64,000 bases of DNA, taken from positions 52,895 to 116,894 of the forward strand of contig NMRA01000862.1 in assembly GCA_002633005.1 (NCBI GenBank). The letters are read 5' to 3'. This document shows, one piece after another, positions 1 to 64,000 of this stretch. Below the pieces are notes generated by a model, which was not told where the DNA came from, ran no database searches, and worked only from the letters and a program-made list of their open reading frames with translations. Numbering within the stretch: position 1 is the first letter of the stretch; each line of letters begins with the position of its first letter. The DNA is from Phoronis australis. Its lineage: Eukaryota > Animalia > Phoronida. The position numbers and the translations under genes are program-made.

Positions 1-106
1 AATCCAAGCCTAAAGGGTTTGTGACAAATGTCCCTTCTCCTATGCCATCCGGAAATGACATGGAAATATATCATGTATGTTTGCACCTGACTTTTGATTT
101 TTAGTT

Positions 107-917
107 TTGAGGGCTAGTACGGTGCAGGGGAGATATGCATCGCTTCTGCAACCGTCCCTGAGTGGACAAAAATTTGTTTTAAGCAATTGACAGCAGCTAA
201 CCAGCAAGATCTTCCTGTCCAGTGCAGATATGTTGTCAAAGCCTACTTTCTATATCGGAGATAAAGAACAAAGCCTTTGAAAAGGGACAGCTATTTTTAA
301 ACAAAGATACGTAAGTTGCTTTGTTAATTTACTTATTCAGGTCCTTAGCGGAGGTTGCCATAGGGGTTTGGTTTTGTAAAATTTGGTGCAATTGAATGTG
401 TGGAAATAACAGTTAATAATGTCTAGGGGAAAGAGCACGGTGAGGTAATTCTTAACCTTCAAGAGGTTCTTTCACGTTTCATGAAATTGTTTTGTTATCT
501 ATTATAAACCCATAAAAATATTACATATTCTAAATTCTCAATGACTGTGCAGTCTTAAATCGTGCCTTGAAATGTTACAATTCGTTTATAAATTCATGAC
601 TGTCATTTTTCACGAAAATTGCGTACGAATGATTTCATAGTTGAGCATATTATTCTTACTGCTATTACGCAAACAATGGTGCCTGGGATTTTTAATTACT
701 CTTAAACAACAGAAAGATTATCCATCATTTTTAAATGACCCAAATATTCACATCTTCTATTAGATGAAAAATGAAAAAATCTGAGAAACGGTTCCCTCAG
801 CCATAAGTGTGCTTGACACACCAATAAATCTGTAATCGGTGTTTCAAATTGCTGAATGTATCAGAAATCAAAAGGCTTGATAATGGGTAACAGAGGCTTG
901 ACGTTGTCTCAAATAAC

Positions 918-962
<45 letters not shown>

Positions 963-1705
963 TTTGCAGACGAGTGATGCGTTTAAAGAATTGTTATGGC
1001 TAGGAATGAAAAATAAAGACCCAGTTTTCTACAATACGTAGCGTATACATCCTAGCTTTCTAAAAATAGAAGCAATTTGATTTTGCGAGGAATTAGAGAG
1101 CAGTTACCATATTTTTTTGAAAAACAGGGGCAACATTTTTACCCAACCTGGAGTACTTACGGTAATTATTCATGTTTCAATATTTGTTCCAGGTACAGTG
1201 ATATTTTAAGGCCACTTTAAGCTGCAACAGAGACAAGCTTTGTTACTCCTTTCGCTTCCCACAGCCTATCAACTCACCACCAGTGCTGCATGACACAATG
1301 TACAAGCCAGTGGCCCTGGAGAAATGAGAATCGCAGTACAAAGTTACAATAAGAAAATGTGGCAGTGGATTGCTTGTGTGTGAAGAGGAACTATATCTGA
1401 CTGCTACATCAGTCAGCCTCGTTGGTGAGGAACCCCTTTCATAGGAAATGAGTCGTGTGGACAACAATGGCTTATTTGCTTTGGTGGAAGAAACATAAGG
1501 ACTGGAGCTAAAGAAGTCCCATTAACACTCTGATCTAGTTTAGGGTCAGATTTGGACACAAATCGAGTCAAGTAATATGCTTTTGTGTTTACATTCAAGG
1601 ATCTAAGTGTGGATGTTATTGATGCTAATGAAGTCATGTTAAGGAAAGCCATGGGCCGAAACTGGACCTTTTTTCCAAGAGCCTCTACGGGCCAATGAAA
1701 CTAGA
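107..1705 (+). mobile_element. Decayed YqaJ/lambda-exonuclease-like gene of a DNA transposon (ISL2EU or Kolobok type)
   Basis: 1265-1705 reads PINSPPVLHDTMYKPVALEK*ESQYKVTIRKCGSGLLVCEEELYLTATSVSLV...LELKKSH*HSDLV*GQI...CFCVY. This resembles the YqaJ pattern GLxVxxxxPYLAASPDGLV...LKKxHxYYxQVQGQ...CDFVV. Several stops. A possible upstream exon at 107-310 is weaker. Confidence 0.5.
918..960. repeat. (TA)n(TG)n microsatellite
   Basis: Read directly from the sequence. Confidence 0.97.
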
Positions 1706-3350
1706 TCCCAGTGAAATGAAAGCCGAAAGCATCTGGTATCAATACCTGTCCTTTCTCACTGAGTGATATCAACTTTTCCTTTCTGATAAAAGGCTTTATA
1801 CTAATGGTTAAACATTTTCAATTTGGTATACATTATGTGGAAAGGACATTCAGTGACTGCATCAAATGTATTATTGTCAGCAAAAAAGTCCGTTAATGCT
1901 ACACTTTGATGATCGAATAAATTTTTCATCAACAGGCAAGTGTGTCACTAATTATTCAAACCACAATATTTCTTCAGTTTTAAAGCCCCATACAGTGAAG
2001 TTGTGTTGCTTCGTTATAAATCTGAAATGATTACCAATTACGCTTGCGAATTGTTATGATCCTGTTGACCTATAGAAATGTCCGGCGATCAAAACGAACT
2101 ATTCCGTTTGTTTTTCATTTGATTTGTTTATGTGTGTAACTATTTTTAGAGCTTTTTGAATAAGGCCTTTGAACAGTTTTAAGTTGTGTTCACTTGTCAA
2201 CATGCAAGCAAAGCATGTTTTCAATCGTATCTGGCTGTATAAGAATCTGCTATGCACAAGATTCGAGAATAAACAATAAGCAGTGTATTTAAAAACAAAA
2301 TGGCAAACTGAACAACCACATATATACAACGGAACAACATTGTTAAATAGAATTGCAATTTTCCCAGTGAAAGAGAGTCCATAATCAGGGATGTCAAGGG
2401 CTGACTTTTTGATATGACAGATTTAAGTCTCTCAGGTTACTGCAGAAGGACTGATTTTTACTTCGTTGAAAGGTAAAATAGACGGTAAGGCTGCTGGTTT
2501 CAGTCGTTTTCTCTCCCCTGTAACAGAATAATCAGATAAATTCACTGTATTAGCAAATTATAAAAGAAAACACAAGACAAAACAATTTTTGTAAGGCAGA
2601 CCATACTTGGCATTTCATCTTCATGTTCATATGTAGAAACTAATAGTGAACACAAGTCTTACTTAGGATCTGAATTAAAATATGTGAAACAGGATAAAAG
2701 TGATTTAAGAATGTGTATTTTTTGACACCTACAATGTTTTTTTTTTTTTGATCTCAACAAATAAAATTCATTCTTGGTGTCAATTCCAATGCAATGTTAC
2801 GAATTTACTGAATAGCTCATTCATGCCAACTCGATGACTAATCTGATATTCCTGGGGGTGGGGGTCCGCTATAAAATAAGAAAACTAATCTAGAGAATTT
2901 CATTGGACAGAACATAGTTTTGAAGAGTAACTGCTGTGAAAAAGTCCTCCTTGACTTCTGAGCGGCACACCCACCCAGGACATTATGAGCTGCTACCCAG
3001 TTCTGTTTACATGTTGACAGTGACACGTGCTCTTTCCAATTACCACTAGTGCAGCAGCGACACCACTGGAGAATTTGTCGAATTTCCCATTGGCCACGTC
3101 CAAACAACACATTCCCGGAACTTTTGAAAACTGTAGCTTGATTCTTTCTGCTGGTACATTATGTCTTGACTTCCCTGTTAGCAATCCAATTTGTTAGCTG
3201 CAACGATGTCACCTCGTACAGTACGTTACGTCATCGAAACTCGATATCATTTCATGCTTGTCTTTATCCCCCACCCCCACTCCCCAATTCGATAGTAAAG
3301 AATGCGTACGTGAATGTTAGATTCTTAGATTAAATATTCTTAAATTTCAG

Positions 3351-3551
3351 AAACTTGCACAGTGCCACAGGAAACAGCAAAAATGCGATTCTCTTTCCAA
3401 GATGATACACCGTTATCGAGCATGGTATTTCTAAACCAAACAATTTTCGGCTTTTGCAAACCCGGATACAAGGGTTTGATGAGAGCCACGTGCGCGGACA
3501 GTCAAGGCAACTTTATCCTCACGCCCAGGTTTCATGACAGTGTTTGTAGAG
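3351..3551 (+). CDS. Exon: Sushi/CCP domain 1
   Basis: tttcag|AA ... G|gtagga; 201 nt; [67 protein letters not shown] (4 Cys, CxPGY). Confidence 0.85.
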
Positions 3552-6500
3552 GTAGGAGAAGAATAAGCTACATGTAGTTTGCACATTGGTTGAACGTTAG
3601 TGTCATTGAAATGTGCTCATCAGAGTCTGCCTATTTCTTCGTTTTCTTTTTCTTTTGACGACTAAGTATCAGTCCACGGATCCACCGACCACAGTATAGT
3701 CACCAAGCGCCAAGTTGGGGGTCAGCCATTCAGAACCATGTTTAGTCTAATAAATCACAATCGGCATGAGAGAAATTGGGTGAAGTATAACATCACAAAG
3801 ATTAGTGGTTAAGGAGATACAACGGTAGTCTACTGGGGGGGGGGCAAAATGAGTCAATTTCTTGATGCGGAATGAGTCATTCTTGACTACATTTCTATTG
3901 CAGTTTCTGCTTCAAACAGAATCTTTTCTGAATAATTTTGATATCATAAGATAGTACAGGACCAATGTAAGCAAAAACGGCACCGACACTAAAACATCGT
4001 TTACCATGGTAACGCTGGAACTGTTTCCGTGGAGGTACATTTCATGTTAGTGAATAATCAGCAGTAAGTTATACCCTTATAGCGAAGTTGCCCCCACGAG
4101 AAAACCCAAAATATTAACATGGGCATGTGGTAAAATAAAAAATCTTTGTCGGCCCTTCATGCAGGATCGGTAATAGGCGTCTGAATTTCACTATATGTAC
4201 ATGTACTTTCAGACTGCACATTTGTGTATTTGTCGTGTTAAAGGAAAAGTCACCCTCTTTAATTAGTCTTTTTTACCGTCTTAATCGGTCTATATCCACA
4301 TCACCTCGTATACTGTCGATCTTACCTCGCCGAGAGGTGTCGCGTTAACCTGTGAGGAAGATGAGAACCGACGCAGCGACATCAGTGGTTCTTCTGCAGA
4401 GTGAGTACCGCTGTGGTGATCTGTATCGTTCCCGCTTACACGAAATATGAAGCTGCGAGGAAAGCAGGTATATCGTTTTTTCGATTTCCTCGAGAGCCCA
4501 TAATGCTTCGGAAGTGGCTCGCGGTAGTGAAAAATGAAAAGTACGCCGTTAATACCGAGTATGAGGCCATGAAACTTCTCCGTGTCTGTTAGTGGCCTGC
4601 ATTTTGTCTCATCGGTTGTTGATCAGTTTTTGATCATGGAGAATTGTAGTTGGCCATGAAAACATAGACATTTACAATTAATTCAAGGCGTGAGAGCATA
4701 CCGTTTTATACATGTATAACCTGTTTGATGATTGAGTCGTTCGTGAGGTGTCTGTTTGTTCCTCATCTGGGTGTAGGATGGTTTTGCCGTGGTATAATAC
4801 AACAATTAACAGAATTAGTTTGCTTAACTGTTTTTAATTGATTTTAAGAACACAAGCAGCTCCCTCTAAAATATAAAATCATACTAGATTTGTTCATCCA
4901 ACTCATTGAATACCAAACTAAAGCATACACATGTACAATATGCGTTAGTTGAATGATGGCTGATCTAAAGTGCAGGCGTGCGTTCAGTAACGCTAGGACC
5001 TACACTAGGACCTAGCTCAAAAGTCACCTGTTCTCATTTGAAATGCACGACAATGTCTCACGTGATCTCGCGAAATCTTATCTTTTAGCGAGGTCCTACC
5101 GTTACTGAATAATAGCCAGGTTTGCGAATTTATCTATTTAACTGGCACTGCCAGATGCGTCAAATATGGTATTTTTGCAAATTGCCAAGAAAAACAGCTT
5201 TGAAATCTCTTGGGAAATACACAAGGAACTTAGCGATACATTTGAGAACCTTAAAAGTGAGAAGAGGTCATATGAAAGATGTGGAACCTGTCCTCTCAAG
5301 AAGACACTAAGTACATTCACTGCACACTAGAGGGGAAATACGACAGAAGTCTGAACAATGACCAAAGACGTAAAACCAAAGTTCAACGTCCTTCTTCGTG
5401 TGAGCGCAGGTAGGAATCAACAGACTCCAGGGTCTGTCCATGAGGAATAGTTTTAGGTGTAAGTCATTCGTGCATACTTTTGTTGGCACACCGTGATTGC
5501 TTATAACTTGGGCCTCATTGCTTAATCATATCTTATTTCAAGTGTCTTGAAGTATATTTAGTGTATACACATTGTTACACAACGATAAAATGACTGTAGA
5601 GGGGAACAACTGCTCAAAATACCCATGTTAGCAATATCCTGTCTGTGAAAAATGATGTTTAGTTAAGTTCATGAGTTTTGTTACGCGGGTAGGACTGCAA
5701 CAGGTACCCGAAATAACAGAAAGGTTGTGGTCCTTGAATCTTTCTCTTTGCTTCCATTAACGAGAAGCAACATTTAATGGCCAATATGTTTATTAGACTG
5801 AAATTATGTTCCATTGACATAGAAAATAACCACCAAATGTGGTTAAACATTTTACACGACTTCTGCCCATGACCTACGCTTAGAGACTAGAGAGTATGTT
5901 ATGTCCGCTATTGAATTTATGCGATTGAATATGAAATTAATCAAACATGCCAAAGCCGTCAAAAATATTGTGTATTTTCAAAAAGTACATTGATATTAAG
6001 TTGTGATTTTACAACTAGTGAAGTTTAACAAGGTGGTTAGGCTAAAAATGGAATGGAACTCAAAAAATGGAAGTGATGCATGCCTAATATGAAGTTCACA
6101 GTTTTGCCCTACCACTCATCTCTGAAGAAGACGACAACCGCACATCAAAATGCACCCTCCCAAAATTGGAACAAAAAAGACAGAAAATTCTAATATGTCT
6201 CCAAATTGGCCCGTTGACTTGAGGACCTGCGGGTCAATTGATCTGATATCCACGTAAAAAATTCCGGTATTGTTTCATGCATGCTGAATTTGCAGTAGAG
6301 CTCAAAATTCCTGTTTACCTCATATGATTGCCAAGAAGCGGTGTATTTATGAATGAATTTTAGGGTCAACTAACAAAAATAATCATTGAGTGTTGTGAGG
6401 GTTCCACAATATTTGTCTAGGATCTTGAACCTAGGGTTTCCATGCCATACTTGTGCATGAAAGACAGTGTATGCCGTGTATACAATGGATTACAAAAACA

Positions 6501-9500
6501 CAATTGCACAAGTCAGATGTTTGTTTGGAAATCTGTTTTGTTGAAATGGTTAACTTTTTTGTGCTCATGGTGAAAGTGGGCTAATGTGAAGTGCAGAATG
6601 GTATTGCTCAACTACTGGGGTCATGTCAGTTGCCATCTACAGTTCTGTGTTATTTAAGGTTACACAAAACCAGAATGGCAGTGAACTAGGGTGGGGAGAT
6701 CTTGTACGGTTGTAAGGGGGATTTTAGTTGGTCTTGCTACATGTAGAAATTGTTTAGCAAATCCATAGTATACAGTGGTTGCTACTCAAGCACGCTAGAG
6801 TAACCACCTCTGTTAAGACCCTGTTGTTTTCATTTGGGTTGATTCCTGTAGCCTATGACTGTGAACATGCAGCAAACGCTATTTCCAATACACCTGATTG
6901 AATGTAACTATGAATATTCAGAGATAAACAGAAGGTGCCAGACAAAACAGGCAGACTTAATGAAATCTCAGAGTGGGTTAAAAGAAAGCGAGTTGGATTT
7001 GGAACCCATGGATACTACAGTAACAGTAAGTACTTGTAAAAACCTGTAACAAATTCCGTAATTGCATAAAATCGGTCAATTGTTTAATGTTATGATGTTA
7101 TGAAGAGAAACATAATGCACAACGACATGCATTTCATAATGACGCCGACACATAGGTAGCGGGGATAATTTAAATCGGTCTCAATATTTTCTTCATGTAG
7201 TGTGTCGTACTTGTTCTGTTTTATACCTTTGTCCTACTGTCAGGTACATAGAAATTCATTTTGTAAATTTATAATCAAATCTGAATGACTTATTTGTGAT
7301 GCCTTCACTTTAGATTGGTATTCATATTTTCTTAGCCAAAATGGTCACATTAAAATTAATGTTTTATTTTTTCATTAACACAATTTTAGGAATCAGGAAA
7401 GGCTTATGCTGAAGAAGTGGCTTCAGCTGAAGTTGAAGACTTGCCGATTACTAGTAAAGGTTGGGTATGACAAAGTTCAAAACTAGCAAGAAGGCACCCT
7501 GAACCGTTGAAAAAACTCATCCTGGACAACTAATTGATTGAGCTAGAGAGAAGCCGAAAAGTCTACTCCCAGAAGATGTGTCAAAGAGAATTTGTAACTT
7601 GAGTCGGGGAAAAAGTATTTGCCAAAGATTACTGGCTTATACCACAACAGGTCCAAAGCAATTTGTTGAGATAGGATACTCCCAGTAAATGTGGAAAACT
7701 GTGTCAGTTGGATGTAGGTGATGTCACAAAGGAAAAGGAGTAGGCATTGGAAATAGACAATCTGCGCTTTAAGAGTGTCAATGATGTACATGTAGCATTG
7801 GATAAATTCAAAGGGAGGAGGACAGTGACTGGACCTGTAAATACTCTGGCGGATCTGCTAAATCCAGTGGCATCATTATTATATCAGCACAGTTGTGTAG
7901 AGAAGTAGGCTTGCGTGTTGTTGCAACCTTTGTTTGCATCAGAACTGCTGAGCAAACAGCACAAATCTAAGTTTACTTGGATTGAATTTTTGTCTAGCCA
8001 CCGATCATGCTCCTGTGGATTAAGTTGGTACAGCCACATGGCAATGGTACATAGTTCTTCCTGTTTAGCCACTAGATTTTTGATCTGACAGAATTTCTCT
8101 GTGTGGCCATTACATTTAGACGGGTTTTTTCGTGATTCATGACTGTATTGTTTATTTTCCATGAAATTGATTTGAATTTATATTTCCGCAATTTACTTAT
8201 CATTATGGATTTTTGTTTGTAAATTAGTATTTATTACTGACATTTGAACCCCAGTTTGGGTGGTTTTGTTCATGTGTCTTTCTGCCTGCGTTGTAAATAC
8301 ACATTCCGTCAAGGATGTAAAGTTTTGATTTAGACAATTTACCTGTATAATCTTTTCTCAATTTCGTCCTTATCCAGATTGGAATTGCAGCAAATTGACA
8401 GTTTGCTATTCCTCGAGATCATGTTGAGTGTATAAAGTCACACACTGTTAGACAAGCCATCTTATAGAGCCTGGTCTCTAGCAAATGCACATTGCCAGTT
8501 CTTTTCGAAATTCTGAAATTACTCAAAAGTGACCAGGAAATACTACCTGTTTCATGATAAATTGTCTAAGTCAAAAGTTGTTTTATGTAATTGAAGACGG
8601 ACTTGGAATGATTTTTGTTGCAGTACTGAAAAGTGTCGGTGGATTTTTGAATTGACCATTTTATGCTTCCTATGAGTAGTTTCGTAACCAGTCTAGTATG
8701 TATATACATCTGTAATCGCACGGCAATTGTAATGCAAACCATGTTGCAAAAGTATTTTTCCATGACCATTTCATTGCAAAAATGCCGTTCAGTTGGAACC
8801 GACCAGCCTATTTTTCATTTTGTGGTGGGTGGTTATTTGTTGATCAGAACATTGATGTGTTACATAATTCTCCGTACAAACAGCCACCTCAAATATGTGA
8901 AGAAGAAATTTACAGTGTTGTCAGTGACATTGCGAAATCCGTTTTTGCAGTAAAACTAAATCACTTTGTTGTTCCCTGACTTTATGGGTTTTGTGTGGTT
9001 GACTCTGTCCTGTAGGATTTGGAGTGTTGAAAAGGTCTAGAAGTCATAACATTTGCACTTTTGACTATACAGTCATTTTTGTATTGTATTATTAAAACAT
9101 ATTTTGTAGTATACAAGTCTCTGGTTGGTGTTTAATATTTTTTCACAAGGAATATTTTCAACTTAGATGAGTTGTCTGTGAGGTAGACAACTTTAAAATG
9201 AGATAAGGAATAAGACTGTCAAATATTATTTTATTTTTAGGTCAGTGAGTGATTACCTTTGAAAAATTAATGCAGAATTTGAGAATAAATCAATACTAGC
9301 CGTTACCCTTTCGCACGGGCAGCAGCTAGTGGAAAACGCCGAGGGAAATAGTTACACTTAAGAGTGAACCAAGTGTTCATCGCAAGAGACAGGAACACTT
9401 CTTGAAGAGACCGCTATCAAAGCTTCAAGCAGAATTTCTGTCACTGTCAGAAATTAGTAGGCAAAGTATGCGGCTGCGGGAGTCTCATAAATTACATACT

Positions 9501-12500
9501 GAGGTAGAAAGCCAGCTAGCTGTATGAAGACTATCGTCATCACACACTGCAGCTAGGTAGCCGTGTGTAGAGCTCTGTTAAACACCGAAATTTCACACAA
9601 CCCGGGTGCTCAGCTAGTCACCTCGTCGTGGAACTTAGAACTAACAAAATGCAATGGTGCATGCAGAATATGGGAATGAACAAACATTCACATTGCCTGT
9701 TACAGCCGTTCATAGAGCTAAAAAAGCTATAAACGCTAACAATGGAAAATCTGTCGTCGTTTTGAAAACGGTGCATGTTCGTGACACGCGCACGTACGCG
9801 CCATTTCCTAAAATTTCGCGATATCTCTCGAGAGATTCTTCTGAAATTGGGTTTTCTGGTATTAAAATAGTAAAAACTTGTACGCAACCTAAATAGGTGA
9901 CTCAAGGAAGAGTAATCAAATTTTAATGGGGCATTATTACGTTTGGCGGCGACAGGCGAGTTATACGCGACAGAAGCCGGAGGTAGTGAAATTAAGACGA
10001 CCGACTGGAGTCACCAAGGACAGTACGAAACTGGCCACCCTCCCTCCGCGTCCCCGAAAAAACGGCTAGCGAGAAAATATAGGACACCTCGAATCCAAAC
10101 AGGGGGCCGGTGCGTTACATAGGACCAAGGAGGTGCTGAAACGGGCGTGACGGATGTCTGTAGTGGAGCGGGGGTGAAGGAGTTTGTGCAAACGATGCAT
10201 TTTTTTAACAGACTAGCCGTTACCCGTGCTTTGGCATAGAGAACATTAGATAAGCATCTTCATTGTTCCCGTTGTTATGATAAAGATAATAACAGTCATT
10301 TATCAGTAACGGTCTATTGTACACCCAGTTTTATGTATCCATGCGACCTGTGTTATTTTATCCAACACTGACACAACGAAAACAATGATATGACCGATGG
10401 GCGATATATATGCGACGAGTTGCCATGGACAGTGGTGGAGTTTGTCTCGCCGTTGGAATGTTTTTAGAGGACTGCAAACCCGGTTTTTTGTCAGGAAGAC
10501 AAGTCTTATGCGGTATTTTGTTTTAAGTCGTATGAAAAATTGTGGTTATGCCACTAAATTCATCACACATTTGATATTACAATGCATTAAGTGTACATTT
10601 GATTAACAGAAAATCTGATTTGAAGATGTGTGAAAAGATACCCAAGAGGAAATTACAATACATAACAGCTATAAATCAAAATAATGTACTTTGTCGAGTT
10701 CATGTCTAACCCTGTTCACTGGGGAGGATATAATCGACTTTTTACAAAAATGGAGCCATGTATGGTACTATAGTCCTAGGTGGTAAGTTGTAAGACATTC
10801 AAAAGATTCAGGAGGAACAAACTTAATGTAATATATCAAAAAACATTAAAGGCAACCTGATTTACGTGGTGGCGCAACGATCTCAGATATTTGAAAAATT
10901 CTCATTTTAGTGCAATTGAGGTGCCAGAATGATTATTATTATTATTTCATGCAATGAAAGTAATACGTTTTGTCAATATTTTGGCCAAGTTTCATTCTCA
11001 TAGCAGTAGGGGTAAATTTGGTATAGCAGTGTATTAAACATAACCTCAAAATGGCATATCGGGGGATAGCGTAGTAAAACTAGTAAATGAGGGTGGTAAA
11101 TCGGAATCTTTTTTCAACACACCTGTGTAACAATCTGGTGGCACCACTAAACAATGCCGAGTGAATAATAGCCAATAGCTTTCATTCAAGGAAACGTATA
11201 AACAGTTAAAATAACGGAGTTGCAACCGAATCGATTTAACAATTGCGCATGTCCGGCGGAAATTAGGGTGCGCAAAGGTTATTGGGTTTGATTGGGGTAC
11301 ATGGAATGGCCGATTGGTTTCCACGGCGTGTGGTTTGTGCGTAATTCTGCCTCTATTCGGCCTAATAAGCGCCCATGCCCCAATAAGTGTCCCAACGCGT
11401 TTTCAGACTTTGCTAAAGTAAATGCCTTACCTGCAGTTCTAACGTCTCCAATTTATCAATTGAAAGATCCGACAGTCCTGAATTTGTAGACCACGAGCCT
11501 AACCGTTATGTCCGTATACACTTCAAACTTACGCCGCGATTCAAAAAGAACGCAGAAGTTTTGCTGCTCTTGCGAGGGATGTGCCCCACTATGCGGGTCT
11601 GGACGCAGCGTACTTGTCAGCGGTATTGCATTGTTTCTTTCCGGTACAGATCTTTTCCGGGCTCAACAGGAATCCAAACTTCTTTGTACACGTTAAAACC
11701 TTGAATCGAAGACTAATAAAAAAACTCGACCAGTGTTACAACATGGCCAAGAAGCGCGCGCTGCTTAATGAACCGGCTGTCATCGAAGGCATTTAATCGG
11801 GGACTATCTATTCATGAAACGGGTAACATAGCATCGGCAAGAAATAAATATTGACCCTAATTTCCGAAAGTTTCTAATACCGTAAAAGAACTTTTGCATT
11901 ATTTTTACGAGAAATTATTTAACTAATCATAATTGGTGTTTTTAAAGTCAAAATGACCCACTGATAGTGAACACATTCTCACCCTTACACCCCGAATCTT
12001 CCCGAGAATAGCTGTTACACTACGGTCACGCATCCACTCACCCGGTGACTCAATGAGTGACAGATCGGTCTTACCGAAAAAACTCTCGAACATTTTTTAG
12101 CAGATGAGGCCAGCAAGTGCTAAGCTAATTATTAAAACACGCCCTGCTTGACTGCTTGCGTTAATTACTTTGGATACAATGCACACCTAGATCATTACAT
12201 CGCATTTACTATGGCAAATGAACTCTGATGACAAGCACACGCACGCTTACTCTCACACACACGCGTACAAACTTCAAAACAAACCTTACGTGACAACAAC
12301 ATGTGTGTTTCTCCAGAGATTTTTCTCGTGTTGCGGGCTACAATCTAGCGCAGATTTGGACTTAATCTGCCGTTAATGCAGACTCCGCAAGAACTTAAAA
12401 ATATTAGAGACGCTATTTGGAAAACTTGAGGAGGATTTCAGGTAATTTGTTGAGTCGAAGCGGTATTCTTATTCGAGAATTCAAGCTCTATTGACGATTG

Positions 12501-15500
12501 CGAGACCGGCAGCTACGCATTTGTCGGCAAGATTTCGCCCTGGGATTTCATCACAATTTTCTGAAAAATGATCGTAATTTTACAACGCATTTTGATAGCA
12601 ATGCACCACAATTTTGTAGAAAGTAAATAATAATATTCTGCACGCTTTATCTTAGCGCGGTAATGCATAAAGTTTGCGTACGTTAAGTGAGTTGACCCAG
12701 AACCGGTGATTGTGTTGAGGCGTAATCCTCAAAATTGCTCATGTTGGCTTGGTTCTGGTCAAGCGAAAACAAGTTTTTTTTTTACTACCAACCGCCGTGA
12801 AGTATTTGTTACTGTTTCTTTGAAGGGAGATATTGTTGGGCAGTTTCCAAGATACGTTTTCTTGCAGCCCTGAAAATGGGCGCTGCATACTTTAGGCCTG
12901 TGCTACATGTAAGAAGTCGGAAAGAATTCACTAAGTCGGCCTTTGCTACCAGCTCTACCGATGTCTCTGACCTATGTTTAACGCAGTTCTTGATCCTTGG
13001 GAAACAGGTAGTAACTAAATTCTTTATCTCGCTAACTGGTATTATAGCATGCCAGGCACACAACACGTATAACCTCCATGTGGCCGGTTCGCCCTCACGC
13101 GTGCCGACGTACTTGTTTACCGGCTTAACCACAATGCAACATTCTGACCCATTTCCAATATGGCGGCGTTGTAACTCCGCTATTGGACAGTATTTACACC
13201 GTGAAAACAAGGCTGCGAAGCCGTAAAATGTGTTTGAGCCTATAACTTTGGTAGAACATAATGTTTTTGGGAAATATTTCACCAGTGTTCATAGATCCCA
13301 TTAGGCTACCTTTGTGTTACATTTGGTGAAAATCGGCCGACTACCACCTTGTCGCTGGATGGCTGGTGCTCTCGTGGACTAGTATTTAAGATTTTGATCA
13401 GTACATTTAGTCTCAACTTTCGAGCTTGTAGCACGAATATAAGGGTCATCAAGTGGAAACTTTGTCTAGAACCTCATGCATAAACTATAATGTATTCAAG
13501 CACAGCCTGATAACCAGTTATCTTAATTTGCACAAAAAGGAGCAGAGAAATTGCCTAAATTAATTTCGAGTTGGTTTCGAGTACAAAGATTTGAGCCCGG
13601 GCCCTGGACTAAGATACGCTATCACATGTTGACGCGCCTTTTATTTTTATTTTTCAAATAAGTTAAATATTTGTAAGATATATGCTAATATTTTCACAAA
13701 TCTTCGTTTCAAATTATGAACAAACTATGTAACAACGTTTTTTAATGAACATATGTTGTTTTTATTCGCTTTTCGAGCTCCTCCTGACATGACATGTTCA
13801 TTGGAAGTTTTGCAGAATGACGTGTAAATTTTTTATTGGCTTATGAAACGTGAATAATCGAATCGTCAGCTTTCATTGGATCAAAATATGGGCGATATTC
13901 ATCGCGTTGAAAAACTGCCTTGCTTTGATACTCAATAGTCGTCGTTAGTAGTCATGTGCGGGTCACTAGACCATGCTTGATGCACGAGTTGATAACGGAC
14001 ACCAGCCAACCACTTTGCTATCGACTACCGATACGTCAAGGTTAACAGAGTTTTTCACCGTCAGAATTCACCCTGTTCCTGTCTTTGCTTCCAAGCAGGA
14101 TCGTGCATTTCTTTTCTGATCTTGTTTCCTATACTTCAAACCTGTACTGGATATGTATGCGATCTATTGAAATTTGGTTGTAAACCTCAATTTTATAAAA
14201 TACATAAGCCGTTCTTTGGTTGTCATGGCGAATATTTATTAGGTCAAGAAACTGTGGAAACGCTTCATCCATCGATGTGCTAGTGGTAACCAGCCAGCCT
14301 TTGAAATAAACAAAAAGACGAGTGATGCAATGACCAACTTCCGAGATCTTCGTGGGTCCAACTGAGTTGTGTTCCCTCGGTTTTCTGTTCTAACATTTTC
14401 CTTACTGTCCGAAACCCATAAAAGTTCGTGTCATATCCCGTGCATATAAAATTTTGGCATATATTTTAGCACGGGTAACAAAACAAGTCGTAAAACTTAA
14501 ATAGCAACCTATCAATAATCGATTTGAAGCACTGTGTTTGAATTTATCTGCTTACTCGCAGTGTCACTATGCCAGTTTAAAAGAATTATATTTAAAACCT
14601 TTAACAAATATCAAACGAAAAAATTCAAAATGCTTTTACGGTAAGTAAAATATACCAATCTATCAATAAACGTCTATTGAAAATCTTTTCTTTTCAGATG
14701 TCGTTTGCACAGTTGCTGAAGGTACAAATGCATACATTACAACCCCAAACGTTCAGAAAGGCACTATGGTGAACTTTAACGAGGTGGTCGAGTACCAATG
14801 CGATTCCACGTATGAGCAGAGAGTAGTCAGTGGCTCGCTGTCAATAAAATGTGTCGGGGAAAGTGGCAGTCATGATGGCTGGGACAACGAGGCTCCAACT
14901 TGTGAGGGTAATTATACATGAATACTATACAATGCAGCCCACATGGAGTGCACAGGTTTCCATGTGTGCTACGCTGTATCAAAATAAACGCGAGCACGCA
15001 CATTTGTTCGACAGCACGTTTAGAACGATCACAATAATTTAATCACCATCTGACGACAGCGACGGCCAACATTGTCAAGGTTAGTGCCAACACATTATTT
15101 AACCAAATAGCAGGAAGAAATTACTAGGCTGGTTGTCTCTTCCTGTCAATATGTATGTACGTTGACCACCTGTGTCATGTTTCTTTCCCAAGAGCCAAGG
15201 AAAACGACGCAAAATTGTCACATTGCATATTACGGTATATTTACAATTTCAGTCACCGCTCTAAATTCTTGTACACGCTACCCTAGAGCAACTTGTACTA
15301 GTGCTGCCTATTCCACTTTTGATTGGAACATCCACAAGCACTTATGCAATAAAAGGGGTAAAGCGAAAGTCTTTCGCTCCGTGCAGTGACAATGAAAAAC
15401 TTAATATACTAAAACTGGACGCAAAAGAACACCCGTATACTTGTATGCGTCTAACCACAGGTGATAATTACGTCCGCCACACAGCGATTAGAAGTTGCGC

Positions 15501-18500
15501 AAGTTACCCTAAAACAAGTTACTCAACTTCGATAAGGTGGTGCAACTTGCCACAAATGAAGTAAATTGCACAGATTTATATAGTGTCCACACAACCCTTA
15601 AAGTCTATCTTGAACGGTAACACTTGTAAATTTGGATCCTACAGTACATTAGAGCATCGCTCTATCCCCACTAGTTCTATAAATTGTAAAATGTAGCTAA
15701 CTGTTAGGCGTATTGGTTTGCTTTTGTCTACGTCACCGCGAGAATCCCTTGATTCAAACAGTTGCGAATAACCTGCACGCAATGGTGTTCTAATCAGGCC
15801 CCTATTCAATACAGCTGTTTTCTGCCTTTTTGTTGTTTGTGTTGGAATGTCGCGGTGACGCAATATGACCCAAAAAGGCATCTTCACCTATCAGTAGACG
15901 GGCTTACATTTACGTGATTAAATTCGTGCACTGTAAAGCTGCCAAATTAGTTAAGAACTGTGCAAATGCAACGCCTGGGCATTCATAGTTAGCAGCCCTG
16001 CTGTAATGAGGTTGTAGGAATATGCGCAGCTTGAATAGGTGGTGCCATTTATGTGAAGGTCTAAACTACACGTAAGCGTATGCTAGGCGGGTTTGACGGT
16101 TTTTATGGGGGGAACGTTGTCACGAATAAATTGGCACTGTTAGTTTAATTATTTTATTTTATTTTATTTTATTTTATTCTATTGCTCTGCTCGTGCAGTA
16201 ACAGATAGCACTTGATTAACGTGACCCATGAGGCCAGGTCAGTGATGATGTAATTTGGTTCCAGTTGTATGATAGGAAGATTCTAGTATGTTAATGATTA
16301 GAGTAGTGTGGAACATTCTGGAACCTTGAATTCTTTTGTAGAAGTATTGGGTAGATTTCGGAGAGTTTTTGAATGTGCTCGTTTTGGCGAAAAGTTCCAG
16401 AACATTGTCTTGAGACTAAAACTATCCAGGAAAGTGTACTTAGAGCTCAGTGAAGTTGGTGTTCAGAGAGTTACAGCTGAGTTACAGAGAAGACAATCAG
16501 CAGCTACAGCTAAAGTCGATAGAGAACCAGCTAATGAGACAGCATTTTATTGAATCAACTAACAGTTGGTGTAGGTGTCTCAGAAGATCATCACAAGTGA
16601 AGGCGTCGCAGCACTAGCTGGAGCATAGAACAAACATTACGTCAGACGTTTTGCTTCCGTAGACTTGTGAACGAACGATCCAGCTTAAAAAGCTATTAAT
16701 TCGAGCCAGGCTTCAGTCTATAGTCGAACCGAAAGCTATTTGCGGATATGGGAATCAATATAAGTCCACAAAAAACGCGGGGAAATCTTGATAATTGGCG
16801 AACACGCCATGCCCTTACTGACTGAGTAGACTGTTGGAATTAACGACTCATTATTGAGACAAAATCTCAACTTAGAGATTTGATGGCCCTCAGACAAGAA
16901 ACGGGTCTACAGGTGGACTAACTTAGACAAACTGCGGAGAAACAACAAAATGAGGTCCGTGCGGAGGCTGACAAGAGAAAGCAATCTCGCGAGCCTGAAA
17001 GGAGAAGGCAAGTTCGAGAGACTGATGCTGACGAGAGATAGCAATCCCGCGATGCCGAACAGCAAATGGAGAGAGAAAGGGTGAAAAATAAAGGGCAGCA
17101 GCGGCACTGAGAATTGAACAGGTTGCAGCTGAGGGTAAAGCTGTTGGAAAAACTGCTGGCATAAAACCGAAGTTACCCAAGTTTGACGAAGAGCAGGACG
17201 ATATGGTCAACTTCATGAAAAGTTTTGAAAGATACGCCGAGAGCCAGGCTAGGACCCAGAGTAAATGCGAAATTAGTTTCAGTTAACTTTTAACTGGCAA
17301 GGTCCTGCGGATTTACACCAGTCTTTTGATGGCTGATGCATTGGACTACATTAGAACTAAAAGAGGTCTTGCTAAAGCGGTATGAGCTGACTGGGGAAGA
17401 CCTTTGCAGGCAGTTCAGGGAAGTGAGAATAGAGACTCGTGAGACGGCTTACCAAATTGTGGCTCCCGTACAGTGTTACTTAGACACGCGGATTGACATG
17501 TCCAGCTGTGGCAAAGACATTGCCGTACTGAGGGACTTGTTGGTAGGTGAGCAGTACGTGAACAGTACCTGAACATTTATACTAAAACTTTGGTCATGTT
17601 TTTGCAAGAGCGGGCACTCAACTCTGTTCCAGAGATGGATGGCTTGGCAGAGAGATATATTGAGGCCCATGGAATGGACATAACAAGCACTCGGCCGGCA
17701 ATAAAAATGTCCCAAAAACTACCAGTCACCCCAGTCAACCAGAGGGTTCACCAAAAGAAGACTGATCCCGCAGAGGAATGATTGCACTTCTGCCACAAAG
17801 CTGGATTCCTGGATAGAGACTGTCGGGAGCAGTGAAGAGTGAAGCAAAAAGTCAGCATCAGTCAACCACCGAGGTTCCAAAGAGTAAGGAGGCGGGGTCA
17901 GTGAAGCTTGCTAACCCTGAACGCGCCTACGAAGGAAAGCCTCGTTTTACAACATTCTTTCACTTCACAATCGGTCTAAACTAACACCGAAAGTTAACCT
18001 GCAATGGACTACGATTGGACTTTTGGTAGAAATGACCAACGTATTAAAGACGGCGTTTTGTACTGTGTTTACGTGGGTGGAAACAAACTGGCTAAAGCCT
18101 TACCAAGACACTGGCATTTTAGCCAGAAAGGCGAATTGAGCTGTCCGTACGCTTGCAATTATTTTTGCTCTGCACCTGAGTCACTTTTAAGGGAAAATTG
18201 GATCAAGACACGTCCACTCTCTTCATAAGATGATTGATGTGGTATAGAAAAAAGTGTCTTGCCGCTGCCCATGTACATATAGGTACTAAAAATAAACGGT
18301 TTGGTTGTAAAAGTACGACAAAGTTTTGGGATAGTTGAATTTATCAGGAAAGTGCTGCCCAAATTGATTCTTGAAACCGTTCACATCACCGGCATTTTTG
18401 ATGCTAGCAAAGGTGCTAGATTTTAGCAAGCATGGTTAAGTTCTGGATATTGCTGATCTGAAGGTTAGCCTTGCTTTAAACATTTATATTTGTGAAATTT

Positions 18501-21500
18501 GTGTTCGATATCAAGAAACTCCATTTAATCAACTCTTAAATGACCTTTAAAAACGTCTTTAATTATTCACGTCTCTGCAGATATTATTTGCCAAGAGCCT
18601 TCGGTTGGAACTAACGCCCAGAAGATGACAGGCACACCTCCTTACAAACGCGGCGACCACATTACTTACCAATGCCACGCTACATATAAAGTAATCAGTG
18701 GCTCAAACGACATATCTTGCTCTGAGACAGCTCTTTGGTCGGACAATCCTGTTTCATGTGGAGGTGAGGATTTTAGTTCATTGACACAACTTAGTGTAAT
18801 GCAACTGCCCTCAAATTGTTGGTTAGTCAAAATAGGGATGATTTATTGGCTGACAGTTCCTAACTTATCTCGTCTGACCTAGTCACATTTCAGCCCACGC
18901 TACAATTTCATGGCTTGTCAGTCCTTCTCAAACTCAGATCCCTTCTCATCCGAGTAAGGAATAAAACTAAAACTACGCTATACCTGCAAGGGGCCTAATT
19001 CTAAACGTCTTTTTGTCAGGAAGCTCTGGTTTCGTGTCACTTGAAATCCAACCGTTTGTGTTAGTTAAGGAAACACCCTTGTGTTGTCTTTGCATTGAAC
19101 AGAATCAGGTATTAATTATTTCAGTCAACACAAACCATTTACCTGTACAACAAAACTTGGATAATTGACATACGTGAACGCAAACACTGTTTACTTTGAG
19201 GTAACACTCACGTCCGTGAGAGTAGCACACATGAAGCTGAAATACTTCTGATCTGAGCATTCCGTAAGGTCGAAGATCTTTTTTACTAATTATTCAAGTG
19301 ATGCCCAGTAAAAACCTTTATTTTGTTTTTCAACCAATCGAGCTACTTAGCAACATTTCGAATACATTAGTGAGAGCGACGAAGTTTGATTTTTTACCCG
19401 GTGCCTGGGAGTATAGTTGCGGACAAATTGGGAGTTTATGACACTACCTAGAAATAAGGCCGTTACGCCGAATCCTAACATTTCAGAAAAACATTAAGGC
19501 AGATTTGTTCTTTCAGAAATTTCTTTCCGGGTTTACGTCTTTCTAATTTTGAAATATGCTGAAATGCTAAACTGGGAACTTCCATGACATTGTTGACATT
19601 GTTTTCTATAGGTGTGTTCTCAAATCATTTCGTGGCGTCGAATGGAGTAAAGAAGGATGTAGCCATCTTCTTCACGCTTAAGTTTTTTCAAGGTTACGCC
19701 GGGTACACTGACGGCCGTCCTTAAACAGCCTGGTTTTCTTGTATTCAAAGGACCCAAAAATTTTGTTTTAATACCTCCAAATTGGGTGTGGAGTCTTTGT
19801 TGTAGTACCATACAAGGAACTGCGTTCATTGAATGAAGTCGCAAATGAGTCGTGTGGGTGGCTTTCCCTTCTTTATGGCGTAAATTGCTCAAGGGATCAT
19901 TGTATTCATAAGGAAACTAGTCTCTGTCACCGGAAGTAGAATTTAGAGTAATTGTACCAAGAGGGTAAATTACTGGAGATTTCGAGAGTTCTAAGTCGTT
20001 CCGTACAAGCACAGAAAGTTACTGTTTCGTTTCACAACAAAATGCAGATGATGCTGTGAAGCAAGGACAGTGAAAAGTGTTCAAGGCATCCCAATCGTAA
20101 CTAACACTGTTGAAGCCCATCACGGGTGATTGTGTTAACTAGCTATCAAGTTCTTTGACCAGGTCCTTCAAGTATTATCACTTTGAAGTCTTATCTCCAC
20201 TTAAAGAATCACTGTCCAATTTATCCGTAATCCTGCTTCTGTCGATTATCTATTGGAGTTCCGAAGAACATTCAGTCGAATTTTTCACCCATTAGCTCGT
20301 AAGCGCGGTTACTACTGCCGCATAGGAAGTCGGTCACGTACCGCGCTAATGTTTTAGGATTACCCAGAGGCACAAAACTTGTAGCCCGTTACTTTTCAAA
20401 ACACAATGGCTCTCGTTAGTTCTTGTTCATTTTTCACACATGGCTATTTGTGACCGACATCTTTCTGAGTCGACAGTGTAACCGTCACTATATCAAAGGC
20501 AGCTTCATATGGATAGAAGTGATCGTCTTATTCAACTACATACCCATCGTCTTCTATTTTTCAGAAAGCGTTTGGTGTATCTAAAAATGTTTACACATAT
20601 CTATGCTTTGTTTGTGCTATACATGTGCAAGGCTCAAGGTGGCGAAAAGCGTGTCCCGTTCTCTTTCACAAGTTTCCGCAAACTCTGCATAACTGCGCCT
20701 TGGTATATTTGTTGTTGTTGGTTTTTGTAACACTGACGACTATATTAAAAGATATAATTGCCAAAAATAGTTCGCAGTTGATTTCATAAGAGATTTTCCC
20801 TTAAATTGTGGATAATTGCGAACTGCTTGCCGATGGCATGTCTAGTGATTATACATGTAAACATTGATTCTGGTCAGTGAAATTGCATCATATGTTACTC
20901 ACATATTACGCCTCTGCAGTGTTGTAAACGTTGCCGAAAGACTTAAAGTAATTGCGACATGTCTCCCTCATTTACAGATATGTAACACGGCTGATTGCGG
21001 GTCACTTTTGATTGAATACATGCGCCTTACGTGTAAGTGAGTCATTCGCGCACACAGGGGTGGCTCGTAGGGCTCGAACGAGCAACCCATTTGGCGAAGT
21101 GGCCAAAAGGGTCCCCCTCAGAGAAACAAGAATTCCGAAAAAAGGGGAAAATCAGACAAAAGTCCAATAAAAACGCAGGAACTACCAAAATTCGGCAGTT
21201 CATAGCTCTGAACGTACTCCGTGAATCTTGGTAAAAGGTCCACATTCTCAAAAATTTGATTCCCAATTTTTAGGCTGGGTGCGCGTGCGTGAATAAAACA
21301 GCTTCGTAGCCTAAAAATTCCGACAATGACCGAATGAAAATGTAGAACCAATCAAAGACGTTCACAGTAGTTGTTTTCGACTCAGGCAGAGCTGCTACGA
21401 AAGAACCCAGAGTTTGAGCAAGTCACTACCAGCAGACTTCTTGTAACGCAGTAGTGATCACGTGACAATCGGAAACTTGATAATTATGTCTTACCCATAG

Positions 21501-24500
21501 TTATACAGTGACTATAGTGCAGAAAAATCTTTCTTAAAGTCCTTACCTCAAAGGGCATTCTAGTTAAAACAAAAATATACACCAAATTAAGTAATATGTA
21601 ACATGGCATAATGTTCACATACTTTCTGTTATCAAACTAAAAGCCTTTTTAGCGCAGTTTTATACTTTGGCCGAGAGCGGAAAATTCTCGGCTATTTCCG
21701 TCTATTTCCGTGACCTGAGTACCTGTGTGTCACTCAGGAACGATTTCTGAATATCAGTCATGTTGTCCTTGAAAACGTATTGACATCACCTTGAGCGTAA
21801 ATGCGCTGTTACTTTGCTTGGTTATCTTTGGTTCCCCTTTTGGTTCTTTTTATACAAACTTGATTATTTAGTTCCAAATTTTACCTGTTCTTTGCATATG
21901 ACAAATGCTATTTAATGTATAATATAAGTTTGTGAAGTACCGTCGCAAAGTCTCCCGCAGCCAACGCTGAGCTACTGTGGTCAGCTTGACTCATCTCGAG
22001 GGTGCGTCAAATATCAGCAACGTTTAGGTAATAAATTAGAAGAAAAAAATCTTCATCAACAAATTTCTTATCTTTATCGCCATATCGTGAAATTGATGCA
22101 AAGTACCAGCCTAAAATGAGCAATTGCCGTGTCACGGTGACGACCCGAACGTAACTGGCAGCTAATCGGCACCGGCTTTACTGGCCGTTCAAAATGTGAA
22201 ATAGAAAAAACATACCAATACGGCGATGTTTCGACAAACAAAAACAAGCTTTATCTCAAAACATGGGGGGCTCAACATCTGTGCTTGATTTTGCTGCTAG
22301 GCACACTAACCGGCGAGGTACCGGTAATTCTCCGGCTTGCAGTCGCTGTGAGACTTCGCCGCGAAAATAATCACTTGCTTAATTGGCTTTGATTTTCATT
22401 TATTAGGGAGAATATATCTCCAAACCTCACAAAAACAAACTTACAACATATACTGTTCCTCTGTTGTCTAGATATAAAAATTCCGCGCCGCAAACCGTAA
22501 TGAGTTTTAGTCAATGAGCTGAATGTCGGCGATGAGAAGATATTGCAGTACTAGAAGCATCACATATTTTTAATATCTTTGTCACATGAATGAATTGTAC
22601 TTCCGGTTTCGCGGTTAATTCAAAATGGCGGTGTGATATTCTGGTAGGAATCGTGAGTGACGCGTTTATTTAAACTTTCTTCGACTACGGATTGTGTATT
22701 GGTTATGGGATAAGTACTGCGTGGTTCTTTATAATGTCTTCTAACCATTTAATAAGCCTATAAAACGTGTGATTCTAGCACTTAATATAGTGAGGGTCAT
22801 AAAAATTGGATGGCTGAGCGTGCAGTTACTTATTTGTGAAATAGGAAGGATTCATCCTTTTAAATGCTAATGAGCAAACTGACAATCCCCGGGCAGCAAG
22901 CGATATCGTCATTCCATAGATTTATTGGAAATGCAAACCCAAAAATCGAGTTCTCTGCATTCCCAAGACGTGGTCTTGCTGAATTTGAAACTGAGTAACT
23001 TTTCGCTGGAAAGCTGTGAACAACACATATTTTGATAATTTGTAAGAAAAAATATAGCGTACAATTACATGTGCGTGGAAATACAAGCTGCTTAAAAAAC
23101 GGGCACCCTGACAAAAGTTCCTCGCCCTCCATCCCTCAATGTGTAAACCGTGCACGGATCAGAATGACCGATTCGTGCATTTGCACTTCCTTTAGTTGGT
23201 CCGTGCGTTATGTATTAGTTTGCGTCAGTCGTAGCGCTACCATGCGGTACTAGGGTGTATCATGATGGCTCCCACAACACAGTGATGATACTGAAATGTG
23301 ATGAACAACGTCATAATTACATTGTGTTGTCACTGTCTTCACTTCGTGTATTCGTAGCATGACGCACTTTGTCCGTGAGACATATAAAATTGGCTCTTCT
23401 GTGTGGCTCCACAAGGTGCAAAGAAGGCGCGTTGACGTTTCTTGGCTGTAGCCAACAAGGATGAACAAGGTTCAAAGGAAGCCGCTAGGACCATCACAAC
23501 AAATAAATGTGCTCAGATATCACCCTGCAAGACAAATACCAAAGTCTGTGTCAACCTGGCCTTTGTGCCAGTTTGGGCCTCCATCATGTGCCTGCCATAA
23601 CAATAAATGTTCTTAAAGATGTTAAACAATTTAAAAGAAATAGAACAATACGTGACTTAGAAATTATATTTATAAACGTAGACCAAACTAGTTGTGGACT
23701 GCATTTAATATCGTGAATTCAAACATTAAAATTCTACTCTTTATTTGGTAACACTGAGTATCAATCAAGTTTTCACAATGGACATAATAACTGAGGGGCT
23801 AAGCTTCGCGATACTCAGTAGACTGAGGAACCTGCTAACGGCTTCTTGAAATCAAATCACGTTGTCAGCCCTAATGAATGTTTTAGTTGCAGGTCAAAGA
23901 AGCCAATAAGCAATCATCCTGCATAGTCATTTACATGAAACCAAATGATGGCTAAAACTTTCCGAACTTCTGTAATCAAATTAATCACTTGCAAGTTTTC
24001 TCACAGTTCTTCTTGTTCATTTTCAGTAAAATGCGATCCCCCGGCAGTATCAAACCAATGGAAGAGTGTAAATGCCGTTCCGGACCCAGCTCTACCAAAC
24101 GCTATTATAACGTATCGATGTGGAATCTGCTGTGAGCCAAATAGCCCTTCTCAGGCAGAGACGATATATACGTGCAGTGCTGCCGGGCAGTGGACTGTAA
24201 CGGGCGATCTTCAGTGTAAAGGTGAGGGTCGTTCTTTTTTAAATGCTCATTGTAGGTGATACAGTGTACAATAATTGGAGTTAACTTTCGAAAGCGCTCG
24301 GAAGCATGGAATTTCCGTTAAATCCGTGCCATTTCCAAACGTGCCTTCTTGTTGTTATCAGGCTAATGAAACAAACGCTGATCATGGGTGTAACACTCTT
24401 ACTACAAAGCACAACACTCAGCGCCCGTCCTGAACACTTACCTCGTACTGCAAAACACTCAACTTGAAGTTTAACCCTTCCAGTAAGAAAAATAAGTATG

Positions 24501-27500
24501 CTAAGGCTCCACAGCCTGCTAGATTAGCCAATGGCCACATAGCCATATATTGCGAATGATCGCGTCATTAACTTGGTAATTCATGCCTCAATGTAATAGT
24601 TTTGCGTACTCACAATTTAACCTAGAAATAATCTCATGCGAGAACTGTTTCCCTTGTCTTCGGTATTGCCGCTGAAATATTTGGTTATAACAACGAACAC
24701 AAAGACCTGTGTCGGAGGTAGATGACGACCTACATCTGCGTTTTTGTGGAATATGCCCTAGTCTTCAAGCTGGACTTGGGAGTACCCACTGATATGGTGC
24801 TTCGGTTAACCTACCTCACAAGATGGTTTATAATTAACCTCCGAGGTGGATGTGGAAGTACCTCCCACTAAACTGCTCATCGAAGTACCATCTGGAATTG
24901 CTATTGGAGTACATAACGAATTACCATCGGAAAATCTCTTTTAACTGGATATAGGATTACACCAAAGTTGGCGAAGTTTTTCACAGTAACAGAGACAGCA
25001 TTTATAATTTTATTTCTCTGTAAAGAAATCACACACAGATGCATCTGTAGCAACACCCCCTTCAGTTGCATTAGATGGGGCCGCAACATATAGTCGGCAT
25101 CACTACGTCTCCTCAATGAAAGCAGTCTACATGTAACGAGGTACGCAGTACGAAAACCCGATCGTGGTAGATCTACTTCTTGAGAATGCTAGTTTGATAG
25201 ATATTCATTGATAATTGGGATAATTTACTATTAACTATTTTTGAAACGCAGACGAAATATAACATTTTTCATTCTAAGGAGCTTTGCCTTGAGGTAGATC
25301 AATCGATGAAGTAACGACCAGTTGGAATGCCATTTTTTAATTTTGAAACTACATGAAAAATGCTTTGGCATCAACAGAAATTCAACACCTTTACGAACAG
25401 TCCGTAAAATTACCGGTAATCAGTTAGACCTCTGTTTCAGTGGCAAGAAATCAATTTAAATAATGAAATGGACTCTGTTTTTCACGTCCTATGCCACTTT
25501 AATCTATACAGATAAAACCAAAGCTTATAGAATCCTCATCAATTCCCAATATAAATCGGTAAATAAAACAACAAGAATGGATCAACTGAAATTTGAAATT
25601 TTCGGAGGTAACAACTTCCTTTATCAACAAAAACAGAAATAAAGTAAAATCAAACACGAAATGACAATTGACATATAAGATATGGTGTAATGAAAATGAT
25701 ACCTTTTTGCGTAAAAAATTCAATGACATATTTTAAGTTTTTATGTTCAATCCATGAGGTTCTATTGTATTCAGTTTGTCTATCCAATATTGTTCTCTTT
25801 TAAGTCTGTGAGGGGTACTGGGGTGTTGGAGTTTTTCTATTATTTGTACAGAAAGATCTTGAATATTATGGTTTTTGGAATTGAAATGATTACCTACAGT
25901 ATCAGAAATGTTTTTATGTATTATGTTAAATCTATGATTACGAAACCGAGTTTGTAGATTATGTTGAGTTTGTCCTACGTATTGGATAGAACATTTTTTA
26001 CAAGTTANACAAACTGAATACAATAGAACCTCATGGATTGAACATAAAAACTTAAAATATGTCATTGAATTTTTTACGCAAAAATGTATCATTTTCATTA
26101 CACCATATCTTATATGTCAATTGTCATTTCGTGTTTGATTTTACTTTATTTCTGTTTTTGTTGATAAAGGAAGTTGTTACCTCCGAAAATTTCAAATTTC
26201 AGTTGATCCATTCTTGTTGTTTTATTTACCGATTTATATTCTTCATTTCACGAAACAATAGTATCCTTGGGAGGATCTGGATCGCCTTATTTAGTTTCAG
26301 ATATATTTTCTACGTTATTCATCAATTCCCAAAGATGCAGAACTCATTAACAACAACTCTTCGCTGTACTTGATTCTTCAAAGATCAGTGGTGTCTGTGG
26401 TCCATGTAACTCCCTTATGAAGCATTTCTTCCGACGAACAGAAACAAAGCTAGCGGTACAGATGTGCCAGACCCTTTGCTCACGCATAGCGCCATTGAAG
26501 AACCAGAACACCACTCTGTGACCTTGCATACAGATGTTTTCATGCTAGGTCTTACTTAATATTTGTGTAAACAACCTACTCTAGTGGACTGAGCTCAGAT
26601 CCTGAGCGAAATGCTAATCTTGCGCTGAGAACACTACACTCCGATTAATACTCCATGTACATTAGAAGTGTTGACGTCATGTGTAACAGCTCGTTTTTCA
26701 TTTGAAGACGTTGATCGCAGGCAGGTAAGCTGACGTGGACTACCGCCTATTTAGCAAGCTCTGATTTATCGATCAGTGGTTACTTTGTGTCAGACGATTG
26801 GCTGTGGGTTTGTTCAAAAGGTAGCTATGCTTTGGGATTGTGCGTTGATGGAGAATGAATAATCAAATCGAGTAATTAATGTATTATATCATAATCCCTA
26901 ATTAAACAAGTGAAACCTGCTGTTAGTTAAGTAATCAACTACAAAGAAGAGTAACTACGCTAGCGCCCTCTTTAAAGATTACTTCAATCAATCAACCAAA
27001 ATAATCAAATGTCCTATCTGCTATCCAAGTTAGGACTCTCCACTTGATGGATAACTGCCCTGTTGGTGTGTACTTGCTGGTCACCGTCTCTGGTGATGCA
27101 ACACTTCCAGGCAATTTCTTCTACCCGCGATTCAACTTGCTGGTCACAGTCTCTGGCTGGTGACGCAACACTTCAGGTAGTATCTTGCTACACATGATGC
27201 AAGTGACAAGCTCTTAGTTAACTTCCTGTTCGTTAACCCTTGCCCTTGCCAATCTTCCACGACATGGCTCTGTCGTACAAATTCCTCTGTACACTGTAGC
27301 AGGTCTTCATGCTTCAACTGCTATAGCTCATCTGAATATCTTGTTGACTTAAGCCCATATTATAATATTCTACGTATTTAGTAATTGGTTAATAAAAACC
27401 ACATGATCATATCCAATCATATCATTGGCTGTTACAGTTTGTTCTAAGAGTTTTCTAGAATCTCTAGAGTACTTTGACCCCAGAACCAAAAGTTGTAAAC

Positions 27501-30500
27501 ACCATTTAAAATAGATTTTGACGTTAAAGTTCATGTCAACAAGTCTGATCCCATTATTTAAAAGTACATGTGCACAAATTTTGGGCAACTTAAATGGATC
27601 TATTCTTACTAATTCCTTAATCAATATTTATACTGACAGTTTGGAATGTCAGCAACACAATGACTTCTGGACAAGGCATTCGAAACTTATTGTGTAGCCA
27701 ATCAAAAACATTCGGAAACAGTGCAGCATATGTAATTGATTGTATACCCAATCAAAAGCATTCGAACAGTCTATTCTCACACGTAACTCATTGATTTTCT
27801 TGTCGGTAACATGATACAAGGAGTTTACAGGTGGATGAGCATTTTAGAGCATCTATTGGGGCATGTCGTCTTTCAGTCTCGAATAGTCTAGGAAACGCAA
27901 CTGAAGCTACATGTAGGTCTTTATTAGGATGCCACTGCATGAGACATACTGTTAGAGCGTACATTGTATCTCTCAGCTTCTGCTGAAACGTCTGTTCCTT
28001 TTTACGTCTTTGTTTCGTGTGGGGACGACGATTGGAGAGCACCAGTCAGTCGGTTCATGGATTGTTTCTATCACACCAAGACGTGTCAACTCGTCGAGGC
28101 TAAGATGATATCAGACTAGCGCAGTACTGTCTTCAGACAAATTTATCAAAAGTCAATGTCAGAAACTGCAGTGATCTAGTTTCAATCACTTCCCAACGGA
28201 AAAGAACAAACTTTAAGAAAATGATCCAAAGACAGGATCGAGGTTCCCTCCTCCAACCACTGGCTACTAATAAACGAAAATCAATAAGGTTTCGTGACAG
28301 TTTCAGTTTAATGCTTTAAACGGTCCAGTGGACCCTATACTATTGAAACGATTTCATCGTTCAAAAAATGAGTGGTACGTATAGAAACTGGCACGTTTTG
28401 CTTTTACCCTTAGTGGTTCTTGTATACGCCGGACGTTTATTAATTTAGTTTTTGGCCTAAATACCTTGACCCAGTTTCGCGCTGAACTTTTTAGAGACTT
28501 AACGTTTACTACTGCAGTGGCGGATTTAGAAGGGGGCAAAAGGGGCCATGGCCCCCTAACATTCTCCCAGATTCCATTTGGCAATAGGGGGTGCGAATGT
28601 CTGTCTGGTAAAATCCTCGCTAATACTCTGCCATGCCCCCTTCCTCAACTCAAAATCCTGGATCCGCACCTACATGTAGGTTAAAACTACTAAGACAAAG
28701 AGATCCGTCGTTTATTGTTTTCAGCAAAACCTGAGTGCGTTGTATGTCGCGACTTACAGTTCGTAGAATATCTTGTTTTTTATTCCACCCCAGATGAATT
28801 TGATTGAAACAAGCTGTTGAAAGAAACTGGGCATTCGCCATTGACAATAGTTATCATATGTTTTCGTACATCTAAAATGTCGCTGATATTATTATTAACT
28901 GCCTCTAGTACTGTTTTATTCGTGATTTTAAAGAGATTACGGAAAACCGGAGAATTGGATTAATGAGTTGCAGCTCATAGCAGCCTGCGCTAATACGATT
29001 CTCATTTTGCGGCATGTGTGATTTTTTCTGCGTAATGTTTCAAATTTATCTGTAGTGCCTTTTGGAAATTTGTGTTTGTTTAACTCCTCAACAAAACCGA
29101 AGTTTTAATCAGGTACACACCCGGACTGCCTGTACATGACTTGGAGGCAGTCATTATAATACCGTGTATCAGCTCAGTTGTAAACAGATCATGCACGACA
29201 CTCAGTTTTGGATTAAAAGTACGCTTTTTAATTAATGAATGTTTTACATGCTGTTGTACTCAATGAAAAGAGAGCATCATTGCTCCATTCACCGAAAAAC
29301 GGACACCCTTTGTTTCGCGCAACTCTGAAAAAGAAACGATTTCTCACACTCCAATCACCTCCAATATAAATGTTGATATTTAGAGTACCTTTAGTTCAGT
29401 TTCCGAGGTAATGGTACAGCCCTTTCTATCGGCTTCTTCCGCCTGTTAATCATTTGCCGTCACAGAAAAATCATAACCCGTAAACATTCTTTGCTCTATT
29501 TCAGACCTGCAGTGTACTATTCCAGACCACCAAAAATTGTTTAAAGGAAGTACTATCAAGTCTTTGATTGTGACAAATTCTAAGACAACAACAGAGATGA
29601 ACATTGGTGACGCAGTAGGTGTTAATGAACAAGTGGAAGTCAAGTGTAACGATAACATCTTTTATAATCCAAGGGACTTCTGGTATCAACTGGCCAAGCT
29701 GAGAGGCGCTAGCTCTGTAACATGTCTGGGTGGCATGTGGTCGACTGAACCGTTCCCATCATGTGATAGTAAGTTCAATGTTAGGTTACTTGGCTCCCAG
29801 TCCATTCGTTAGATGTCCTAACATGGAAATGTTTAAGATTGTGTAGAACTCTAGAAAAAAATCTAAATTTGGCTTACTTCGGAAAACCTAGGAAAGAAGG
29901 AGACAGCGTGGTCTTGTGTGATATGTGCCCGCCTTCTTTACTCGATGTCGTGGGTTTGAGTCCCATTGAACCACACTGCTAGACCCTTGAGTCAGGTTTC
30001 TTGCTCCTCAGCTGCGTTTCAATTACAGATTTATAAAGCACAAAAATAGCTTCAGGTGATCAGTGCTATAGGCCCACGTGCGTGGCGAGCGCACGTCTGG
30101 TACAACGTGTATCAGACCGCCTGCAGTTACTTTTCAGCACCTAGGCAAACTTTCAGGAAATATTTTCTGTCTAAGCTTGGATCAAAATCAGGCTAACCCA
30201 AGACCAAAATTTGTTAGTCCCTTATTTTGCAGCAGATAGCGAACGAGTCGTTTGTATGCTCACCTAAAATGTGACTTAATTCCTGACAAAGTTTAGACCA
30301 AGGACCAAAAGCTTACATTGTGTTCATGAAACGGACTTTTCTGAAGTTGCGTCTGTGGTGTTAACTAAGCCCAAGCTTCGGTCTTAACTTGGGCACATTT
30401 TGGTCTTAACGTCGACCTCTTAATTCAGTTTTCATGAAAAGGGCCTCTTTTCTCGGAAGTGGCTGACTAGATTTACACCAATCTTTCGAAGCCATGGTTT

Positions 30501-33500
30501 ATGTCAACGTAGACTGGTATTTGAGGGATCTGCAACACTGTTTTGGGGTTTATTCTTCAAAATGTATAACAAATGAGCTTTGATCATGCTATTTATACCA
30601 TTATTTTGCTATAATTTTGTTTTCTGTTTTGGTATTGTTTAAAAGCGAAAGATTAGAACACAATTAGATATTTGACTGAGCATACAAAATTGAAGATAAC
30701 GCGTGGAACATATACTTGATTCCTGTCCTTAACATTTTTACAGAGGCGTAACTAAGTGACAGGTGAATTAAGGTTATCTCAATCTTTATTAAGTGGATTC
30801 CATTGAAACTTGTATATCAAAGAACTAATCTTTGTAAACTAGTAAAAGTATATATTTTCTGAAAGAAAAAAGGTCTGAAAGTATACAACGATATTTTGTG
30901 TTTACGTATCATTGTCATTATTATATTAAACACCTTTTTAAATCAAAGTATCATTTTTAAGAAAGTTCTTTCATAGCAAAATAATCCGTCGGTCGATTTA
31001 AGTGAAAACTACCATTTACCTCAAACTCGATGGTATGAGTTTTCGATTAGTTTTTTCGTTTTATTTCAATGACTAATCAACTCGCAAACGTAAGGTATTT
31101 TGCAAAAAAATAGAAGTCGTATTCGTCTTTGTTATATAACGCAAAAACCGAAAATTCAAACATCATTTATGAGATTGATGAATAAATATTGAGTTTGGAA
31201 AGTTTCAGCGAAATTCACCAAGCCGTTTTTGAGAACTCGTGTTCCTAACTTCAAATAAAGTCGATCTGCCGCAGCCGAGAAAAAGTCGATTAAACTGAGA
31301 CGGGTGAAAATCTCAGGTTTTCAATTGGTTAATTTTTCGATGATAACTTGATTCTTCAATATAACCCATACGTACCTAATCCATGTGAGCTATTTCAACA
31401 TTCGCACACAATTTCAACTGAATTTGCTGTGTGTAATTAACTTAATTATCTCTAAACGTACCTTCCCCAGCCCCGAGGAAAGATCAACAGTTCATCGTTA
31501 TGCACATAGTCTGTACACGTGACATGCCGGGAGAACTTACGAAACCACGTAAGAAATGGATAACAAAAATCGAAGCGATGGTTAGACCGTGTCGTTAGCA
31601 TGAGAGCGAAACAGCGAAATGTCAATTTACTTATTGAGTTAAGGAGTTTGGGTGAGGATTTATGTCTTTTCACAACTTGCTGTATTCGTGACCACAGAGG
31701 CGTTGGGGCGAGTACTACACTGTGGCATTCGTTCTCAACAGTAGTGTGCATTTAGACGCACGGCAACTCAACTCAGGATCAAAACAGTTACTACGTTTTG
31801 CCTTTGCTTATTTTTTGTTTTCCCGGCACCGTTCTATCATAAGTACGCCTTGTTGACTCAATATCATGGCGACTTGGTGAACGAAAGAACTGATGGTTCA
31901 TAAGAAGCTGCTCGGTACCTGGCGGGAGATTCGATTTGACAGCCCTGTAACCTTTGACCTCGGATAAGTTGTAAATAAATATCCACGCGGTTGTGCTGTT
32001 TCAAGGTGGTTTTAGTAAATCTTCTTTCTCACTACACGGTATGAATTTTGTATTTGAATTTCCCCGAGAATCAGGATATAAAGTGTTTTGCTAGTCGCAG
32101 GTGAAATATTGTAATTTTTTGCCAATTTTTGTGAACAAGGTTTGAGATATTAAATTAGCGTTGCGCAAGATCATTTTATCTACAACAGGTAAAATTTCAA
32201 GCACATATTTTGAGCATTGATAATGCGCTTTTACGCGTCAACAGTAGTTTTGATATACAGGTACTGCACAAAAGAATCCTGGTGATGACAGAGCGGATTT
32301 TACTGTTGTTGTCAATCAACCATTTTGCTGTTTGTGGAGCTCGAAAATTAAGACAAAACGGGACAAAGACTTTAAAAACCTTGCACAAATTCCAAATTCA
32401 ATTTTACGATCAACCATGTCTACTGTAAAGGCGACAAGCTACATGTGGGTTACATAAACAACAATCAAAGTGCGCTAAATCAGCAAATTTCATCCTCGTT
32501 CGATTAATACCGGGGTTTTCCGTAGATAAGCCCCTGGGCGTGTATTCGGAAAGCGAAAATTTTCAAGCGTCATAGTAACCGCAAAAAACGCCCGGGCGTT
32601 TATTCGGAAAAGGGGGTGTGTAAACGGAAAGTCAAAATTTTGGCCACGTAAATACCAGCATGATGCGCGATTTGCATTTTTTGTAAATGAAACAGCCCTT
32701 CTGTGTGAATTGGTAGTCTTTAAAAAGACTGCTGATACCTGTTAACAACGTTAATTGTGTAGCAACTTATCAATTTTTGCAATATCTGCCCCGTGGGACA
32801 AGAAAATTAATGTGCAAGACACTTCTAGACCTCTTTGTGGCAAAGTTGATAGCACCCAAGGTCGCTTAGTAGAAAATCTATGAACTTCGGCTTGGATACT
32901 CCCACCTCATATTGTGGAAAAATATAAGATTCGAGCGTGTGAAATTTCGGGGTCTAACGGAGCTCAACACACATTGCTACCAAGCTCATTTTGACGACTG
33001 TCTTCATGCAGGTAGCTGGCTGGTTACGTCATAACCCGCAGTATATCACACAAAGACATTGATAACTAGGAAGATTATTGTCACGGCGTGACAATAATGG
33101 ACTCTGCGCGGGCGTATTAATGGGATTGTTATGGGAAATTATTGACAGTAACCCGTTTACCAATATGAGAAGCGGTTCTTTAAAATTATAGGAGAAGTTA
33201 CATGTTAATATTTTGATGACCTTTCCACTAATTGACCCCTTCCAGTGCCTTATGAGCCCCGATGAGGGGAAAATTCTAAACTCAGTTAAAAGTGTGGTTG
33301 ATGCTAAGAATCACAGATGTTTAACTTTAAGCACTTCAGGATACAAGATGAATGAATTGGTCAAACTTTCAGAAGAAAAATGCACCTAATGACCCTATAG
33401 GTGCACCAAATGGCCTGAAAAATTAAAATTCAAACTCAATCGCATTTAGTAAACAGATTTGTAATTTTGAAGTCTCTAGCTCAAAATTTTAGTTTGCACT

Positions 33501-36500
33501 CAATGACCTTTGACCTATTTTTTCTGATTGCTTAAGCGTATTGCGTAGTAAAGTAGGGTGTTCAATTGGCATGTTGACTTACACCAGTGTGCTGAAATTG
33601 AGTCCCGATGAGGGAGTAGTTGTTAACTCGATTAAAAGTGTGGTTAATGCCAACAATCACAGATGTTTTACTTTAAGCACTTCAGAATACAAGATGAATG
33701 AAGTGGTCAAACTTTCAGAAGATGCACCTAATGACCCCATGGGTGCACCAAATGACCTGAAAATTTAGAATTCATACTCAATCGCACTTAGTAAACAGAT
33801 ATATAATTCTGAAGTCTCTAGCTCAAAATTTTAGTTTGCACTCAATGACCATTGACCTATTTTTTTTTTGATTGGTTAGGCCTATTGCGAAGTAAAGTAG
33901 GGTATTCACTTGGCATGTTGACTTACACCAGTGTGCTGAAATTGAAAAGAATTCCTTGAAAAACGTAAGAGATATAACATTTTGAACGTTACATGTCCTT
34001 TGCACTAATTGACCTTATCCGGTGCATTTTAAGCATCTTTAGGAGAATTATTGCAAAGCCCATGGAAAATGTGTTTAACGCTGAGAATCACAGTTGTCAC
34101 ATCAGAATACTTGCTGATTGAAAAGGTCAAATTTTCAGAAGAAAAATGCACCTAATGACCCCATGTTTGCACTAAATGACATGAAACTTTGGATTCCGAT
34201 TTGATTTACGTGTGTATATCAGACCTGTCAATTTGAAGTGTCTAGCTCAAAATTTTAGTTTGCACCTAATGACCTTTGATCTATTTCACCTGATTGGATG
34301 ACCTGTTTACTTAGAAAAGTAGTTTTTTAAATTGTCATGTTGGCTTATACCTGTGCACCGAATTTGAAAAAGATAGCTTTAAAACTGAAGGAGGAGTAGC
34401 ATTTTGAAAATTATATGACCTTTGCACCAAACGACCTCTTCCGGTGCAATATGGAATATGATTATATAACCAATCAAAATTAATATACTGACAAAAGTCA
34501 TTTGCTGATTTAAAGACCGTACCTTGCTTCCAATTTGGAGTTATTAAGTCTCAAAGTTGGTTGGAAGAAGAATAAGAAGTATAAGAATAAGAATAAGAAG
34601 AACTAGAAAGATTTTTGTCACGGCGTGACAATAACGGACTCTGCGCGTGCGTATTACTGGAATTATTATGGGAAGTTACTGAAGTTCTTATTGCTCTGCG
34701 CTTACACGCGCACAGTAATAAAATTGAAGAAAACCCAGGAACTACAGTACTCTGCGCTTGCACGCGCAGATTAATAAAATTTAAGAAAACCCAAGAACAA
34801 CAGTACTCTGCGCTTGCACGCGCAGAATAATTACATTTTGTCCGACGGTCACGTTCAGTCTGCGGCGGTCCTGTTTTGCGGTGGAGAGGTCGTGTTTTTT
34901 GGTGCGTCTGCTACATTTTTTTTTTTTTGTTGCGGCGGTCTTATTTGATTCCGTAGGTCCCGTTTTGTGATGAGTTGGTCCGATTTGGCGGACCGGCTGT
35001 CATGTTTTGGGTCCAGTGGTCATGTTGTTTTTCACCTTTGTATCAGTATTGGCTTGTAAACGGCGAGAAAGAATACACGCCCGCGAGGATATCGCAGCCG
35101 AGAAACTCCTGGAATTTGTATCTTCAGCCATGCGTAAAATCCCGCAATAAATCATTATAAGAGCGTTTTAAAAATGTTGCGGCAAGGTCTCTACCGTATG
35201 TCCCAACGCCCGGATTCGCGAACACATGGGGTACAACGCGGGTATCTAAGAGATGGATGGCAAGTCGCGGGATCCCTTCAGCGACTCGGAGGTGGAAAGA
35301 AGTTTGGAGGAGCGGATGGATGAAAACATTAACATGGACTGAATACATGTAGATTAAGAGGTTTAATGACTGATTTTTTATTTAAAACTGTTTTCAAAAA
35401 TTTTATGCTAATAAATGCGTAGTTTGGCAACACTTCATTCGTTTTTATAATTGATAAATGCTCCACAAAACTGACTTTGTGGCTAAAAGTTGACGCTGAA
35501 TGGACTTTTAAGAGGAAATTTTCCAAATAAACGCCCCACTATCTGGACACTTGACACGAGAAGTTGCAACACCAGCATAATTTTCCGAATAAACGCACAT
35601 GGGCGTTTCATCGGCTGCGCTTATCTACGGAAAACCCCGGTAACCAACATGACATGCTTCAATTAAAAGTCAACTTCAACGCTATGTGTATTTATTTTGG
35701 TGATGCGATACACATTTTAGGAATTCGATTAGATTCCATTATTGTTAGGAAGGGTACGATTATTCATGTTTGTTAAATTAATTCTTTTTAATTATAGTTA
35801 ACTTACTCTCCTGTTGATGTTAGCAACACCATTTTTAAACATGATCCAGCGAATGTGTTTTTTAATATCTGAATTACATGTATGCTTTTCAAAAGATGCA
35901 AGTAAATAATAACTTTTTAAAACCCAAAACTGTCAGTTAAAATTAAATGTAAGTATCAAATCTAAACTACATTGGCTTATTAATTGCAATTTCATGTGAA
36001 CTCCCTGTTTTCCTCTATTTTTTGCACATAGTTAATTGGTGCTACGTAACGAACATCACTGTGGAAGGAGCCCAGATGGCGTACAACACCGCTTTTTTTG
36101 ATTGCGCTATTTCACCGGATGAGTGGAGAGCTGTGAAATTCGTTGACAACGGATTCGACTGCGGCATAGTCGACTTCGATTGCGATACTGGTAAACTGCT
36201 TCAAAATGGAACGAAGACATTCAAATGTGGCGACAACGGCATGTTTGACCACAATTACATACGTTGTGCAGGTAAGTAAGCGTACTTGACACATGTATGG
36301 ATTGCTGGCACGTCCTCAGGTCTTTACCGCCATGTGTTGAGTAGACGGCTGCGCAGTATTTTGTGGAAATTGTTAACGCCTTTGAAATCAGTGGTACGTG
36401 TAAGCTTTATAGATATATTATATGTGCAAATACATGTAAATAGGGCATAATTTTTTTCTGTCATATTCGTGGGCCTGTGATTTCCACTTTGCCAAATGGC

Positions 36501-39500
36501 GTCAGTAGCGGATCCACGTTTTCAGCAAGGGGGGGTTTAAGATTCCCGCCAAGGTCGAATCCTAGGCGCGTGGCACCGAGCGGGGGGAGGTCGGCAGGGG
36601 GGTTTCCCCTCTCGTGTAAGATATTTTTTTTTTGTTTCTGTATCCAAATAGTGAAATTTCCATGCATCCTGGTAAGTTTCTGGCACTTAACATATCTCTG
36701 GAGTTTTTCTTAAGATAATTAAAAACCCTTCTCGATTTCATCACATGAACTTGGCTCATAAGTTTCGTGAAACCATATTGTGCACATCTGGGTATGAGTC
36801 ACGCCACCAGCAAAAATTTTTGTTGGAACATCTGCTTACACACACCTTTTTTAGCATACGAAAAGTCGTATACGAAAAAGTGTGGTGTTTATACAAGGGT
36901 TTAGACAATTTCCAAATATTCAAGAGCATAATTAAGGAGCACCGACGGGGCGTAAAAACTTGAATATCAGATGATCGCGTAACAGCAGCCTCAAGTTGTA
37001 TAAGAACGAAGACCTGTACTGTTAGTCCGGAAATAAGCATGTGTTCTGTCTCGTTACGAGAAAAACTGGCGAACGATGGTGCTCTCAACTCATAGTCTAT
37101 TATTAAAAGCGACAATAAATAATTAGTTATCACTTTATTAAGCTGAATCACGTTGACAACAATTGAAAAACGTCAAATTTATAGGAAACAAATCATCTGA
37201 AAACAGTTTCACGAAACCAAAACATCCTGTGCACAGTGGTGAAAAGATATTCTGGACTAGTAGTTTGCAGAGGGACCAGATGTACACTGAGAGTACACAC
37301 AAAGCTGACCTGGTCCGTCACGAGACCAAGAGTACACCTGTGCTTATTATCCCTGTAAAAAATAGTCGATCTGTCGCGGGACCAAACAGTACTGGCTGAG
37401 ATAAATAGTTTTACAAAGCACACTTTTGTAAAAAAATCACAAGACTAGTTCGCCGAAGGACCAGAAGTACACTGAAACTCAACATTTACACAAATCAAGC
37501 TGGCCTAGTCCGTCGCGAGATCTAAAGTGTACTATGCAAAAAATTTTGAATTGAAAACTTCTTTCTAAAATTTAAATCCCCAGTGGTTACTCATACGTTA
37601 GTCCTATCCTTCTGTTGTCTAGACTGCCGAGGAATTTGTATATCGGATCCAATGATTTGCTCGTCTTGGAACCATTCTACCCAGATATCTTCGATGTTTG
37701 TTCCCAACGCCAGCACTTCGTCAACTGCTGTGTCAATGAGCTTGTAAGCCTCTACAATGTCAGCATCTCGTTTCGCAGCTCAGTTGACACTAAGACCCTT
37801 GAGGTTGCCAAGTCCATTCAAAAGACTTACATGCGCAACTAAATTCGATTCGTTCATCATGGACTACTTCAAACCTTGACGAAGCATCCCAGGACCTATT
37901 TGCATCTCTTGCAATTTTCGAAATAAACGTCCCAATGTCTGAACGCTTGAAACCCGAAGTACTAATATCAAATAAATGCCCATGGGCATGAGCGTTTCAT
38001 CGGGTGAGCCTTTCTGCGGAAATTCCCAGTATAGAAGACGGCAGTGTGCTTATTGCAGGTAGACAGACGGTAGGTGTTGAGGTCGGAACTAGGGCTCCCT
38101 AGGAGGCCTATTGAACATCGCACGAGTCCCGCAAGACTTTGTTGTGAAAGAACAGCCTCCCCGCAATTTCTGGTATTGTACACTTTTCGCGAATGCGGTC
38201 ACTTTCTCAATGTGAGTGTCCCCTTGGTCATTCCTTGTATAGACATAACTTGTTACAGAGTGTGTCTTCAAACGGACTCGCGACCAGACCACGGCGCCCG
38301 CCACAATAGCAATTCTTCGGAAAAAGATTTTTTTTTTCAAAAATATTACATGTACATGTACGCAATATTTCATGTACATGTACACTGTATGATATTGCGC
38401 AAGACAACTTTACTATACATCAGTTACAAACGTGTAGAGTGTAATAGAACGACACGGCATGACAGATGAGGTAAAAACGTTGCACGTCAATTCGCCTGAA
38501 TATCAGGGTTGCGGCACCGCAGTATTTCCCCTAATCAAATCAAAATATATATTAGAGTAAAGAAGCTAGTTACCAAAAAGAAATCAGCTATAAAACTGCT
38601 GTTTCAGCGGTGAATCCATCTAAAATGCTTGGCTACTTCAGAAGTGTCGACGGAAGCGCGCGCAAAATTAATCCCCGCGCGTTTTGCCGATGAGCCACAA
38701 AGACTCGGCAATTCACAATGCAAAAACTATATTTTCAGAGTGACCCCCCCCCCACTCATTTTTTCCAAGTTAGTTTACTTGGGGTTTACACACGCTGGCG
38801 GTGCCGTTTTTGTTTTGCTGGATACGCTTTTGTTTTTTTTTTAATTTTTGGGTCCTGGCCCGAGGGGGGTTTAAAGCCCCTGAACCCCCCCCAGTAGATC
38901 CGCCACTGGGCGTTTGTCGAAGTATTTTGGTTTCTTGTGAGGTTTCTTGTTTGCTTGAACGCACGCTGCAGGTTGTACATGTATGGGTTAAAACCCATTA
39001 ACATGACGCATATGTCTTGTCATATTTCCGAGGCCTCAGCGTTAGGGTAAAAACGCACTAAAGATGGCTCATGAATTATCGGTTTGGCGGAGCTAAAGCT
39101 TTCGGGACCTTTAAGGAAATCCCCTGACATTTGGAACGTCGATAGATCGCGTCAAGAGCTCTCTAGATGGTCTCCGTTATTTGTCCCCTTCCCGTTCTCA
39201 GGGTTATTCGTTATTTTCCGGTGAATTGCCTTTTACTGTTGGATTTTTGGACCGTACTCCTGGTGTCCGTTGACGTATTATTTTGAAATTTGATATATGT
39301 CATCTGTTTGTCATTGCGTCTTATCGTTATTCAGTTAATCGATAGCTATTGGTGTATTGAAAGTTCTGTTATGAACCAAGTCCTCATCGATATGCTTCAT
39401 GTGCATGCTGCACCTCGCGTTACTCGTCCATGCAATATGAAATTTTCACAGACTGAATTTTGGGAAAAGCTTAATCCTTCCTACAACGAAATCTAACACA

Positions 39501-42500
39501 ATGGAAGTAAAAAGCTTCCATGTTTAAATTTGCTGGTGTCCATGAAACTTGTTTTTTAATTTGGCTAATCCTGCAAATGGGCGTGAATAAAGCATCGTTT
39601 AAAGTAGTGCAAGTAGATGTCCATAAATGGTGCAAATAAGTTTTCTGTTGAATGCATCATGTAGTAAACGACAATTTTAGTTGTATTTTTTCATGCAAAG
39701 TTAAGGCAGCTTTCTGACTTGATGAGCGTCACCTGTTTGTGACGTTCGGAACTTACACGTACGCGATATGGTGCCAAAGGTTCTTAGCTTAATTTTAACT
39801 CTCTCATACCTTCTTTATTAAAACAAATTTAATGACTTTGCATTAAATCAACCCAACACTGATGTTGCATGATTAATTGCGATGTTTTCAATTACAAAAA
39901 ATAGATTAAGAGAGAAAAATCAATGTTGATGCATTTTGTCAAACTCAGGACCAGCCCAAACCTGTTGTGGACTCGGTTTCTGCGACAATGTTGCCCCACG
40001 GGGATTATACAGGTCTCGATGTTCCTCCGTCGTAATATGCACCTTTGTATCGGTGTCATCCGAAACCGGCGTTCCCAAAACTTGATATTTCCTTTTACCT
40101 GTTAATACATTTTCTGTGAATGTGTTGGTAGGAGTCAACTACATGAGCCCATTTGCACAAAAACAGGGACTGAGGTCGAACAGACCTTGTGAGAGATGGA
40201 AAGCAAGGTGGAATTTAGACCCAATTCCCCATGGCACACCATAGTGCGCACCTGTAAGTTATCAGCGGGAATTCGATGGATGCTAGTACATGGCTAAAGA
40301 GATGAAGTTAAATGAACGATGCTTTGCTAGCGTGAATCACCGATTTTTTGATTTCTTCATTTTTCCACATGTGGTTACCAGTAATAACGTTTCAAATTTC
40401 TAATCCTTTCAGAAACGTGCGACAAAACTGCTCTGTCACCGGCCAGCCCAGGTGTGGTTCGCACAACTGGACACGTTTTTGTCGGTGAGACGTTGATTGA
40501 AAAATGTGAAACCAACTTTGTTGCCGAAGGATCCAACAGGCTGGCTGTAAACAAGATCAAATGCAACGAAGGACCACCTGCGAGCTGGGACGGAACCATT
40601 AACTACTTACAATGCAAAGGTTCGTTCTCATTTTGATTCCTTTAGCAAAACGGTAAAGTTTTTCCATAGTGTATGCCACCAGCTGCCCACGACTGATTAA
40701 CAGAAGCCGCAGTTGTATTTTAGAGTTCCATTTGTGATTCGATAAACGTAAAGCCCAGTTTTGATGCAGTACTGTAACACTTGAACGTGAATATCAACCC
40801 TACCGGAGTTCTCTGTAGGAATGCCCAACTTCATATACTTCCAACGCAAGTTCATAATAAACTCGCAGTTTCGTTAGATACGCCGAAGGCGTTAACTTTA
40901 TTTGAGAAGAAATGTGGACGGTTGACTCCTGGAACTTCCCTCAGTTTCATGTGAAAGGAAATGGATATCAAAACCGTAATTAAAACAACTGTTCAACAAT
41001 AAATAAGCATTTACATGTGCGAACATGCAAACAATGGTTTCTTGTGTATTGACTCGCTTGTTTTGAAGTTGCGCGCCGTGTGCATTGTTTTCGATTTGCG
41101 CGCCGTCTGGATCTTTCATAAAACCTTGTGTGTACCCGCCAAGTCTAAATATTTGTTAGGCTGCGTTTTTTGTTGGAGCTCTTGGTCCTAATTTAATATA
41201 TTCCGAATAAATGTCCCGGGCGTGTCTGTAGAAAACTCGATATGCAAATAAACCTGGGTGCTCAGAATCTTATCTCTGATCTTGCGTCAGACTCAGGTTG
41301 AACATTTAGCCAATCAAACTGCATGATTAGAGTATATATTTCAAGCTACGTCGGAGTGCGGCAAGCGAACGGTCAATTTTTGTGTCGCGTTTCGACCACA
41401 GAGATTAAACCGTGAGACCGACTAGCTGTAAATTGGCATCGCGTTCCTTCGCATAAAGGGAAATTCAAAAGAATGTTTGCGCTTAGTACGTGGCACACCG
41501 CCAGGTAAAGAGGTGACGTGATCAACGCTTCTGAGGTGCAACTGCCTTAAATGGGGTTGCTCGTGGGTGAAACTAAGCCCCGTTTTCCTGTTTTTGACTA
41601 TTAAAGTAAAAAATTCAACCAACTTGCTGCCCAGCTCTCTTAAAAACACTCGTTAGCCGTCAAAAACGTTGAGCAAATTTTGAAAACTCTTTACAAATCC
41701 CGAAAAACGGCAATCGTGACCTACGCTTTAAGCGAGTTACACAATATCATAGGGGAGCAAATGCATGCATCACCAAAAACCTCGCTGGTTCCCTGCGTGC
41801 TGCTAGGTGGTCGGTAGCCAGCACGCAGGTATCACTTAATTTTCCTCGAGAATTTTTTTTACACCGGCGTTTCTGATTGGTTGGTCAAATTCTCAACAGG
41901 CAACGCTTTTCGCAAACAAATTGGCATGACTGATGGAGGAAGTGTAGATGTGGTCTGTTTTACAGACAAATCAGTGCTTAAAATTCATGTTCAGGAAAAC
42001 TGAATCCCAGAATTGTGGTTGCGCCTTTTCGGAGGGCATTTTTCTATTGTTGATGACTTTTGTTTACGATACTATCCTGTATTCATACAATATGAATAAC
42101 ACCGCACCGGTTAAATCGGCCAGACATGTGTTTATTGTACATGTATGTGCTTCAAGCACGCGAACACTCGAAGCAGATGCTCCTTCTTTAATATGGGACT
42201 CTCAAAAGTGTTGAAGCGCTTTAGCCGGAAATTTAACTCATGACTTAAAAGCTCAATTTAGAATTCTTCAACGAAGCAGTGTCAAACATGTTTGAACTAA
42301 TTTCGATTTGGAATAATTATACATGTAGAACTGAAAATGAGAACGCTAAAAGGCGAATGTGGCGCTTGTCTTTCTTCGGTTACTGAGATGACGCGTCCAA
42401 TACTTTTTCAATTAAAATTGAAAAAGTATTGCACACTTTCATTGACAGTATTCTAAACACTATACAAGTGTACATTCAAAATATGTTTTGCTAAGATAAT

Positions 42501-45500
42501 TTGAAGAATAACTTCATCTGTAGTGCTTGGGTTTTAGCTCTTGGTCACACGCGAAAAAAAATTTGACAGCATTTTCACTTTATTAATATTTTACTTTGAT
42601 TGTGTTTATCAAATACAACAAAAGGGGCTACGCGAGTTAGTTGCATTCAAAATGGCGAGTGTCCAATTCGGGACCGGCACTTGTGTCAGATTTTGGGAAA
42701 CGGTCTGTTTTTGCGATAACTGAATACATATGGTGTAAATTTCCATTTCCAAGTTTTATATGTAAGTTGTGTTTTGTCAATGGACGTAAAACAATAGCAC
42801 AGTTTAGTTTCTTCTAACATTTCATTCAAAGAAAACTGCCAAAAATGCTCGCATAAAGGTACTCTGTTTATTGATGAAGATTTTTTACCAACAGGTAGAA
42901 AGGGATATGTACAAACGAACTTTCGCAAATAGAGAGATTTTGCAGACGGCATGTTGCAGGATATTTGGTATCGAACACGTATTCATATACGGCATCTCGC
43001 CGAGTTGCGCAGTAATATACCAGCATAGCGTGTCACCGATATACTTTATTTATTGGGGACACACAAAACAACAAGAATAATGTATATTTTAAGTTGTATT
43101 GGGAATTTCAGGGTCACAGCTCTAGAAATAAATATTTCACAGAAGGAACCAGATGGGTTCCTTAGTTACAAGAGATAACACACACATTTCTGATACCCAA
43201 AGTACAATTGAGTATCGGATGCTAAGTGGCGCAGGTTAGCATAGTACCAAATGGGTACATAATACCAAATGGGTATTGGCCGATTGCCTACCAACTGGGT
43301 CGAGCAAAACGGCAAATTCAATAACAAGTACCAAGTGGGTACAAACTGCCAAATGGGCTAATAAAAAACTGGCTAATTAGGAAAACTTACGAGTGAACGT
43401 ACTCTTGCTTGTGGCTGGGCTAACAAGAAGCTGGAGAGAAAGAACAAACAGCGCTACCATCGGACTTGGTAGGAACTAATTAGGAGTTGGATATGAAGCA
43501 TGAAGGGCTGTATAATGTTATTTGCCCAAATAATAGGATTTATGTCAGAGTGCCATAAATGTCATTAGGATAAAATTGCAAAAATTCTAGCACATTATTA
43601 AGGTCAAAGAGCACATAACAAGGATAGGTTAAAATTACCAAAATACTCTCAAGTGGTACCACTGGTGCGCATGCAGTTTACAAGTTTAGTCCAATAGTTT
43701 CACAAAATGATTTTTTGTCAATTTACGATGTTGGAAAACCTCAGAAACCGATTTCACATATACAGTGTACCTATTCTAGTATTCTCCTCGGGTGCAATAA
43801 TATTGTTTTGTTTGGGAATGGTACATGCGTATGTGTGGCCCTCGCGTGCTTCCTGTACCTCAAACAAACAAAACGACACCTTCAAACTAAATTATGCCAT
43901 GGACAGAGTAATTGCTTTGCAAAGATAGCAGTAAAATGAAGGTTCTTTGTTGCAGCGGCCACCTGCATTGCCCCTCCCTCTGTGATCGATGCGAAGTCGA
44001 CAGTGCTTGATCCACCGTCTACCGACAGTGAACTACCTCTGAGCACCACTATTACGTACACGTGTAAAGCTGGCTTCAGGGGCGAAGGACTCAATATGAC
44101 TAAATGTCTTATTCATGGCAATTGGACGGGGACATTCTCATGCAAAGGTAGACACAATGTATAGTAGTCAAACAGTAGTCTCGAAACCAAACATTTCATG
44201 CTATCAAGTATCTTTATTCAAGGTTCCATTTAAGCCGCTGTCTATTTTATAGTTTGTCATGTTTTTTGTTTGTTTTTTTTCGTTAATTATTATTTCCATT
44301 TCAATTCAGATAACCCTGTACTTGTGATCGTTTACATCGTGGAAGATGCAAAATTTTCATTACTCAAAGACACTCTCTGCTGCATCTTCATTAATTTGGT
44401 TAGAAACTTTACAAATCAATTTGACCCAAATCCGTTAAGCCAAGTTTCATTCACAAAGTAATGCTCGTTTCTAACTAATCAGAGTTTAACAGAAAGTTAC
44501 TAAGGCGAATTGGAAGTTATGGTGGAGAATAAACGATCTGTTTGCCGCAGTTTAATGCCCCTGAACTTCAAATTCTACAAAACGATTAGTCCAAGCTACA
44601 CACGTAGAGGGATGTACCTTTTGTGATATATTTCTATCTATAAAGCTACTGATAGGTCTACGTTCTAGAGACAGAAAACGGTATGTTTAAGTCATGTGTT
44701 ACACTTTTTTGCGTCGACAGTCATCCTCGTGTGCCCACTGAAGTCAATTGGTTCTCATCGTATTCATTGTTCAATCATTCTCGGTCATCAATCATTCACC
44801 TACGTACTTAATACTGCACTTACGTTCGATTTCTCACCCTGTTGTTCGACTTCTTCTACTGCTTTTCCGTACTTCTCTTCGTAGAACCGTCTTTGAGATC
44901 ACACGTCGTGTTCCCAGGCTCGCAGTGACCTCAATTCTATGTCCAGATAGATGACTCATAAGACGGATCTTTGTTGCACGGACAAAAGTCAAATCGTGAT
45001 GACGCAAATAGCTTTCACTAGTTTATTTCACGCGTACAGGATTACTGATTTCAGCTCCAAAGAAGTCATCAAAAAGGAATTGAAAATATTTTACATAATT
45101 GGGAAAATTTAGTCTTGGCACTTGGTAAAGTTTTGAGTTTCCTACAGGATTGCCCAAGCAATTTACGTTCTCCAAAATTAAGGCGTTCGTTTGTCATTAT
45201 CGTGCATAGAAAGCTCACGACAGTTCAGTCGCACACTTTAGCAGCAACGTGAACCATACGTTAGGCTAGACTTAGGTTGTTTGATCTGTGAGAAATGAAT
45301 TTGAGTGTCCGGCATTGCAATGAAGTGTGAGCGGGAATAGTCAGTTAGTGCGGTCCTGCATTTTGATAAACAGATGTCTCCGCCTACTAATGGACATCAA
45401 GTTGGTTCTTAACATCCGGGGTCCCCGTGTCTATTGCCAAAAATGTTTAAAGGTTGACTAAAGATGAAGTTTTCTTGCATGTTGCGCGATTTCATCAATT

Positions 45501-45532
45501 TCCTACAACTCATTTCCAAAACATATCTCGAT

Positions 45533-45579
<47 letters not shown>

Positions 45580-48459
45580 CCATGGAAACTGTAGAATGAT
45601 ATTTTTCGTTGAGTGACTTTTGAACAAAAAGCGGTGTCTCGGAGTATTGCAAAATGCCTCATATTAGTTTTCAATCACCTACCAACAGAATTCAACTCTA
45701 TGGAAATCCGTAGAATCTAAACGCGTGGCTGAATAATCCAACGGTTGCTCGTAAGAGTTGAAAAACCTTAATTGTTTATTTGATGAAAATTCAAAAAGTT
45801 TACATTCAACTTTTCTCGCTGACAACATTAATTTTTAAAACAATCCGACAAATTTGACTGGAGTTCATTCAACTTCAAAAAAAGTTATGCCTGAAAGAAA
45901 TCAGCAAAGGACATCATCAAAAAACACATGGTATTTTTTGCTTAGAAGTTTTCTCAGTTTCCGAGAAGACAAGTTTTGAAATTTGTACGTCGGAGATTCC
46001 TTGTGAAAATTTTGCTAGAAAGAATTTTTGTATTAGATGATTCCTCTTATTAGCATTTCTAGAGAAATAACTATCGTGTTGCTTTCGTTTGCGTTGTCCA
46101 TACGTTGTTGTCTGATTTGGTCATACGTTGTCGTCTGTCCTTGTGATTAACTAACATGATTTAAGCTAAGGTAGCAGATTATATCGTACATATACACATT
46201 AAAGTTAAATGTTTATAAATAATTACTAACACTGTGCATACACTGTATGTTATTGGTATCATGGTTTTGGTTTCAGCGATAGTGTGCAAAGAAGAGGTAG
46301 TCCATTACGGCACTGTTAGTTTCACAGTGGATCCAGATATGGTTGCAAAACTTGCAGGCAAAGTTACTCAAGGCTACCGACCCTATCTCACTATTGCTCA
46401 ATTGACATGCAATACCGGATATGATGTGTTTGGTGATGGTAATCGCACATGTTTGGAAGATGGAAGCTGGAGCGGCAAAATATCTCCTTCCTGCATTGGT
46501 ATTTTTTCTTTCCTTAGCAGTTAAATTTCAATTCCCTGGTATCTCTAAATGAACTTGACAAGCTCTCGCAAGGGGTTCAGTTTGATTGTGATTGTGTTAT
46601 GAAATTTCGGCATGTTCTGACTTTGTATCAGTTGCATTTCTTCCGGGGTTTCAATCATAAAATTCACAAGAGCGGGCACGATGTCACAAAGCACCTGACT
46701 GTCATTTAACTGGCTGGAACCTACGTTCTTGATCAATAGTACATCACCAAGGTTTGGAATTACAAACTTTCCTGAAACAATGACACTTATTTAACCCTTG
46801 TCCATTCTGAAGTGCGTTGGTGTCATGGTGCATGTATTAAAAATGGGGTGGATCTTTCACTGTTAATGAAAAATATGCAACGTTGTCGAAAAAAAGAAAA
46901 TCATGACCGGCTACGTTTTCGACATTATCTTCAAATGTTTATTATGGCAAATGTAATTCATGCTACGTAGTGTTTCAAAGAAAGAAATGTATTATATCTG
47001 GGCGTAAAAATACGTCATAAATATCTAAGATGCAGTGCACTCCGTGAGGTTGCTTATTCGTATCCAACTTACTTAAGTTACATTGTTGTGCATAAGAAAA
47101 TATAAATGTGACTATACTGTAAGTAAAAAATGCATGTCTCATTAAGACCTACAGATTCGTTGTGTAATGTGACATCTTTGGGTTTCTTTGACGTACCAGG
47201 TCTTGTTGTTGCCAATTAAAAATGTGATTTAACAATAACATTTCGCCTAGTGGAGTTTCTATCGATACTGCAATGCGCTTTGAAGATGAAATTGCTGTGT
47301 AGTACATGAGATAGTATACTGTGTCCACCGCTTTCCAATCTCAGTGCAAAGCCCGTGAGACCTTGTCTTTTTAACTGACCAGTTTTAGTACGTGCAATTT
47401 TGCTGTATTTCTGAAAGACATTTGAATGATAAACAATTACACAATGGCTTCCGGTTGGTCATAATTGATGTTTTCATAAGCACGCAATTTCAAAAACAAG
47501 GCAAAATAGTACAGTGAATTTCAAAATAAACTAGACAGAATTCATATTCATCGGAACTCTTCTAGAATCATGCCTACGTTGAAACATCTTGCCAGTACTG
47601 CTGTTTATTTGCCAGTTTAGTCGAACTTTTGTCGCAATTAACTATCGTTTCTGTTGAACTTTTCTCGGAGCAGTAGTAATTGGTGGTCATATTGGATTTT
47701 GCAAACCCGGAGTGTTGCCTGTACATGTAGTTTCGAAGAAGAATGTACTAAGGAAACCGTTTTACTGTTTCTTGAGCTTCCATTTCTAAGTACTTGAGAC
47801 ATAAATACACAGCCTGGACTGAAAGGGCGTTTAATAACTTTTGCCGGTTACTGTTTTGCCACTGAGTGGTAAATTATGGCATTTACAGTTTTACATGATC
47901 TCGCCAAGTTAAATTTACTAATGACTGATGACATTATCCATTTTATGCAGATGATGACGAATGTTCTAGACCCAACATCTGTGGCAGTGGTAGCGATTGT
48001 CAGAACACTGTAGGATCGTACACATGTATTTGTCAACAAGGGTATGGTATTGACGGCAACTCTTGTTCAGGTGAGGAAAAGTGAGAGGTTCCTGTCGCAA
48101 TTAGAAACAGTCATACAGTAGCATACTTGTATGCTAACTCATAGCATTTTGCAGTATTGTATTTCGAAGGTTTTAGATGAAAAGTGCGCTATAACAAAAC
48201 TCTGAATAACGCAAAACGCCTCCTTAAAGCGCAAGTTAGAAAACGGCAAAACTAGTTTTCTAGTTGTTTACGTGTTAGTTGATAATGTGTCGTACTTACT
48301 TCATTGATACATGTTTTGAAGCCAATTTAACGGTGTGGAGGGTTTATTTCTAAGTGCGAGAGAAATTGAATAAAAGAGAGTTGGATAAATGGAGTGAATG
48401 AGCAGGTGAGTGAGAACGAGAGAGAAGACATGTGAAAGTGGAGGGGAGAGAGAGGGGGA

Positions 48460-48492
<33 letters not shown>

Positions 48493-48523
48493 ACTGAGAG
48501 ACTGAGAGACTGAGCGCACGAGA

Positions 48524-48599
<76 letters not shown>

Positions 48600-51500
48600 T
48601 TTAGCGGGTTAGCGGGATGGGATGGAAAGGGAAAGGGCAATGAGATATGACAGAGACAGGCGAGGAGGAGGTGGATAAGCGGAGACATAAGGAAATACAC
48701 GTATATCCTGACATGTTCCCTCACCAGTGTTTACTACAAGGAGAGTATCAATTCACTGCCCACAATGATAACTACACCATGACAGAGCACACGTCATATA
48801 AATATGATTGCAATGCGCACATAGCTCACAAAAATACACGGACAACACAAATGGTATTTCCATTCACCAGTTCGATTCTAAGGCAGGCGTGTATGGAACT
48901 GAACGTTAACGCATTGAATTTTTGACACCAGTTGCTATAGCACGATACGGTCTTGAATAGAGAACGAACGTCCTAACTTTACCATATACAAGTACATACC
49001 TCACAAAATAGATATACCGCATCGTGTTACACCGTATCGTCAAGTGGAGTCAGGCTAAAAGCCGAATAGCACTAGAGAAATATATTTTCTGATATACATG
49101 AATTGTAGTCATATTTTGATGAAGTCGTTGTAACCTAATGGAAAATTGTCAGACGAATGTGAAAAATTTCCTTTTTGTACCCGCACACATGAATGATGTC
49201 AGTATTTGAGAGAGAAAATAAAGTGAACCTCATTTACTGACAGACTATTGAGAGATTTCACTCACGTTTACATTATTTGTTCATGCTTAGCAGCTTGTCC
49301 TGTCTGTTTGTTAGGAACAGATAACAACACACTACTTCAGTTGTTCACCAGAGCACCAACATCAAGTCAGTTTGCAGTTTAAAGTAATTGGCTGCTTCTC
49401 TGCAAACATATCGATAAAACAAGGTCGCACATTTTTTCAAGCCACTGCCCTGTTGTTCAACCCTGTGTTCTACAGTTGCCTCCGCCTCTCCTTTTGTTCC
49501 ATTTAAATTACGTCACCTTCGGACCATGACCGGACTAATTACTTACTGACAAAACACATCTTCCAGTAGTGTACAAGTGTCATTAGTAATTGCTGTCTAC
49601 GTCATTTTTTTTCATTGGTTACAGCGTACTGTGCAGTCATTTTTACAAGCTTACAATCTAGTTTAAAGGTCGTGGATAACATTGTGAGCTCGTTGGGACG
49701 CCAAATTCAAGTAATTTACACCATAGGTTAGAGTACAAACAATCGCCATAGGTACGCATCAGGTGAAACTATAATTTGAACATGTTTCTGAGAAGAAGGT
49801 TTAGCATTGGCACACACGACTGGTTATGCCTTGTCGTATATTTCTGTTGTCATGACTCCTTCCCTTTAGACGACATTGTTTACATCATAGATACATGATC
49901 TGTAGGGATTTTACAACTCTCGTTACGTTTAGCATCGCACGTAGAGTCCCACAGCCCAGAATCAAAGTTCAAAACACAGATTACCGACTTGCTGTATCTT
50001 CCAGATGTGCTAATGCCATTGTGTAGAGAAAATCTAAGTATTAAAATCGAATCCGGGACACATAATACTTAGGCGTCATATTCACCAGGAAAAATGTTCT
50101 GTGTCATTCGGAAATAAATCGTCTACTGGTCAAGAGCTGCAGGACGTTTTGATGTCAACTGTGTGCAAACATTGCACATTTATCAGAACAAAACATTGCA
50201 TACCCAACACACTAATCTATCCCTAATCAGATAGCATTATATCATTCGTTGTATTACAAGAGCGTAAAGAACATTTGCAACAAGCCTCGACGGAAACACT
50301 AGGTCAGAAACAACGCATTTAAGACGACGCTGCAAAAGTAAATGATCTACGATTTGACATAAGAACTGACACATTCGATAACGTGATGAAGCAAACAAAT
50401 TAATATCAATAAAACATCCAAGCCTTTAAACAACTTGAGTGTACTGTCTCGGATGTTTTTGTCCCGTTATTCGTTTAACCTCAATATGCATGTTTCGGGA
50501 TTTTGCAATCCTAAGTTCAAAAGCCTCCATTCAAAATGGCAAAGTTTTACCCCAAATTTAAGCCAGGCGTTTATTCGGAAAAGTAACCAATGAAAGAAAA
50601 ATGTGTCACCAATACGACAATGAATCGGAAAACTATGGAACTCCTTGAGGACACATCAAGGTCAGAGGTCATCAATTGCGGCACCAACAAAGAATAAGGA
50701 ACGTGTGTACCAGTAAAACAGTTAGTTAAGTTTATTTTATGAATATGTAAATACATTGCTACAATAAGTTTTTTCTTGTTACTCAACAAGCCTAGCATTT
50801 ATGTAACATTCGCTGACAATGCTTATTTTGACAACAAACTACAAGAGGCAGAAAATGTTGCACGTGGCTCCTCATTTAGGTCCAAGGGCCTACTTTCAGA
50901 TTTCATGTCCTTGACCATTTGAGGTAGCCTGCTTGGTGAAAGATTTGGTAGGATTCCTTACGCTATTTTTATCTGGTTTAGCAAAGACAATGCCAATTCC
51001 CAAGTCTCCAGTGCGGCACAATGCACTACTCGGGAACAAGCTGCACACACATTGCCCAAGCAAGCGATGACAATATGTCAAAACAATTAATTTAGACCAC
51101 CCATGAATATTACTTTGTCGTGTACATAACCTAATATTTCCAAATGGATTGGTCTGATTTGTATGAAGAAAGTGCCATCTTACGTTATACTTGTCAATTT
51201 AGAACTCAGCCATATTTAACCTCTAGGCTAGTTTCCACCAGGGAGCACTCGTTTCTTCCCCTCATCTCCTTGGCAGTGCAATTACGCATGAGGCAGGTAA
51301 TCCCGATTTCTCATGAGCTTTGCTCTCAAACGGCCCATATAACACGACATTGACCTATGTATCGGTCCGTGTTGTATTTCAATGCACTTTGGGACAAAAC
51401 CAAACAAGATATTGGATTCAAAGTTAAATGATTCTACAACAAGAACGCAAGATTCTTCGTTCCCCCTACATATCCTTCTGGAACAAAAGTTTACGCAGAT

Positions 51501-54500
51501 CTCGTAGGACATTGAAAATCCATTGAAGTCTTAATATTTTAATGTTTCAGACAAAGATGAGTGTACAGATGGATCAGCAAAGTGTGATGCAAACGCTGTG
51601 TGTACTAACACGCAAGGATCCTTCAGATGTGATTGTAAGACTGGTTATTCAGGAGATGGGAAAACTTGCACAGGTTTGTCAGTACAACATCAACGTCATA
51701 ATATTGAGTTGCTTTCAATGTTAATGTCATTCCTTATACTGCAAAATATACATTTATGAGTATGTAAAGCCATGCATTTATGTAACACTCACTCACAAGG
51801 TTTCTTTTGAGAACAGACTACAACCGGCAAAAAATGCTGTATAAGGCTCCTGATATAAGGTCAGCATTCGGACCACACAGTACTTGCCCTAGGCCATTTG
51901 AGGTGGCCTTCACGGGCAATGTTTCCGAACGATCACTTACGCTATTTTTATCTGATTTAGCCAAGACAATGCCAATTCTCAAGTCTCCCGTGCGACACAC
52001 TGCACTACTCGGGATTTTCTATTTAACATTTTGCTTCGACTAGCTAAACAGTACATTTACAAGGAGAGATGTCACAAAAATATACCAATTTTTCACAAGT
52101 TCGTTACAAAAACTTATGAGTACTATAATGCTGAAAAATTAATGGCATATAAAAACTTTCTGTATCACAGCTTCTATGCGAAATGGTAAAATTTTATTGT
52201 TCACGTTAACTACACGTACATGTAGAAGATATTTTCTTGAAACAAGATACGAGAATGCTCTTCCTGAGGTCTGCATGCGTGAATGAATGATGTACTTATT
52301 TGTTTATATGTTAATGTAATTGTTTGTAAATGTTAATAAATACATAAAAGAGAAACAAAAAAAGATTCATCGTTTCTCTTACATGTCGCTCGGAACACAA
52401 CTTTACGCAGATCTCGGAGGACATTAAAAATCCGTTGAGTATCTCATTTTTAAGGTTTCAGACAATAACGAATGTACAGATGGAACAGCAAACTGTCATC
52501 CAAACGCTTAGTATACTAAAACGCAAGGACCCTTCACGTGTGACCTATGTATCGGTCCGTATTCTATTTCAATGCACTTTGGGACGAAAGCGGACAAGAT
52601 ATTGAATTCCAAGTTAGGTGATTCTGCAACAAGAACGCAATATTCTTCGTTCCCCCTACTTGTCCTTCTAGAATAAAAGTTTACGCAGTTCTCGTAGGAC
52701 ATTGCAAATCCATTGAAGCCTAATTTTTAATGTTTCAGACAAAGATGAGTGTACAGATGGATCAGCAAAATGTCATGCAAACGCTTCGTGTACTAACAAG
52801 CAAGGATCCTTCAGATGTGATTGTAAGACTGGTTATTCAGGAGATGGGAAAACTTGTACAGGTTTGTCAATACAGCTTCAGCATCGTAATCTAGATTTGG
52901 TTTAAATGTTAATGTCATTCCTTATACTACAAGTTATACATTTATGAATATGTAAATCCATGCATTTGTGTAACACTCACTGACAAGGTTTCTTTTGAGA
53001 ACAAACTACAAGCGGCAGAAAATGCTGCATAAGGCTCCTGATATAAGGCCAGCCTTCAGACCACACAGTACATGCCCTGGGCCATTTGAGGTGGCCTTCA
53101 TGGGCAATGTTTCTGAATGATCATTTACGCTATTTTTATCTCATTTAGCAAAGACAATGCCAATTCTCAAGTCTCCCGTGCGACACAATGCACTTATCGG
53201 GAACACACACACATTGTCCAAGCAGGGGGTGACAAAGTTTCAAAACAATTTATTCGAGCCACGCAAGAATATGGATTTGTCGTTCTACATAACCTAATAT
53301 TGCCATATGGATTGCCCTGTTTTGTATGTAAAAACTGTCGTCTTCATACATGTCAATGAGAACTCATCACTCAATCGCACTTAACGTTTTGGCTATTTTC
53401 CACCAAGGAGCTAAACGTTTTCTCCACTCGCCTTCTTGGCGATGCAGTTACACACAAGGCAGGTAATTTTGGATCTCAAAATATGTTTTTCTCTCAAACG
53501 GTCCATAAAACACGACATTGCTTTCTGTATCGGTCCGTATGCACTTTGGAGCGAAAGACAACAAGATAATGAATTTCAAGTTGCGTGATTTTGCAACAAG
53601 GAATCAAGATTCATCGTTTCTCTTACATGTTGCTCGGAACACAACTTTACACAGATGTCGGAGGACATTACAAATCCGTTGAGTGTATCATTTTCAAGGT
53701 TTCAGACAATAACGAGTGTACAGATGGATCAGCAAACTGTCATCCAAACGCGTAGTGTACTAACACGCAAGGATCCTTCACGTGTGACCTATGTATCGGT
53801 CCGTATTGTATTTCAATGCACTTTGGGACGAAATCAGACAAGATATTGAATTCCAAGTTAGGTGATTCTGCAACAAGAACGCAAGATTCTTCGTTCCCAC
53901 TATATGTCCTTCTTGAACAAAAGTTTACGCAGTTCTCGTAGGACATTGCAAATCCATTGAAGTCTAATTCTTAATGTTTCAGACAAAGATGAGTGTACAG
54001 ATGGATCAGCAAAGTGTGATGCAAACGCTGTGTGTACTAACACGCAAGGATCCTTCAGATGTGATTGTAAGACTGGTTATTCAGGAGATGGGAAAACTTG
54101 TACAGGTTAGTCAATACAGCTTCAGCGTCATAATCTAGATTTGGTTTAAATATTAATGTCATTCCTTATACTGCAAGTTATACATTTATGAATATGTAAA
54201 TCCATGCATTTGTGTAACACTCACTGACAAGGTTTCTTTTGAGAACAAACTACAAGCGGCAGAAAATGCTGCATAAGGCTCCTGATATAAGGCCAGCCTT
54301 CAGACCACACAGTACATGCCCTGGGCCATTTGAGGTGGCCTTCATGGGCAATGTTTCTGAATGATCATTTACGCTATTTTTATCTCATTTAGCAAAGACA
54401 ATGCCAATTTTCAAGTCTCCCGTGCGACACAATGCACTTCTCGGGAACACACACACACATTGTCCAAGCAGGGGGTGACAAAGTTTCAAAACAATGTATT

Positions 54501-56189
54501 CGAACCACGCAAGAATATGGATTTGTCGTTCTACATAACCTAATATTGCCATATGGATTGCCCTGTTTTGTATGTAAAAACTGTCGTCTTCATACATGTC
54601 AATGAGAACTCATCACTCAATCGCACTTAACATTTTGGCTATTTTCCACCAAGGAGCTAAACGTTTTCTCCAATCGCCTTCTTGGCGATGCAGTTACACA
54701 CAAGGCAGGTTATTTTGGATCTCAAAATAATTTTTTCCTCAAACAGTCCATACAACACGACATTGCTTTCTGTATCGGTCCGTATGCACTTTGGAGCGAA
54801 AGACAACAAGATGCTGAATTTCAAGTTGCGTGATTTTGCAACAAGGAACCAAGATTCATCGTTTCACTTACATGTCGCTCGGAATACAACTTTACGCAAA
54901 TGTCGGAGGACATTAGAAATCCGTTGAGTGTATCATTTTTACATGTAAGGTTTCAGACAATAACCAGTGTACAGATGGGTCAGCAAACTGTCATCCAAAC
55001 GCTTAGTATACTAACACGCAAGGATCCTTTACGTGTGACCTATGTATCGGTCTGTATTGTATTTCAATGCACTTTGGAACGAAAGCGAACAAGATATTGA
55101 ATTCCAAGTTAGGTGATTCTGCAACAAGAACGCAAGATTCTTCGTTCCCCCTACATGTCCTTCTGGAACAAATGTTTACGCAGTTCTCGTAGGACATTGA
55201 AAATCCATTGAAGTCTAATTTTTTAATGTTTCAGACAAAGATGAGTGTACAGATGGATCAGCAAAATGTCATGCAAACGCTGTGTGTACTAACACGCAAG
55301 GATCCTTCAGATGTGATTGTAACACTGGTTATTCAGGAGATGGGAAAACTTGTACAGGTTTGTCAATACAGCTTCAACGTCATCATCTCGAGTTGCTTTA
55401 AACGTCAATGCTATTCCTTATACGGCACAATGTACTTCATTTGAAAATTATTCTAAAAAACTACAGTCATGTATGATTTTGTGTTCTTTTCTAGCGTGAT
55501 TCAATAGCCCGAGCGCTTGTCTCATTTGGTCTAGAGGGTGTAGCGATATTCGTGCAAATGAGTCCTAAGCACCGGGAAAGACATTAAACATCCTCATACA
55601 AAAAACGTCTACCTTATTCCAACTTGCAACATTACGATGCTTTCTTTAAATTCAAAACGAGGGAAGATCCGGGGTCTTCTCGGGGCATATACTATTCATT
55701 GATACTTTAATACTATTTTACTATGACTGCGTTCCGTAAACTCAAGACACTACTGGCGAGGCAATTACTTACGGCGAAAAAGTCCTCTTAGCAACGTAAA
55801 CAGAGAACGTTGTTCCACCTCGCTCGTCGTTATGTGCATTTCGTCTAGTGGTGAGGCTAGCAGTCTTTCTTAATCCATTTGAAACAACTACTACATTGCT
55901 AAGTCTCTTGCAACGTCATTATTTCTGTTATGTTTCAGGAGACATCTTTGTTTTCAGTTTTTTAATACCCAGAGTCAATGAAGCATGTATCATCATACCA
56001 CACAAGTGTCAAACGAAAATACAGTTTCTGTTGTAAAGCTCGTTATAAACTTATTTAATGTTGTAGACATAGATGAATGCACAACTGGGACTGCTAGCTG
56101 CCATAAAAACGCCAACTGCTTAAACACGGATGGATCCTACAGTTGTCGTTGCAAAAATGGATATTCCGGAGATGGAAAAAATTGTCAAG
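3351..56189 (+). CDS. Partial multi-exon gene: extracellular protein with 9 Sushi/CCP domains then 6 calcium-binding EGF domains (15 phase-1 exons, 2649 nt, about 883 aa; N- and C-termini outside the window)
   Basis: Every exon has AG/GT boundaries, a length divisible by 3, phase 1-1 and no stop codon, and encodes exactly one CCP or cbEGF module. The exons join in frame. Confidence 0.9.
4238..8800 (+). mobile_element. Decayed Kolobok-like element: TTAA+AGG terminus, THAP remnant, possible antisense KolX-like remnant
   Basis: TTAA-AGGAAAAGTCACCC at 4238. THAP-like VICIVPAY...[20 protein letters not shown]...RVC(fs)SGLHF at 4413-4605. Minus strand 8342-8800 gives ERHFCNEM...CIT and FIH...[14 protein letters not shown]. 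The right terminus was not found. Confidence 0.45.
4976..5116. mobile_element. Small MITE, PIF/Harbinger-like
   Basis: Inverted repeats TTCAGTAACGcTAGGACCT and AGGTCCTAcCGTTACTGAA (18/19 match), with CAG on both flanks as a candidate 3-bp TSD. Confidence 0.55.
14698..14907 (+). CDS. Exon: Sushi/CCP domain 2
   Basis: ttttcag|AT ... G|gtaatt; 210 nt; [70 protein letters not shown]. The ORF track reports this region in another frame. Confidence 0.92.
16118..17900 (+). mobile_element. Gypsy (Gmr1-like) LTR retrotransposon remnant: LTR, PBS and decayed gag
   Basis: Candidate LTR TGTCACGA(16118)...TCTTGATA(16793); PBS-like TGGCG at 16796. Gag motifs [47 protein letters not shown] and SCAN-like [15 protein letters not shown], plus a degenerate knuckle [13 protein letters not shown]. 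Frameshifts and stops throughout. Confidence 0.85.
18581..18763 (+). CDS. Exon: Sushi/CCP domain 3
   Basis: ctgcag|AT ... G|gtgagg; 183 nt; [61 protein letters not shown]. Confidence 0.93.
19620..20720 (-). mobile_element. Polinton/Maverick (adintovirus-like) protein-primed DNA polymerase B fragment, decayed
   Basis: Collinear minus-strand motifs: [21 protein letters not shown]; [23 protein letters not shown]; [26 protein letters not shown]; [12 protein letters not shown]; [15 protein letters not shown]; [12 protein letters not shown]; LFKD(fs)[11 protein letters not shown]. Confidence 0.85.
24027..24221 (+). CDS. Exon: Sushi/CCP domain 4 (two extra Cys)
   Basis: tttcag|TA ... G|gtgagg; 195 nt; [65 protein letters not shown]. 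Confidence 0.9.
25550..26318. mobile_element. Penelope-like element insertion with inverted 3' ends and a 14-bp TSD
   Basis: Minus-strand GIY-YIG C-terminus ([40 protein letters not shown]) at 25733-26007. An N at 26008 is followed by a plus-strand copy of the same 3' end from 26009. TCATCAATTCCCAA is repeated at 25536-25549 and 26319-26332. Confidence 0.92.
26152..26202 (+). ncRNA. Minimal type I hammerhead ribozyme (U3/A8 core variant) in the PLE 3' repeat
   Basis: tttg-TTGATAA-A-ggaag-ttgtta-cctcc-GAA-AATT-T-caaa: stem I tttg/caaa, stem II with 4 of 5 pairs, palindromic AATT stem III. An identical copy lies on the minus strand at 25586-25636. Confidence 0.65.
28515..28672. mobile_element. 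Short hAT-like MITE
   Basis: Termini CAGTGGCGGATTTAG and CTGGATCCGCACCT, with G-run and C-run subterminal motifs; no clear TSD. Confidence 0.5.
29505..29768 (+). CDS. Exon: Sushi/CCP domain 5 (long insertions)
   Basis: tttcag|AC ... A|gtaagt; 264 nt; [88 protein letters not shown]. Confidence 0.9.
29899..30015 (+). mobile_element. tRNA-derived SINE head remnant
   Basis: A-box-like CAGCGTGGTCTTGTG and B-box-like GGGTTTGAGTCCC, followed by a CORE-like CCCTTGAGTCAGG. Confidence 0.45.
32510..35640. mobile_element. Non-autonomous Tc1/mariner (pogo-like) element
   Basis: Perfect 22-bp TIR CCGGGGTTTTCCGTAGATAAGC at 32510-32531 and 35619-35640, flanked by TA at 32508 and 35641. Confidence 0.9.
33064..34830 (+). 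mobile_element. Helentron/HINE-like non-autonomous element nested in the Tc1/mariner element
   Basis: AACTAG start; hairpin TTATTGTCACG-G-CGTGACAATAA (33075-33097) recurring near 34615; three internal repeat copies (first two ~345 bp apart) with TGACCTTTGACC motifs; (AAG/AAT) microsatellite at 34565-34600; ~56-bp terminal repeat with a CTGCGC...GCGCAG hairpin. Confidence 0.6.
36032..36271 (+). CDS. Exon: atypical Sushi/CCP-like domain 6 (6 Cys)
   Basis: catag|TT ... G|gtaagt; 240 nt; [80 protein letters not shown]. Confidence 0.85.
36503..38908 (-). mobile_element. hAT transposon deletion derivative with a transposase remnant and 5-bp TSD
   Basis: TIRs CAGTAGCGGATCCA and TAGATCCGCCACTG (12/14), with GGCGT on both flanks. 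Minus strand 37580-37885 reads [56 protein letters not shown], similar to THAP12/ZMYM-type hAT transposases. Confidence 0.8.
40413..40619 (+). CDS. Exon: Sushi/CCP domain 7
   Basis: ctttcag|AA ... G|gttcgt; 207 nt; [69 protein letters not shown]. Confidence 0.88.
43240..43360 (+). repeat. Cluster of short degenerate repeats (TACCAARTGGGTA-like)
   Basis: About five copies, e.g. 43245, 43263, 43289, 43329. Confidence 0.5.
43956..44147 (+). CDS. Exon: Sushi/CCP domain 8
   Basis: ttgcag|CG ... G|gtagac; 192 nt; [64 protein letters not shown]. Confidence 0.93.
45536..45576. repeat. (CA)n microsatellite
   Basis: Read directly from the sequence. Confidence 0.97.
46277..46498 (+). CDS. Exon: Sushi/CCP domain 9
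   Basis: tttcag|CG ... G|gtattt; 222 nt; [74 protein letters not shown]. Confidence 0.93.
47951..48070 (+). CDS. Exon: calcium-binding EGF domain 1
   Basis: atgcag|AT ... G|gtgagg; 120 nt; [40 protein letters not shown]. Confidence 0.93.
48470..48597. repeat. Interrupted (GA)n microsatellite
   Basis: Read directly from the sequence. Confidence 0.97.
51551..51673 (+). CDS. Exon: calcium-binding EGF domain 2 (tandem unit 1)
   Basis: tttcag|AC ... G|gtttgt; 123 nt; [41 protein letters not shown]. Confidence 0.9.
52015..52361 (+). mobile_element. 5'-truncated L1/Tx1-like LINE 3' fragment
   Basis: Present in only one tandem unit. It reads [40 protein letters not shown] across frameshifts, and ends with AATAAA and an A-rich tail. 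Confidence 0.65.
52462..52544 (+). pseudogene. Truncated EGF pseudo-exon, copy 1
   Basis: Acceptor gtttcag followed by [30 protein letters not shown] at 52509; the 3' third and the donor are missing. Confidence 0.85.
52739..52861 (+). CDS. Exon: calcium-binding EGF domain 3 (tandem unit 2)
   Basis: 123 nt; [41 protein letters not shown]; AG/GT intact. Confidence 0.88.
53706..53788 (+). pseudogene. Truncated EGF pseudo-exon, copy 2
   Basis: [27 protein letters not shown]; TAG at 53753; no donor. Confidence 0.85.
53983..54105 (+). CDS. Exon: calcium-binding EGF domain 4 (tandem unit 3)
   Basis: 123 nt; [41 protein letters not shown]; donor gttagt. Confidence 0.88.
54957..55039 (+). pseudogene. 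Truncated EGF pseudo-exon, copy 3
   Basis: [27 protein letters not shown]; TAG at 55004; no donor. Confidence 0.85.
55235..55357 (+). CDS. Exon: calcium-binding EGF domain 5 (tandem unit 4)
   Basis: 123 nt; [41 protein letters not shown]; AG/GT intact. Confidence 0.88.
56067..56189 (+). CDS. Exon: calcium-binding EGF domain 6
   Basis: ttgtag|AC ... G|gtttgt; 123 nt; [41 protein letters not shown]. Confidence 0.93.
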
Positions 56190-56378
56190 GTTTGTACTTA
56201 CATGTAAACATGGCGGTATCTGCCAGCGTTGTCGTCAGCTAGGAGTCCATCTTCATCGTGGGTTTCGACCAAGGAGTGTAGTAGTATAGGAGAGTTCACT
56301 TGTGAGTTCGCTGTTACCGCTACTACTAGCGCCGCCAAGTGGTGAACAAGCTACGGTCAACCAGGAAGCGCCAAAACA

Positions 56379-56476
56379 ATGGGGACGGACGCATTTTGCA
56401 GTGCGATAAATTGCATGAATTGATCCACGAAAACCCCACACGTGTCATTTTGTAGGTTTCCTAAGGATCCAGAAAG
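56379..56476 (+). mobile_element. THAP-domain first exon of a transposase, inactivated
   Basis: MGTDAFCSAINCMN*STKTPHVSFCRFPKDPER followed by AG|GTAAG; the sequence is cut by the N at 56513. Confidence 0.7.
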
Positions 56477-56873
56477 GTAAGGATTATCTGTTATTCAATA
56501 ATATGATACATTNTTCCGGAGATGGAAAAAATTGTCAAGGTTTGTACTTACATGTAAACATGGCGGTATCGGCCAGCGTTGTCGTCAGCTAGGAGTCCAT
56601 CTTCATCGTGGGTTTCGACCTTGACCTAGCATGCGCGCACCGAGCCTTCAATATGGGGGGCTCAGATTCCTGACCTTGTGCACCATTTGGTAAGAAAAAA
56701 GCGGCCGGACTAAAACAAAAAGAGAAAACGGGGACCCCTGTGAATTACGCGTTTGTGCTTGTTTAGTGGACTTTTGTGTCATATTCTCTGAATTTTTGTT
56801 TCTCAGGGGCGGTCTTTCTTGCCCACTTCGCCAAATGCGTAGCTCCTTCGGGCCCCCCGAGCCCCCCCCCCCA

Positions 56874-57165
56874 TACCCAGTAGCTTCGTCATCAGTCACA
56901 CGCATACATGTAAACCCTCGACATCCAACTTCTATGGGAAGACAGAAGCATTTCCATCCATTTGTTGCACATTGCATGCCTAGAATCCTCTCTGATGGTA
57001 GGTCTCTGAAGGCTGACCAGACCTCCAGCCGACGCTGGGGTTGCCATTTTTCTCGCGTTGTAACCACAACCACACGGTTGCTTCCTCCGCCGCTCTTATT
57101 GCAGACCTGAACATATCAGCTCGACCTCTTGATGAAATACTCAGTAGCTTCGTTATCAGTCACAT
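56874..57165 (-). mobile_element. HERO-like LINE C-terminus/3' end plus an adjacent partial duplicate
   Basis: 57165-57040 reads LITKLLSISSRGRADMFRSAIRAAEEATVWLWLQRE; 56975-56874 reads CATNGWKCFCLPIEVGCRGF. Confidence 0.8.
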
Positions 57166-60100
57166 CAGGAAGAGATAACCAGGAAGGGACAACTAATTTA
57201 GCGCATTTTAACGTGTTTTCAAAGGTGATTTCAAAAGAAAATGTTAAAGTCGTCTGGAATCCAAGCATTGTATTTGAAAGCTTAACTCTTTAGCTATTAA
57301 ATGACACCACTTTGGTCCCCAAAGAATGCATATTAATGGCACTAGGATGCTTTGAGCATGACTTGTTTTACACTTCCAAAAGATGCCTCTTCCCAGGCAT
57401 GTACACGGGCATGATCCTCTTTTTTGAACCAACAGATGTCACTAATATATGCAAATGAGGCTAGCATCTCCTACGTCATATAACGTCATACGATGCGAGT
57501 TTCCAATTTGAACCCTCAGGTGCCTATAGTGAATGACTTGAAACGCACTGAGTTCTACCTGATTGGGTAGATCTTAGAAAATTAGAACATTGAATGGTTT
57601 CACATGAAAATACATTTAATTGTATTTGGATACGCTTGTATGTGTGTATGCGTGGACCTCGTCATTTTGCTTGAATCCAGATTTAGAAGCAGGTGTTATT
57701 TTGTCAAGAAATGAGCTGCTCCCGCCACGGTGACCGGTGTCGTGGCGTCGCCGGGAAGTCTGATCCATGCATGCGCAATTCGACGAACTAGTGCTAGTCG
57801 CTGGTCAGCTCCTCTGATTCGTTTGAGACGTGCGGCGTAACTCGAACCTATACCCGTGTTCTGGCTCCAAGGTCGTTTTTTTTACCCAGTTTCGTGAAAC
57901 GTTCATTTTAATACGGTCATTTCCTGAAGATTTTTTGAAAGGTATGATCCCGAAATCCTTGGCCTATAGAGCTGTAGCAAAATTCCTTGTTGAAACACGG
58001 CCACTTGTCCAGCTTCTGCCGGGGGGCTGAGGAAAATGAACGCGTGTCCCAAAAATGCACACACTTCAACCCCTGCAGTTCAAGTTCTTTTCCCGTCAAT
58101 CACTGTGCGCGGATTCTACGCGGGCAGCTTACTGCAGGACTACACCTTATTTTTAACGTGGGTGCGTCACTGAGTCACGACGTGTCCAGCCTATGCAGTA
58201 TGCACGGGAATGGCAAGCAAACGATTCGGTTTAGAAGAACCTAAATTCACTGCACAGTTCTACTGGAAACTACAAGCATCAAGGAAGTGCAAAGACAATC
58301 TTTCCAAATTTATGAGTATTGACTTGAACTTCTTTTCGATCTACAGTTTGTAAATTTTTGAATTTCATTAGTCTAGTTTTTAATTCAATAAAGCATTTAG
58401 AACTGCCCGACATTCATGAATATCACTGTTATTGTTTAGTGTCCTTCTTTGCGATATGGTGGTCTGATGATGGATCGAATTGTTGCAAGTCAACCTTCAG
58501 CCTTCAACTAAGTTCAGTGACGCATCGCCATTTCTTACAAGACAGCTTCTTCTGTGCTGTGCACGAATGTTTTGTGTTTTTGATGAATTTGGAATCTCAA
58601 CTTACCCTCGTGAGTAGTTGGCAGTGTCATGTCGGAGGTGTATTGAGGGCGCAGCACTAAAAAAAGTGGGGGCTAAACCCTCCTCAGCCCCCTTGTAGTG
58701 CACCGCCTATGGACCACTGAAAAACCTGGACTGAATTAATACGCTCCGCAAAACTTTTGCTTTACAAATTTTCTCGACTTTTCGAAATACATGTATGAAT
58801 GATTAAGTGCACATTTTCAAAGGCGCGTAGACGACCTGTGCTGCAAAAACGGAGACCCTAACAACAATTGTCCTGGCCAGGGCCCTCAAATGGTAAACCA
58901 TACACTGATACCGAGTTGTCAAGTCTTGAATTTTCTCTCTGATCAGTATTCGAAGTCTTCTTTTTTGTCTTTCCCCAGCCCCACACCTTTGTCGGTTGCC
59001 ATGGTTTGACCCTGAGGCATGCAATTCTTTTGGGGTGGCACTCGCCCTCCCCCCGCTTACTAAGGTCCTGATGCAAGGAGTCCATCGCTGGTCCAAGGTC
59101 AATGATGTGTTTCAACACGCACTCGTTGTATAGCTTGAGCATTAAATTAAAGGTTTAAGAAATACAGTAGCAGTTTTGGGCATTGAATTGTGCGTGTAAA
59201 AGGGTTTATGGATTCGTACTGAATTTGTTGCTGCAACTTGTCTCACGGGCCTGTATCCGGCACGTGACCACAAATGTGGACACTAATTCGGCTATTGCGC
59301 AAGTCGACTGTAGCAAGGTGGCCAGTGAAAATGTAAGGCAGTGACAACTCGGATTTCTAGTCTCTTATTATGAAAACCATTGAAGGCAATTATCAGCACC
59401 TGCAAACAAGATTTTTGAAGTATGGAGAATTTCAACAGGAGTTAGTTGCCATACCTAGTAGCGAAGCTGCCAACATTCCAGCCAGGGTTACTTCCGGTCC
59501 TTCGAAGCAATTATAGCACATATATACGAATTTTTAAGAATGGCAAGGGTGCGTTTTGTGTTGACGGAAATGTCCATGGCGTCAAGGAATTTGAGGCATT
59601 TAATGATTAACAACTGTTGTGGCTTAATTTGGAAAAACACCTAGCAAAACTAACTTCCAAGTATGCATACTGTGGCGGAATTAACCCACGGCCATTCTTT
59701 ATGCCGATAGCAATGTATTCGTCTACTGAAGAACAGGAATCATAGACATCCCGCGCGCTCCGTCTATGGTTCTGACACTTCAAACTTTTGTCAACACGAT
59801 AGGTATAGCCGCAGAAAGTTCGATGTTGACCTCATTCTAATCTCTGCAATCCACTGTCAGGGAACGAAAACAATTCAAAGTCCGCTCCTCGAAATACAGT
59901 AGGGCTTGCTTCGCTGGAATTCAGAACTGCGGTCATGATAGTGTTTTCACCTCCTGATTACGAAGCGATCGAGTGGTACCTTCATCAGCGCGTGCTCTCA
60001 GCGGGAGGTCACCACTTTATCCACTCAAGCGCTCGACCAACAACTGACGAGAGTCTCAGATCTCCCACATGCAAATTTGACATGCAAATGAGGGAGTACT

Positions 60101-60386
60101 TGACTACTGCTCCATCTATACATCGACGGAAAAGCTTAAATACCCGTGACTGCGTGTGGGAAGTTGCGATTGCGTGCGCTGAAGTCGACATTTTCAGAGT
60201 ACAATTACACCACTGTTTAAAGTTGCAAAGTGAGGTTTTTGATATCCTTCTATAAAAATAGCTTGAATCTCTCTGATAAAATCACCTGTTTCCTTTTAAA
60301 CGAAACTTAAGTCCTGAAATTAGACCGGGGAAGGAGGCCAAAAACGGCGGTTTAGCTAGTTGTCCCTTCCTGGTTATCTCTTCCTG
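57166..60386. mobile_element. 3221-bp non-autonomous TIR element with a 7-bp TSD (possibly P superfamily)
   Basis: Perfect 30-bp TIR CAGGAAGAGATAACCAGGAAGGGACAACTA at 57166-57195 and 60357-60386; GTCACAT at 57159-57165 and 60387-60393. Confidence 0.92.
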
Positions 60387-61533
60387 GTCACATGCATAAA
60401 TCCTCGACATCCAACTTCTATGGGAAGACAGAAGCATTTCCATCCATTCGCTGCACACTCCTACGATAACTCTGCATACTTGAGTAGATTCCTTTCGTGA
60501 GCCTTTCTGCACTCTAGTCTCCCACGGCACTGTTATCTTTATCAAAATCACTATCTTCTTACTTCCTGATCACAATACTATGACTGGTCTTAACTGAGTG
60601 GCTGCAATATGGCTCGGGAATGTACCCCTAGTGACCACATTCACCATTATCTTCCAGTTGGCAGCCATGTCTAGCACAGTCACCCGGATCGCTCTCCTTA
60701 GTGGGTATTCCGCCCTTGTAAAATTGGATGAATGCCTTGCCAGAGTTAGTCACCTTCATTCTCTCCAGATCTAAAACATGTGCAATACACTTAAGTATCT
60801 TTTCATGGCGCCAGGTGTACTTTCATGTAGTGAGTGCTTCTCTGCAGCTGGATACAACGTGTTCTAAGGTACACCGCTTGCCACAGCTTCTGCAGCGGTC
60901 ATCCTCAGTTTTTCCCTACATTCGAAGATTGACAGGAGTTGGGAGAGTGTCATATATGGAGCCAAGTACAAAACCCAACTTGAACTGATCTGAAGACAGA
61001 AGATCTTCACCAGTTATCCTTCTGCTGCACACTCCTTCCCATGATGTCCATGCACCCTGTTTCCTCAGTCCGACTGCTTCAGTATATCTTCTCTCATTCT
61101 CCTGAGATCTCACTTCGTCCAGAACCATTTTGCGCCTCTCTTTGCCATTTGGCGACATCCACCTCTTCCCTGGAACCATTGCCAACCCCTGTCTTCCTTG
61201 GCTGACGGTGCCCACGATGTCTTTATACCTTAACCTGCTCTCGGCATCCTCCACTGCCACAGCAGCCTTCCACTTTATTCCAGAGTCTACCGATAATTCG
61301 CTTTCTCTGATCATCTCATCTCTTGATTTCCACAGAGCCAATAATGTTCTGCCCTTTACTACCTTGAACTCTTCCTTAGTCGATGTCACCGGTAGAGAAA
61401 CAGCACCTCCTTTGATGTATAACCCGAGTCTTGCAAAGCTTGGCGGGACACCTAACCACTTCCTTAACCATCTGCTCACTATCCTTTCCATTTTCTCTGC
61501 ATATGAAATTGAAAAATCATACATTGTCAGTGG
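60387..61533 (-). mobile_element. HERO-clade (RLE-type) non-LTR retrotransposon, post-RT and endonuclease region, decayed
   Basis: PLTMYDF..SRWLRKWLGVPPSF..GLY..LPVTS..EEFKV..AESRLRYKDIVG..KQGAWTSWE..SIYDTLPTPVNL, then a CCHC-like region (CRSCGKRCTLEHVVSSC), RHEKIL, LRPVIVL, KITVPWE and PIEVGCRGF. Confidence 0.9.
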
Positions 61534-62350
61534 TTACAATACTACTAATAGAATACCATTCATAACTATGTTCAATCCATGTTTAAACGGAATTAGCCAC
61601 GTCTTCAAAAAAACATCTTTCTACGCTGCATATTTCCCCTCAAATGAAAAACCTATTTCCTCATCCACCTATAATTTCTTGAAGAAAATGTAAAAATTTA
61701 AAAAATTATTTAGTTAAAGCTAATATCGACAAATTACACCAAACTGACAAACCTATTGGCAACACACAATTTAACAAAACTAGGTGTAAAATGTGTAATT
61801 TCATCAACGATAGCACTTTTTTCCAGTCTTCCCAAACCAATGAAAACTTTGAAATAAAACATTATTCTGATTGCACCACCAACAATATTATTTACCTTAT
61901 AACTTGTAAAAAATGTTCTATCCAATACGTAGGACAAACTCAACATAATCTACAAACTCGGTTTCGTAATCATAGATTGAACATAATACTTAAACACATT
62001 TCTGATACTTTAGGTAATCATTTCAATTCCAAAAAACATAATATTCAAGATCTTTCTCTACAAATAATAGAAAAATTCCAACACCCAAGTACCCCTCACA
62101 GACTTAAAAGAGAACAATATTGGATAGACAAACTTAATACAATAGAACCTCATGGATTGAACATAAAAACTTCTTAAAATATGTCATTGAATTTTTTACG
62201 CAAAAATGTATCATTTTCATTACACCATATCTTATATGTCAATTGTCATTTTGTGTTTGATTTTACTTTATTTCTGTTTTTGTTGATAAAGGAAGTTGTT
62301 ACCTCCACAGTTGATCCATTCTTGTTGTTTTATTTACCGATTTATATTCT
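61534..62350 (+). mobile_element. Penelope-like element 3' fragment (GIY-YIG endonuclease), same family as 25550-26318
   Basis: [66 protein letters not shown]. The 3' tail is nearly identical to 26009-26240. Confidence 0.92.
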
Positions 62351-63899
62351 TTTAGTTGGGATGGTATATAAATATTTCTCCGAGTGACTTTGATTCCTGG
62401 TTGGGTTTCACTTTTCTAGGGAAGAGGGAAATGTTTTAATACTCAAAATCATTAACCATTGACCTTGTTCTGTGATTCATCTGTATGTCACCTTCATAAA
62501 TTCACCGGCAAGCATTGTGTAAGTCAAGTCAGGACTGTGGCTGTTTCTGGTTCATTAGGCTCTCTGCAGTACATATTGGTCGGATACTGTAAGTACTCTC
62601 CATGAACCTGAGTATTTACAAAACTGCTTCTCCTACACTAGAATCGCGTTAGCTGCTCGCCATTGGCAAATTCTGAGCGGGACTTGCGATGGTAAAGGTA
62701 AGTCTATTAACTTGGCGAATGCTGCTAAAATAAATTGCACCGCAAATGACATTCTCACTTCGATTCCGAGTCCTCAAAATAGCAAGCAAATATTTCATTT
62801 CATGCCCGTCACTTCCCTTGAACTCACTCTTTTACCGCAATGAAATGTTCAATTGTGTAGGCCGGGTCTGTGCTCTTGGTAATGGTGATTTCTCGCTTCA
62901 TAAGAGATCTCGTGTAGGTGCTACCGCTTGTCGTCTGCATGTGAGATGTCAAAGCAATGGATAGAAGACTATTTCGGCGGTAAACGCGTCGCAGACTCTC
63001 AATAACTTTTCACACAAGTGACATTTAGAGAGCTGACGAGGTATGACATTTTGATTTAAAAACAGATCACAAACTTGATCTTCGTGGTGCCATCTGTGGC
63101 TTTTACTTCTCAAAAGGAAAACACAACAAATGATGCGCTGAAAAATTGCATATTTTAGTGATGAAGGCAGGGAGATTTAACACCAAGTGAAAATATTAAA
63201 TTCAAACCTTGAGTTCATATTTCACGTTTGAGACAGCTCAACTCAGTTCAGCCTTATTCTCCGAGTAGTTAATTCTCGTCAGACTGGCTCATACCACGTC
63301 GCAAGCATAAAGTTATTGAGAGACTTTATCAAGTTTGCATTTCGGCGGCGGCCGAAAGAAATCAAGGTAAATTTTGTTACTTAATAAGTTTTATATTCAC
63401 CACACTGCATGATTTAGCTTTATATTGCAAGCCACAAATTATGTTAATGTTTTTGAACCTACATAGCTTGCTCACAAAATGCCCACGTGGCCGGCGCGCC
63501 CCCACTGAAACCCGGGGATGGAGGGAGTCCCTGCACAATTTTTTAAGTGAAGATCAATGAAATGATCATGTAGCCGCCGTAATCCCGGGATAGGGGTGAG
63601 CCCCTACCCAAATTTTTAATGTCAACCTCAATGAAATGCCCGTGAAGCGGAAAAAAGACTGTAAAAGGCGAGTTGTTTTCTAAAGGCACTTTTCCATTGG
63701 AGCAACTTGGGTTTAATGAAGCTTCCCCAGAACTTTGCTTACCTTTCCCATTAGACAGTGATATCGAAGAAGACACCAGACAACGCAGTTCATTCGTACT
63801 CTCAAATGAACATTAAGAAGTGGCTTTGTGGCTAACTAAAAATTGTTCCCGTCATTAACGAGTGTGTATGAAAATAATCAGAGTCGTTCTTCTTCTTTT

Positions 63900-64000
63900 C
63901 AAAATTCTAATATTGTTCTCTAAACGGATGACACAACAATACTGTCTGCAGGCAAAACCTCATCTGAAATCCAGGCCAATCTCAACTCTGGTTTAACAAT
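63900..64000 (+). mobile_element. CR1/L2-group LINE reverse transcriptase fragment
   Basis: NSNIVL*TDDTTILSAGKTSSEIQANLNSGLT, a decayed LYADDT motif plus the downstream helix; it runs off the end of the window. Confidence 0.6.

What the first reader, a model, noticed from the sequence alone, without database searches (positions are those of the whole stretch)
3569..58795. Window-wide TA to TACATGTA insertion signature: a recurring 6-bp insertion process
Seen: I count 26 exact TACATGTA palindromes, at 3569, 4198, 4709, 6738, 7787, 12904, 20852, 25128, 27908, 28671, 35344, 35875, 36431, 38347, 38353, 38375, 38976, 42138, 42320, 47722, 52217, 54940, 56199, 56549 (gap duplicate), 56905 and 58788. 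About 2 are expected at ~62% AT (rough estimate). They sit in unrelated contexts and none is in the 15 exons. Two paralog pairs show how they arise. At 54940 the sequence is cattttTA-CATGTA-aggtttcag, against cattttTA-aggtttcag in the sister unit near 52445. At 56905 it is gcaTA-CATGTA-aaccc, against gcaTA-aatcc in the HERO copy near 60394. TACATGTACATGTA at 38347 suggests repeated hits at one site. Established: TA-targeting Tc1-type elements with CA...TG ends can leave TA-CA-TG-TA excision footprints. Inference: either a very active insert-and-excise transposon or another templated micro-insertion mechanism has marked this genome about once every 2.5 kb. The insertion preserves frame; in the HERO duplicate it adds Thr-Cys (GFMHV becomes GFTCMRV).
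Basis: partly seen in the sequence, partly recalled or inferred. Interest (0 to 1): 0.82.

Follow-up and report, generated by a model that had tools for sequence, protein, structure and literature searches.

The report
Transposon exit scars in invertebrate DNA
The eight-letter word TACATGTA occurs over ten times more often than chance in this animal DNA, and at one site sister copies show it is a six-letter gain at TA, likely the scar left when a cut-and-paste jumping gene left the spot, though that gene was not found and some copies merely ride inside other repeats.

Summary
All 26 TACATGTA are at the stated coordinates; about 2 are expected. Short-read contigs carry them too, so an assembly artefact is unlikely. 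Corrections: 56549 is a gap duplicate, and four sites (38347, 38353, 38375, 42138) appear inherited with high-copy repeats rather than local hits. That leaves 21 candidates, still P about 6e-15, an excess of about one per 3.4 kb. Only 54940 is cleanly polarised as a gain (1 of 7 sister units). The HERO site lies in a frameshifted dead copy, so its polarity is ambiguous and 'adds Thr-Cys' does not hold. Best reading (0.68): excision footprints of a TA-targeting Tc1/mariner/pogo-type element with CA...TG ends. The same +6 product was 24 of 103 frame-selected germline Tc1 revertants in C. elegans (PMC4490562, Supplementary Data 3). No source element was found in the window and no genome is held. 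Here the symmetric +6 form exceeds the +4 forms that dominate somatic Tc1 excision. This scan noted the same pattern earlier in urchin and bivalve DNA; ten paper searches found no report of it in animal genomes.

The parts
54940..54947 (.). TACATGTA, polarised 6-nt gain at TA in the acceptor tract of a tandem EGF-exon unit
   Evidence: Present in 1 of 7 sister acceptor units; 5 of the other 6 have TA there, one has CA; no CATG within 30 nt of the site
56905..56912 (.). TACATGTA in a dead HERO non-LTR fragment; 6 nt longer than the copy at about 60394; polarity ambiguous, leaning to gain
38342..38388 (.). CATGTA array (sites 38347, 38353, 38375) inside a high-copy hAT-like element; a family feature, not local repeated hits; a minority subfamily is 12 nt shorter
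42138..42145 (.). TACATGTA near the end of a high-copy repeat (about 41781-42162); other copies have no 6-nt gap here
   Evidence: table 8: X1 records 6 and 7, X5 records 15 and 16 (only 12-17 nt of right flank, since the repeat ends there)
56549..56556 (.). Gap duplicate of site 56199 (not an independent site)
   Evidence: 99% identical 107-nt repeat across the N at 56513
3569..3576 (.). TACATGTA, unpolarised candidate
4198..4205 (.). TACATGTA, unpolarised; preceded by TATATG (chain-like)
4709..4716 (.). TACATGTA, unpolarised candidate
6738..6745 (.). TACATGTA, unpolarised candidate
7787..7794 (.). TACATGTA, unpolarised candidate
12904..12911 (.). TACATGTA, unpolarised candidate
20852..20859 (.). 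TACATGTA, unpolarised candidate
25128..25135 (.). TACATGTA, unpolarised candidate
27908..27915 (.). TACATGTA in single-copy DNA, bridged by a short-read contig with no difference
   Evidence: table 8 record 1
28671..28678 (.). TACATGTA at the right end of a small hAT-like element; bridged by a short-read contig with no difference
   Evidence: (record 2)
35344..35351 (.). TACATGTA inside the TA-flanked CCGG-ended element; unpolarised
35875..35882 (.). TACATGTA in single-copy intron, bridged by short-read contigs
   Evidence: records 4 and 11
36431..36438 (.). TACATGTA in single-copy intron, bridged by short-read contigs
   Evidence: records 4 and 11
38976..38983 (.). TACATGTA in single-copy DNA, bridged by a gapless contig
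   Evidence: record 5; record 4
42320..42327 (.). TACATGTA in single-copy DNA, bridged by a gapless contig
   Evidence: record 6; record 8
47722..47729 (.). TACATGTA, unpolarised candidate
52217..52224 (.). TACATGTA, unpolarised; preceded by TACACG (chain-like)
56199..56206 (.). TACATGTA about 10 nt into the intron after the last EGF exon; unpolarised
58788..58795 (.). TACATGTA, unpolarised candidate
36504..38908 (.). High-copy hAT-like element (label from recalled end pattern) with a 5-nt flanking repeat; carrier of the 38342-38388 array
32508..35642 (.). TA-flanked TIR element with CCGG ends: TA-targeting cut-and-paste elements exist in this genome, but these ends cannot give CATG
   Evidence: 24 of 24 nt TIR
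60387..61533 (-). Broken HERO-type non-LTR retrotransposon copy holding the short (empty) form at about 60394

Best explanation
TACATGTA is strongly over-represented here and at one site is a six-letter gain at TA; most copies are likely excision footprints of a TA-targeting Tc1/mariner/pogo-type DNA transposon with CA...TG ends that was not found in the window. Inferred mechanism: the element inserts at TA and duplicates it; on excision the staggered cut leaves two terminal bases on each flank as non-complementary 3' overhangs; end joining keeps and fills both, giving TA-CA-TG-TA, a net +6. Repeated over many germline generations this marks roughly 0.4-0.5% of TA dinucleotides (about 19 excess of 4311). 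Some footprints fell long ago into master copies of other repeats and were then copied with them (38347-38375, perhaps 42138), where 6-nt units may also change in number by slippage. Shown: enrichment, presence in short-read contigs, the gain at 54940, repeat-borne status of four sites. Inferred: that the 19 unpolarised sites are gains, the transposon origin, the repair route.
For: 26 observed against about 2 expected, 21 after removing non-independent sites, P about 6e-15. 54940 is a gain in 1 of 7 sister units. Among 7 young paralog alignments (90% identity or more; 2 of 9 rows dropped, one at 80% and one aligned in the wrong orientation), 2 of the 4 distinct indels longer than 2 nt are this hexamer. 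The inserted letters are not copied from the flanks: CATG within 10/20/30 nt at 1/3/5 of 21 sites, as at other TAs (P 0.58-0.76). One-mismatch neighbours are only modestly in excess (57 against 38-44, partly paralogous), so the cohort is mostly young. The exact product is an experimental Tc1 footprint: row L of Supplementary Data 3 of PMC4490562, 24 of 103 wild-type, 10 of 36 lig-4 and 3 of 39 polq-1 revertants, selected for restored frame. Tc1 excision leaves non-complementary 2-nt 3' overhangs (PMC4490562 figure legend). TA-flanked TIR elements of another end type occur in the window.
Against: No TA-CA...TG-TA inverted-repeat element in the window: best pair scores equal shuffled ones; no genome is held to look further. 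19 of 21 independent sites cannot be polarised. At 56905 intact homologues have 4 codons (12 nt) where the long copy has 10 nt and the short copy 4 nt, so length alone would favour loss; and the short copy has a CATG just upstream. Tc1 somatic footprints are mostly +4 (78%; PMC12632400 passage), but the +4 words here are only weakly in excess (54 against 40-44, P 0.02-0.09) and the Sleeping Beauty-type +5 words not at all (12 against 10-11). Fit of the collapsed sites to the Tc1 target consensus is inconclusive (P 0.057). No presence/absence polymorphism was seen, but the second individual's reads were only about 1-6 deep on single-copy DNA and only 12 of 151 and 12 of 49 gap rows were shown.
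Confidence: 0.68

Rival explanations
1. A TA-directed insertion process other than ordinary excision (for example aborted integration, or a host repair activity adding a fixed palindrome) writes CATGTA at TA sites.
For: A single sharp product dominates, whereas Tc1 and Sleeping Beauty give mixed footprints; no source element found; not templated locally.
Against: The product is letter for letter a known Tc1 footprint; no such alternative mechanism turned up in ten paper searches; a 64-kb window need not hold the source.
Confidence: 0.14
2. The word is common because it sits in the consensus of abundant repeats and grows by slippage; there is no ongoing site-by-site insertion.
For: Four sites are shared with other copies of their repeats, one array even with a second organism; array length varies by 12 nt between subfamilies.
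Against: At least five sites lie in single-copy DNA (27908, 35875, 36431, 38976, 42320); flanks are unrelated; 54940 is a new gain with no CATG nearby.
Confidence: 0.09
3. TACATGTA is a transcription-factor site kept or favoured by selection, as proposed for Phytophthora promoters and Irx proteins.
For: Bound by PsMyb37 in Phytophthora sojae (PMC11134190 abstract and passages); named as the preferred Irx site (PMC3520976 passage); perfect copies exceed decayed ones.
Against: Sites are spread uniformly (KS P 0.91) through introns, dead exons and transposon remains; selection does not explain a 6-nt gain from TA.
Confidence: 0.06
4. Library or assembly artefact.
For: Runs X1 and X2 may be the data the window was assembled from; the window has two gap-edge duplications.
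Against: 6 of the 12 sites in the laid stretch are bridged by gapless contigs of about 42-51x depth from a different assembler; raw reads of another sample and a contig of another organism run through the 38342-38388 array mostly without a listed gap.
Confidence: 0.03

Closest known systems
Tc1 excision footprint TA-CA-TG-TA of Caenorhabditis elegans (PMC4490562 section 5 and Supplementary Data 3; PMC3520976 passage citing the original work, which I did not read)
   Same: Same net change, TA to TACATGTA; same target dinucleotide; arises in the germline.
   Different: In the worm it is one of 26 products in a frame-selected assay and is called rare in PMC3520976; somatic footprints are mostly +4 (PMC12632400). 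Here the +6 form is the only clearly enriched word, at about one per 3.4 kb, and no source element is known.
Sleeping Beauty canonical footprints TACAGTA / TACTGTA (PMC6943129 passages)
   Same: Terminal bases of the element left between two TAs.
   Different: Net +5 from one end only; these words are not enriched here (12 against 10-11).
Phytophthora motif-1 / AM-20, TACATGTA (PMC3520976 passages; PMC11134190 abstract and passages)
   Same: Same octamer, very abundant in non-coding DNA.
   Different: Read there as a promoter site bound by a MYB protein, with a footprint origin explicitly rejected and not tested by polarisation; here it is in an animal, not promoter-bound, and at one site is shown to be a gain.
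Earlier notes of this scan on urchin, oyster and other mollusc DNA (e1-7787614, e1-9822721, e1-9569292, e1-9964811)
   Different: Other genomes; unchecked AI notes. This window adds that some sites are inherited with other repeats.

Membership tests
Tc1/mariner/pogo excision footprint | Footprint bounded by a duplicated TA | tested here: met
   Empty homologues read TA at 54940 (5 of 6 sisters) and 56905
Tc1/mariner/pogo excision footprint | Derived state is the longer one (gain, not loss) | tested here: inconclusive
   Met at 54940 (1 of 7 units); ambiguous at 56905; 19 of 21 independent sites untestable
Tc1/mariner/pogo excision footprint | Added bases equal the termini of a resident element (CA...TG) | tested here: inconclusive
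   No such element in 64 kb; no genome held; the one TA-flanked element found has CC...GG ends
Tc1/mariner/pogo excision footprint | Added bases do not come from the flanks | tested here: met
   No excess of nearby CATG at 21 sites
Tc1/mariner/pogo excision footprint | A filled allele or paralog (full element at the same TA) | not testable with these tools
   Second individual only about 1-6 reads deep on single-copy DNA and output truncated
Tc1/mariner/pogo excision footprint | Target flanks fit a symmetric Tc1-like preference | tested here: inconclusive
   Mean score 3.05 against 2.58, P 0.057; consensus confirmed in PMC9635669 passage
Tc1/mariner/pogo excision footprint | Accompanying +4 or +5 footprint classes | tested here: inconclusive
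   +4 words 54 against 40-44 (P 0.02-0.09); +5 words 12 against 10-11; 9-mers 5 against 0.9 but not significant among 512 words
Selected transcription-factor site (Irx / MYB AM-20) | Positional bias or cross-species conservation | tested here: inconclusive
   Uniform spacing; conservation of single-copy sites not testable, the second organism covered repeats only

The most novel reading that the evidence does not exclude
TA to TACATGTA is an unreported genome-wide mutational signature of invertebrate germlines: a cut-and-paste family and a repair route that nearly always keeps both 2-nt overhangs have rewritten about 0.5% of TA sites, seeding (TACATG)n arrays, in-frame two-codon insertions and ready-made Irx/MYB-type sites; the abundant Phytophthora promoter motif could share this origin.
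Probability: 0.35. Interest if true: 0.75.

Novelty: new variant of a known kind. Interest (0 to 1): 0.5.

Why it matters
Excision normally leaves little trace, so past cut-and-paste activity is counted from surviving elements only. A countable, dateable footprint class would let excision rates and germline repair choice be read from any genome, would explain an over-represented word that motif finders report as a binding site, and would be a source of frame-keeping insertions and new microsatellites. This window supports that only in part: one clean gain, no source element.

Tried and rejected
No whole genome is held, so genome-wide counts and a hunt for the source family were impossible. Scans for TA-flanked inverted repeats and TACA...TGTA pairs with gaps allowed found no CA...TG element. 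Laying reads on 27801-47800 and 38240-42460 was dominated by high-copy repeats; 12 of 151 and 12 of 49 gap rows were shown and none was a 6-nt gap, so polymorphism is neither shown nor excluded. Two searches with a Sushi exon found no homologue, so the taxon is known only as an invertebrate-like animal (best named HERO relative from a scallop, 48% identity). Metagenome scans with the HERO protein (163 stretches, none confirmed) and with a 22-nt repeat word (0 matches) gave no outside copies. Rfam: 0 matches. Local templating rejected. The 9-mer class TACAGTGTA/TACACTGTA (5 against 0.9) is not claimed: second of 512 words, one copy repeat-borne. A pyrimidine/purine bias at -2/+2 (29 of 42, P 0.011) was picked after viewing the data and is not claimed. 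The order-6 Markov value (20.2) is self-inflated and not a test. Paper searches (terms TACATGTA, CATGTA or ACATGT with footprint, transposon, excision, Tc1, overrepresented, indels, sea urchin, microsatellite, invertebrate; excision footprints with genome-wide; Minos; transposon footprints with microsatellite birth) showed no paper on a genome-wide TACATGTA footprint field in animals; the library lacks most subscription papers and genome-paper supplements were not searched. PMC2872659, PMC3979674 and PMC9976928 (passages only) did not bear on the motif.
Full report
Observation. The window (64,000 nt, about 40% GC, two N) holds 26 exact TACATGTA at the coordinates given. Dinucleotide shuffles give 1.3 +/- 1.05, at most 4 in 100 shuffles. 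Markov expectations are 1.4-2.5 for orders 0-3, 4.2 for order 4 and 9.5 for order 5; the rise is self-inflation, since with the motif collapsed out of the background every order gives 1.4-2.0. Apart from microsatellite and homopolymer words it is the top 8-mer and the top of 256 palindromic 8-mers.

Setting. The window is animal DNA: a gene with Sushi and EGF exons, Penelope GIY-YIG and HERO-type retrotransposon remains, and many high-copy repeats. No whole genome is held. Six public runs were listed: four of one sample, one raw-read run of another sample of the same species, one of a second organism; I laid four of them.

Is it in the DNA? In 27801-47800, which holds 12 sites, gapless short-read contigs of about 42-51x depth bridge six of them (27908, 28671, 35875, 36431, 38976, 42320) with 0-3 other letters per contig (table 8). 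These runs may be the source of the assembly, so this excludes an assembler error better than a library effect; but raw reads of another sample and a contig of another organism also run through the 38342-38388 array. An artefact is unlikely.

Not all sites are independent. 56549 duplicates 56199 across an N. The array at 38342-38388 lies in a high-copy element, 36504-38908. A contig from the second organism covers 38240-38419 with only 4 gap letters, and only 23 of 390 reads of the second sample show the 11-nt gap listed at 38363. So the array is a feature of the family; a minority subfamily is 12 nt shorter, and one single copy has 26 gap letters whose place I could not see. It is not evidence of repeated hits at this locus. 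At 42138, 4 of 4 listed copies of the surrounding repeat that run through the site have no 6-nt gap (they extend only 12-17 nt beyond it because the repeat ends there). Removing these five leaves 21 sites, P about 6e-15, an excess of about 19, one per 3.4 kb. They are spread uniformly (KS P 0.91).

Polarity. Only 2 of 26 sites have an empty homologue in the window. At 54940 the hexamer is in 1 of 7 sister splice-acceptor units; five of the others read TA and one CA at that place. This is a gain, and no CATG lies within 30 nt to template it. At 56905 the two HERO copies differ by the hexamer, but four intact homologues have four codons between the GF motif and the next conserved V/M/L position, that is 12 nt, against 10 nt in the long copy and 4 nt in the short one; both window copies are out of frame there and have a stop in the conserved frame. 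Length alone would favour loss. The four letters shared by both copies resemble the start of the Ile-Ala codons expected from the closest homologue, and none of the four homologues has Thr-Cys, which favours gain (inference). Across seven young paralog alignments, 2 of 4 distinct indels longer than 2 nt are this hexamer (two of nine rows dropped, one at 80% identity, one mis-oriented). None of the sites is in 12 candidate exons, but about one would be expected, so this is uninformative.

Age and spectrum. One-mismatch neighbours number 57 against 38-44 expected, several of them paralogous: the perfect word outnumbers the decayed excess, so the cohort is mostly young (inference). The +4 words TACATA/TATGTA are 54 against 40-44 (P 0.02-0.09), the +5 words 12 against 10-11, and a 9-mer pair 5 against 0.9, not significant among 512 words. 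Nearby CATG is no more common than at other TAs. Collapsed flanks fit the Tc1 target consensus only marginally (P 0.057).

Source element. No TA-CA...TG-TA inverted-repeat element was found in the window. A 3.1-kb TA-flanked element with a perfect 24-nt TIR is present at 32508-35642, so TA-targeting elements live in this genome, but its CC...GG ends predict TACCGGTA (2 against 0.4, P 0.06). Metagenome scans gave no outside copies.

Mechanism. Tc1 excision leaves non-complementary 2-nt 3' overhangs (PMC4490562, figure legend passage). In that paper's Supplementary Data 3, which I read whole, the product that keeps both overhangs, TA-CA-TG-TA, is 24 of 103 wild-type, 10 of 36 lig-4 and 3 of 39 polq-1 germline revertants; the assay selects restored frames. 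Somatic Tc1 footprints are 78% +4 (PMC12632400 passage), Sleeping Beauty's are +5 (PMC6943129 passages). The simplest reading is therefore a field of excision footprints of a CA...TG-ended Tc1/mariner/pogo-type family, joined with both overhangs kept (0.68). What differs from the known cases is the density and the dominance of the symmetric product; that leaves room for a different TA-directed process (0.14). Inheritance within repeats explains four sites but not the single-copy ones (0.09 as a full explanation). A selected binding site (0.06) fits Phytophthora, where the same word is abundant in promoters, is bound by a MYB protein (PMC11134190) and was judged not to be a footprint (PMC3520976), but it does not explain a gain from TA inside dead exons.

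Novelty. The footprint is known; a genome-wide field of it in an animal did not appear in ten paper searches (listings, with passages of the papers cited), though subscription papers and genome-paper supplements are outside that reach. This scan holds 47 earlier notes with these words in at least 5 genomes, none from this genome; they are unchecked and are not counted as support. They led me to two of the C. elegans papers, which I checked. Interest 0.5.

Noticed in passing
window 32508-35642: TA-flanked element with a perfect 24-nt TIR ending CCGG, full of nested repeats; a diverged copy of its right end lies at 37913-38031 inside the hAT-like element.
   Followed up: partly
window 36504-38908: High-copy element (summed contig depth up to about 2000 times single copy) with GC-rich TIRs and a 5-nt flanking repeat; also present in the second organism.
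   Followed up: partly
window 50788-56190: Tandem units of about 1.2 kb each carrying EGF exons; alternate EGF exons carry stops while the others are open.
   Followed up: partly
window 25548-26243 and 56164-56620: Near-identical repeats around the two N letters (one inverted, Penelope-derived; one direct): probable gap-edge assembly duplications.
   Followed up: partly
window 56650-57195 and 60250-61533: HERO-type retrotransposon pieces rearranged with a short inversion (57166-57195 against 60357-60386), next to a Penelope GIY-YIG fragment at 61683-62348.
   Followed up: partly
window 4192-4205 and 52211-52224: Chain-like forms in which a second TA-bounded hexamer precedes the octamer; could be older or different footprints at the same TA.
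   Followed up: no
window 28671 and 41781: Three contigs join the end of the small hAT-like element at 28671 directly to the start of the 41781 repeat, suggesting that one repeat tends to sit at the end of the other elsewhere in the genome.
   Followed up: no
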